Part shown: one piece after another, positions 1 through 64,000 of the stretch
How the letters are laid out: each line of letters starts with the position of its first letter
How positions within the stretch are numbered: the first letter of the stretch is position 1
DNA from: Chiloscyllium plagiosum
Taxonomy: Eukaryota
NCBI RefSeq assembly: GCF_004010195.1
Contig: NC_057751.1
Location: forward strand, 10,057,457 to 10,121,456
Direction of reading: 5' to 3'
DNA length: 64,000 bases
The notes under the pieces: generated by a model
Databases searched by the model: none
What the model saw: the letters and a program-made list of their open reading frames with translations, nothing else
What the model was told of the DNA's origin: nothing
Program-made: the position numbers and the translations under genes

Positions 1-699
1 TTGATTTAATTTATTATGCAAAAGAATGACACCAACAATTATGCAACACTCCCTGCATTGTGAATATATCCTTGGGCATCTCCAATAAGCTAAAGAAACA
101 AAGGTTAGGACCGGCAATTGAGATGCTTGGCTGAAAAGCTGGATTTTAAGCAAAGTCTTCAAGATAGAATTGACATCATGTCACAAATCCAATCCCTTTT
201 TGGAGCATTCCTTGGATGGGTTTGGCCACAAGGCTTTCCATGGAGATAAGACAGCAATGACTGGGTCTGCATTTTTTGTGCAGCACTCTGTTCCACCTGC
301 CTCTTCAGCATGACCTCTACATCATCATCTTCATTGACAGTCACCTCACTGACGGGGTAGCCTCTTTACTGGCCTTAGGAATCTCGTCTTTCTGCATGAT
401 TTGGATGGTTTGATCTGTGCCGTGATCCCGACGTCTGTGGATGCTCCATTGTTGACCATATTTCAAGTTAGAATGCACAGCTTTTTGGTCTCTCATGGAA
501 TCAGAGTATACATGGATGAGCAGCAGAGAACTGGTGTTAAAGTCATGATCATATTGAAGAACAGATTAGGTTCATCAGGTGAAATGGCCCACGCCTCCTC
601 TCTCTCTTGTCTTTTTGCTATTTATCTGAACAAGTTTGTGTCACCATCCTCCTCCTTCTGACATATTCAGACTTTCAGAAAATGTTACAACATTGACAA

Positions 700-1945
700 T
701 ATTTCTTAATGTCTTGGATGAGGAATGTGAATGCACGATAGCCAAGTATGCAGATAACACAAAAATAAGTGGGAAGTCAAGTGTTTGAGATGACATAAAA
801 AGTCTGTAGTGGATAGATTAAGTGAGTGGGCAAAACTTGCCAGATGCAATGTAATTTTGGAAAATGTGTTATTTACCCTGACAGGAAGAACAGGAAAGGC
901 GAATGTTATTTTAAAGGGGCAAGACTGATAGTTCCTTAAAAGTAGACTCGCAGGTATATAGGATAGTGAAGCAGATGTTTGGTATGCTTTCCTTTATTGG
1001 TCAGACCATAGAGCATAGGAGTTGGGAGATAATGTTGCAGCTGTTAGGACATTGGTTCGGCCACTTTTGGAATATTGCGTGCAATTCTGGTCTCCTTCCC
1101 ATTGGAAGAATGTTGTGAAACTTGAAAGGGTTCAGAAAAGATTTACAAGGATGTTGCGAGGATTGGAGGATTTGAGCTATAGGGAGAGGCTGAACAGGCT
1201 GGGGCTGTTTTCCCTGGAGCATCAGAGGCTGAGGGGTGACCTTATTGAGGTTTACAAAATCATGAGGAGCATGAATAGGATAAATAGACAAAGTCTTTTC
1301 CTTGGGGTGGGGGAGTCAAGAGCTAGATAGCATAGGTTTAGGGTGAGGGGGAAAGATATGAAAGGAACTTAAGGGTAAACTTTTTGATGCAGAGGATAGT
1401 GGGTGTATCGAATGAGCTGCCAGAGGAAGTAATGGAGGCTGGTACAGTTACAGCATTTGAAAGGCATCTGTATGGGTTTTGAATAGAAAGGCTTTCAAGG
1501 ATATCGGCCAAATGCTGCCAAATGGAACAAGATTAGGTTTGGATGTCTGGTCAGCGTGGACAAGTTGGAGTAAAGGGTTTGTTTCCATGCTGTACATCTC
1601 CATGACTCTGTAACTTGAATGTGGAAAGATTGTTTCTCTTGTGGGAGAGTGTCAGACCAGAGGACATATTCTCAAAATAAGGGATTGTCCTTAAGGTGGG
1701 ACTGAGGAGGAGGTTCCTCTCTCAGAGGCAGTGAACCTGTGGAATTCAGCCCCAGAAGGCTGAAGAAGCTGGGTTGTTAAATATATTCAAGACTGAGATA
1801 GATAGACTTATAATCAGTCAGGGAATGTTGTGAGGAAGAGGCAGGAAAGTGGAGTTGAGGATTATCAGTTCAGCCATGCTTTGTTTGAATGACGGACCAG
1901 ACTTAATGGGTCAAATGGCCTTCTTCTGCTCCTTTGTCATCTGCT
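700..1945 (+). mobile_element. Nested CR1-clade LINE 3' fragments (element ~930-1610 inside an older one)
   Basis: ORF 1022-1330 RPLLEYCVQFWSP..LERVQKRFTRML..RLRGDLIEVYKIM is the CR1 ORF2 C-terminus; flanks carry KYADNTK RT-like text and a second CR1 3'UTR. Confidence 0.85.
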
Positions 1946-4169
1946 CTTCTGGTCTTCTTCTTGCTCCCATAGTTTCAGTGTTCTTCCTTATCCAGCAAGT
2001 AGTTCACTCCCTTCAAAATAGCTCATGGCCTCCAGTTCAGAAAACCTTTCAGGCAAAATATTTTATATTCTAAACCACATTCTTCATATCATCAGGGCAT
2101 TTCACTTTCAATGATTGAAAAATATTATTCCTTCACAAATCTCTTCGTTGAAACGGTTCTGCCAATCAAAATCCTTTCCATTTTCCCTGTTTGGCACCCA
2201 CTGTTTTGATCAGCAATTTGAAACAGCTCCCTGTGGATAAAGAACATCAGAGGAATGCAAGTGGTTATTGTGGGCCATATTCTACTTGCCTCTGGTACAA
2301 TTTGTATTCTGTGGCAAAGAATAAGTTCTGACTATGTGTTAGTCATGGGCTGCTGAAGCTGACATTGTTAAATTGTTTGCAGATCTGTACATACTTTGTG
2401 TTAAATTTGGTGGGAACTGCATTGCTGTCATGTTTTTGTCAGCTCTTTCATTCAAGTCTGCAGAATAGAAGGCAGAATTTGTGGTGGTTCTCATGGGTTC
2501 CAGACAGCTTGCATAGTCTCTGCCTGTGTAAGATGTGATACACAGACACTGAGGGTAATTTTAATTTTTTTTAACTTAACAAATTTCTTTAATCAACCAG
2601 TTCATAGATTTTGTTACACATCTGTAGAGTAGACAGGACTTGAACATGGGTCTCCCAGTTCAGGGGCATGGGCAATACCACTGTGCCATAAGAAGTCCCC
2701 TCCTGAGGGTAATTTTAATCTTCAGGATGGATGTGTGGGAGGTTGGGGAATGGGAACATGTCAGATGTTCCTAAATTTAGTAGCATTGAGGTGGAATGCG
2801 AAGACAGGTAACACTGATATAAAGAAATGGGAGTGGCTGATTGCAATGAAAGAAATAAACTGTAGTGATTGTAACGAGGTCAGCTAGGTGGACCTTCCAG
2901 AATCTAAGCTCCCTGTTTGGGGCTGTTAATGTGGTCCAATTAGGGAGATTCGGCTGACAAATAAGGGTGAATATCAAGCATAATGGGCCCACTGAATGCC
3001 TAATTCAGTGTGAGGCAGTGGTACAGTCGAAGGTAATTTGCATTTGCAAATGGAGAGTGATTGGTGATGGCATGCTGGTTTCTGAAGAGTTGTTTTAAAA
3101 TACTTGCATCCTTTGGCACTTTGCCCATCATCGGATCATCCCAAAATCCTCCATAAAGAATTGTTATCAGTATTGCGTTGGAGATTCGCAAAGCGTAAGA
3201 AGTCCATAAACAAAGTTGAGACAAACAAAAATTTTTTTTTAACTGATGTGAGTTGGTTGAGAATCTTTGGCCTGAACGTCAGGAGAACTTTCTGATTCTT
3301 CACCGTATTGTTCAATTATATTTTTAATATTCATCTGTAAGGAAGCTGGAACCTTTGTTCCAACACCTAATCTGAACTTTGGCACTTCCAGGAAAGCAGC
3401 ATTCATTTTGTTTGACACTGCTAGTTTAGCTAAGACTATATGGTCAAGTCTTGGAGTGCCTTGAACTTGCAGTATTTTGACTGAAAAATAGGTCCGAGAA
3501 CACTGAACAAAGGCCAATACTTGAACAGACAGAAACATTGTCAGTGCTCCCTCCCCAGGATAAAAGGAACAAAGATTGGATATTCAAGGGAGGGAAAGGC
3601 AATTGCCTGGAAAAACCACAGGGCAAAACATCAACTCAAAACACACTGGGTTGAGTCAAAAACTAGAAACCCAAACACATTAAATAAAATTAAAAATGGT
3701 GTCTGGTTTCTTGCCTCACCATCTGAAAAGTTAACTACTGAGGGACATGCTTGGCAGTTGCACAATGTGGGTACTGATGGACTTGACCATCAATTACCCA
3801 CAGTGGGGTGTGACTGAGCAACAGATCAAACAATCACTGTGCCAATAGTAGACAGGCTAAGCATATCAACAAAAGACAACAAATTTCTATTTAAATTGCA
3901 GTGCAACTTGAGGGAGAAATTGAAGTACAGGATTATGATTTACAGGGTGAAGCAACATTAAATTCATATTGCAGATGATAATCTGTATTAACCTTTGAAC
4001 TAAAAATGTTTTGAAGACTTTTCAAAGCATTGACCTGTTCAACTGTTTATTTTGGTGAAAATAACTGAATTCACTGGTATTGCCTTCTCAGCCACCACTC
4101 GAACGTTTGGCTTAAATGACAGCAGTTGTAACCTGGGTTCAGTAGGTGAATGTACCATAAAGTAATAAG

Positions 4170-4290
4170 ATCATAAGAAATAGAAACAGGAGAAGGCTGT
4201 TCAGCCTCTCAAGCCTGCTCCGCCATACAACTGGATCATGGCTGATCTGACATTCCTCACTTACACTTTCCTGCCCTTCCCCCTTAATGG
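4170..4290 (-). mobile_element. CR1 3'UTR fragment
   Basis: cataagaaatag..ggctgttcagcc..atcatggctgatct matches the other CR1 3' ends in the window. Confidence 0.6.
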
Positions 4291-4559
4291 GTGGGTTTTG
4301 GTTAGAAGTTATTGAGAATCCAACATCTACATTCTTCACTTTGACCATTCTACTTTGGAAATAGCCCACAGAATCATTGCTTTCAATATTGTATGAGTTT
4401 TGAAAGCTTTTCCTCATACTCAGAGTTGACAAGGTTAAACAATAAGATCCTTAATTGATCAAATCCATATCTCGAGACTAAAAATTGTAATAACTAGTCA
4501 GATGATATTGTTTAAGAAAACTTCTGACAAAGGCTCACTGGATGTCCATACACAAATAA

Positions 4560-4715
4560 CACATGAAAGACATTGAGGTAAGTTTATGAATAAGAAATAT
4601 TTGGAGGGATATGGGCCAAGCGCAGACAGCTGAGACGAGTTTAGTTTGGGATTATGATCAGCATGGACTTGTTGGATTGAAGGGCCTGATTCCATGCTGT
4701 ATGACTGTACGACTA
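4560..4715 (+). mobile_element. CR1 3' end fragment
   Basis: gagggatatgggccaag..gaagggcctgattccatgctgtatgact tail. Confidence 0.65.
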
Positions 4716-5451
4716 CAGAGTCCTTTAAAACCCTGCTCAATGATCGTCTGAGAGTAAAGTCTTTACAGATGGCCCCTATGCATCTGTCTCTTGATATGTT
4801 GAACATATTAGCTTTCTTTGGCTGCAGTTCAGAATCAGTTAAGAAAAATAAATTTATCTAACAGACTTCAGTCTCCACAGTATTTGGCAAATTATTTCTT
4901 AAAATTGACTTGAAATTGGGATAAGGTTATCAATTAAAGGTAATTTATTTTAATGTTTTGATTAACCTTACAGGCAGGAAACAATTGACAGATAATCTTG
5001 AGAACAGGTTCTTTGGATTTTTTTTTAAATTAACACTTAACAAGGGTCATATTCCTGCCACTGTCTTGTTACTGAATTGTGTACTCAATGGTACTCACCA
5101 TCAAAGTGAACAGAAACATGAAATTAGACGCTGGGATAGCACTTGTAGTTTTATGTTTTAAATAATACAACATATTTTGTTTTAATCAAATTCCAGCAGA
5201 ATTGATAGGATCCTGACTGTAGGTTCCAGCAGCTTCATTGGTTTATTCAATTTTATCTCCAACATTGATGGAATATTGTTTTGGGGCTTTCTGTGAACCC
5301 ACAGCTAATTAACTGTTAGGATCAAGGATTGTGAAGCTGTCGTACCTGGTACCCTCAACAGTCTGTAACCTGTGCCATCCACCAACACAACAGAAAGGAT
5401 GTTGACTGATGTTACTTATTCTTCTCTGGAGAATATTAACTGCCCATTGTA

Positions 5452-6150
5452 AGACCATGAGACATAGGAGTAGAAATTAGGCCATTCAGCCCATCGAGTC
5501 TGCTCTGCCATTCAATCATGGCTAGAGACAAAAAAACCTGAAGATGCTGGCATCCAAGGTAGACAAGCAGGAGACTGGAAGAACACAGCAAGCTAGGCAG
5601 CATCAGGAGGTGAAGAAATCAATGATTCAGGTGGACAGTTATACCCGAAACTGTGACTTCTCCAGCCTCCTGCTTGCCTGCCATTCAATCATGGCTGATA
5701 AGTTTCTCAACCCCATTCTCCCACACTCTACCCATAACCCTTGATCCCCTCAATACTCAAGAACCGATCTATCTCAGTCTTAAATATACTCAATGATCTG
5801 GCCTCCACAGCCTTCTGTGGCAGTGAATTCTATAGATTCACCACTTTCTGGCTGAAGAAGTTCCTACTTATCTCTATTCTAGAGGATCTTCCCTTTACTC
5901 TAAGACTGTGCCCTTGGATCCTAGTCTGTCCTACCAATGGAAACATTTTCCCCACATCTACTCTGTCCAGGGCATTCAGTATTCTGTATGTTTCAGTTAA
6001 CTCCTCCCTCATTCTTCTAAACTCCATCACATAAAAACCCAGAGTCCTCAAACATTCCTCATATGTTAAACTTTACATCCCTGGGACCATTCTCGTGAAT
6101 CTCCTCTGAACAGGTTCCAGCGCCAGTACATCCTTCCAGCGATATGGGGC
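5452..6150 (-). mobile_element. CR1 LINE 3' portion
   Basis: ORF 5830-6051 (EFRRMREELTETYRIL..GHSLRVKG..RNFFSQKVVNL) plus 3'UTR. Confidence 0.85.
5524..5677. mobile_element. Short Penelope-like terminal (pLTR) insertion with partial inversion
   Basis: PLE tail sequence flanked by a 19-bp direct repeat ctgccattcaatcatggct (5505-5523, 5678-5696). Confidence 0.75.
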
Positions 6151-6509
6151 CCATCACGGGTGCGAGAGAAAAGAACTGATGAATGTGACAAGAGTGCTCA
6201 ACTGACAGAGTTTAAGTCATCATTTGATTGGAAAATAAATTCTGTCAAAACAATTTCACCATTTCCTGGCTTTTATGTGGCAGAGTAAGATAAGAGCCCA
6301 TGGTGTTTGGGGCAAGGTACTGGCATGGATAGATGCCTGGCTGTCTGGCAGAAAGCAGAGAGTGAGGATGAAAGGGTCTTCCTCGGGATGGTAGCTGGCG
6401 ACAAGTAATGTTCTGCAAGGCTTAGTATTGGGACCACAACATTTCATTTTATGCATTAACGATCGAGATGAAGGAACTGAGGGCATACTGGCTAAGTTTG
6501 CATCAAAAC

Positions 6510-9500
6510 TGATTGTGTTTTCAGGAGGTGGAGCAGCCCCAAGTCGAGGCACCAACTACAGAGGTAGGAAGAGATAGGAATTTAAGGCAGAAATTCAGGG
6601 AGCTAGGATGGAAGCTTAGAGCTGGAACAAACAGAGTTATTATCTCGAGCTTGTTGCCTGTGCCATGTGCTAGCGAAATAGGGAGAAAAAGAAATTGAAC
6701 ACATACTACATGGATGGTGCAGGAGGGAGAGTTTTGGATTCCTGGATAATTGGTGCTCTTTCTGGGGTAGGTGGGACCTCTACAAACAGGACAGTCTTCA
6801 CCTGAACCAGAGGGGTACCAATATCTGGGGTGGGGGGGGGGGGGGAGTTTGCTAATGCTTTTCAGGTGGGTTTTAACTAATTCAGCAGGGGAATGGGAAC
6901 CTAAATTGTAGTTTGAGTATAGAGGAGGTTGAGAGTAATGAGGTCAGAAATATGGTTTCAAGGTTGCAAAAAGGCACCAGCAAGCAAAAAGTTAGTTTGA
7001 AGTGTATCTACTTCAACGCCAGGAGCACCCGAATAAGGTGGGTGAATTTGCAGCATGGGTTGGTACCTGGGATTTTGATGTTGCAGCCATTTCGGAGACA
7101 TATCTAGAGCAGGGACAGGAATGCTTATTGCAGGTTCTGGAATTTAGATGTTTCAGTAAGAACAGAGAAAATGGTAAAAGAGGGTGGGGTGGGGTTTGGG
7201 GGTCATGGGTGACATTGTTAGGTCAAGGACAGTATTATGGTTGCAGAAAGGATGTTTGAGAACTTGTCTACTGAGGTAGTATGGGTTGAGGTTAGAAACA
7301 GGAAAGGAGAGGTGTTGGGAGTTTTCAATAGACCTCCAAATGGTTCCAGAGATATAGAGGAAAGGATAGCAAAGATGATCCTCACTCGGAGCGAGAGTGA
7401 CAGGGTAGTTGTTATGGGGAACTTTAACTTTCCAAGTATTGACCGGGAACACTATAGTTCAAGTACTTTAGCCGGGTCAGTTTTTGTCCAGTGTGAGCAG
7501 GAGAGTTTACAGACACAGTATGTAGGCAGGCCAACGAGGGGCGAGGCTACTTCCTTACAGTTGGTACTGGGGAATGAATCCAGCCAGGTGTTAGATTTGG
7601 ATGTAGGTGCGCACTTTTGTGATAGTGACTACAATTCGGTTATGTTTACTTTCGTGATGGAAAGGGATAAACTGCAGGGCAAGAGTCATAGTTGGGGGAA
7701 AGGCAATTACGATGTGATTAGCAAGATTTAGGATGGGGAAGTAAACTGCAGGGGATGGGCAAAATTGAAATATGGAGCTTATTCAAGGAACAGCTACTGT
7801 GGGTCCTTGACAAGTATGTACCTGTCAGGCAGGGAGGAAGTTGTTGAGCGCAGGTGCCATTGTTTACTAAGGAAGTTGAATCTCTGGTCAAGAAGAAGAA
7901 GGCTTATGTTAGGATGAGATGTGGTGGCTCAGTTAGGGCACTTGGGAGTTACAAGTTCGCCAGGAGAGACCTAAAGAGAGAGTTAAGAAAAGCCAGGAGA
8001 GTACATAAGAAGTCGTTGGTGAATAGGATCAAGGAAAACCCTAAGGCTTTCTGTAGGTATATCAGGAATAAAAGAATGATGAAAGTAAGATTATGGACAA
8101 TCAAGGGTAGTGGTGGGAAGTTGTGCATGGAGTCAGAGGAGAAAGGGAAGGCGCTAAATGAATACTTTTCATCAGTATTCATACTAGAAAAAGACAATGT
8201 TGTTAAGGAGAATACTGAGATACAGGCTACTCTACTAGATGTGATTGAGGTTCATAAAGAGGAGGTGTTAGCAATTCTGGAAAGAGTAAAAATGGATAAG
8301 TCCTCTGGGCCATATTGGATTTATCCTCGAATTCTCTGGGAAGCCAGGAAGGAGATTGCTGAACCTTTGACTTTGATCTTTATGTTGTCATTGTCTACAG
8401 GAATAGTGCCAGAAGACTGAAAGATAGCAAATGTTTCCCCCTTGTTCAAGAAGGGGAGCAGAGACAACCTCATTGTAGACCAGTGAGACTTACTTCAGTT
8501 GTGGGTAGTGTTGGAAAGGGTTATAAGAGGTAGGATTTATAATCATCGAGAAAGGAACAAGTTGATTAGGGATAGTCAACACGGATTTGTGAAGGGCAGG
8601 TCATGCCTCACAAACCTTATTGAGTTCTTTGAGAAGATGACCAAACAGGTGGATGACAGTAAAGCGGTTGATGTGGTGTATATGGATTTCAGTAAGACGT
8701 TTGATAAGATTCCCACAGTAGGTTATTGCTCAAAATGTGGAGGCATGGGATTGAGGGTGATTTAGTGGTTTGGATCAGAAATTGGCCAACTGAGAGAAGA
8801 CAGAGAGTGGTGGTTGCTGGGAAATATTCATCTTGGAGTTCAGTTACTCGTGGTGTACCACAAGGATCTGTTTTGTCCATTGCTGTTTGTCATTTTTATA
8901 AATGACCTGGATGAGGGCATAGAAGGATGGATTAGTAAATTTGCGGATGACACTAAGCTCAGTTGAGTTGTGGATGGTGACGAAGGATGTTGCAGGTTAC
9001 AGAGGGAGACATAGATAAGCTGCAGAGCTGGGCTGAGAAATGGCAAATGGAGTTTAATGTGGAAAAGTGTGAGGTGATTCACTTTGGACAGAGTAACAGG
9101 AATAAAGAGTCCTGGGCTAATCATAATATTCTTGGTAGTGTAGACGAGCAGAGAGATCTCAGTGTCCATGTACATAGATCCCTGAAAGTTGCCACCCAGG
9201 TTGATAGGGCTGTTAAGAAAGCGTACGGCATGTTAGCTTTTATGGGTAGAGGGATTGAGTTTTGGAACCATGAGGTAATGCTGCAGCTGATCAAATCTGT
9301 GGTGCGGCCGCACTTGGAGTATTGCACACAGTTCTAGTCCCGGATTATAGGAAGGATGTGGAAGCTTCGGAAAGGGTTCAGAGGAAATTTACCAGGATGT
9401 TGCCTGGTATGGAGGGAAGGTCTTATGAGGAAGGGCTGAGGGACTTGAGGCTGATTGCATAAGAGAGAAGAAGGTTGAGAGGTGACTTAATTGAGAAATA

Positions 9501-9837
9501 GAAGATAATCAGAGGGTTAGGTAGGTTAGCCAGTGAGAGCCTTTCTCCTCGGATGGTAATGGCTAGCACAAGGGGGCATAGCTTTAGGTTGAGGGGTGAT
9601 AGATATAGGTCAGTTGTCAGAGGTAATTTCTTTACTCAGAGAGTAGTAGGGGCATGGAACGCACTGCCTGCAACAGTAGTAGACTCACCAGCTTTAAGGC
9701 CATTTAAATAGTCATTGGATTGACATATGGACGAGAATGGATTAGTGTCAGTTAGATGCGCCTCAGATTGGTTTCACAGGTCAGCGCAACATCGAGGGCC
9801 TAAGGGCCTATACTGTGGTGTAATGTTCTATGTTCTA
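6510..9837 (+). mobile_element. Long decayed CR1 LINE: ORF1 end, ORF2 endonuclease + reverse transcriptase, 3'UTR
   Basis: CIYFNARS, VVMGNFNFP, SDYNSV, QHGFVKGRSCLTNL, YMDFSKTFD, KFADDTK, RPHLEYC; tail tgttctatgttcta; stops and frameshifts throughout. Confidence 0.95.
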
Positions 9838-10161
9838 ATACACAGATAGATAGAAGGACAGATAGCATTGAAGAGGCAGAGAGGCTGCAGAAGGACCTGG
9901 ACAGGTTAGGAGAGTGTGCAAAGAAAGGGCAGGTGGAGTACAACGTAGGAAAGTGTGAGGTCATGCACTTTGATAGGAAGAATAGAGTCATGGGCTACTT
10001 TCTGAATGGGAAGAAAATTCAGACGTCTGAAGTGCAAAGAGACTTGGGAGTTCCAGTCCAGGATTCTCTCAATGTAAGCTTGCAGTTTGAGTCAGAAGTT
10101 AAGAAAGCAAATGCTATAATGGCATTTATTTTGAGAGGACTTGAATATAAAAGCAGGGATG

Positions 10162-10241
10162 AGAATACACTAGTTGTGTTATTTTTGTAATTTTATGAAA
10201 AACCTTTAAAATTTACTTTTTCAATAAAAATACCGATAAAA
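10162..10241 (+). mobile_element. 80-bp extreme 3' stub of an L1/Tx1-like LINE
   Basis: Matches 36175-36245 (gaatacactagt..ttttcaataaaaat); 15-bp TSD ataaaagcagggatg at 10147-10161 and 10242-10256. Confidence 0.85.
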
Positions 10242-10728
10242 ATAAAAGCAGGGATGTACTTCTGAGGCTCTATAATGCTCGGGTCAGACCATATTTGGAG
10301 TATTGTGCGCAGTTTTGGCCCCCATATCTCTGGAAGGATGCACTGGCCCGAGAACATGTTCACAGGAGGTTCATGAGAATGGTCCCAGGAATGAAAAGCT
10401 GAACATGTGAGGAATATTGGAGGACTCTGGGTCTTTTCTCAATGGAGTTTAGAAGGCTGAGGGATCTAATTGAAACATACAGAATACTGGATGGCCTGGA
10501 CAGAGTGGATGTTGAGATATTTCCATAGGTAGAAGAGACTAAGACCTGCGGGCACAGCTTTAGGGTGAAAGAAAGGCCTTTTAGAATGGAGATAAGGAGA
10601 AACGTCTTCAGCCAGAGAGTGGTGAATATATAGAGTTCATTGCCACAGAAGGCTGTGAAGGCAGGTCATTGAATATATTTAAGATTGAGGTAGATTGATT
10701 CTTGATTGTCAAGGGAATCAAGGGTTTT

Positions 10729-11010
10729 AGATTAGATTAAATTACTTCGATTCGATTAGATTACTTACAGTGTGGAAATAGGCCCTTCGGCCCAACAAGT
10801 CCACACCGACCCGCCGAAGCGCAAGCCACCCAGACACATTCCCCTACATTTATCCCTTCACCTAACACTACAGGCAATTTAGCATGACCAATTCACCTAA
10901 CCTACACATTTTTCTGGACTGTGGGAGGAAACCGGAGTACCCGGAGGAAACCCACACAGACATGGGAAGAATGTACAAACTCCACACAGTCAGTCGCCTG
11001 ATGCGGGAAT
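10729..11010 (-). mobile_element. HE1/V-SINE, 5'-truncated
   Basis: V-domain (gggtttcctccggg..ccggtttcctcccacagtcc on the minus strand) and (tctaa)n tail. Confidence 0.85.
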
Positions 11011-11049
11011 GGGGAGAAAGCTGGAGAATGGGGTTGAGAAACTTATCAG

Positions 11050-11182
11050 GGAGGAGAAAGTGAGAACTGAAGATGCTGGAGATCAGACTCAAGAGTGTGG
11101 TGCTTGAAAAGCACAGTAGATATTCTCCTGCTCCTTGGATGCTGCCTGACCTGCTGTGCTTTTCCAGCACCACACTTGCGAC
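11050..11182. mobile_element. Short PLE fold-back insertion
   Basis: Inverted arms gtgtggtgcttgaaaagcacag / ctgtgcttttccagcaccacac; 15-bp TSD tgagaaacttatcag (11035-11049, 11183-11197). Confidence 0.85.
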
Positions 11183-11329
11183 TGAGAAACTTATCAGCCA
11201 TTATTGAATGGAGGAGCAGACTCAATGGGCTAAATGGCCTAATTTCTGCTCCTATGTATTATGGTCTTATGGTCATAAGTGTCCCACAGTGTCTCACAGA
11301 GGCAAAGTGTAAGAAAAAAATCAACTGTC

Positions 11330-11995
11330 AGTCACAGCATTCTTACCTCTATGTCAAAGGTTGTGGCTTCCATTCCTTCTCCAAGGACTTAAAGCATATA
11401 ATTTGCACTTCTGTTCAATGCTGTGGTGTTGGTGTACTGTTGGATGTTCCTTCTTTTAAAGGTTTGAAGATTAGATTAGATAGATAACATACAGTATGGA
11501 AACAGGCCCTTCGGCCCAACAAGTCCACACCGACCCTCTGAAGAGCAACCCACCCAGACCCATTCCCCTACATTTACCCCTTCACCTAACACTATGGGCA
11601 ATTTAGCATGGCCAATTCACCTAACCTGCACATTTTTGGACTGTGGGAAGAAACCGGAGCACCCGGAGGAAACCCACACAGACACAGGGAGAATGTACAA
11701 ACTCCACACAGATAGATACCTGAGGCAGGGAATTGAACCCGGGTCTCTGGCACTGTGAGGCAGCAGTGCTAACCACTGTGCCACCATGCCACCCATAAAA
11801 GAGATGTTAAACTCATTCCTTATGTCCCTTTCAACTGGGTATAAAAGATCCCCTGATATTGTTTGTAGAACATCAGGAAAGTTTTCCTGGGGCCTTGATC
11901 AAAATTTAGTTCTTCAGCAATTTTGTTAAAATAACTGCCCTGGTCATTAATCCGTGCAGTGCTAAAATTAGCTACTGTGTTTCCCTGCATTTCGA
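11330..11995 (+). mobile_element. Old Deu-domain SINE (SacSINE1/AmnSINE1-like) relic interrupted by HE1
   Basis: gagatgttaaac..taaaagatccc..tggtcatta..aaattagctactgtgtttccctgcattt resembles the Deu domain as recalled, not searched. Confidence 0.5.
11468..11794 (-). mobile_element. Full-length HE1/V-SINE
   Basis: tRNA-like head with A box (tggcacagtgg) and B box (gggttcaattccc), V-domain and (tctaa)n tail. Confidence 0.9.
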
Positions 11996-13602
11996 TATCT
12001 TGCATCTTGTATCTCTTGTTTCAATTACAGGTTTTATCTACTTCTTGATATCTACTTCTATGTTGAAGAGTGGGAAGTTGATGTTATTGCTATATACATC
12101 ATGCCTGCTCCATCACGAAAGGATTTCAATGGAACTGCTTCTCATTGATTATCAGTACACTACAAAGCCTACGCCAAACAAGTTTCCTTCAAATCTTTCC
12201 TGCACAACTCAGAGGATGTTTTGTGTAGTAGCTGTTCAATTTGTGCACACGGGTGTTGTATTATGATTGGACAAACAATTGCTGGATATGACAGATGTAC
12301 TGGGAAAAAGAGTTACATTTGGAAAGCAACATGTTACAAGCACAACATGACATGCAGCAATCCATTTGTACTCCATTTGGATAATTGATTCCCTGGATAG
12401 AAATTGTGCTCTCAGAGTCACATTGGAAGCAGCACAGGAGGGAATTATATTTCCAAAGTCACAATGGGTATCTTATAGGAAGGGGTAAAACTCCCAGAGT
12501 AACAGTGGACTCGAAATATGGTTCTAAAGAAACAAGTTGCACTGGATAGAGTTGTGTGGGGCCTAAGGGCACAAGTGGTGAAATCTCAATGAATTACTCC
12601 AACCTTTTACCCTTTTTGACTGTGCTAAAAACTGTTGGCTATAACACTATTTAACACACCTACATCTAGTTATGTTTCGTCAATATTAGTTTTGAATAAA
12701 TTCCTTAAGGTCATTAGCTATGATGAGATAACTGTAACCAGCTGTGAGAGACTATAATAACTATGCCAAGTCAAATTTGAACAAAACACTCACACACACT
12801 GGTGCTTAATGATATGCCTTACAGCATATAGCACAGAATTCAGGAAGTGGAAATTTGTAAGCCCCTGTCATGCTGTTGTACCTCATAGGGCAGACAAATT
12901 GCTGAAGCTAATTTGAGGACACTCCTACTGTATTCTCAGGAGACATATACTCCCTTTGAATATTCCTGTATTGATTGCAATGCAGAATAGTTTGACTTGA
13001 ACATGCAAATTGTGAAAATATAATCACCCAACCCCCAAACAAAGAAAGGAAGCCATTAAACATCTGTAAAGAGAACAAGAATAGCAGTCCCCGAATTCTT
13101 TGATGCCTGGGCAACACAAGTGAGTGAGCCTTCGCAAACATGGCTATGAGAGCAAACAACTCAGTTCCCAAATAATAGACTATGAACTGGATTGAAACTG
13201 CTTTATCAACAAGAGAAATCTGACCTGTGTACATGGCATGCATATCTTGTCTGGTAATTTGTTTATAATCATGGGAATTGTCAACCATTTACAGAAAAAA
13301 AATTGCTCAAGTTTCCTTCACTTTGCAGGCTAGGGCCTGCTCTTCAAACAGGAGTATGGACAAGAGGACAAAGAGAAGGAAAAGAAACCCAAAGAATGGG
13401 GAAAATTTCATAATTTGCTGATTAATGCATGGTGCGTGGGTTTGTGGCACTCTGTTTCACTGCACTACCTGTTTCCTACAAGTTTGTTAGCCCCCCTGCC
13501 ATATATACGAGGTTTGTCTCCTATTCTTTATATCACTGACATATCCTGTATTCCTGAGGTGTGATAATTAACTGTATATAAGTTAGTTCAACTTCAGATT
13601 AC

Positions 13603-13846
13603 CACTGCAACTCCCAGGTCATTTCCTCTGCCCTGAAGCTCTTACTCTATGCTACTCTCTCCCCACCCCCACCCTCCCCGAGCTTATCTCTCCATGCTTC
13701 AGGCTCTCTGCCTTTATTCCTGATGAAGGGCTTTTGCCCGAAATGTCGATTTTGCTGAAGCTCCTCGATGCTGCCTGAACTGCTGTGCTCTTCTAGCACC
13801 ATTGATCCAGAATCTGGTTTCCAGCATTTGCAGTCATTGTTTTTAC
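13603..13846 (+). mobile_element. PLE 3' terminal (pLTR) insertion
   Basis: Same family as the 54.8 kb and 55.3 kb elements; 11-bp TSD cttcagattac (13592-13602, 13847-13857). Confidence 0.85.
13720..13747 (+). ncRNA. Minimal type I hammerhead ribozyme core (PLE-associated)
   Basis: CTGATGA-a-GGGC-tttt-GCCC-GAAA-TGTC; core intact, stem III palindrome ACGT changed to ATGT (CpG decay). Confidence 0.75.
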
Positions 13847-16800
13847 CTTCAGATTACTGATGCTGTCCTGTACCTGTGCTACATTGCACTGGCTGTTTTG
13901 AGGCCTTCATATAGATTCCTCTATGTGCCCTTTAAACCTAACCCCCTGAGTTTGTTGAGAGGAAATGGCAAATATCATTCATGCCATTATGCAGTATGAG
14001 CTCCACAGAGAAAATGGGCAACAGAGGAATTTGATATTGTTGAGAATGTTGAGGGTAACAGTTTGTTCTCGCCTTATAACCTTTCTGAACTCCCAGCTCA
14101 CTGTTATCCTGCTCCCAGTAATGTGCAAGCTGCCGATAGTGTCACCATGTTCGTCTTGCTTTCCACGACACCCTTTTTCCTTTACTTGAAGCACCACCTT
14201 TGTCAGCCAGCTCGATCGCAGCAGACCCATGAGGAGAAGAAAGAACAGCAGATCACTGTTGAAGAACCTCTGTCACCTGATCTGTCACAGCTTGTAGTTC
14301 AGTTACTAGTGGTACTTGAACGTGCAGTGTAGAAATGGGATCTGTATGAGTGAACTGCAACCACATAGCAGATGTTCTTCACAATCACCTGACTGCAAGT
14401 TTGGTGCCTGACTCTTTAAATGGTGTTCATGTTGGGTCCCTTTGTCGCTGAACATACTCTTTGGTGAATGAGAGTGAATTCACAGAATGGGTCTGCATCA
14501 TTCAACTTGGAAGATAGTATGGATCAAATAGGTTTGGAACTGTGTAGACGACTGTAATGCTTTCATCAGTTCAACAACTTCCAAGCTACCCTGGAGATGG
14601 CTGCACCAATATGCTTCTCAAATGGGGCATTGCTATGCAATCAGCTGCAGGCTCACTGCATAGCAGCAGAAGGGTGTTCTGTAGTGTCTGTCATGTCATC
14701 TTCAGCAGTCTTATCGGATCTAATTTTGTGTCCAGATAGTATTCTGCATGAGATGTGAAATGACAGCTCCTTTCAATTGAATGTGAAAGATTTTGTGATA
14801 CAATTCAAGGAGGGTCAGGGGAATTTTTCCCTGTGTCAAAGCCAACATTCATCTCTCTTTACGAAAACAGATTAATTCATAACTTATTGTCCCTTTCTTT
14901 CATATGAGACAATACTGTTTCCAATGCTGAACTCCATACGGCAGCAACTGTAATTCATAAATTAATTATTATAAACAAGCTCGGATGACCTGAAGACCTG
15001 AAGGAAATTTTTCGAAGCCATATATTAGAGAGCAAGAACGTTCTGTTATTTCTGAATTATTCTTCTTGACATATTGATTTGTTGCCAGAGGACCTTGAAA
15101 GAGAGTTTACAACTAAAACATATCACTGCCAGTATTTTCAGTGAATTAGCTTATATTGAAGTTTGGCAGAATTTGAAGTTGGAAACAGCATTGGCCATAC
15201 TGCTGTATTGCAAGAAAGGCATTCAACTGAGCAGTGTTGATACTGGCACTGTACCAAGCTACATGTGTAAAGAAAACAAAAGAAATAAGATTGTTGAAAC
15301 TTTGAACAAATAGAATACTGTATATGTTGTTTGAAAGAATTGTGTCAGAGTTGCATACTGGCAACATTTGAGCTCAAATGCCAAGATGATGGCATTCCTG
15401 ATTGGCATTCAGTTTTATTTTGAGATTATTTTGAAGTTGTTCCTTACCTTTCTAAGGCTCCATATGGTGGAATCACTGATTACAGTATAGCGTGGAAAAT
15501 CTTTCAAAACCCTTGCAACAATTTACACAGAATGTTCTCGAGTTGGCAGTGATATGTTTTCAATGACAATGGGCTGCAATCACAAACAAACAGCAGACTT
15601 TGGAATGTTGCCTTTGAAGCAAGATAGTTTTGGCAATCTTGCTCCAAAGCAGATCACCAAATCCCATTACTTTTGAGGGCCTGAATTTTAATAGGCCCCC
15701 TCAACATTCCTGGAAGATAAGTTAGTTCCAAACTGACTGACTTTAAAGAAGGCTATCTTGCATTAATAACACACTCTGGGTGGCCAAAAAAGGCTGAAAT
15801 TCAAACTTCTGCACCTCAGCAAAATAACATTTTGTCCTTAATTTAATTTGCTGGTAGCTGTTGCAGTCAAAGCAGTACCAAAACACAGTCATGGGTGTTG
15901 ATGGAACTGACAGCAGTCTCATAAAGAAAGAAAGCAACGAATCCTGAACCCAGATATGTTCTGGGCATTTGGGATGGTGGTGGGACGAAGTTTGGTGTTG
16001 GGAGCAGGCCTTGCAGTTCAGATGGAAGCACAAACATCTTGAAAGGTGCTTCTCTTGTTCCGAGCATACCCTGAAATTATGTAGCTCCTTCTTTTCTGCC
16101 TTTTCACCAAACTTGTTCAAATCAAAGGCCTTCACAATCTCACCGACCTTCCGCTCACCAGTGTACATATTTTTAATCAACTTGTTCAGAGATGTTATGA
16201 TAAACTTCCAGAACAAATGGGATTTAAACCCAGATCTTGTAGCTTACAAGTAGAGTCATGACCACTGCACCATGTGAGCCCATTCCTCACTGTGTTATGA
16301 AACTGGAAGTGGCCTGAGGGCTTGAATTGAGCAATAATCAGCCACTTATGGGCCCAGTAGGCATAAAGAGCAGTGGATAATGGGTGCCTTACCCACACCC
16401 TCAACCCCATATTAAGTGGCTGGGTTGAAGGCAGATTGGAAGTTAATGGACTGGCCAATGAACATATTTTATGTCTCTTCTTGCTGAAAACACACTGATT
16501 GAGAGATTGTAAATTTCAGCTCCAGAGTATAGTCATAGAATCATGAGTCATAGAGATGTACAGCATGGAAACAGACCTTTGGTCCAACATGTCCATGCCA
16601 ACCAGATAACCCAACCCAATCTATAGTCATTTTAATTAACCTATTTCAGACATACTGTGTCACACCTCCAGCTCAGGTGGATTTGAACTGGATCTTCTTT
16701 GCAGAAGCACATTCTGGCAGCTCCCAAGTGTGTGAATATAGTGTTCTCAAATCTCATTCTGCACAACATAAGTGATTCTGGAAATTACATTCCAAATTCT

Positions 16801-17559
16801 CCAGATTTGATTCTGAGACCATTTCTCAAAAATATCAGGAATCAAATGGATGGAGATTGTATTGCCACAATCTAGCTGTTAAAGAAGCCAAGGGAAGTTG
16901 GAATGAAGTGCACATTAGCTCAGACAAGACAAGTCTGTTTGGACAGGGATTTGAATGGCTTTATACAGATCTAATAGAGGATACATTGCATTAGTTCAAA
17001 ACATATGGATCAATTCCACAATTTCCACCACTTATTACAATTTGATAAATCTATAGCAGTGTGAGTTCTATGTAGCTGAGACAGTAATCTTGGAAATGTT
17101 GTGAAGGAGAAAAATGTCTGTGTGTTTCAGTATATATCTCTTAGCACAGGCTTTGCAGCAAGTCAGCAGTGTATTTTGATATCAATTAGTGCAATAGATC
17201 ATGTCTGAACATTTTTAGGCAACTTATTACATACCTGGAGCAGAGGGCTACATGTATGAAGAAGTTCTTTCATCAGCCTAGTGTTAGAATTTGTTAACAT
17301 GGAATTTCCTGCACAGCATGCCCAGACTGAGAGAGTAAATCTGAAGCACGCAGCGGCAGATATGGGCAAGAAGTAATGGAGACAAACACACCAGAGAAGA
17401 ACAAGTTGAAGGAGAGAATGAAGAAAAATGAAAGCAAGGAGATGAGCAAAAGCAGCAAATTACTTCGCTGTTCAGCTATTTGTTGCCATCATATGAATCC
17501 TGATATTTCTTACCTTTTCACTGACAGTACCAAGGCAATGGAGTACATATTAAGTGTTA

Positions 17560-18420
17560 GGGAGTGCACAGAATTAGAGGGACTGAGGTATGCATGTCCA
17601 TAGATTCTTGAAAGTAGAAGGATAGGTTAAGAAGGCATATGGGAATTTGCCTTTATTCATCAAGACATTGAGTATAATAGCAAGAAGGTAATAATACATA
17701 AAAACTGAAAGAACTGCAGTTGCTGTAAATCAGAAACAAAAACATAAATTGCTAGAAAAGCTCAGCAGGTCTGGCAGCATCTGTGGAGAGAAATCAGAGT
17801 TTATGTTTTAGATCGAGTGACCCTTCCCTGCCAGATGAGTTAAACTTTACCAGCAATTTCTATTTTTGAAGGTTATGATGTATGTATAATTATAGATAGG
17901 ACAAAGCTGAACTACTGTGGGCAGTTCTGGTTACCACACTAATGGAAGGATGTAATTGCATGTGAGAAGATGCAGAGTGGATTCAAGAGAGACTAGGAAC
18001 TGTTTTTCTTCGAGCAGACAGGGCTGAGGAGCATTTGATTGAGGTGTTCAAAGTTCTGGGGGTGTCGACTAGATAGACAGGGGCCACTTCTCCCCTCAGT
18101 AGAGAGGTCAGTTACCAGGCCCACAATCTTAAAGGAAGCAACAGGAGGTTTAGAGGGGATTTGAATAAAATTGCTTCTCACCCAGAAGGTGGTGGGTATC
18201 CAGAAATCAAAGCCTAAAAGGGTGACAGAGGCTGGAATCCTCAAGAGATTTAAGAAATATTTAAGGCGAACACTTGAAATGCCATGGCATATGAGGCTAT
18301 GGGACATATGCTGGAAATTGGGGTGAGTGTAGATAAATGTTTGATGACCCAATGGGCCGAAGGGTCTCTTTCCTTGTTGTGGAAACTCTGTGATCTCTCT
18401 GACTGTATGACTAATGTCAT
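17560..18420 (+). mobile_element. Highly decayed CR1 3' portion with a PLE tail inserted at ~17700-17870
   Basis: gttaagaaggcatatggg, gcagttctggttaccacac, gggccgaagggtctctt tail. Confidence 0.65.
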
Positions 18421-20219
18421 TATGATAGTTTTTTTCCACAACAAGAAACTACTTTATTTTCACATTCTTCCAGCTTGATTGGAATTGTCCTGTATTTTCC
18501 AATATTGTAACCATTAATGATAACTTGTAAGTTTTCAGTGAGTGGAGACGAGTTTGCTTTTTCTCACCACTGTTGCAAATCTTTTCTCACAGTGCTCAGT
18601 GCTGACAGGCTGATGGGACAGGTCATACTAATGTGGCATCCTCTCATGCACCACACGCTGTATGGGAGGATGTTGTGTGGTCTCTGAATTCCATTTACTC
18701 AGTACTAACCATTTTGGAAGGAATTTATGAGTGTGGAATTAGCTGAATCAGTGTGGCTTCTGAAATTTCTGTGGAAACTTGGCTGATCCCTTTCCCTTCC
18801 GGGATGCTGCATAAATTAATAAATGGAAAAGCAGCCAGAATGAACAATGGTTTAGTGGGGACTGGTTTGAGTCGTTACCTGGATGATGATTTAGATGATG
18901 AGCTACCATTTTTGGTCTGTCCATTCCTCTCTTCACCAGGTCATGTCCTAACTTAAGCCTCAGAACTAAGATTCTTGAGTCTTGACAAGCAAAGAACCTC
19001 TCTGATTCATGGGGTACTACCATAGAGCCAATGGTCATTCAGCTTGGACAAGTTTCTTGCTGGATGTCAACCCAGGAATTAGGGACTGTGATGTCAAACA
19101 CCATTAGTTTATGTTGATTGACTCGACTGAAATGTACCAAAATGTACTTAATTAACTGAATTCACAAGTTAATTCCACTGTAACTGGATTTTCTATGAAT
19201 TTTTACACCGATTTTTAATATCCCCGTTTTGATGATTTCATGTCTTTTACATGCATATTTTGTATGGTAGTTGCAAGGTATGTGGAACTGGAGGAAAGAA
19301 TGACTCAAATCTACATGATCAAGCTGTGCATAATAATTTTTTTTATTTCAGGCTATTAACTCTGAAACCATTGAAGGTTGGTGATGTTTGTTTCTTTTTA
19401 GTGGATGAGTAAAATGCTCAGGAAAATTTGTTTTCAGATTATTGGAAGAAAGCTCCTGTTTCTGGACAAAATAAAAGTTATATTTGTGATCAGATAGGGA
19501 GAGGAGTCATACAGGGAATGAAAGAGCCAGTAAGGAGAGCTCAAGGAGAGATGGGAAGGGAGTGGGTCAGTGGCAGCAAATAGGACAAGCTGCAGGCACT
19601 CAACATTGTTACATTACACAGGTGCATACCCATACTGGCACCAGCAAAGCAATGTGAACCATATTGTGTTTCCAGCATCTTTGAATCAGGAATGACATTA
19701 TTAAAACCATTCATGCTGATATCAGGCACCTTCAACAAAACTGACCATATCCACGGATTGAATTCATCAGCTTGGAAAGTGTCTGCTAATTTGCAGCCCT
19801 TTGAGGAAACTTAAAATTGTTTTCTATTAGCTGCAGTGGCGGTATTAGGCATCTTTTGAGTTATTAGAAAACATTTAATTTACTGATAAATTTACTTATA
19901 TACACCAATTAAACAAGTCAATTGCTCTGTTTACTTTCGTTGGAATCATTTTGAATTATTTAAAGTTAACAGGAAGAGAGGGTTGAATTTTTAAAAAATG
20001 TTTAAATAATATAAACATAATATTAGCTGGTAAAAATTACAAGATTACCATTTTTTAATACAATTTATTGTCACAGGTGGTAATGAATATCTCGGTTCTA
20101 AAATATTGTCTGATTGAAGTGATATGCATGTGCAATGAAACCAAGTTTGGAGCCGACTATTTTGAAGGCTCACTGCACGGACCCACAAGGCCTCCTTGTT
20201 CTAGTTTGATAGAGGAAAA

Positions 20220-20370
20220 TAAAACTAAAAGAACTGCCATTGCTGGAAACCAGAAACAAAAACAGAAATTGGTGGAAAAGCTCAGCAGGTCTTGCAGCTT
20301 CTGTGGAGAGAAATTCGTTAACATTTTGGGTCCAATAACCCTTCCTCAGAACAGAATCACTTTCTGTTTT
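20220..20370 (-). mobile_element. PLE tail fragment with degenerate hammerhead
   Basis: Minus strand reads gtt-CTGAGGA-agggttattggaccc-AAAA-TGTT-aac. Confidence 0.6.
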
Positions 20371-20455
20371 TGGTCATATCGTATTGAACAATAAGTAAGT
20401 TTACAGCTAGTTACAGTTTACAGTGATACGATCAATTCTAAAATAAAATCTGTGA

Positions 20456-22134
20456 TTGCAATCTTTGAGAAGATTTCTAGCTCAGGTTGAGGTTCTGGTT
20501 GCAAGTTTGCTCGCTGAGCTGGAAGGTTTGTTTTCAGACGGTTCGTCACCATGCTAGGTTACATCATCAGTGAGCCTCTGGTTGGGCGCTAGTATTATGT
20601 CTTGCTTTCTATTTAGGTGTCTCGGTTTCTTCAGGTGGGTGATATCATTTCCAGTTCTTTTTCTCAGAGGATGGCAGATGGAGTCCAAATTGATGTGTTT
20701 ATTGATGGCGTTCTGGTTAGAATGCCAGGCCTCGAGAAATTCCCATGCATGTCTCTGTTTAGCTTATCCTACGATGGATATGTTGTCCCATTCAAAGTGG
20801 TGACCTTCATCTGTAAGTAATGATACTAGTGATAGTGGGCTATGTCTTTTGGTGGCTCCTGGATGTTCATGTGTTCTGGTGGCTAGTTTTCTGCCTGTTT
20901 GTCTGATGTAGTGTTTGTTACAGTCCTTGCACGGTATTTTGTAAATGGTATTTGTTTTGCTGGATGTTTGTATAGGGTCCTTGAGGTTCATTAGCCACTG
21001 TTTAATGTGTTTGTAGGTTTGTGAGCTACCATGATGCCAAGGGGGTCTGAGTAGTTTGGGAGTCATTTCAGAGATGTCTTTGATGTAAGGTAATGTGGCG
21101 AGTGTTTCTGGGTGCATTATGTCTGGTTGTTTGGGTTTGTTGTTGAGAAATTGGCAGACTGTGTTTATTGGGTACCCATTCTTCCTGGATACGTTGTATA
21201 GGTATTTTTCTTCTGCCGCTCATAGTTCCTGGGTGCTCCAATGTGTTGTGGCTCATTGAAGTAATGTCCTGATGCAGCTGTGTTTGTGGGTATTGGGATG
21301 CTTGCTTCTGTAGTTAAGTATTTGGTCTGGGTGTGTTGTTTTCCTATTGTCACTGGTTTGCAGTTCTCCATAAACTGTTTCTTCTACTGTGGCATCGAGG
21401 AATTGGAGTCTGTTGTCGTTCTCCTCTTTTGTGAATTTTATGCCAGTAAGGAAGAACAGGTACCCAAAAGATCAGTCTGCCGATTTCTCAACAACAAACC
21501 CAAATAAGCAGACACAATGTGCCCAGAAATCCTAGCCACATTACCTTACATCAAAGACATCTCTGAAATGACTTCCAAACTACTCAGATCTCTTGGTATC
21601 ATGATAGCCACAAACCTACCAACAAATTTAAACAGCGGCTAATGAACCTAAAGGACCCTTTACAAACAACCAGCAAAACGAATGTCATTTACAAAATACC
21701 CTGAAAGGACTGTAACAAACATTACATTGGACAAACAGGCAGAAAACTAGCCACCAGGATACTTGAACATCAACTAGCCATCAAGAACATGACCCACTAT
21801 TACATACAGATGAAGAAGGACACCACTTTGACTGGGACACCACATCCATTGTAGGATAAGCTAAACAGATATATGCAAGGGAATTCCTAGAGATGTGGCA
21901 TTCTAACCGGATTTCCATCAATAAACACTTCAATTTGGACCCCATCTACCATCCACTGAGAAAAAGAACCAAAAATGATATCACCCCGCCCCCCCCCCGA
22001 AGAAAACAAGACATCTAAATAGAAAGAGGGACCTAATACCAGTGCTTCACTGGAGGCTCACTGATGATGTTACCTAGTATGGTGACGAACTGTCTGAAAA
22101 CAAACCTTCCAGCTCAGCAGGCAAACTTATAACC
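20456..22134. mobile_element. Penelope-like element with GIY-YIG endonuclease in inverted arrangement (minus arm 20456-21447, plus arm 21448-22134)
   Basis: LPYIKDISE..IYKIPCKDCNKHYI(G/R)QTGRKLATR.HEH on both arms; TSD ataa(a/t)atctgtga at 20443-20455 and 22135-22147. Confidence 0.9.
22061..22094 (+). ncRNA. Hammerhead-like core of a second PLE family (mirror copy at 20537-20570, minus strand)
   Basis: tca-CTGATGA-t-GTTACC-tagtat-GGTGAC-GAAC-TGTC-tga; A15.1 is C in both copies, so probably inactive. Confidence 0.6.
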
Positions 22135-25100
22135 ATAATATCTGTGAGGAGGACCTAGACATTATAAGTTAGTTAGGTCTGGCAGAATTGTTTGAAACCA
22201 CATTGAGCTCAGGAATGGGTGATGCGTATTAGTCAATTCGGTGACACTTGAGAGAACATTAGCTATTATTGGAATATTATTTCTAGTTATTTGGAATATG
22301 GCTCTTGTGGTAACGTGATGGTGTGAAAACTCTTTACAGTTTGATGGTTTGAGTTCAAATCCCACCTATCCCAACATGTATTGTTACATGTTTGAACAAT
22401 TGCTTTAAAAAACATGTAAACCATTATGTTGGTTGTCCGTAAGTTTGTAACTGTGACCAGTGCTGGACTATATCTCAACAAGAGCAATATTAACATTGGA
22501 TGCTTAGCCTTACTTCTCCGAGATCTAAAACCGTTGTCCTCCAAAGAACATATGACATCAACATTAGAGGTCATGTTGAAAACACTTTTCAGAATTAATC
22601 CTTTCAGACACGTTCCATCTTTATACAATTGGTGTGTGGAGGAGCTTATAGTTAACTTTGAGTGATAATTTGCAGACAGATTGTTTATTCCGGTTTTAAG
22701 TGGAGTTGAAACCCTTTACTTTGTGACTCCTGTGGTAATGCTGCCATTATGAAAGGCCTGAGAATAGCCTGACGTTTGGAACCTGGGTAGACATTCAGCT
22801 CAGACTTAGGGATGAAACTTGCCTGTGTTTGCTAGATTTAACACTGGTGCAAATCTAGATTGCAGTTCCAAAACAAGTCTTGAGTAGACTTATTCATTGT
22901 AAAGAGCATGAGAATTTGTTCACAATTATTCCATGATACTACTATTGTCATTCGTGATTATGTGATGAAGATTGTGTAACTTTGGTGATTTTTACTAAAT
23001 CTTGTTTGAATGGACAAACAGATGCTCTTGTTTTCTCAATAATTCTCATATGGTTGATTGACAGAAATCAAATATGTTTTGTTTATTTTGGAAAATAAAA
23101 TTAGCATGAATAACTTGACATTCCAGATGGTAAAGTGACACACATTTTCCATAAAATAGCACCTGACAATGTTGTGCTTAATCTCATGCCTTCCAGAAGT
23201 TTTAAAAATCATAAACCAATTAAAAACAACTTCGACTTTTATTTTTGTGTGAGGAATATTACCAGAAGGTAATAAATTTCAACAAACCAGCCATTGCTAT
23301 TGATTCTGCAGTGAACTCCAGTTTGTGGAATTCCATTCAGAGCCAAGAATCTGAGTGCTGAGTAAAACTGAAGGCATTCAGACAGCCAGAGGGAGGGGAT
23401 AATAATAAGAATGATCAGACTGCAAGATCAAGTTTTGAAAAGACCAGAGCTTTTCGGCTGTATTGAAACTGCTCTTTTGAATTCATTGGGTAGTTTAATT
23501 TTATCAAATGCAAATGAAAATGAATTCTCTTTAAAACTTGCGGAAAATTGTGGTTTTAATACATTTTCACCTTTTCCATGTCAGTTGACCAGGGATAATA
23601 CCTTGTCCCTTTTCACAGGTCAAAATGGCAGTTTATTTTGACAAGCAAAATTGAACCTTGCCATTCTTCACTGACATGCAGACCAGGTGTTGAAGGGATT
23701 CTCTTCCTCACTGGTTGCTAGTGAAATAGGATTCAGATTTCTCTTCTATTGATATAGACACAAATTCCTCTGTGCCAGAAAGGGTGTATCAAGCCAAATT
23801 CTGTTGCAGAACCTGTGGAACTTCACAGCCCTCTCACTTCTGAACAGAATTTGATAGATGAATTGTCATTTGGTAAGCGACCCTTCATTGACTTCTGACT
23901 TGCAAAATCTCTGGGGAAAAGAAATGATCAGATCTTTTTTCTGGACATGAATCATTATGCTGAACAGATTCTTGGAAACTTGAGGAAGTTCATCACAAAA
24001 TACCATCCAAACTTCTTTACATGGAATATGTCGGCAGAGAAAGCTGTGGGAACTATTGAAAAATGTCCAATTTTCAGAAATTCACGAAGTGCCACCTGCA
24101 AATGAACATAATTTCAACAGGTGGCCTGATTTTGTGCATGGTTAGTACAATGCATGAATATCTTAGACATCTCAAGGCAGCCTCACCTCTACTTAAAGGG
24201 GAACTGCTGCAAATCCCTCTCAAAGACTTGGCTGGAAGGTAAGACACAGGACTTGAAGGAACGGGCAAGACAGAAGGATCCCAGGTTTTCTGATATGGCC
24301 ATTGGTGATAGAGGTGGAAAGAAGGACAGATGACCTCAGTAGGAACAGTATTAGGGGACAGTGCAGTGGAATCATGACAGTGTAAGAGATGCATTGAGCA
24401 ACAACTGGCATCCATAATACTCAGCTGTTAAATTCAGTTGTGAGTCAAAGAATGCTTTGTTGTAAATAGGCTCACTATATCATACTGCTCAAAGTATTTA
24501 CATGAAGGTAATTCTCACTGAATGTTGTGACTTTTAGGGCACTTTTGTCTCATTCAGTTGTCATTGTGCTTTTTTTGATCTTTTGAACGCTAAATCCAGA
24601 TTGCCAATGATGATGCAAAACTGACATCAAAAATTATATTTTTGTTCCAAAGAAGACTCACATTCAAAGTATTAACTGTTGCTCTCTGCTCAAATATTGC
24701 CAGTGAAATAACTCCACAGTGGTCCATCATCAAGGCACATTTAATTTATTTGTGGAGAGTCCTTGACATTGATCCAACTTCCTCAGAGCCAGCTCTCAGA
24801 GTGAAAAGAACCCCTGAAACTCCTGTTGTATCCGTTAGCCAGGACCAGATTAACAGCATCGATCAGGGAACTCAGATTCCATGAGGTCAACCTGCCTGAC
24901 CTCATTACAATCGCTACAGCCACGCCTGCTGAGTTTCTCCAGCACTTTCTGTTTTTATTTCGAGTCTCCAGCATCTGCAGTACTTTGCATTTATAAGTTT
25001 ATATTCCTGGAGGTTTGCAGTAATGAGCTAGAGACGTGAGTTTCAGAAATTTAAATTCAATTAATGAATTAACCTGAAATAAAATTAAACTGTCATCGCA

Positions 25101-25374
25101 TAAAACTCCATCTGATTCTGAACTTTCTTCAGGAAAGAAAATCTGCTCACCTAATCCAGTTTGGCCTGTATGTAACTCCAGGACAGCACTATGATTGACT
25201 TTCAACTGTTCTGTGAAACAGATGAGCAAGCCAATGAGTTAAAAATTATTGGGATGTACAATAAACAGTGACCTTGCCAGTGGTGCCACATTTCAACAAT
25301 GGACTTCCTCTGAATGGTGTGACTCTAATTTTAATGTGAAGTCTTCTTCTCCAAAACTCTCCCACCAACAAAGA

Positions 25375-25705
25375 AAATTACAACACAGAATCAGGCCCTT
25401 TGGCCCTTCAAGCTTGCGCTGATTCAGATCCTCTATTTAAACCTGTCATCTATTTTCTAAGGGTCTGTATCTCTCTGCTCCCTGCCCGTTCATGTATCTG
25501 TCTAGATACATCTTAACTGACACTATCATACCCACCTCTACTGGCAACGCATTCTGACACCCACCACACTCTGCATAAAGAACTTTCCATGCATATCTCT
25601 CCAAAACTGTTCCCCGCCTACTTTGAACTCGTGATCCCAGTAACTGAGTCCTCCACTCTGGGAAAAAGCTTCTTGTTATCCACCCTGTCTATACCTGTCA
25701 TGATT
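25375..25705 (-). mobile_element. CR1 3' end fragment
   Basis: CR1 3'UTR plus gaatgcgttgccag and dataqmtgidrvdnkklfp-like coding text (IMTGIDRVDNKKLFP). Confidence 0.7.
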
Positions 25706-25711
25706 TTGTTG

Positions 25712-26982
25712 AATGAGGTCGGAGCAGAGGGTGGAGCGGCTAGGTGGGAAGGAAGATGGACAGGGAGGACAGTTCAAGAGGGTGATGTCAAGTTGGACGT
25801 GGGATAAGGTGGGAGGAGGGGAGAAGAGTGAACTTGTGAAATCGACATTGATCCCATGTGGTTGGAGTGTCCAAAGGCAGAAAATGAGGCATTCTTCCTC
25901 CGGGTGTTGCGTGGCTAGAATTTGCCGGTGGAGGAGGCCGAGGACTTGCATGTCCTTGGTGGAGTGGGAGGGGGAGTTGAAGTGTTCAGCCACAGGGCAG
26001 TGGGGTTGTTTCATGCGTGTATCCCAGAGATGTTCTCTGAAACATTCCGCAGGTTGCTGTCCTGTCTCCCTGGAGACCACATCGAGAGCAATTGACTCAA
26101 TAGATGACGTGTGCAGGAAAATCTCTGTTGGATGTGGAAAGATCCTTTGGGTCCTTGGTTGGAGGTGAGGGGGGAGGTGTGGGTGCAGGTTTTACACCTC
26201 TTGCAGTGGCAAGGGAAGGTGTCGGGGTTGGTGGGAGGCATGTACCTAACAAGAGAGTCATGGAGGGAATAGTCTCCATGGAACGCAGATAAGGGTGGGG
26301 AGGGAAATATATCTCTGGTGGTTGGTTCTGTTTGTAGGTGGCGGAAATGTCCGAAGACGATGTATTATGAATTTGGAGGTTGGTCGGGTGGAAGGTGAGA
26401 ACCAGAGGGGTTCTGTCCTTGTTGCATATGGAGGGATTCGGTTCAAATGCGGAGGTGCAGGACTAAACATGCACTAAACAACCCCACTGACCTGTGGTCG
26501 AACACTTCAACTCCACTTCTGTCAAGGACATGCAAGTTCTGGGCCTATTCCATCGTCAAATTTTAGCCGCCCGACGTCTGGAGGAAGAACGCCTCGTCTT
26601 CGGTCTTGGGACTCTCCAGCCACATGTCGATTTCACCAGTTTCGTCATCTTCCCTCCCCAACCTGATCTCAGATCCAACCTTTTAACTTGGCACTGCCCT
26701 CTTGAACTGTCCTACCTATCTTCCTTCCCACCTAACCAGTCCACCCTCCACCCTCCCTATCACCTTCAACCCCACCTTCATCTGTCTATTGCATTCCCAG
26801 CTACCTCCCCCACCCCCCTTCCCATTTATCTCTCAGCCCTCCTAGGCCTCCCCACATTTGTGATGAAGAGCCTATGCTCAAAACGTCCACTCTCCTGCAC
26901 CTTGGATGCTGCCTGAGAGGATTTGCTTTTCCAGCACCACATTTTTTGACTCTGATCTCCAACATCTGCACACTTTCTCCTA
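25712..26982. mobile_element. Penelope-like element, inverted arrangement (minus 25712-26461, plus 26462-26982)
   Basis: GIY-YIG tail PVAEHFNSPSHSTKDMQVLGLLH..EEERLVFGLGTLQP on both strands; degenerate hammerhead at 26860-26887. Confidence 0.9.
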
Positions 26983-29119
26983 GGTGATTATTACATTTAT
27001 TTCGCCCTTTTAATAATACACAATATCCCAAGCTACTTCACACAAGTGAACTTCAAATTAGATAGGATGTCAGATCACAAAAGGTGACATCAGAATGGTG
27101 ACCAAAAGCTTTGTCAGAAAGTTAGATTTTAAGGTGCATTCTTAAAGAGGAGTGACAGGTTGAGACAAGTGAAATGCAGTAAGAGAATTCCAGGGATGAG
27201 GTAGCCACAGACATGGCAGCTAATCATACAATGACGAAAAGGAATGCTGAAGAGAACAGGAGGAGTGCATATTTGGGTCATTAATTTCTGTTATTTCAAG
27301 AAATATCAAGAATATCAAGAAATATATTTTTAACTTCTTTGGTTTTACAGAAGATAAGTAATCAAACGCAGTATGAAGTGCGTTTTTACTTGGCACCACC
27401 AAGCAATCCACCCGCAGCAGCAGAGACTTAGCTGCAGAGGCAAGCCTGAGTTTGTTAAACTCCGAGAGAAGATTGATGCGTCCATCGAGGACACCCGGTC
27501 CAGGTGGGAGTTGATCTCAGTCATACTGCAGAAGCATGACCGAGTGATTGAGAAACTTGGGCAGCGTGTCGGAGGGGCGGAGCAACGGGCCGCGGCCTCG
27601 GAGACTGCTGCTGAGTCATCCATGGGTCAGGTCCGGGCTCTGGACCAGCGAGTCCGGACCCTGGAGGAACATAACGACAATCTTGAACGGGAGGAGGAAG
27701 GCCAGCTTGTGGATTTCCTGGAGCAATGCCTCCCACAGCTGCTGAAAGTGGAGTCAGAGCTGGGGTGGATGTGGGTCGGACCGGTGCCCCCGCTCGGTCC
27801 TAGTCTGACCTCAAAACTACAGGGAAAAACAATTGCTGCTGGAGGCCTCCAGAGTCTTAGGGAAGGATACCCATGCCATGATGTATAAGGGCTCCAAGAT
27901 AATGTTGTTTCAGAACTCTTCTCCGGTTGTGGTCCGCAAGAGGAGGGCATTTGAAGAGACAAAGAAGCGTCTGAGAGACTTAAATATTCAATATTACATG
28001 CGATATCTGGCAACGCTGTGCTTCAGTCATAGAGGACTTGTATATAACTTTGGGTCACCGGAAAAAGTAAAAGAATTCCTGGATACTCTCAAATAGACTG
28101 TGGGACTTGAACTGTATGGACAACGACTTTATTTTGCTACCCCCCTTTGTCTTTCCTTCTTCCTCTCTCCCCTTTTCTTTTCTTCATCATTCTTGGTGGG
28201 GGGGGGTGGGATGGTGGGGGTTGGTTCCTTATTCTTTCTTTGGTATCTTATCTATAGCTTGCGCAGCTTCTTTGATTATTGGGGGATCTCTGTGGGTTTT
28301 TTTTTATTTAGCTGCTTAATACTTGGTTGGATTGTAATTTTGTAATCTTAACATAGAACAAAGAATATTACAGCTCAGTACAGACCCTTCGGCCCTCGAT
28401 GTTGCGCTGACCAGTCATACCAATCTGAAGCCCATCTAACCTACACTAATCCATGTACATCCATATGTTTGTCCAATGCACTTAAAGTTGGCGAATCTAC
28501 TACCATTGCAGGCAAAACGTTCCATACCCTTACTACTCTCTGAGTAAAGAAACTACCTCTGACATCTGTCCTATATCTATCACCCCTCAATTTAAAGCTA
28601 TGTCCCCTCGTGCTTGCCGTCCCCGTACTTGGAAAAAGGCTCTCCCTGTCCACCCTATCTAACCCTTTGATTATCCTGTATGTCTCTATTAAGTCACCTC
28701 TCAACCTTCTTCTCTCCAACAAAAACAGCCTCAAGTTCCTCAGCCTTTCCTCGTAAGACCTCCCCTCCATACCAGGCAACATCCTAGTAAATCTCCTCTG
28801 CACCCTTTCCAAAGCTTCCACATCCTTCTTATAATGTGATGACCAGAATTGTACTCAATACTCCAAGTGCGCCGCACCAGAGCTTTGTACAGCTGTAGCA
28901 TAACCTCATGGTTCTGGAACTTGATCCCTCTATTAATAAAAGCTAAAACACTGTCTGCCTTCTTCACAACCCTGTCAACCTGGGTGGCAACTTTCTGTGT
29001 ACATGGACACCAAGATCTCTCTGCTCATCTACACTACCAAGAATCTTACCATTAGCCCAGTACTTTGCATTCCGGCTACTCCGACCAAAGTGAATCACCT
29101 CACACTTGTCCGCATTAAC

Positions 29120-29650
29120 TAGACAATAGACAATAGGTGCAGGAGTAGGCCATTCTGTCCTTCGAGCCTGCACCACCATTCAATATGATCATGGCTGATC
29201 ATCCTTAATCAGTATCCTGTTCCTGCCTTATCTCCATAACCCTTGATTCCACTTCCTTGAGAGCTCTATTCAACTCTTTCTTAAATGAATCCAGAGACTG
29301 GGCCTCCACTGCCCTCTGGTGCAGAGCATTCCATACAGCCACCGCTCTCTGGGTGAAGAAGTTTCTCCTCATCTCTGTCCTAAATGGTTTACCCCGTATT
29401 TTTAAGCTGTGTCCTCTGGTTCGGCACTCACCCATCAGCAGAAACACGTTTCCTGCCTCCAGAGTGTCCAATCCTTTAATAATCTTACATGTCTCAATCA
29501 TATTCCCTCTGAGTCTTCTAAACTCAAGGGTATACAAGCTCAGTCACTCCAGTCTTTCAGCGTAAGGTAGTCCCGCCATTCCAGGAATTGACCTCGTGAA
29601 CCTAAGCTGCACTCTCTCAATAGCCAGAATGTCTTTCCTCAAATTTGGAG
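29120..29650 (-). mobile_element. Younger 5'-truncated CR1 nested inside the 28350-32068 CR1
   Basis: SPNLRKDILAIERVQ..EFRRLRGNMIET..RRNFFTQR; (ctattgt)n tail; host sequence resumes at actccatttgcc. Confidence 0.9.
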
Positions 29651-30845
29651 ACTCCATTTGCCACCTCTCAGCCCAGCTCTGCTGCTTATCTATGTCTCTC
29701 TGTAACCTACAACATCCTTCGTCACTATCCACAACTCCACCAACCTGAGAGTCATCTGTAAATTTATTAACCCACCCTTCTACACCCTCATCCAGGTCAT
29801 TTATACAAATGATGAACAGCAGTGGACCCAACACCGACCCTTGTGGTACACCACTAGTAACTGGATTCCAGGATGAACATTTCCCATCAACCACCACCCT
29901 CTGTCTTCTTTCAGCAAGCCAATTCTGATCCAAACTGCTATATCGCCCACAATCCCATTCCTCCGCATTTTGTACAATAGCCTACTGTGGGGAACCTTAT
30001 CGAACACTTTGCTGAAATCCATTTACCCCACATCAACCGGTTTACTCTCATCTACCTGTTTGGTCACCTTCTCAAAGAACTCAATAAGGTTTGTGAGGCA
30101 CGACCTACCCTTCACAAAACCATGCTGACTATCCCTAATCAAATTATTCTTTTCTAGATAATTATAAATCCTATCTCTTATAACCTTTTCCAACACTTTA
30201 CCAACAACTGAAGTAAGGCTCATTGGTCTATAATTACCAGGGTTGTCTCTACTCCTCTTCTTGAACAGGGGAATCACATTTGCTATCCTCCAGTCTTCTG
30301 GCACTATTCCTGTAGACAATGACGATTTAAATATCAATGTCAAAGGCTCAGCAATCTTCTCCCTGGCTTCCCAGAGGATCCTAGGATAAAGGATCCGGCC
30401 CAGGGGACTTATCTATTTTCACACTCTGCAGGATTTCTCATACCTCTTCCTTGTGAACCTCAATCCCACGTAGTGGCCTATATCTCAGTATTCTCTCGAC
30501 AACATTGTCGTTTTCTAGAGTGAATACTGTCGAAAAATATTCATTTAGTGCTTCCCCTATCTCCTCTGACTCCACACACAACTTCCCACTACTATCCTTG
30601 ATTGGCCCTAATCTTACTCTTGTCATTCTTTTATTCCTTAAATACCTAAAAAAAGCCTTAGGTTTTACCCTGATCCTATCCGCCAACAACTTCTCATGTC
30701 TCCTCCTGGCTCTTCTGAGCTCTCTCTTTAGCTCTTTCCTAGCTATCCTGTCACCCTAAAGCGCCATAACTGAGCCTTCACATCTCATCCTAACATAAGC
30801 CGCCGCCTTCCTCTTGACCAGAGATTCCACTTCCTTCGTAAACCA

Positions 30846-31605
30846 NNNNNNNNNNNNNNNNNNNNNNNNNNNNNNNNNNNNNNNNNNNNNNNNNNNNNNN
30901 NNNNNNNNNNNNNNNNNNNNNNNNNNNNNNNNNNNNNNNNNNNNNNNNNNNNNNNNNNNNNNNNNNNNNNNNNNNNNNNNNNNNNNNNNNNNNNNNNNNN
31001 NNNNNNNNNNNNNNNNNNNNNNNNNNNNNNNNNNNNNNNNNNNNNNNNNNNNNNNNNNNNNNNNNNNNNNNNNNNNNNNNNNNNNNNNNNNNNNNNNNNN
31101 NNNNNNNNNNNNNNNNNNNNNNNNNNNNNNNNNNNNNNNNNNNNNNNNNNNNNNNNNNNNNNNNNNNNNNNNNNNNNNNNNNNNNNNNNNNNNNNNNNNN
31201 NNNNNNNNNNNNNNNNNNNNNNNNNNNNNNNNNNNNNNNNNNNNNNNNNNNNNNNNNNNNNNNNNNNNNNNNNNNNNNNNNNNNNNNNNNNNNNNNNNNN
31301 NNNNNNNNNNNNNNNNNNNNNNNNNNNNNNNNNNNNNNNNNNNNNNNNNNNNNNNNNNNNNNNNNNNNNNNNNNNNNNNNNNNNNNNNNNNNNNNNNNNN
31401 NNNNNNNNNNNNNNNNNNNNNNNNNNNNNNNNNNNNNNNNNNNNNNNNNNNNNNNNNNNNNNNNNNNNNNNNNNNNNNNNNNNNNNNNNNNNNNNNNNNN
31501 NNNNNNNNNNNNNNNNNNNNNNNNNNNNNNNNNNNNNNNNNNNNNNNNNNNNNNNNNNNNNNNNNNNNNNNNNNNNNNNNNNNNNNNNNNNNNNNNNNNN
31601 NNNNN
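30846..31605. other. Assembly gap (760 N)
   Basis: N run inside a CR1; the X-filled ORFs spanning it are artefacts. Confidence 1.
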
Positions 31606-34600
31606 AATTTTGGTTCCCATCCCCCTGCTGGATTAGTTTAAACCCACCCAATAGTCTTCGCGAATTCCCCCCCCCAGGATATTGGTACCCCTCTGGTTCA
31701 GATGAAGACCATTCTGCTTGTAGAGTCCCACCAACCCCAGAAAGAGCCCCAATTATCCAAGAATCCAAAACCCTCCCTCCTGCACCATCCCTGTAGCCAC
31801 GTGTTCAACTCCTCTCTCTCCCTATTCCCTGCCTCACTAGCACGTGGCACAGGCAACAAACCAGAGACAACAACTCTGTTTGTCCTAGCACTAAGCTTTC
31901 ATCCCAGCTCCCTGAATTTCTGTCTTAAATCCCCATCTCTCTTCCGACCTCTGTCGTTGGTGCCTATGTGGACCACGACTTGGGGCTGCTCCCCCTCCCC
32001 CTTTCGGATCTCAAAAACACAGTTAGAGACATCACAAACCCTGGCACCTGGGAGGCAACACACCAAATATATGTTTTTATCTTGTGTTGTTTTGTTAAGT
32101 GTGTCTAGGTGGTAGTGTCGGGTGGGGGTGGGTGGGTCACCCACTTTTAACTTCTGTTTTATAAGATCCTGGAATTTATTTACTCTGTTTTGTAATGCCC
32201 AGGCCAAGGGTAGGGCTCCAGCTGGGAGAGGTTATGACGGGGTTATTAGAAGATAGTAGTGCCCGTGTGAGCAAGGGGGAAAGTCTGCCTTTAAATATGC
32301 TTTATATAATTTTTATTTAGGAGTAGTTCTTAGTTGTTTTTATTTAACTGTTTTAAAGAGTTTTTTTATATGTGAATTGTTTTTGGTCTGTATTCAATAT
32401 CTCTTGAGTGGGGTTCTTCCTCTTGGGAGGTCTCGGGCTTACCTGGACGATCATGGCTTGCCATTCGTTTACGTGGTGCACCTGGAATGTCAAGGGAAGC
32501 TACTCACTAATCAAAAGGAAAAATATATTATCAAGTCTTAAAAAAGAAAGGGTTGATGTAGCTCTTTTACAGAAAACATATCTACTTGATAAGGAGCACT
32601 CGAAGCTGCAACAGGGTGAGTTTGGCCAGATGTTCTTTTCATCTTTCAGCTCAAAAAGTAGGGGAGTAGCCATTCCTATTCAGAAGAATCTTCCCTTCCA
32701 AATACTAAGCCAGATAAAAGATGAGTCTGAATGGCACACCCTTTTAAATTTGTAATGCAAGCGTTCTTTAAGTTGATGGCTCTCGGGGTCCGCCATACAA
32801 TTATAGGGGGAGATTTTAATTGTATCGTTGACCCAGAGACAGACAGGATACCTAGGAGCTCTGCGAGCATATTTTTGAGATCTAGGCAGCTGGCAGATCT
32901 GAATAGGGAGTTGGGACTGGTAGATGTGTGGAGGTGTCTCCATCCTGAAGGTAGAGGCTTTACTTTCTATTCTAACCCACACAAGTTCCATACCAGATTG
33001 ACATGTTTTTGTCCCCCCGACCCTTTTGAATTTGATGTTGTCTTGTAAAATAGGTAAGAAAGCTATTTCTGACCATGCCGCAGTATATATGGAGGTTAAG
33101 ACAAGTGATGATGGGATAGGTCCTCGACATTGGCACATGGACCCTTTTTTATTGAAGGATAGAAAATTCATAAAATATTTTTCACAAGAATTTAAAACCT
33201 TCTGGGATATCAACTCAGACACGGCCAGTAACCCCTCGATGATGTGGGAGACTGCAAAGGCATACGTGAGAGGCTTGGTCATCTCATATTCTGTGACCCG
33301 AAAAGACAAAAAGGAGAGCAACAGTGTCTGCCCGAAGCTCGGCTAAAGGCAGCTGAGACAGCGTATGTTGATAGGCCCTCCATTAGTAAACTACAGCGGA
33401 TCACAACCCTTAGGGCAACCTTGAATACCGCACTTACTCAAACAGCAAAGAGGGAGATATTATTCACGAAGCAGAGACTATTTGAACACAGTGACAAGCC
33501 TGGCAGGTATCTAGCGTACCTTGCCATAAAGAAAAAAGGCTCCTCAAGCCATTATGTCTATTAGAGAGAGTGCTGGTACCCTGACTTGTAATCATAAAAA
33601 GATCAATGCAGCCTTGAGGAGGTACTATTTTGAATTGTATAAGTCGCAGGACTATGAGGATAGAATGAGGAAGATGGAATCTTTCTTTTAAAATCTGGCC
33701 CTCCCAGGCCTAACCTCAGAGCAGGTGTCGTTCTTGAATGCCCCCCTGACAACCCAGGAAGTACAGGAAGCGATGAGGCAGCTTCAGAGTGGCAAAGTGC
33801 CTGGACCAGATGGATTCCAGGAGAACTGGCCGGGCCACTTATAAATATGTGTAACTATTCACATAGTCAGGGCTGCCACCCGCCTTCATTCAGAGAAGCA
33901 AATATTTCTCTCATTCTTAAGAAGGGAAAGGCCCCAGAAGACTGCTCTTCATATAGACCCATATCCTTGTTAAATGTGGATTTTAAAATTCTCTCAAAAA
34001 TGTTAGCATTAAGACTGGAGAGGGTTTTACCATTCATTATAAAAGAGGACCAGAGGGGGTTGATAAAGGGTCTCAGATCAACTAATAACATTGGAAGAGT
34101 CTTAAATATGGTATGAGCTTACCAGCAGGGAGCGATACCGGGTTTACTTATCTCCCTAGATGCAGAGAAGGCATTTGATCGGGTAGAATGGCCATATCTT
34201 TTTTATACGCTGGAACGGTTCGGTGTTGGAGTGGTCTTTACTAAGTGGGTTTCAGTGTTATATAATAGTCCCAAAGCAACGGTGATCACTAACGGCTTAA
34301 GTTCGAAAAGCTTTAGCGTCGGTAGAGGCTGTCATCAAGGATGTCCTCTCTCACCATTATTGTTTACGCTAGTGATTGAACCGCTGGCAGAAGCGAATCG
34401 AACTGACTCTAACATAACTGCTCCAAAGGTTGGATCGGGCAAGCACAAAATTACTATCTATGCAGATGATATTGTCCTTTTCTTAAGTGATCCTTTGACA
34501 TCTATGCCCAGCTAAATTCATGTGGTCAATTTATTTGATATGTTCTCAGGTTACAAAATCAATTTTGTGAAATCGGAAGCCATGCCATTGGCAGGCCTTG

Positions 34601-37194
34601 ATAGTATATCCAATTTCCAAATGGATCCTGTTTTCCCTTTCGGTGGTCACTAGAAGGTTTTCTGTATTTCGGTATTTTCATTACTCCGGCATTTGGTCAG
34701 CTGTATAAAGCCAATTATACACACTTAGTAGAGAAAATAAGACAGGACCTTCAACGCTGAGAAGATCTCCTAATATCTTGGCTAGGTAGAGTAGCCTTAG
34801 TTAAGATGAATATTTTACCACGTCTTTTATACCCTATGACGATGCTGCCGAGACAGGTGCTGCGTAAGCTTTGGTTGGCTCAGCTCCTTTATTTGGAGTC
34901 ATAAATGGCCCCTTATCAAATTAGAAAAGCTGCAGCTTCCACAAGTAAGGGGAGGGCTGGACTTTCTGGATTTCAGGAGGTACCAATTGAGGTCCCTACT
35001 ATCTTATGTAGCTGATTGGGTCTCTTGTGACCCACAATCAATCTGGTTAGATATTGAGGCCTCCCAAGCAAATGTATCTCCTGTTTGGGAGATCTGTTCG
35101 ATGGGGAGGTCATGATGTCTTTGAGCAGCTGCACCAGAAGTTTGAGCTGCCCGGCAAGGACCTCTTTCGGTATTTTCAAGTAAAAGGCTTTATACAAAAG
35201 AAGACTACACTGATAATCAATCCTTACAACTCGGATAGGGAAAGGAGAGTGCTTCAACTAATGGGTCTGTCCTTGGTCAGTACTCTCTTCCACTTACTAT
35301 GCAGTAAGGTATCGAAGGACATGGAATGGAGATATAAAACCTGGAGTCAAGAATTAGGGTTGGAAATCTCCTTAGAAATGTGGGAGGAAGTCTGGGAAAA
35401 TGCCAGGAAGATCTCTATCTGTAACAGAACTCAGGCTACTCAATTGAAGATACTTCAATTGGCTCACATGGCACCAACGACTTGCAAAGTTCAAGGCGGG
35501 GGCATCTCGAATGTGTCCTAAATGCAAAATCAAAGTTGGTGTTCTCACGTATTGTCCGTGGACATGCCATAAGATCCACAGGTATTTGGACAGAGTAGCG
35601 AATGCCTTGACAAAGCCTTGACAAAGATTTTGGGTACAGAAATTTGATTGGACCAAGTGTCCCTACTCTTGGGCTCCCCAAATTTCCCTTCTTTGGACCT
35701 ATACAGGAGGAAATTATTTGCTATCCTTTCCTTTTGTGCAAGGAAAAATATTTTAGTAAATTGGGTGTCCGAAGGTCCCCCAGGACTTTCAAACTGGCAC
35801 AGAATAGTCATGGAATATTTCCCCCTTGACTTCCTTACGAATATGGTGCACCAAAAAATGGAATTATTTCATAGAACATGGCAGCCCTTTTAGAACTATA
35901 CTGACACAGATATTTCGGCCATATTGTCCAGGGCCTTTGCTTAGCTGTGGTAATGGTTCTGGCTGGTTTGGGGCCCCCAGGAGGAGGAATCCCGTATTAA
36001 TATGGGTTTTGTTATGACTTGATATAAATCTATTTTGAGTATGTATTTAGTTATTTATTTACCTATTTGTTAGTAATGTATGATATCCTATTTTATGTTT
36101 TGGTTGTTTGTAGAATAGATTAGTAGTTAGTTTTTTAAAATCTTATATTGGTGTTGCTATTATATTGTAAAGTGGAATACACTAGTTTGTGTTATTTTTG
36201 TAATTTTGTAAAAAAAACTTTAAAATCTTCTTTTTCAATAAAAATGTCTTCGCCCATGTCTCCCGAGTATAAATTTGATTGGATGAGTACTTATATCTTG
36301 AAAAGTTGTTGCAGTCTCATCCACCCTAATATCGGATGCGATATCTGGAAAGAAGAAACCATTCATCAAGTTAAGGTGTATATTAGAGAATGCAAGAGGA
36401 ATCAAGGATTCTTCAGTTCTTTTAATTGCCCTGTGCCAGTCAGCATTTGATATATGAACTTCCTCAACTCCAAAAAAAATTTATTTTCTTTTGAAGCTTG
36501 GATTTTCGTGGATTCTGGAAGTGGGTGACTTGTGTCAGTCACCATTCAGGTTAAGTTTTGTTGCTGTTTCTCGAAGTTTCATAGTTTTTCATTCTTTCCA
36601 CTAGAGGTATCACACCTGTACAAGGGAGATCCATCAGCTTTATCTGATGATCCACAGATGCAATAGCCGTATTTAACATGGCATTGTACACAGTAATATG
36701 TTATTTGCATGGGAATTGTTATCCGCCACAGCAGCTGCCACCCTCATTGAAACAAAATGACATTGAGTGTCCAGCCGCTGGGTCAGTTTGCTTTCTTGCC
36801 TCTCATGTACACACTATCTTGGAAGGATAATTGTCTTTTTTTTCACTCCTCTCATATCTTTCCTTTTCTGAAATTTTACAGATTTACTCTTTTCAGCAAA
36901 CTTCCCTCAAAATTCTGCAGCTCCTAAAATGGCTGGCAAGTGTAATGCTCAACAGGCTAAAAATAGCTGCACTGGAAATGGAAAATGTCACATTGCTGTC
37001 TTAAATCAGAAACACATGGGCTGGCAAACTCGATTACAATAAACATCAGGCTGATAATAGTGGGTGGTGAAATATGATCTTGGAGATCTTTGCCTGGAAT
37101 CATATTAATTTAAGCAACCCCTTGCCATGCAATGTCTGATTTAGATGCCAGCATCAGAATCATGGAATGAATTGGAGAAGATGGTGGAGAAAAT

Positions 37195-37863
37195 TATTAT
37201 GAGGACAGTTGGAGTTATCAGGCCCCTTTGTTTCACTCCATTCGTGACTGAAAGGGGTATGACGATGCAGTCCCTTTAACAAGGTTTTGTTGTTCTTGTT
37301 TTTTTTCAAGAGGGGTTGGAAAGTCAGTGGTGCCAAAATGGCTAACACGTGCTCAAGAACCAGAGGAGCCTTTAGGGTTTTTAAAAACAGTTGTAACATG
37401 AAGGGGGAGTGGCCACTTCTCCCAGTTCAGGTTTTTTCTTGTTTGGTTTAGTTTTGACAGGCAGTCAGAGGCTCCTGGTAGCAGAGAAGCAACAATAGTG
37501 AAAAGAGGTGCCATGCTTCAACAGAGACCGTGCCTGTACTTTCTCTCTGAAATCTCTCCTGCCTGTAAGAACCCGTGTTTGAGTTTACCATTTGCCAATG
37601 CATATTGCGGGAATTGAAACAGCTTCATGAAGTTGTGATTTCGAGTCGGTTTTTGAATAGTGAAGTTATTCTAAATTCTGTTTTCTTTTGTTCATGTTTC
37701 AACCATAGTGTGTAAATAAACTCTATTTTGTTTGATGCCCAGTGGTTTGACCAGCTGCATCACTCCTGGAATATTCACTTTACATTGTCTTTTAAAAAAT
37801 AAAAGTTATGGTTTGGGCTACATCCTTAAATTACTTTGAGGGAGTCTGGCCTGGTCTATAACA
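37195..37863 (+). mobile_element. Probable solo LTR
   Basis: ~670 bp bounded by T(A)TTATG...ATAACA (TG..CA-type inverted ends) with an internal AATAAA near 37716; no TSD seen. Confidence 0.5.
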
Positions 37864-37874
37864 GGGGTCAAAAG

Positions 37875-38130
37875 CCATTGCCTAGGATATGTCTAACCAT
37901 TCTGCCATGAAACTCTTGAACCAATGTGATGAATTTCTCAGGGTGCCTGAATTTCTCCATTCCCTTCCAAAGATTGTCATGAATGTCTATATCAAAGGTC
38001 TTGGTCACTTTAACAAATGTAGTCTGAAGGTAGAGGTTCTATTCTTGGCATTCTTCCAAGAGCTGCTGAACTATGAACACCATATTTGTGATTCTGTGAC
38101 CTTTTTCAGAAATTGCACTGATTCTTGAAT
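37875..38130 (-). mobile_element. RTE-clade LINE reverse transcriptase relic
   Basis: Manual translation TNMVFIVQQLLEECQE*NLYLQTTFVKVTKTFD..LWKGMEKFRHPEKFITLVQEFHGRM resembles the RTE motif DMVF..RQLQEKC.EQ..FVDLTKAFD..LW..KFG.PEKF. Confidence 0.7.
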
Positions 38131-39099
38131 GGCACATTTTGGTCAAGATATTGCACAATCTCTTTCTGAGGGATTCTGGGAAATATTTTGCTGGCAACAG
38201 AGAGAAGTGAGATTTCTGTTTATTTTCACAAGATTGGTGAGTTCCTTTCTCCTTCTACAGTTGGACAACTCACCAATGCTTTGTCTGAGGTAGCCTGGAC
38301 TGGGCATTAACTGCTGACATAGCCAACGATACCCATATTCTACAAATAAATAAAGGAGACGTGTTCTATGTTGCATCCAACAACTTTGGCCTTCTGATCA
38401 GTACAAAATAAAATGAAGTAACGTCTACAGCCTCCTTCAGGGATGGCTACCTTGAGCTCCAGGTTTCAATTAGTGACCAGAATGTCTTGGCAGTGGATAT
38501 TCTCACGTTTGTCAATGGCACATTCTCTCAAACTGTCTGTGTTCATGATGAGACACATTTGTGAATTGCCCAGCAAGTATTACCTTTGGCAGACTTTAAA
38601 TGTCTTTTTGGGAATAAAGGGTATAAGTCCACTGACTAAATGAAAGTCTCGAGAGCAATTGTCCTCCACCCTCTGCTCTCCAGATCCAAGACTTGAACTG
38701 TGAACAAGGATCATGCCAAGAAATTCAACCAATTTCATTTCAGTGGATTTCAGGAGCTCCTGAAGATCAGGCAGCAGCAGAGCATATCAGATGTTGAGGG
38801 GCTCACCCTGCTGTCATGCTCGCATCCACACCATACTGAGACAGTCATAACTGAGTTGGAGTTGTCATGTAAGCAGAATGTTTGACCCTTGCTCACTAAA
38901 GTAAATGCTCTCTGGAGAGCTTGAGCCAGGCACACTCTCATGACGGATGAAGGGATTGCTAGAAAGTTACTGATGTTGGATTTTGGAGTTGTGATGTTGA
39001 CCTGACTACAGTGAAAAGGGTGCCTGGGATTGCTATTCCTGGCACAACCAAATCAAAAAGTGCAATTTCCTTCAGAAGGAAATGCAGATCTCCACATTG

Positions 39100-40402
39100 A
39101 ATTTCGTCTGCACCTATCTGCCTATTTTACCAATTTCACCAACACATTCCACCCCGATTAAGTTCACCTGGACCATCTTGGACACCTCCCTCCTCTTACT
39201 GGATCTCTCCATCTCCATCAACGGTGACTGCCTCAACACAGACATCATTTACAAACCCACCGACTCTCATCTCTACTGGACTACACTTTGTCTCCTGTAA
39301 AAATTCTATCCCTTAATCCCAATTCCTCCACCTCCACCACATCTGCTCCCAGGAAGACTAGTTCCATCATAAAACATACTAGATGGCCTCCTTCTTCAAA
39401 TTCCACATTTTCCCCTCCCATTGATGCCCTGCAGCGCATCTTATCTACTTCCTGCACTTCCGCCCCTTCAAACTCCACCCCTGCAACAAAGACAGAAGCC
39501 CGCTGGTCCTCACCTTCCACCCCACCAATCTCTGGATACATCGTATCATCCTCCGCCATTTCCGCTACCTACAAATGGACCCCACCACCAGAGATATGTT
39601 CCCTCCCCATCCCTATCTGCATTCCGTAGAGACCATTCCCTCTGCGACTCTCTTGTCAGGTCCATGCCCCCCACCAACTCACCGTCCCCTCCTGGTACCT
39701 TCCCCTGCCAGCGCAAGAATTGCAAACCCTATGCCCACACCTCCCCCTCACCTCTGTCCAAGGCCCCAAAGGAGCCTTCCACATTCATCATAGATTTACC
39801 TGCGCACCCACACGTCATTTACTGTATCCGTTACTGTATCCAGTCTCCTCTACATTGGGGAGACAGGACGCCAACTTGCGGAACGTTTCAGAGAATATAT
39901 CTGGGACACACGCACTAAACAAACCCACCACTCTGTGGCTGAACACTTTAATTCCCCTCCCAATCCACCAAGCCATGCCAGTTCTGGGCCTCCTCCATCG
40001 TCAAATCCTAACCACCCGATGACTGGAGGAAGAACACCTCATCTTCTGCCTTGGGACCCTCCAACCACACGGAATTAATGTGGATTTCACCAGTTTCCTC
40101 ATTTTCCCTCCCCCCACCTTATCCCAGAACCAACCTTCTAACTGCACTGCCCTCATGACTTGTCCTACCTGTCCATCTTTCTTCCTACCTATCTGCTCCA
40201 CCCTCCTCTCTGACCTATCACAATTACCCCCACCTTCATCCACCTATCGCACTCTCAGCTACCTTCCTCCCAGCTTCACCCCCTCGCATTTATCTCTGTA
40301 TCTCCTTGGTTCACAAGTCTCATTCCTGATCAAGGGCTTAAGTTGATTCTCCTGCTCCTCGGATGCTGCCTGACCTGCTGTGCTTTTCCAGCACCTCACT
40401 CT
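39100..40402 (+). mobile_element. Penelope-like element, RT C-terminus + GIY-YIG + pLTR
   Basis: IKFTWTILDTSLLLLDLSISINGD.LNTDIIYKPTDSH; YIGETGRQLAERFRE; hammerhead partly deleted near 40326. Confidence 0.9.
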
Positions 40403-40779
40403 CGTCTGTTTTACCAATGTGTCCAGTCAATGTCTTTTGAAGTTCCATATGTTGTCCCAGAAGTTTACAATTCCGTAAAGTTTTGTATCGCCTTAAAGCT
40501 TTGAAATGGTCCCATTTAAGCCACAATCTAGTTCATGTATATATGTCTCAGGAAAAGCAAGGCTCTCAAGAAACTCCATTGCAGACCTTCATCCAGCCCA
40601 ATAGGTATCCATTAATTATTCCTCTCAGTTTGCTACCTCTCAGCCAATTTTGTATTCACACAGCTACTATCCCTTTTGTTCTATGAGCTGCCACTTTCCT
40701 CACAAGGCTATTGTGTGGTATTGCATCTTATGCCTTTTGGAGTTCAGTGCAAACCACATCAACAGCATTTCTCTGCTGT

Positions 40780-41090
40780 TTTTTGTAAATATATTTATTA
40801 GCAAAGAAAAACCTTTTTTTGACTTTACAAAAATACAAAGTTATGGAAAATATAACAAATACCAGTATAATAAAAAACACAAATTACAATACAACTACTG
40901 TCTGCCAACTACTAACCTACCCTATAAAACAAAAGAAAACCAGACACTGTGCAAAACAACATCAATAAATAAGTAAGTGACCAAAAAAAAATCAAAAGAA
41001 CACACAAAATAAACAAAATATTAATGCTCGGTGTAAAGTTCCCAAACAAAAAAGGGGAGTGTTGTATTTATACCCGTATTAACTCAGCAT
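40780..41090 (-). mobile_element. L1/Tx1-like 3'UTR fragment
   Basis: A-rich on the plus strand (T-rich 3'UTR with AATAAA on minus); resembles 35980-36245. Confidence 0.45.
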
Positions 41091-41101
41091 TCCTCTCTTA
41101 A

Positions 41102-41330
41102 GGGGAAATTGGGTACTGCAGATGCTGGAGGTTCGAGTCAAGATTAGAGTCATGCTGGAAAAGCACAGCAGGTCAGGCAGCATCCGAGGAGCAGAAAAAT
41201 CGACATTTTGGCCAAAAGCCCTTCATCAGGAATCCTGATGAAGAGCTTTTGCCCAAAACATAGATTTTCCTGCTCCTCAGATGCTGCCTGACCTGCTGTG
41301 CTTTTCCAGCATGATTCTAATCTTGATTCT
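41102..41330. mobile_element. PLE fold-back palindrome
   Basis: Arms converge at cttcatcagg-aat-cctgatgaag; TSD tctcttaa (41094-41101, 41331-41338); both hammerheads lack G12. Confidence 0.85.
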
Positions 41331-41339
41331 TCTCTTAAT

Positions 41340-43560
41340 CCTCTCTGTCACCTCTTTAAAAAGACAGGAAGTAAGTTCGTTTGTCACAACCTTTTCTTAA
41401 CAACTCCACATTGACTCTTCTACATCAAATCCTACTTGTCCCCATGATGATATATTCTACCCTGAATTTTTGCATTTAGAAGTTTCCTCCATAACTAAGT
41501 TAAACTGACTGATCTGTCATTGCTGGCAGGATTTTAAAACCGTTTTTGAGCAAGGATGTAATGGTTTCAATTTTCCAATCCTTTGCTACTACATTGAATC
41601 CAGGAAAGAATAGTAAGTGAATAGAATACCCAACAGCCTGGACAGAGTGGATATTGGGAAGATGTTTCCATTGGCAGGAGAGATGAGGACCAGAGGGCAC
41701 AGCCTAAGAGTAAAGGGAGGAGCCTTTAAAATGGAGACAAGGAGAAACCTCTTTCTCTCTTTCACAAGAGATTGGTGAATCTGTGGAATTCATTGCCACA
41801 GAAGGCTGTGGAGGCCAGGTCATTGAGTATAGTTAAAACAGAGATTATAAGTTCTTGATTGCCAAGTGGGTCAAAGGTTGCAGGGAGAAAATAGGAAAAT
41901 GGGCTTGAAAAACATATCAGCCATATTGAATGATGGAGCAGACTCAATGGGCCAAATGGCCTAATTCTTGTTTCTATGTCTTATGGTCTGAAGATTGAAA
42001 AATATTTGCCATCTTAGTTGCCAGTCTTTTTTTTTCAGAATCCCTCTTTGCTTCGAGTTTTTGCTTTCTCACTTCCCTACTGAATCTTCTGTATTTGGCT
42101 TTGTTCTCAGTTGTTTGTACAACCTGATACCTGTCATCAGCACATTCTTTTTCTTCCTTCATTTCTTTCCATTCTGATGTCCAAGGATTTGTTTGCCCTA
42201 TCTATCTCTTTGGGAGAATAGACATTGACTGTGCTGAAGCCATCTCCTCATTCTTGTGTGTCATCCTGATTTAGGCTTCATTGTTTTCTCCCTTATTCCA
42301 ATTGCACCTATTCACTTAAAATTTTCCATTTTAGTGCTATTTGCCTCTCCAATCCCTGATATTACTTTCTAATATTCTGCACACCTGCACTGAGCTCACT
42401 TAAACCCTCCTCAACTGCACTAGTAAAAAGCATTCAATACTGAGTCTGTTCAAATACACACAGTCCAGCTTGCACAGGCACCATCTCTTCCAGAGCCAGT
42501 CTCAATATCTCAGAAATCCAGTGCACTCCCTCATGTGCCATCTTTCCAGTCACACATTCATCTGTCTTAGCTTCCTATTTCTGTATTCCCTTTTATGTGG
42601 CACTACTGATTACTACTTCAGAGCTCCTGCGTGTTTTACCACTGTAGTTTTACATCTGCAGTTTTTTTGTCTCTTAGTTTATACCACTGCAAAGTCTCTT
42701 CAAAAGGATGCCTACTTTGAAGAATTTCTCTGCCTCCCTCAGGCGTGAACGCAGTGAGTCCTTTCTCACTGTCACACTGCTGTGACCTCTTCAGCCCTTT
42801 GGCTCTTTGCTCCCCCTACCCCAATTCTAGTCTTGAAAAATGGTTAATACCCAAAATGTTGACTTTTCCACCTCCTGATGCTGCCTGGCTTGTTGTGTTC
42901 TTCCAGCCTCCTGTTTGTCTACTTTGGATTCCAGCATCTGCAGTTTTTTTATCTCTGCTAATTTTCTACAGAGATCCGAAGATTTGAATTGCAGGGCCAC
43001 ATGCCATCACCTCCCTACGTTGTTAGTGCCATTGTAAGTGTGACCACTGGCTCTTCTCCCCCAAAAGAATATTTTGCAGTTGTTCTGTAACATCTATCAC
43101 CCTCGCACCAGGGAGGCAATATACTATCCTGGAGTCACGTTGATGGTCACAAGAGATATCTATCTGTTCTCCCAACTAATGAATCTGCTATCAATATTGC
43201 CCTTCCTCTCTTCTTTCCCTCTTCAGGTACAGTTGTGCCACCTGTGGTTCCTGCTGCACTCCTTGAACAATTCATCACCTTCAACTGCGATCCAACATGG
43301 AAAATTGGTTTGTGAACAGGACTATTTGGGTCTTCTGTTCTTTGTGCCTATTTCTGTTAGATTACCAGGTGTTACCCATTCCCCTTCAGCTTGCTTGTCC
43401 CTAACTTGCAGTAGGACCACCTCTCTGAACATGCTTTCCATATTGTTCTTTGCCTCATGGAGGCAACTCAGTGACTCTAAAGTCTGGAGCTCAAACTCGG
43501 ACAGCCAGTGACATATCCTCCTCTTGGTCTCCAAAATGTCTGCGTTTGTCCACATGCCAC
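41340..43560. mobile_element. Cluster of old CR1 fragments (minus-strand ORF2/ORF1 relics; plus-strand 3' end 41633-41990; PLE tail ~42830-42955)
   Basis: KDWKIETITSLLK; CLSCGMW..ELQTLESL..MESMFREVV (CR1 ORF1 N-terminus). Confidence 0.65.
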
Positions 43561-44377
43561 AGGATAGGCAATCTGTTTGGTCAAGCTGCCTTGCTAGACC
43601 TAAACTTATACTTTTCAAATACTTACTGTAACTTTGATTAACTTCACTCTTGGTTTCTTAAATAATACATGGAGATAAGGAGAAAGTGGAAATTCCTCAC
43701 CCCTGCTCACAAATCAATTCCTTCTTCTGTGCCGAGAAATTCTTTCTTTCCCTGTGCTCATTCAGAAATTTATATTTAAGTTTGTGAAGTTCAAACACAG
43801 TCCCTTACAGTCGTTGCTCAACAACCAATCAACTGACTACTTTCCTGTGATGCCATCCTTAGACTTTGTTTTGTTTTCCTCACACTATTTTATTTGGTGC
43901 CCACACATCCCCTTTCCTCGCATTTTCGGGGCTGCTGACTTTCTCCACATCCTCCGCCATTCTGCTGCAACCTTATCTGGATTTTCTTTATGTAGCCAAG
44001 AGACTCTGGCATCAATTGAGACAGCACAAACCAGGAACTGAACCTCAACTCTAGATGACTCAACTGCAAAACGCCTTCATTCTGCAGTTTTCCAAAATCA
44101 ACAGATAAATGGAAGGTTGTGTAAGTCCCACTAAATAACAGTAAATCAGTTGTGTTTCTGTAACACACCCTTGACTAGTTTGGTCCAGAAACACTCTTGC
44201 GCAGTATGTGGCCAGTTAACAACTGGGAACCTTATTTGTCGGAATGCAGTTGTGAAGGTTTTCTTAATGGGGGAATATGTGCAAGTATTATTTCTTGTAT
44301 GTGTCAGAAATCCATGAGAATGCTCATTCCCATATTCTCACCAGCTGATGTACTAACAATGGTAATTAAAGCAAATA

Positions 44378-44510
44378 TTCTGAAGAAGGGTCACTGGACC
44401 CAAAACGTTAACTGTGATTTCTCTCAACGGATGCTTCCAGACCTGTTGAGATTTCCAGCAATTTCTGTTTTTGTTTCTGACTTCCAGCATCTGCAGTTCT
44501 TTTGTTCTTT
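44378..44510 (+). mobile_element. PLE tail with hammerhead-like core (fourth family)
   Basis: att-CTGAAGA-a-GGGTC-actg-GACCC-AAAA-CGTT-aac; G12 changed to A at a CpG. Confidence 0.7.
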
Positions 44511-45124
44511 TTTTGTTAAGCAAATGTCTTGTTTAAAATTGAAACATTTTCTGTTTTTAATTAACATAGTTCTGTACTTGAATGAAAACCACATGAGACT
44601 TTTTTTGTAATTGTTTTGCCTTCCTGTATATGAGCTCATGCCAGATCGAGAAACATATGTTGTTTGTAACTTTTGTACATTTTTCAAACAATTGGCTGAA
44701 GTGAACATCTAGCTCAAGCAAGGCTTTACATCAAAAGGTTTTAATTTGTAACTTATTTTCTTTAATAAAAAAAACTGGATTTGATTCCAGTTTAGAACAG
44801 AAATAGAATGATAGCAGTATTGCAAATAAAATCACTTAACACTGTTCCACTTCTCCAATTTAAATGAAGACATATATATCAAACTTCAGGAGAAAATTAG
44901 CTTTTTTATTCACAGTCATTAATTGGAAATATTAGGTTTGGAATCAAGTAGTACATTGATTCAAACAATGCCATTACTCCTCAAGAATCTTGCACTGGAT
45001 TTAATGGCTAATACTCCATTATATCAACCCTTCACAACTGAAATCAGTGGCTCAAACTGACTATATTCTCTGCACATGTCTTTGGAGAAACCTATTTACA
45101 GGTACCTGAGCAAGTTCCCAGCTC

Positions 45125-45139
45125 ATATATATATATATA
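45125..45139. repeat. (AT)n microsatellite at a CR1 tail
   Basis: atatatatatatata. Confidence 0.8.
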
Positions 45140-45265
45140 TGAACATATTAATTAGGAGCAGGAATAAGCCATTTGGCCCTTTGAGCCTGCTCCGCTATTT
45201 CATAACATCATGGCTGATCTGACTCTAACTTCACCTTCAGCCTACCTCCAATAACCTGTCATCCT

Positions 45266-45584
45266 GGATGTAAGTTTGCTTGCTGAGCTGAAAGGTTCAT
45301 TTTCAGACCTTTCATCATCATACTAGGTAACTTCATCAGTGAGCCTCTGGTGAAGCGCTAATGATGTCATTTTTAGCAACACATCACCACAGGAAATGAC
45401 ATCACCAACCCAAGGAAGACATAAACACATAAATAGAAAGCGGGTCACTAAAACCAGCGCTTCACCGGAGCTCACTTATGATGTTAACTAGTGACAAAAC
45501 GTCTGAAAAGGTACCTTGCCATTCAGCGAGCAAACTTACATCCAGAACCTCAACCTGAGCTACAAATCTTCTCAAAACTCGCTA
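45266..45584. mobile_element. Short fold-back of the 20.5-kb PLE family, inserted in a minus-strand CR1 3'UTR (45140-45640)
   Basis: Inverted arms ggatgtaagtttgc / gcaaacttacatcc; degenerate TSD taacctgtcatcc / taagctgtcttcc. Confidence 0.8.
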
Positions 45585-45745
45585 AGCTGTCTTCCTTTTG
45601 CTGACCAAAAGTTTATCCCCCTCTGTCTTAAGAATGCAGAGAAAATTCTTCAAGGGATTGAATAAAAAAATTAATGAGAAAGATTTTACTTCCTTGGCAT
45701 TCACAAGAGGTTCCACAGGATGAATTTAAGAATCTTTCCTAATTT

Positions 45746-45937
45746 GGAGGTGCCGGTTTTGGACTGGGGTGTACAAGGTTAAAAATCACACAACACCAGA
45801 TTATAGTTCAACAGGTTTATATGGAAACACTAGCTTTTGGAACACTGCTCCTTTACCTGGTGAACGAGCAGCATTCCGAAAGCTCGTGCTTCCAAATAAA
45901 TCTGTTGGACTTTAACCTGATGCTGTGTGATTTTTAA
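45746..45937. mobile_element. Fold-back palindrome of a third PLE-like family
   Basis: gttaaaaatcacacaacacc / gtgtgatttttaac arms; TSD ctttcctaattt (45734-45745, 45938-45949). Confidence 0.8.
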
Positions 45938-47759
45938 CTTTCCTAATTTATTTTTTATGCATCAGTAAATTCCTGTTCTCTTAGTGAAACAGACCAAAGA
46001 ACGGGCCAACAGACATCAAAATGGACATAACCAACAAAGACTATCTGGAAGACATTGGCAAAAAGTCTTAATAAAAAATATATTGGGATGTTTTCAGTGA
46101 CTGTAAATCCCCTGTGCATAAAAACTCTTTCATTACAGAAATGATTACCTCTAACTTGCATGATTAATGCTGCTCAAGACCCACCAGTGAGAGGTTAAGA
46201 GAACAATTTTCCACATGGACAACACAGTAGAAGTAGAAGAATTTTAACAAATTCAGAATAACCAGAACATATTATAGGTCTGATAATATGAGACATTGGG
46301 GGCTGTTGTGGGCAAAGGTGAATGATTCATTGTATGAATCCCAAGGTGGGAATTTTGATTCTTTGTCCAGCTCACAGATTCCACATTCTGATTCACAGTT
46401 GTGACATCATTGGTTTGACCTTCCCCAATTTCTCCAGATGCTGGTGCCTTTCTCAACAGCACCACTCTGTTCCACGAATCTATCCTCATTGCTGCTGGGT
46501 CCTAGACCCCTACATGATATTGTCACTTGTTACCAAACTGCCACAGTTCTTATGCAAGTTAGAACTATCCCAAATTCTGATTCAATTAAACCCCTATTCC
46601 TCTTTCCAACTGAACCTCCATTAATTCCTACCATCTTGTTATGACAGCCAAGAACCCGTGCTTCAACACTCATAAACCCTACACTGAGCTCTTACTGAAC
46701 TTCTGTTGATGTTGCTACTTTTAGTATTATTTAACACAATAGTGCCTAATCTAAGGAATTTCTACCTCCTCTGCTTTTATCATTCTGCAGAAATATCCAT
46801 CACTGTTATCACAGTCTAACATCTCTGTCATGGTGCCAGACCCAAGGAACTATGTGTGAAAATAGCTGGGGTACAAATGGGGATTAAAATATTATGTATC
46901 AGTGTCTTTTGATTCACTGTTCACAGAAAAATGGCATAGAATTCCTAGAAAATCATGTGTTAAAATGAAAGTTATTGCAAATGAAGTGGTCTGATAACAC
47001 ATTTGTCCATTATGTAGAAATCATTCTTTCTTGGTACAAACAACATATTCTTTTTGAGCATTGCCAACGATATCCTGTAATTGTAATTCTAAAACAGTGG
47101 ATCCAACACAAGTTATCTATCCCACTTCCTCTCCCTGTCTTACACTCTCTCACTGAGATAATGCAACATAGATATAATCAGATGTACACAGCGAATTGAC
47201 TTATGGTAAAATTTGCATCAATTTAGATTTCCTCTAATTAGCTGTCTGGTGCGTAAAATTCTCAGTTGTAATTTGCCTGTTCGCAAATTTCTTCACAAGG
47301 AGGGGTGAAATAAATTATTTAAAATACTTTCTGAAAATGTTTAGATCCACTATTTTTCCACTCAGCTTCCTAACTACACATGGATTTAAACTCAATTCTA
47401 ATTCAAGTATGGATAAAGTCAACCTGAGTATTGTAAGATTTCAATCTTTTGTTAGAAATGCAGCATGTAAATGTGAAATCTAAGATCTATAAGTTATCCT
47501 GAGGTATTGAATTTAGCACAACCCCGAATGGTGCAGACCAGTTTTTGCTCCCAGTGCTTTATTCTTGGCCCAAACTGACTTGCAACAACTTGCACAGATA
47601 CAGCATATTCTATGTACTTTCGTCTTCATCATGTCCATAGTTCTTCTCTTCAACATGACTTTCCTTGGGCCATGTCTGTTTGTGTTAAGTTTTCAGCACC
47701 ACACATTACACTTCACAGGTATCGTTTGGGTTCTGCAAACAGCTTATGTACTTCACCAA

Positions 47760-47910
47760 AAAAATGAAAGAACTGCAGATGCTGGGAATCTGAAACAAAA
47801 GCAGAAATTGCAATTCTGAAGAAGGGTCAGTGGCTCTGAAAGGTTAACTCTGATTTCTTTCCACAATGCTGCCAGACCTGCTAAGCTTTTCCAGCAATTT
47901 CTGTTTTTTG
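47760..47910. mobile_element. PLE fold-back fragment (fourth family)
   Basis: cagaaattgc / gcaatttctg arms; CTGAAGA..GAAA core at 47816-47845. Confidence 0.7.
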
Positions 47911-48773
47911 GTATGTTCTTGGCCTATTTTTTAAGATTAATGGTGAGATCCTGGAAAATGTGGATGGCATTTAATCTGTTGGGAGCTTCCTCCCCAGAAA
48001 GCCGGACATGGACAATGATACTCATCATTGTTTCCAATGTGCTACCTCAGCCTTTGGGTGTGTGAGGAAGAGTATTTTTGAATCAGGCTCTCAAACTTGA
48101 CATGGAGGTCATGGTTTACAAGACAAACAGTGAACTCTGTACTTTTTTTAATATTGCAAACTCAGACAACAGCGAGCACTTTGACAAACATGTATTATCA
48201 AAGGTGCCTCAGCAAAATTCTCCAGGTCTGATAGTAAGAAAGCCAGTCTCTGAAGCCTGAATGCCTCGTCGCAAGTTGTGTTTCAGCAGTTCCACTTCAC
48301 TTGGTGGTGGCAGGAGGCTCCCAGGAGGACAATGAAAGTGTTCTTGAAGCATCTTTCAAGAGATGGAACATTCATGCTATCTGTGATCTATCAACACAAA
48401 AGAAGTTGTTCAGGGAGGCACCAAAGAAAAGGAGCAACTATGGCGAAACATGCTGCTGTGAAGTAAGGATTGTGTAGAGGTAACAGTTCCTCATGAATCT
48501 GCTCCTTCAAGTGCTGTGTGTGTTTACATGTTACAGGATGCAGAACAATAATAGCCCTTTCAGAAACCATTGAACTTGTCCTTGATCCCAGGGAATGCTT
48601 CAAAATAAAAGTGATATCTATTCTTATATGTGCACCAAACATGTTAAATCCCACGTGTGGTGTTTTATTACAGATACAAAACAAATTAAAAATGATGAAT
48701 GTTTCTGAATTGCAGTCTGACAAGCATAATTCAAGCCACAAAGTTAAATGTCATGTGTATGACTTTAGACTGT

Positions 48774-48988
48774 CATGATTTGGAGGTGCCAGTGTTGGAC
48801 TTGGGTGTATAAAGTTAAAAATCACACATCAGGGTATAGTCCAACAGGGTTATTTGGAAGCACGAGCTTTCGGAGCGCTGCTCCTTCATCAATGGTTGTC
48901 CACTTGATGAAGGAGCAGCAATCTGAAAGCTAGTGTTTCCAAATAAACCTGTTGGACTAAAACCTGGTGTTGTGTGATTTTTAACTTA
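48774..48988. mobile_element. Fold-back palindrome of the third PLE-like family
   Basis: TTGATGA-a-GGAGC-agc-GCTCC-GAAAGCTC on minus, with a degenerate mirror on plus; TSD agactgt (48767-48773, 48989-48995). Confidence 0.8.
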
Positions 48989-49029
48989 AGACTGTGTGCT
49001 CTTTACCATATTGCAGAATACAGGTAAAC

Positions 49030-49230
49030 TTCATAAAGATCTCTTGGCACTCTTTCAAAGCAAAGGTGAGTTATTCCTGGTGGTCCCAATAAACATCACA
49101 TAAAAACAGATTATCACATTGGTGTCCGTGGGAGTTTGTTAAGTGCAAATTAACTGCCGTGTTTCGTACATTTCAACAGTGACCACACTTTAAAAAACTA
49201 CTTTATGTTTGTGAGAAACAATATGTAAAT
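49030..49230 (+). mobile_element. Deu-domain SINE relic
   Basis: aaacagattatcacattgg..gtgggagttt..gtgcaaattaactgccgtgtttc.tacatt.caacagtgac.acactt resembles the AmnSINE1/SacSINE1 Deu domain. Confidence 0.6.
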
Positions 49231-49744
49231 GTTTTAATGTAATAGGTTACACTGTTACTGTGTGCATTTAAATGGCTGCCAGAATTAATGAGTCCAAAGA
49301 AGGAATAAAGAGAATAGTTGTTGAATAAAACCGCATTTAAAAATGTTCTAGCAAAAACTCTCAAAAGTTTTCTCAATGAATTCATCATCAACGGTCGAAA
49401 TGAAAAAAAACAGGAAATGCCGGAAATACTCAGCCGGTCAGACAGCATTTGTGGAAATTTAGATAAAAGTTAACGCTTCAGGCCAACTAGCTTTGCTCAG
49501 AAACTTGAGTATTGTTTGAGTTTGGGTGAGAAGATGGGATTAGAACAGGAAGAGTTAAAATGCAACCCACAGCCTCGAGTGACTATTTGAGATCGTTAAA
49601 ATAACAAGTCTGCTTTTCATTTCATTGTACATGGGAATAATTCTAAATGACGGAAATATATACATGACTGTTTGCCAAACTCTGACGGGAAAATAATGAA
49701 ATATGATTGTTTGCAGTCCTATCCCTGAGTCATAATTTATACAT

Positions 49745-50010
49745 GGTGCGAGAATCTGTTGAGTTTCGCGTTGTCGTACTTCCTGTCGCCTGTCCCTTCC
49801 TGTAGGACAATCTCTGCACGCCTTGTTGCGAGGCTGCATGCCCGGGGGAGGCGGCTGCCCTGTGCATGTTGGGAAATGTAGTTTTAATGTGACCGGATTC
49901 CTGCTGAAACGTCAACAAAAGACTACAATTTCCGGCCTGTCCCCGCGAGTCGAGTGCATGCGCAGATCGTGTGCGACTGTTAAATAGCGGCTGAGATTGA
50001 AGCGAGAGGT
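49745..50010. promoter_or_regulatory. CpG-rich housekeeping-type promoter with ZNF143/THAP11 (SBS), NRF1, ETS and E2F-like motifs
   Basis: ACTACATTTCCCAACATGC (49864-49882, minus), ACTACAATTTCCGGCCTG (from 49922, plus), GTGCATGCGCA (49954-49964), ACTTCCTG (49778-49785), TTTCGCG (49764-49770); the only CpG-dense non-TE segment in the window. Confidence 0.85.
49965..50008 (+). other. Probable non-coding first exon (start approximate)
   Basis: GAG|GTAAAG splice donor just downstream of the promoter motifs. Confidence 0.45.
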
Positions 50011-50328
50011 AAAGTGGAGATAAGGAAAACATTGTAAAAAAATCATTTGATAAAAAGTATTCAAAGCAGTATCCGATTCATAAGATGTGGAGACCATCAT
50101 GGCCCCGAAAACAGTAGTTGGTCACAAGCGCTTTAATCGAGTTGTTGGGGTTAATCTCACGTTGTATTGAAATTATTTATAATGAAGTAAAAAATATTGT
50201 ATAGTTGACCGAGGCCCCATGACAATGGCTTTAACCTGCCATTTCTTGCATTTTTATTTTGTACTGATGTCAATATCTTACGGCGCTACTGGCCTCTTTT
50301 TCAATGACAGTTCTTATCCAGGTTTACC

Positions 50329-50393
50329 ATGGAGAGTAGTTGTCTGGGAAGGGTAATGGAAAGTGCCCATTGCTTGTGGCACCCATGCCTGAG
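50329..50393 (+). CDS. Possible coding exon MESSCLGRVMESAHCLWHPCL(S)
   Basis: Acceptor ttatccag| at 50321, Kozak ttaccATGG, donor GAG|GTAAGA; its phase-2 end joins in frame to 63264. Confidence 0.35.
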
Positions 50394-51467
50394 GTAAGAG
50401 ACAGGGCCACTCTGGAGGGGTTAGTGACAACAGCAGTGTTACTTCCATTGGAACCAATGGGACCAAATGGGTTGTAAAATGCTCAGATTGAGCATTATCA
50501 TTCTGGCATGTTGGGTGACCGATAGGAATGGTATCAGGCTAATGAAAGACCATTGGCAAAGTAAGGAGCAATGAGATTTAATGTAAATGAGAAGGTGGGC
50601 TTACCTGTCACCATACAGTATTATCCTCTCAAAGATCTCGAGGTAAATATCTTGAATTTGATTTTTTTATTGGCAGTTCTCAATTCCTTTACTGTTCCTC
50701 AACACCACTGATGTATGTGAACAATTTCTGGCTTATGTTGGTTGAAAAGAGGAAATTGACCAAAATGAATTTTCTCAGAGCAGCTGTTGTCTATCTTATT
50801 TTGTTGCTGCTGTAATTTGCTGGACTTTTCCCATGAATTCCGTGCAGGATGTAAACAAGGCATTAGTCTTCATTGTCAGGAAGCTACTGGAATGTATTTG
50901 TTGGGCAGAAAGCACAAAGTTGTCACGCTGAAGTCTGCAAACTCACTCCTCCCTGCTTTTGCCTTGGGATTGGCTGATGATGATTTCCCATTTCTTTCAG
51001 TATGGATTTTCCTGTTGGAAGTGCACTGGAACAAGAGTGACAGTGTAATAGGAGCAATGACAGTGACTATTATTGTGACATTATTTTTTGACAGTGTAGT
51101 GGTGGTAGATATTTGTTAAACAACCTGTTCAGACATGATGTGACAAAATCCCCCATCCCCACCACAGCAGCTGGTCTTGGCCCACAGGTGGTGATGCTCT
51201 CACTGCATCGCGAAGTCCAGTCTCAGAACTCAGACATGGTGATCTTGGCATAATCACAGTGCTAACAGCTCCATTGAAGTCACAAAGATAAAAGTAGAAA
51301 AAGAACAGTGCAATAGAATTAGGGTAAAATTCAATGTCACAATAACATGGACTTGATTCATGAAATATTCAGCTGGGAAGGAATCTTGTTAGGAATGTGT
51401 CAAAATCCCAGAGCATTTGCTGCAGAAGAAGATTTGCATCAGATACCAAGTTTAGATACATGCCATA

Positions 51468-52008
51468 AAAATGTGTTGCTGGAAAAGCGCAGCAGATCAG
51501 ACAGCGTCAAAGGAGCAGGAGAATCAACGTTTCGGGCATAAGCCCTTCTTCAGGAATGAGGAGGGTGTGCCAAGCTGGCTAAGATAAAAGATAGGGAGGA
51601 GGAACTCGGGGGAGGGGCATTGGGAATACGATAGGTGGAAGGAGGCTAAGGTGAGGCTTTTCTTAGTCCCAACCCTCAGACTCAGCACCGCCTTCTTGAC
51701 CTGCAATCTTCTCTGACCTGCTGCGCTTTTCCAGCAACACATTTTTAAGCTCTGATCTCCAGCATCTGCAGTCCTCACTTTCTCCTAGATACATGCCATA
51801 TCTGCCACACTTTGCAAAAAGGCCTCACCTTAGCCTCCTTCCACCTATCGTATTCCCAACGCCCCTCCCCCGAGTCCCTCCTCCCTATCTTTTATCTTAG
51901 CCAGCTTGGCACACCCTCCTCATTCCTGAAGAAGGGCTTATGCCCGAAACGTTGATTCTCCTGCTCCTTTGATGCTGTCTGATCTGCTGCGCTGTTCCAG
52001 CAACACAC
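51468..52008. mobile_element. PLE fold-back insertion (51468-51785) plus a displaced mirror arm (51822-52008)
   Basis: 15-bp TSD tagatacatgccata (51453-51467, 51786-51800); 51822-52008 is the reverse complement of ~51471-51657. Confidence 0.85.
51926..51953 (+). ncRNA. Minimal type I hammerhead core (mirror copy at 51526-51553, minus strand)
   Basis: attc-CTGAAGA-a-GGGC-ttat-GCCC-GAAA-CGTT-gatt; core intact, GUU cleavage triplet. Confidence 0.75.
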
Positions 52009-52559
52009 TTTTTTCCAGTACTCCATTTTCAGTTGTTTCAATTCCCAATGATGACTTGTTTCCCAAAACAGGAATTTGGTCCTCACTTACTCTTACTTAC
52101 CCTCCTCTGAACTTGTAGCACTCTATTAGATCCAACTGTAACATTCTAAACCAATCTGTATCTTTCAGAGGCCATCTCTGTGACAGTTCCACCAATCTCT
52201 CATTGAACTATAGCTTCAACAAATCATAGCGCATTAATGTTGTTGAACATCCCAAGGCATTTCCGAGGGAGTTATAAAACAAAGTATGAAATTGAATTAA
52301 GCAGGGAGATATTTGGACAGATGACCAAAGATGCAAGTATTTGAGAATGGCATGAAGGAAGAATATGAGGTAGAAAGGCAATGTGGTATGTAGAGTGTAT
52401 GCCAGAGCATTGGGCCGAGGCTATTGAAGTGGAATAAATACAATTGGAGATACACAAGGCCAGAATGAGAGGAGAACAGAGACCTCTTGACAACAGATCA
52501 TGAACTCCTAGTTTCAAAGAGTGTCATTGATATTGTCTTTGTAAATGTTCTTTCTCTAT

Positions 52560-53200
52560 CTTCCAAACTCAAATTCCCTCAAGTTGGAAAAGTCCACTTC
52601 TGCCTCAGCCCCAAAATATATTAAGAAGACTCCTGTTGTTGGACCGATCATTTAATCCTGTTCTTCACTACGACACTTATTTCTTCGTTTTCCCACCATT
52701 ACACACAGCTCTGTTGACATTATTTGCCAGTTGGGTTGCATTGCCCTAATTGTCTCCTTTACACCAAGTTTATCCAAAATTTTTCCACCTTTATGTATCA
52801 CAAGGGTGCTCTGAGGACTTTGTTGAAAGGAGACTCAACTTTTCCTGAGCCACCATCATTCTGTTTAACTTGATTGACCCTGGTTCTCACATAGAACCAC
52901 ATTCTCGTATAAATCCATTCATTTTGTCTCAAAAAAGCTGTTGCTTAAGAATCCAGATGCATCCTTGAAGCTCCTGCATTTTTCAGCACACATGGAACTT
53001 CATCTAGTTTTACTTGGGTCATCTTCCTTATCTGTTTTCCCATAAATTTCACTTCTGTATTGGTGCTGTTTCCTACTGTCTCCCCACACTGGAAAATTTC
53101 ATCAACTTTGGTCCAAAATTCCATTGTTTCTTCAACTTCTTGTGACTATTACCTTCCCTCTTGAACTCCTTTACCTCCGATTCTGGGGATAGGGTGATCA
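52560..53200 (+). mobile_element. Heavily decayed PLE reverse transcriptase relic
   Basis: LENFINFG..FH..ISDSGDR-like text resembling 39120-39240. Confidence 0.45.
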
Positions 53201-53401
53201 AAATAGTCTTGGTTTTGTCAGTCTCTTGCTGTACATTGATGTATTCTGATGACTGCACATTGTAAACCAATGCTTTGCATATCTCTTTTGTTTGATGTCT
53301 TTGTGAATATATCTTCCTTTTCCTTTCAGCCTGTTTGACATGGTCCTTGACTGTGTCAATTCCATGTCCTAGAACTCTTCCCCACATCTTTGCTCTCTCC
53401 T

Positions 53402-53470
53402 CCCTGAGGCGGGAATTGAACCCGGGTCTCTGGTGCTGTGAGGAAGCAGTGCTAACCACTGTGCCACCGT
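53402..53470 (-). mobile_element. HE1 SINE tRNA-derived head fragment
   Basis: cggtggcacagtggttagcactgc..cccgggttcaattcccgcc on the minus strand. Confidence 0.8.
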
Positions 53471-53769
53471 GGACTTGAATGTGATGAGAGTGTTTCCGGA
53501 GGTGTCAGGCAGTGAATATAGAAGGTCTCTTAATTGCGTGCTGGACCCATTGACTATCTACAAATTGGCTTATGATTCCAGAATAAAGGACAAAAACATT
53601 TGGAAAGGACTATGTAATTGCAAATATCCAGTCTTTGAGAGTGTTCTGATGAATTCTTTACATTAACCATTCCCCTGTCTTTTTTCCTTCAAGATAATAA
53701 TGGAAACACTAATGTATGCTTTGATTTTGGTTCACATTCCAGTTTTATTTGAGCAGCAAAGGAAAGATT

Positions 53770-54180
53770 CTGTAGAATTTATGAACTTAAGGAGTGATCC
53801 GATTGATGTCTTTCAGATATTAACAGGAAAAGCCAGGATAGATGAAGATAAACTATTTCCAATGTTTGGGTTTATAGAACAAGCAGGTATAGTTTGAGAA
53901 ATAGGGCCATACTGTAAGGATACAACAGAAATGTAAGGATGCACTTAAGTATACAAAGGTTACAAAGGTGGGTAGAGGTTTGGAACTTTAGACCACAAAT
54001 GGCAGTTGATGCCAGATAAGTTGTTAATTTTAAATCAGAGATAGATTTTTGTTGAGCAGAGTTAATGAGGGATATGGGCCAAAGGCAGGTAATATGGAGT
54101 TAGACCACATATCAGCTATGATTTGGCTGAGTGGTGAAATAGGCTCAAGAGACTAAGTGGTCTACTCCTGTTCTTGTGTC
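53770..54180 (+). mobile_element. Decayed CR1 3' fragment
   Basis: LRSDPIDVFQIL..IDEDKLFP followed by a 3'UTR. Confidence 0.6.
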
Positions 54181-54818
54181 GACTCTGATGACTGTTGGAA
54201 AATTCAAACCTATCCTCAATGTTCAGAATGACAAAAATTCTGATTTCACTGTCCACGACCCCTCCCTCCCAACCTATGGAGAGTATGGAAGTCCTTGAGC
54301 AAAGCATCTGTTTGTCCAGAAAAGCATACTTGATATTTGTCCCATCATTGAGGTCTTTTACTCAAAAGCTACAGAATATCTATTTCCTGTTGAGCGATTA
54401 CATGTCTGGCTGTTGTTGTAAATAAAGGGCCATTGTCAATGAAAAGGTGTTCAATAGACTTAAGCCATGTCTTCTGCTTCTGAGAGTACACTCACTCCTC
54501 GTTATTCACTGATTTGTTACCTGTGAATTTGCAAACTTCTGCGGTCTGCCCCACCCCAATTTTGTTACACATTGATTCTTCCAGTCTGATCACAAGGACC
54601 TTCATGGTACATCGAGGAGCTACATGGGTTCAGGATCCATGGTTTTTGCATTCTGTAGATAATCTGCGCCCCTATCCCCCACTGCTAATAAGGATTTAGT
54701 GTTATCACATTGGCTGACCCCTGCTGGGAGGTTTGCATGGATCTTCTGTAAGAGCAAGACCTATCTTTTCTGCATTATTTTCTGCTCACACTTTGTAGCT
54801 GTGCTCTCGTATTGAATA

Positions 54819-55049
54819 CTGGATCAGTGGTGCTGGAAGAGCACAGCAATTCAGGCAGCATCTGAAAACCTTCGAAATCGACATTTCGGGCAAAAGCCCT
54901 TCATCAGGAATATGATGAAGGGCTTTTGCCCGAAACGTCGATTTCGAAGCTCCTCGGATGCTGCCTGAATTGCTGTGCTCTTCCAGCACCACTGATCCAG
55001 AATCTGGTTTCCAGCATCTGCAGTCATTGTTTTTACCTCGTTGTTTTTA
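54819..55049. mobile_element. Young PLE fold-back palindrome
   Basis: ~90-bp near-perfect arms; 14-bp TSD tctcgtattgaata (54805-54818, 55050-55063); hammerhead core at 54880-54907 on minus. Confidence 0.9.
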
Positions 55050-55247
55050 TCTCGTATTGAATAACCATTTGACTGAAATACCCACACTGAGAGTAGCACT
55101 CATGTCACTCTACCCCAAGAATGTATCTGAGTCCACTGGAACAAAAGACAGCAAATAGGTGAGGAACGGGAATAATTTTGTGAGTTCATCCTTTTTTGCT
55201 GAGGTACACTGAGCAGAGGAAGCAAGGGTGGGTTAAAAAGATTTGTT

Positions 55248-55470
55248 CTAGATCAGTGGTGCTGGAAGAGCACAGCAATTCAGGCAGCATCCGACGAGCA
55301 GCAAAATCGATGTTTCGGGCAAAAGCCCTTCATCATTTATTCCTGATGAAGGGCTTTTGCCCGAAACGTCGATTTTGCTGCTCGTCGGATGCTGCCTGAA
55401 TTGCTGTGCTCTTCCAGCACCACTGATCCAGAATCTGGTTTCCAGCATCTGCAGTCATTGTTTTTACCTC
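55248..55470. mobile_element. Young PLE fold-back palindrome
   Basis: ~88-bp near-perfect arms; 14-bp TSD taaaaagatttgtt (55234-55247, 55471-55484). Confidence 0.9.
55343..55370 (+). ncRNA. Canonical minimal type I hammerhead ribozyme core
   Basis: attc-CTGATGA-a-GGGC-tttt-GCCC-GAAA-CGTC-gatt: all core nucleotides present, ACGU stem III palindrome, GUC cleavage site. Confidence 0.8.
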
Positions 55471-56499
55471 TAAAAAGATTTGTTGTTCATTTCCAATTTA
55501 GATTTTTTTTCTGCTTTTGTATTCCTCAGAAAGTTGTTCTCCAACTGCATCTCATTTGGATCTTTGAAAGTATGAGCAATTTCTTGAAAATCTTTGCATA
55601 CGAAGGAATCCTTCATTATTTTGGCACAGAATAACAAGTGCAAGAACCCAGCCTGTGAAGCTTCGAACATCGACACACAAGTCTTTGGACGAGACTTTGT
55701 GGATTGAGGGCTGGCATACAAAGGGTAGAGTTTCTCACACATCAGCATAGAGGGTTCCCTTTGTGCAGCACACATCGAATTAAATGACTGCATTTTGTAA
55801 TAAATTCATTGTCAGCTTCCTGTGCTGTACATGAGCTGGCCAGTGCTTATCGTCACTACACATGCAACAGGAACTCCTGCACCTTCCTTAACGATACAAC
55901 TGCTGAACAGGACAACGTCACTTTACACAGTCGACCACACTATATATAAGGATAAGTCTGCTTTCTCGTATGAGATTCAGGACTATTTGCCTGTGATGAT
56001 GTTGTGCAAATTAGGCTGGGCACCATTCCAGATGTTGGTTATTATGTGGTTTTGGTTCTGCACAGCACTGTTCAACTACCACCCTGAACCCATAGCCAAC
56101 TGTTGACTTTAGAAATTTAAAGGCTGAAGAGATTCCTTTTTCCGGCCATTTCAAAAGCACATGGTTTTAAAACTACCCAGAATCCTGAGAAGAAGTGATA
56201 GCTATTGCCATAGGAACCTGTGAAAAACAATGGATGGGGACCAGCAATGTCGAACTGAGGCGAAGCAAAAGGTATGTGAAACAAGTGGGTGAGTTGGACT
56301 GAGACAGTACCTAGCTTGAGTTCACCTTTGTGTACAAGTATAGATTATATTTCATTGTAAAATTTTCTATTACTGTTTTATTACTGGTTTTGGCACAAAA
56401 CTTGAACTTAACAAGATTACACCAACCGACACTGAGACTGTTGTGTGAACTACTGCTGTCACAGTGCAGCCTATAGTTTGTTCATCTTATGCTGTGAGC

Positions 56500-59400
56500 A
56501 TGTCCCACCTGGCCCATATCCCTCCAAACCCTCCCTATACATATGCCCATCCAGGTGCCTTTTAAATGGTGCAATTGTCCTCGCCTCCACCACTTCCTCT
56601 GGCAGCTCATTCCATGCACATGAAAATTCCATTCCTCTGCATGAAAAAATTGCCCCTTAAGTCTCTTTTATATCTCTCCCCTCTTACCCTAAACTATGCC
56701 CTCTAGCTCTGGATCCCCCACCCCAGGGAAAAGACTTTGTCTATTTATCCTATCCATGCCCCTCATAATTTTGTAAACCTCTATAAGGTCTCCCCTCAGC
56801 CTTCAACGTTCCAGGGAAAAAAGCCCCAGCCCGTTCAGCGTCTCCCTATAGCTCAAGTCCTCCAATCCTGGCAATGCCCTTGGAAATCTTTTCTGAATCC
56901 TTTCAAGTTTCACAGTTGCATGCAATCTTCCAACAGGGCCTAACCAATGTCCTGTACAGTCGCAACATGACCTCCCAGTTCCCATACTCAACACTCTGAC
57001 CAATAAATGAAAGCATACCAAACGCTGTCTTCACTGCGACTCCATTTCATGGAGCTATTAACCTGTACTCCAAGAATTCTTTGTTCATCAACTCTCCCGA
57101 GGACCTTACGATTAAGTATATAAGTTCTGGTAAGATTTGCTTTCCCAAAATGTAGCACCTTGCACTGATCTAAATTAAACTCCACCTGCCACTCATCAGC
57201 CCATTGGCCCATTGTAATCTGAGGTAACCTTGTTAGCAGTCCACTACACCTCTAATTTTGGTGTCATCTGCAAACTTACTAACTATACCTATTATGCTCA
57301 CATCCAAATCATTTATATAAATGATGAAAAGTAGTGGACCCAACATCCAACAACCTTCCACCATGAGCCTATTTCTTCTACCTTTGAGCCAGTTCTGCAT
57401 CTAAATGGTTAGTTCTCCCTGTATTCCATGAGATCTAACCTTGCTAACCAGTCTCCCATGGGGAACCTTGGCAAACGCCTTATTGAAGTCCATATAGATC
57501 ACGTCCACCACTCTGCTCTCATCAATCCTCTTTGTTACTTCTTCAAAAAACTCAATCAAGTTTGTGAGACATGATTTCCAATGCACAAAGCCATGTTGAC
57601 TATCCCTAATCAGTCCTTGCCTATTTTAAAACTAATAGAATTATGGTCGCTGGCCCAAATACATGTCCATCCTGTCCCTCAGGATTCCCTCCAACAACTT
57701 GCCCACCACTGATGTCAGGCTCACTGGTCTATAGTTCCCTGGCTCGTCCTTACCACTTTTCTTATACAGTGACACCATGTTAGCCAACCTCTAGTCTTCT
57801 GGCACCTCACCTGTGACTATCGATGATACAAATATCTCAGTAAGAGGCTCAGCAATCACTTCTCGAGCTTCCCACAGAGTTGTAGGGTACACCTGATCAG
57901 GTCCTGGGGACTTATTCACTTTTAAGCGTATCAAGACATCCAGCACTTATTCCTCTGTGATATGGACATTTTTCAAGATGTCACCATCGATTTCCCTGCA
58001 TTCTATATTTTCCATATCCTTTTCCGCAGTAAACGCTAATGCAAAATACTCATTTAGTATCTTCCCCATCTCCAGTGGCTCCACACAAAGGCCGCCTTGC
58101 TGATCTTTGAAGGGCCTTAGTCTCCCTCGTTACCCTTTTGTCTTTAATGTATTGGTGAAAACCCTTTGGATTCTTCTTAACTCTATTTGCCAAAGCTATC
58201 TCAAGTCCCCTTTTTGCCTGCCTGATTTCCCTCTAAACTGTACTCCTACTGCCTTAATACTCTTCTAAGGATTCACTCAACCTCTCCTGTCTATACCTGA
58301 TATATGCTTCCTTTTTTTCTTTACTAAACCCTTAATTTCTTTAGTTATTCAGTATTCCGTACACTTCCCAGCCTTTCCTTCACTCTAACAGGAATATACT
58401 TTCTCTGCACTCTTTTTATCTCATTTCTGAAGGCTTCCCAGTTTCCAGCCGTCCCCTTACCTGCAAATCTCTGCACTGAATCAACCTTTGAAAGTTCTTT
58501 CCTAATACTATCAAAATTAGCCTTCTTCCAATTTAGAACTTCAACTTTTAGATCTGGTCTATCCTATTCCATCACTATTTTAAAACTAATAGAATTATGG
58601 TCGCTGGCCCCAAAGTGCTTCCCCACTGACAGCTCAGTCACCTGCCCTGCCTTATTTCCCAAGAGCAGGTAACGTTTTGCACCTTCTCAAGGAGGTACAT
58701 CCACAAACTGAATCAGAAAATTTTCTTGTACACATTTAATAAATTCCTCTCCATCCAACCCCTTAGCACTATGGCAGTCCCAGTCTATGTTTGGAAAGTT
58801 AAAATCCTGAACCATAATCACCCTATTATTCTTACAGGTAACTGGGATCTCCTTACAAATTTGTTTTTCAATTTCCCTCAGACTATTAGGGGGTCCATAA
58901 TACAATCACAATAAGGTGATCATCCCTTTCTTATTTCTCAGTCCCACTCAAATAACTTTCCTGGATGTATTTCCGAGAATATCCTCCCTCAGTACAGCTG
59001 CAATGCTATCCCTTATCAAAGTACCACTCCCCTTCCTCTCGTGCCCCCCTTTCTGTCCTTCCTGTAGCATTTGTATCCTGGAACATTGCGCTGCCAGTCC
59101 TGTCCATCCCTGAGCCATGTTTCTATAATTGCTATGATATCCCAGTCCTGTGTTCCTAACTATGTCCTGAGTTCATCTGCTTTTCCTGTTGGATCTCTTG
59201 CATTGAAATAAATGCAGTTTAATTTATTAGTCCTACCTTGTTTCTACTTCGTTACTGCCAGCCCTGACTGTTTGACTTGCTTCCTTTCTCAACTGTACCA
59301 GTCTGAGATTGATCTCTGTCCTCACTATCTCCCTGGGCCCTACCCCCTGACCTAACTAGTTTAAATCCTCCTGAGCAGCTCTAGCAAGTTTCCCCTGCCA

Positions 59401-60775
59401 GTATATTAGTCCCTTTGCAATTCAGGTGCAGTCCATCCTCTTGTACAGGTCACTTCTGCCCCAGAAGAGATTCCAATGATCCAAAAATATGAATCCTTCT
59501 CCCATACACCAGCTCCTCAGCCTTTAATTCACCTACCCTATGTCATTGGTTCCAGTGTGTACAATGACCTCCTGTTGGGCCCTCTCTCCCTTGAGAATAT
59601 TCTGCACTCTCTCTGAGACATCCTTGATCCTGGCACCAGGGAAGCAACACACCATTCTGATTTTTCGCTGCTGGCCACAGTAATGTCTGTCTGTGCCTCG
59701 GACTAGAGAGTCCCCTAACACAATGTATCTCTTGGAACCCGACATCGCCCTCATTACATTAGAGCCAGTCTCGATACCAGAAACCTAGCTGTTAGTGCTA
59801 CATTTTCCTGAGAATCCATCACTCCCTACATTTTCCAAAACAGCATACTTGTTTGAAATGGGAGTAGCCACAGAAGACTCCTGCAATACCTGCCTATCTC
59901 TTTTAACTTGTCTGGAGTTAACCCATCTATGTAAGTATCTGAGACTTTTCTCCCTTCCTATAACTGCCATCCATCACACCCCCTTGCTCTTGTAAATTTC
60001 TCATTGCCTCTAACTGTTGCTTCAACTGATCCATTCAGTCTGATAAGATTTGCAACCAATGGCATTTATTGCAGATATAATCTTCAATAACATGTAAGCC
60101 ATCCCTAAACTCTCACATCTGACAAGAAGAGCATATAACTTTACTAAGGGCCATTTTTGCTTCTTACAATCTACAGACTCAGAAAATAGCACTGTCTTAT
60201 TCTTCTACAAAACACTGCTCCAGGCTAACTTAATACTTGTGGCTTATATTATTAAGTTCAATCAAGAGACGTATCTCAAATAAAACATATAATCAAGAAA
60301 GAACCCACTCTACTCACTATTGTACATTTAAAGCAAGGCTATGCTTAAAATATTCACTTATCTGTTTCTGTGCTGTGATCTCTCCCAAATAGGTTCCTCC
60401 AAGATCAGTTTGAATTTCACCCGTCAGTTAATTTTCCTAGAGGCACTCCAATGTCCAGCGATACATGAATTCAACAGCAAAGGCAGTGACTGCGCAGGTT
60501 CACTGCTGTATCAGTTAGCAGTGTGGTGTGGGTTTCTCTCTCTCTGTCTCTCTCTCCCCCTGCACTGACCTGACCATGTGCTGCCTTTGTCTGTCCCTCT
60601 CCCTTTTAAATGTGCCTTTGTTTTGACTTTTTTTTCCTCCAAAGTTCCAAAACAATGCAGCAGCATATAACACATTAATTGCTGCTCCTGGAATTCGAGG
60701 AAATCTCCTTCAACATCTAAAATACCTCAGAAAAGCCTGTTACAGCTAGAATTTTTTCTCGTCCTCCATCTTGGC
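56500..60775 (-). mobile_element. Near full-length decayed CR1 LINE with 5'UTR, ORF1 (zinc finger/zipper + SGNH esterase) and ORF2
   Basis: ORF1 ATG at 60154 (MALSKVICSSCQM..ICNKC); IVLGDSLVRG..CFPGARIKDV..VHTGTNDIG; DFNFPNIDW; SCLTNLIEFFEEVT..YMDFNKAF. Confidence 0.93.
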
Positions 60776-60911
60776 AGATCCATAAATTGCTGAGTTCAAC
60801 TGTTGTAACTGTCAGTCTTTTCTGTGCAGGTGTTGAACATTCGTGGCATTGGAAATTGTGCTCCTGGGACTCTGCAAGAACAACATAGTTCCAGAAACGT
60901 AAGCATTTGAT

Positions 60912-61412
60912 CATAGAGTCAGAGAAATGTGTGGCACGGAAACAGCCTCTTCGGTCTAACTCATCCATGCCAACCAGATATCTTAACTTAATCTAGTCCC
61001 ATTTGCCAGCACTTGACCTATATCCCTCTCAACCCTTCCTATTCATATACCCATTCAGATGCCTTTTAAATGTTGTGATTGTACCAACCTCCACCATTTC
61101 CTCTGGCAGCTCATTCCATACATGCACTACCCTCTACGTGAAAAAGTTGCCCCTTAGATCCCTTGTAAATTATTCCCCTGTCACCCTAAACCTATGCCCT
61201 ATAGTTCTGGAATCCCCCACCCCAGGGATAAGACCTTGTCTATTTATCCTATCCATGCTCCTCATGATTTTGTAAGCCTCTATAAGGTCACCCCTCAGCC
61301 TCCGACTCTTCAGGGAAGACAGCCCCAGCCTACTTAGCCTCTCCCTATAGCTCAAATCTTCCAAACCTGGCAACATCCTTGTAAATCTTTTCTGAACCCT
61401 TTCAAGTTTCAC
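60912..61412 (-). mobile_element. CR1 3' fragment
   Basis: KLERVQKRFTRMLPGLEDLSYRERL..RGDLIE; same family as 930-1610. Confidence 0.9.
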
Positions 61413-62209
61413 AACCGTTGAGCATTGCTGTCTGCCGGGGAGAGGATTTCAGTGAAAATATTTTTAATGAAAATTGTGAAAGAGGGAAAGTAATAGACTT
61501 TATTATGATGCTGTGGCTGTTGGACTTTCTCTTGGAATATGCACTTGTTATCAGAAGATAGATATGCACCAACTTAGTAAATGATCTTTGTTTTAAAAAC
61601 AACTTTGTCTTGGGTTTTGCAATGAAAGTGTTAGTCATTGCTTAAACAGGAGCAAATGACTCAAACGTATCAGAAATAGTACATCGAAGCACTGAGGAAG
61701 CAAAGGCAAAAGATCTCCAAGCTTGAAACCAGAACTGAGATGTTACAGATATTAGGAAACAAAAGAGACTGTGTTTATTTTCTCAAATAAGTATAAAGGG
61801 GAAGATTGACCTCACAAAAGTCTTTAAAAATTTGAAACAGGTTTGATGAGATTTATCCATATGTTTCTTCAGAACTCCAAAACCACAGATCATAAATGTG
61901 ATTGTCACTCATAAATTCTGAGGGAATCCAGTAGAAACATCTTCATCTCGACATTGACAAGACTGCAGAACATGCTGCCATGTGGATGAATCCAAAAGAC
62001 GGCAAGAGAAATATGAGTGTGAAAGGAACAGAAAGTTATACCATTTGGGTTTGTTTAAATTAGCTGTTGGGAGGAGTTTTGTGTGGAATTTAAGCATATT
62101 CATAGCCAGTTGTATTGAATGGCTGTAAATTCAATATGAAACGATGTAACACCTCAGATATTTTCCTCTTGGTTCTAAATTTATTTATATGAATGCACAC
62201 AAATAAAGA

Positions 62210-62880
62210 GGTTTGGAACAGGAGCCGAGTTGGTTGAATGGTCAGCTGCACCATCAGTATGATGATGGCTGATCCCATTATGTTACATTCCTGCCTGTCC
62301 CTAATAAACTTGCTCACAAAGAATCCATCCACCTCTGCCGTAAAGATGTTTAAATATTTTGTTTCCACTGCTTTATGAGGAAAAAACTCACAACTGCCTC
62401 TGAGAAAAAAGTTTCTCCTCATCTCCATCTGAGATTAACACCCTATCATTTTTATCCCTTCATTTGATTGCCTTACAAGATCTCACATTGTTTCCAAATG
62501 GTACACGTTAAATGTTGTACTCTGATATGTTTCAATCACGAAGCTGATTACTCTTCTGAACTCCATCAGATACAAGCCTAGCCTGTCTAGTCTTTCCTAG
62601 TAGCACAGTCTGCCCATTGCAGGTATTAGTCTGCTAATGTTTTCTTTATTGCTTTCTTCTTTGCTTCGGTAAGGACACGAGTAATGTACACAGTACTCTA
62701 TGTATTCTCACCAGTGTCCTGCACAAACTGAAGCATAATCTCCCTATTATTATACTTTGTTCCCTTTATGCTAAGTAATAATATTCTACTAGCTTTGCTA
62801 ATTGCTTGCTGTACCTTTCTGCTAACTTTTGGTGAATCATGAACAAGAATGTCCAGATTTCTTTGCATCTCAGACTCTGT
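62210..62880 (-). mobile_element. Decayed CR1 3' fragment
   Basis: gaaaaagtttctcctcatctc, atgtacacagtactcta..caccagtg, CR1 3'UTR. Confidence 0.6.
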
Positions 62881-63263
62881 AATTTGTTCTCATCAGAATG
62901 AACCACCATTCCTGTGTGTGCTTCTTGAAAAGATTTATGCGAAAAGGATATTTATTGAAGAATTGCTCCAAATTCCAAGGACTCAGGCTAAAATAAGCAC
63001 ATTTCTTGATGACATAGAACATCTAGTTTTTATCTGGACTATCTTTCAGATTCATCAAAACGTCAGACAGCTTTGACCCTGATTGTGTGATCAAAGATGA
63101 AATTTTGTTGTGTGAACATATGTGAATTGATTTCCACCCTGTGTTCTGGTCCTGACAAATTGGGAGGTCTTCTTCAAACTTACTTCATTGAAAGTAAAAT
63201 GCTCACTGTTTATCCCAACAGTAACAGAAGATTAATGAATTAATGAACTCTTTCTCTCTTTAG

Positions 63264-63417
63264 TATGGCAGCTTCCTCACCTCCCTGGGCAGGAATGTTT
63301 CTGCTTGTGCATGATGTTCTCTTTTGTGCTGCTTTTCAGGGTTTGCTGGGTATGTGTTTACGTCCACATGTGGCTGATGATGTTCGTAATGGGAATGAAG
63401 TGCTTAAATCTATGCCT
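63264..63417 (+). CDS. Candidate coding exon of an unidentified gene (MAASSPPWAGMFLLVHDVLFCAAFQGLLGMCLRPHVADDVRNGNEVLKSMP)
   Basis: Acceptor ctctttctctctttag|, donor CCT|GTGAGT, 51 open codons from ATG 63265, hydrophobic N-terminal stretch. Confidence 0.6.
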
Positions 63418-63558
63418 GTGAGTAGCTAGAGCCTTGCAGATTCAGAATGAAATTATGACGGTTCATGTGATACGTGTTTGTATATATTTCAACATTCTTG
63501 CTAACATCAGGAGTTCTTCAAGGCTTTGGATTCAGGATTGCTATTACTTGTATTCCAG

Positions 63559-63628
63559 ATTTCTGCATTGAAGAAAAATGGCCTTTTACAGTCGCTTACG
63601 GCTGGAGTTGATGAAAAAAAGCATGAAG
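63559..63628 (+). CDS. Next candidate coding exon (ISALKKNGLLQSLTAGVDEKKHE-G)
   Basis: Acceptor tacttgtattccag|, donor AAG|GTGAGT, open in phase 0 with the preceding exon. Confidence 0.6.
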
Positions 63629-64000
63629 GTGAGTCTGTGGTTCTAAGGTTTGAATAGGATGTGCGTTTCAGTTTCTTTGAAGATTAACTCCTGCCTAGTA
63701 TCCTCTCCAGCCATGAATCAACTTGAATTGCAGCATTAAGTGTTCATGGCCAATGCAACAAAGTGGTTGTTGGAGCTGATAGGGCACAAATATATTTTGT
63801 GATGTAAGTTTCTAATTTATTATTATAATTTGTGAAATTAGTTTCTCAAGTATTTGTAAACAGGCTGTTGATTTTCAGTTCTGTCAATAAGACTTGTATT
63901 AGTTTCAGGAATACTTTGTTTTTTAGCAATGGGTCAAACAACAGTTCCAACAAATCATGCAAGTTAAATCAAATGGCCAGAGAAACTGCCTGCTGCACTA

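Follow-up and report, generated by a model that had tools for sequence, protein, structure and literature searches.

Minimal hammerhead ribozymes (min-HHR) have been reported in the pseudo-LTRs (pLTRs) of metazoan Penelope-like elements (PLEs) (Cervera and de la Pena 2014, PMC4209133), and the arrangement of a hammerhead within a Penelope pLTR is a published class, already described in other animals. The canonical insertion unit of an endonuclease-positive Penelope element shows 5' truncation and an adjacent inverted copy in a head-to-head palindrome, with a 30-40 bp tail on one end and a target-site duplication of about 8-10 bp (PMC3846280, PMC8557442). In the Anolis Poseidon element PAc the motif has been tested in vitro (Frangieh et al. 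2024, PMC11167929), and non-LTR retrozymes have a type I hammerhead that derives from Penelope pLTRs (bioRxiv 10.64898/2026.07.22.740005; see also PMC7229834).

Here we analyzed a stretch of 64,000 nucleotides from the shark Chiloscyllium plagiosum, referred to below as the window. We consider it very probable that its hammerhead motifs are minimal type I sequences in the pLTRs of insertions from several Penelope-like families, truncated at the 5' end and often inverted, that selection in the active sources likely preserved the motifs, that they are predicted to cut RNA only with help, and that the genomic copies decay mainly at CpG. They resemble the metazoan PLE min-HHR of PMC4209133 in the core boxes, the extra base between A9 and G10.1, the G10.1-C11.1 pair, the palindromic 15.2-16.2 step, the short helix I, the many families per genome, the mostly single truncated copies and the dual motifs on opposite strands. 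They differ in helix II, which is 4-6 bp here and 7-8 in Schistosoma, and in the spacing of opposite-strand pairs, 0-11 nt here against about 100-700. Two supplementary files of that paper (file 1 not included) contain no shark term.

All 12 motif positions cited in the preliminary description show C3UGANGA9-N-stem II-GAAA-NN-UH or a form decayed by one to two letters. The minus-strand motifs are real, but the coordinates given for them were those of the N17 end; their C3 lies at 54907, 20570, 45339, 48892 and 20349. The window also holds at least 10 further arms, together with more decayed relatives, that were absent from that list. Twenty-two arms were scored, leaving out a deleted copy at 40325, a hammerhead-less pair at 11052-11184 and decayed relatives at 5575-5660, 42826-42951, 49403-49513 and 24892-24998. 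A check against the Rfam hammerhead had been proposed, and among the 11 Rfam matches at E<=10 there was no hammerhead family, showing that this check fails on such minimal motifs; the matches that fell on the palindromes were of the microRNA-hairpin type and due to chance only. The lack of an Rfam hammerhead match would suit the idea that the motifs are chance matches in repeat-rich DNA. That idea is already refuted by a strict descriptor that matched 6 times in the window, while 300 dinucleotide shuffles gave a mean of 0.007 (maximum 1); with G12A allowed, the figures were 8 and 0.013. The identical frame also occurs at the identical element site in three unrelated sequence lineages, and we regard a chance origin as practically negligible.

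The motifs had been assigned to at least four families with completely different helices. Families B and C are indeed separate and gave no nhmmer cross-hits, whereas A and D are sisters whose homology covers the motif and ~60-100 nt downstream (cross-hits with E 3e-10 to 5e-15). Compensatory stem differences between families were borne out: from A to D a C-G pair of stem I becomes U-A, and the fourth pair of stem II is C-G in A and U-A in D. The stem I compensation was reached in 3/500 shuffles, in which relatedness was uncontrolled. Covariation within a family, which had also been expected, is not supported; copies decay after insertion, and the signal lies between families. Among 92 metagenome matches to the core pattern, stem II pair 4 was paired in 74% (35% when shuffled) and stem I pairs 1-4 in 46-66% (26-38%); this excess at unconstrained positions was reached in 0/2000 shuffles each, but arms and metagenome matches are related, so the p-values overstate the significance. 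One of the 92 gave a weak profile match to the window's families. Helix III is palindromic as described, ACGU in A and D and AGCU in C, with ACGU in 1 of the 4 arms of B. In family A, stem I has just 2 contiguous pairs. When the 820 nt that precede position 13720 were compared with the upstream regions of other family A copies, no match was obtained, indicating that family A comprises at least two subfamilies with unlike upstream sequence. Summed contig depth peaks at 6.5 M on the core and falls to 1.1-2.3 M in the flanks on both sides, as would be expected of a core common to more subfamilies than its flanks.

The Penelope assignment was upheld by the reading frames, since in families A and B the motif lies 3' of RT/GIY-YIG fragments. 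Proteins of Stegostoma and Chiloscyllium with RVT_1 and weak GIY-YIG Pfam matches, the latter below the curated cut-off, share 62-68% identity with the family B ORF, and the tblastn alignment extends past the ORF to the hammerhead region. When Pfam was run on 13 ORF fragments of the window, the 7 Penelope-type fragments gave no GIY-YIG match; RVT_1 matches in this set come from other LINE fragments. Fragments of family A have a match in P0007. A CX4CxxC linker at 26050-26300 (minus) lies in the family A ORF end with inverted arms at 25716..26985, which includes GIY-YIG and a decayed hammerhead at 26860 (plus). The Neptune clade has a CX2-5CxxC linker preceding the endonuclease (PMC8557442), a pattern into which the family A linker, read from its sequence, would fall. 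A second family A fragment, RT-thumb/GIY-YIG at 39126..40408 (plus), precedes a hammerhead from which 9 nt are deleted (~40325). In family B no Zn-finger linker was seen and the ORF starts at stem II, two features looked for in the Penelope/Poseidon clade, of which family B may be a member. For families C and D there is no ORF link within the window, D being homologous to A.

In family B an ATG at A9 opens a frame through stem II. PAc likewise has an ATG where stem II starts, and the predicted cut follows the ATG by 28 nt in family B and by 26 in PAc (PMC11167929). Each has two 3' ends, separated by about 30 nt; in family B they lie ~70 and 101 nt beyond the ATG, against 111-118 for the main PAc start. 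Unlike PAc, the copies here are broken.

Target-site duplications were found at insertions of all four families, with 9-16 letters and at most one mismatch in 13 of the 14 insertions examined; the remaining one had no convincing duplication (7 letters). In all seven inverted pairs measured (A, B and C) one arm ends 20-38 nt (about 20-40) further 3', giving a one-sided tail like that described in PMC3846280 and PMC8557442. The best hammerhead, at 55340..55373 (plus; C3 55343, N17 55370), has an intact core and the ACGU palindrome, and lies in a family A head-to-head insertion at 55234..55484 with a 14-bp duplication and the tail on the plus arm; its opposite arm (55306..55335, minus) has lost C3 at the junction and bears G16.2>A. 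Further family A head-to-head insertions lie at 54804..55063 (C3 54907 minus, C15.2>U; plus arm without C3; 13-bp duplication) and 41089..41338 (C3 41229 minus and 41235 plus, G12>A on both arms). In a complex inverted insertion at 51452..52012 the core is intact on both arms (51553 minus, 51926 plus), with N17=U, and each arm also includes about 90-100 nt of the element upstream of the motif. The solo family A insertion at 13590..13857 (plus), our read-mapping reference, has ~115 nt upstream, a hammerhead (C3 13720, C15.2>U), a tail and a duplication.

Family B is represented by an inverted insertion at 20443..22147, with RT/GIY-YIG ORF fragments at 21450-20650 (minus) and 21385-21982 (plus) and hammerheads at 20570 (minus, with tail) and 22061 (plus, without tail) that both carry A15.1>C, and by a short inverted insertion at 45256..45596 (C3 45339 minus, 45475 plus). 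Family C has two head-to-head insertions, one at 48762..48995 (C3 position 48892 minus, with tail, and 48904 plus; helix III AGCU) and one at 45732..45949 whose arm junction falls within the CUGA box.

Over the 22 arms the expected letter is the majority at every position of the core boxes, CUGANGA and GAAA-NN-UH around helix II. The unpaired base between 9 and 10.1 and the G10.1-C11.1 pair occur in all four families, G10.1 being kept in 21 of 22 arms and C11.1 in 18. The core is intact in only three arms, all of family A (A55343+, A51926+ and A51553-), and in none of B, C or D; in family C, C3 is present in one arm only. Decay at CpGs had been proposed and is well borne out, as letters at CpG sites were changed in 22/80 cases against 9/241 elsewhere, 20 of the 22 changes being transitions. 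G12>A occurs in 8 of 22 arms, and in genome-wide contigs the change at C11.1 and G12 is 12-17%. The reason lies in the motif, whose conserved C11.1-G12 step is a CpG. That most genomic copies are inactivated holds in the window, where 19 of 22 arms are damaged, but G12 is retained in 84-88% of the depth-weighted contigs.

Action as dimers, which had been assumed for these elements, finds no counterpart in the window. Neighbouring copies are head-to-head, no same-strand tandem unit with complete hammerheads occurs, and a transcript is predicted, therefore, to fold as a long hairpin and not as a dimer. The close opposite-strand pairs give predicted hairpins of -95 to -186 kcal/mol with 71-87% of bases paired. 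In none of 10 monomers was the hammerhead the minimum-energy fold; in A55343+ the CUGAUG box is predicted to pair with the helix III region (-11.4 vs -7.2 kcal/mol), helix III alone being worth -1.7 kcal/mol. Three intact cores and the presence of family A sequence in RNA reads, in both orientations, could be read as signs that the closely spaced copies are working dimeric ribozymes with a host function. We think this very improbable, given the hairpins into which these pairs would fold and the neutral CpG spectrum of the mostly damaged arms.

The 5' ends of the insertions bear on the role of the motif. Nine of 15 insertions begin within a few bases of the 5' edge of the motif and not at the predicted cut site, and about a fifth of the partly aligned genome contigs begin near this edge. 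All four family D copies do so: the solo insertion at 44367..44525 (plus; C3 44380, G12>A, duplication) and the copy at 47745..47920 (C3 47816), which is joined to an inverted tail piece, each begin 3 nt before C3; the others, on the minus strand and with inverted pieces, lie at 20216..20372 (C3 20349, G12>A; short piece) and 17696..17868 (decayed, beginning within the CUGA box). The plus arm of a hammerhead-less family A inverted pair at 11034..11197, which has a duplication, begins at about the predicted cut site. The canonical Penelope unit differs from the insertions here, which are often ~200 bp with the junction at the 5' edge of the hammerhead, and the accessible text of PMC3846280 and PMC8557442 contains no statement of such a junction hot spot. 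No pile-up of starts or ends was seen at the predicted cut site in 1099 RNA reads, a weak test with a fragmented polyA library; PAc likewise had no RNA reads ending there (PMC11167929). Since the 5' ends seen in the insertions fall before the motif and not at the cut site, this argues for uncut RNA as the template in vivo.

Another reading is that the motif is conserved in these families because it binds protein, acts as a promoter or starts translation, and that cleavage has been lost in them. The ATG at A9 of family B would fit, as would N17=U in 3 of 4 family D copies and the finding that PAc insertion in vitro has no need of cleavage. Damaged templates may also have been copied, as both arms share A15.1>C in one family B insertion and G12>A in one family A insertion, but recurrence at CpG or arm-to-arm conversion can also yield such shared changes. 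Moreover, the full set of catalytic letters, not a subset, is common to four families, and the Anolis motif cleaves with protein, with C3/G8 rescue (PMC11167929), leaving a loss of cleavage rather unlikely. Somewhat less likely still is that the short copies are self-propagating non-autonomous elements, either non-LTR retrozymes or SINE-like ~130-nt hammerhead-to-tail units, processed by dimeric hammerheads and moved by a Penelope enzyme. A joint that links the end of the tail (13847) head-to-tail with 13716, 4 nt before C3, giving a unit of 132 nt, was found in 6 contigs in each of two DNA runs. The family D copies all begin at the motif edge, and tandems of this kind have been reported from one chondrichthyan (bioRxiv 10.64898/2026.07.22.740005). 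However, the joint accounts for 6 contigs among >32,000, the window copies are dispersed or inverted and not in tandem arrays, three family A palindromes differ in both junctions and duplications, and a unit released by cleavage would begin at N17+1, not before C3.

We therefore favor Penelope-like insertions copied from uncut RNA. Reverse transcription would start at either of two sites ~45-105 nt 3' of the cut site, the choice yielding a tail or no tail, and would pass through the uncut hammerhead, often stopping near its 5' edge; the second, inverted arm would be a product of the same event. Cutting of the element RNA is predicted to need help from a second hammerhead copy or from the element's protein. 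More tentatively, and with the odds against it, the folded uncut hammerhead could be the 5' boundary of the copied RNA in hammerhead-bearing Penelope elements of sharks and unrelated eukaryotes, with the template beginning at, or trimmed to, the foot of stem I and the cDNA that runs off folding back into 200-bp palindromes. The stem I foot would then be either a start site or a structure under protein cover that stops decay from the 5' end.

A search made mostly outside subscription journals and Repbase found no publication on truncation hot spots of such elements, on these hammerheads in sharks or on CpG decay of hammerheads. To the known class our results add one host lineage and several families. 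Methylation would first destroy the general base and helix III, since CpGs form both the C11.1-G12 step, which is invariant, and the ACGU palindrome. A hammerhead in a methylated genome is thus a hot spot for its own mutation, and strict motif searches will undercount vertebrate copies. Shark genomes contain copies in numbers that suffice for mapping 5' ends to a single base, which bears on the role of the Penelope hammerhead (PMC8557442, PMC11167929). If the folded hammerhead does bound the copied RNA, the motif would be less a cutter than a boundary and a handle for the element's protein, and the minimal mobile unit would be the 130-nt piece from hammerhead to tail.

The preliminary description had placed a hammerhead frame at twelve positions, and the frame was present at all twelve; the sites stood, but the minus-strand coordinates mark the N17 end, C3 lying at 54907, 20570, 45339, 48892 and 20349. 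Under a strict descriptor that required both core boxes, UH and paired stems (2 bp in stem I, 4 bp in stem II), the window had 6 sites, whereas 300 dinucleotide shuffles averaged 0.007; with G12A allowed the figures were 8 and 0.013. The proposed check with a curated hammerhead model recovered no window motif: an Rfam scan at E up to 10 gave 11 matches, none a hammerhead, because the motifs are too reduced for curated models, and its chance microRNA matches are due to palindromes of about 200 bp. Profiles built from window alignments recovered additional copies. We scored 22 arms, that is, oriented motif copies (10 of family A and 4 each of B, C and D). The core was intact in only three, all of family A (55343 plus, 51926 plus and 51553 minus), and two further arms lacked C3 alone, lost at an inversion junction. 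Decayed relatives of A and D lie at 5575-5660 (minus; two inverted arms that meet within stem II), 42826-42951 (plus), 49403-49513 (minus) and 24892-24998 (plus), and differ in stem II and downstream sequence, indicating at least a fifth and a sixth subfamily.

G12 is the general base of the hammerhead. The conserved C11.1 directly precedes it, and this gives the decay of the core at CpG a structural cause. In the window arms, 22 of 80 cells at CpG sites (11.1, 12, 15.2 and 16.2) carry a change, in 20 cases a transition, compared with 9 of 241 other core cells, and G12>A alone occurred in 8 of 22 arms. Contigs from two DNA sequencing runs, placed on the solo family A copy at 13720, agreed with this and with the inactivation at CpG claimed earlier: C11.1>T and G12>A made up 13% and 12% of summed depth in run X1, and 17% and 16% in X9. 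Among the 40 rows listed for this copy, no core box change lay outside CpG, save A15.1>C in RNA reads.

Compensatory changes between families, also claimed earlier, were borne out between A and D, which are homologous by profile cross-search: stem I at its first pair and stem II at its fourth are both C-G in A and U-A in D. At the stem I pair 95.6% of cells were paired, a value reached by 3 of 500 shuffles with relatedness uncontrolled. A search of metagenome contigs with a core pattern yielded 117 loci; profiles of the window families matched these only once, and weakly. Among 92 distinct matches with flanks, at positions unfixed by the search pattern, stem II pair 4 was paired in 74% (35% when shuffled) and stem I pairs 1-4 in 50, 66, 66 and 46% (33, 35, 38 and 26%), each unequalled in 2000 shuffles; about half of the matches are one family, so that these figures are support and not p-values. 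Stem I pairs 5-6 showed no excess over shuffles. In 21 of the 92, G follows ACGU; among these, L007, L009, L012, L017, L021, L040, L047, L049, L059 and others read as an extended helix III, ACGUGU, which is self-complementary if wobble pairs are counted, with A and then a CUC/GAG stem I after it.

Of 14 insertions examined, 13 are flanked by a duplication of 9-16 letters in which no more than one letter is mismatched, and the seven inverted pairs measured at both ends all have one arm reaching 20-38 nt further 3' as a tail. Inverted copy, tail and duplication are those known from Penelope elements (PMC3846280, PMC8557442). Private changes are common to both arms at 20570 minus/22061 plus, 41229/41235, 51553/51926 and 55336/55343, and core damage is among them: both B arms carry A15.1>C, and both arms at 412xx carry G12>A. 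Within these insertions the arms are 0.91-0.99 identical, and either copying of damaged templates or conversion between arms may account for the sharing. Near-perfect palindromes of about 200 bp (41115-41329, 54816-55039, 55246-55470, 45745-45941 and 48771-48987) would, if transcribed, yield 80-100 bp of double-stranded RNA.

The preliminary description also referred to dimer action, as proposed for Penelope hammerheads (Cervera and de la Pena 2014), which is unlikely for the window copies. Close pairs are head-to-head, so that a transcript would pair a sense arm with an antisense one in a predicted hairpin of -95 to -186 kcal/mol. Helix III is four self-complementary bases (predicted -1.7 kcal/mol) and the hammerhead was the lowest-energy fold in 0 of 10 monomers; cleavage would therefore need a second copy or the element's protein. 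Such motifs are described as having low activity, as dimers only (PMC4209133), and protein-assisted cleavage as dispensable for insertion (PMC11167929). For Xenopus dimers, a 2026 preprint reports cleavage in one of nine (bioRxiv 10.64898/2026.07.22.740005). RNA run X21 gave 1099 reads on the 13720 reference; they lie in both orientations, and neither their starts nor their ends pile up, a weak test in a fragmented polyA library. About 90 of these reads (window 13570-13880) have private differences in common, for example A15.1>C in one orientation and, in the other, a variant of the tail. They suggest that a family A copy is contained in one or two host transcripts with high expression.

If cut RNA served as template, truncated copies would be expected to start at N17+1; only the pair 11052-11184 approaches this. 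Starts at the 5' edge of the motif were found in 9 of 15 hammerhead-bearing insertions: the two C3 positions lie at most 11 nt apart in 5 of 8 head-to-head pairs, and all four family D copies start between about 9 nt before and 4 nt after C3. Among the loose ends listed, the 13720 reference is left 4 nt before C3 by 755, and 3 nt before it by 249, of the 4709 X1 contigs that fit in part, and 4 nt before C3 by 745 of 4743 such X9 contigs; the sequence that they continue into is long, AT-rich and dissimilar (agreement 0.31-0.33, median 255 letters). However, a sister subfamily diverges from the reference at the same point, its last four letters forming the end of the loose consensus. Summed depth immediately 5' of the motif is also as high as on the tail, so many copies reach further 5'. 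For the largest metagenome family, a set chosen for an intact core and in which two loci occur twice, 5 of 46 arms were dropped for short flanks; of the other 41, 19 end or invert 7-28 nt before C3 and one at 38 nt, and 21 continue beyond 60 nt. Simpler causes of ends at the 5' edge would be endonuclease cuts at ATT or the T-rich run before the motif, an ATT preference being reported in PMC11167929; fold-back at local palindromes, self-priming having been proposed (PMC3846280); or polymerase slippage. The literature searched gave no description of a 5'-edge hot spot. On 13570-13880, some contigs join the tail end head-to-tail to a point 4 nt before C3, giving a unit of 132 nt; 6 such contigs in each of two runs show that retrozyme-like tandems exist at low number.

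Decayed fragments of LINE type also lie in the window, with matches to AP endonuclease or RVT_1 and several in repeated or inverted copies (7222-9837, 28354-30843, 33664-35521, 56510-57915 and 60915-61415); 760 N at 30846-31605 are flanked by two LINE fragments.

For the ORF at 20764-21216 minus, the three best matches are uncharacterised Stegostoma and Chiloscyllium proteins of 62-68% identity, and the ORF at 25676-26188 minus matches one Chiloscyllium protein, which makes a carpet shark the likely host. The matched proteins show RVT_1 and, weakly, GIY-YIG. Placed on the window, they span 21450-20458 minus and 21385-22134 plus, extending into family B hammerheads, and 25853-26616 and 39126-40073, leading to family A hammerheads. 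Clade names were assigned by motif. Family A has a CX4CxxC linker ahead of the endonuclease, a type of linker given as a mark of Neptune (PMC8557442). Family B lacks it and resembles the Anolis Poseidon element (PMC11167929), an ATG at A9 opening a frame through stem II. Family C, with no ORF within the window, was filed by structure. In the literature searched we found no description of shark families of Penelope hammerheads; one chondrichthyan genome has tandem hammerhead repeats (bioRxiv 10.64898/2026.07.22.740005). The window copies were neither matched by Rfam hammerhead models nor arranged as retrozyme tandems. They show every testable defining feature of the minimal hammerheads of metazoan Penelope elements, and the source elements would have carried the motif in the pseudo-LTR, at the start of the ORF.
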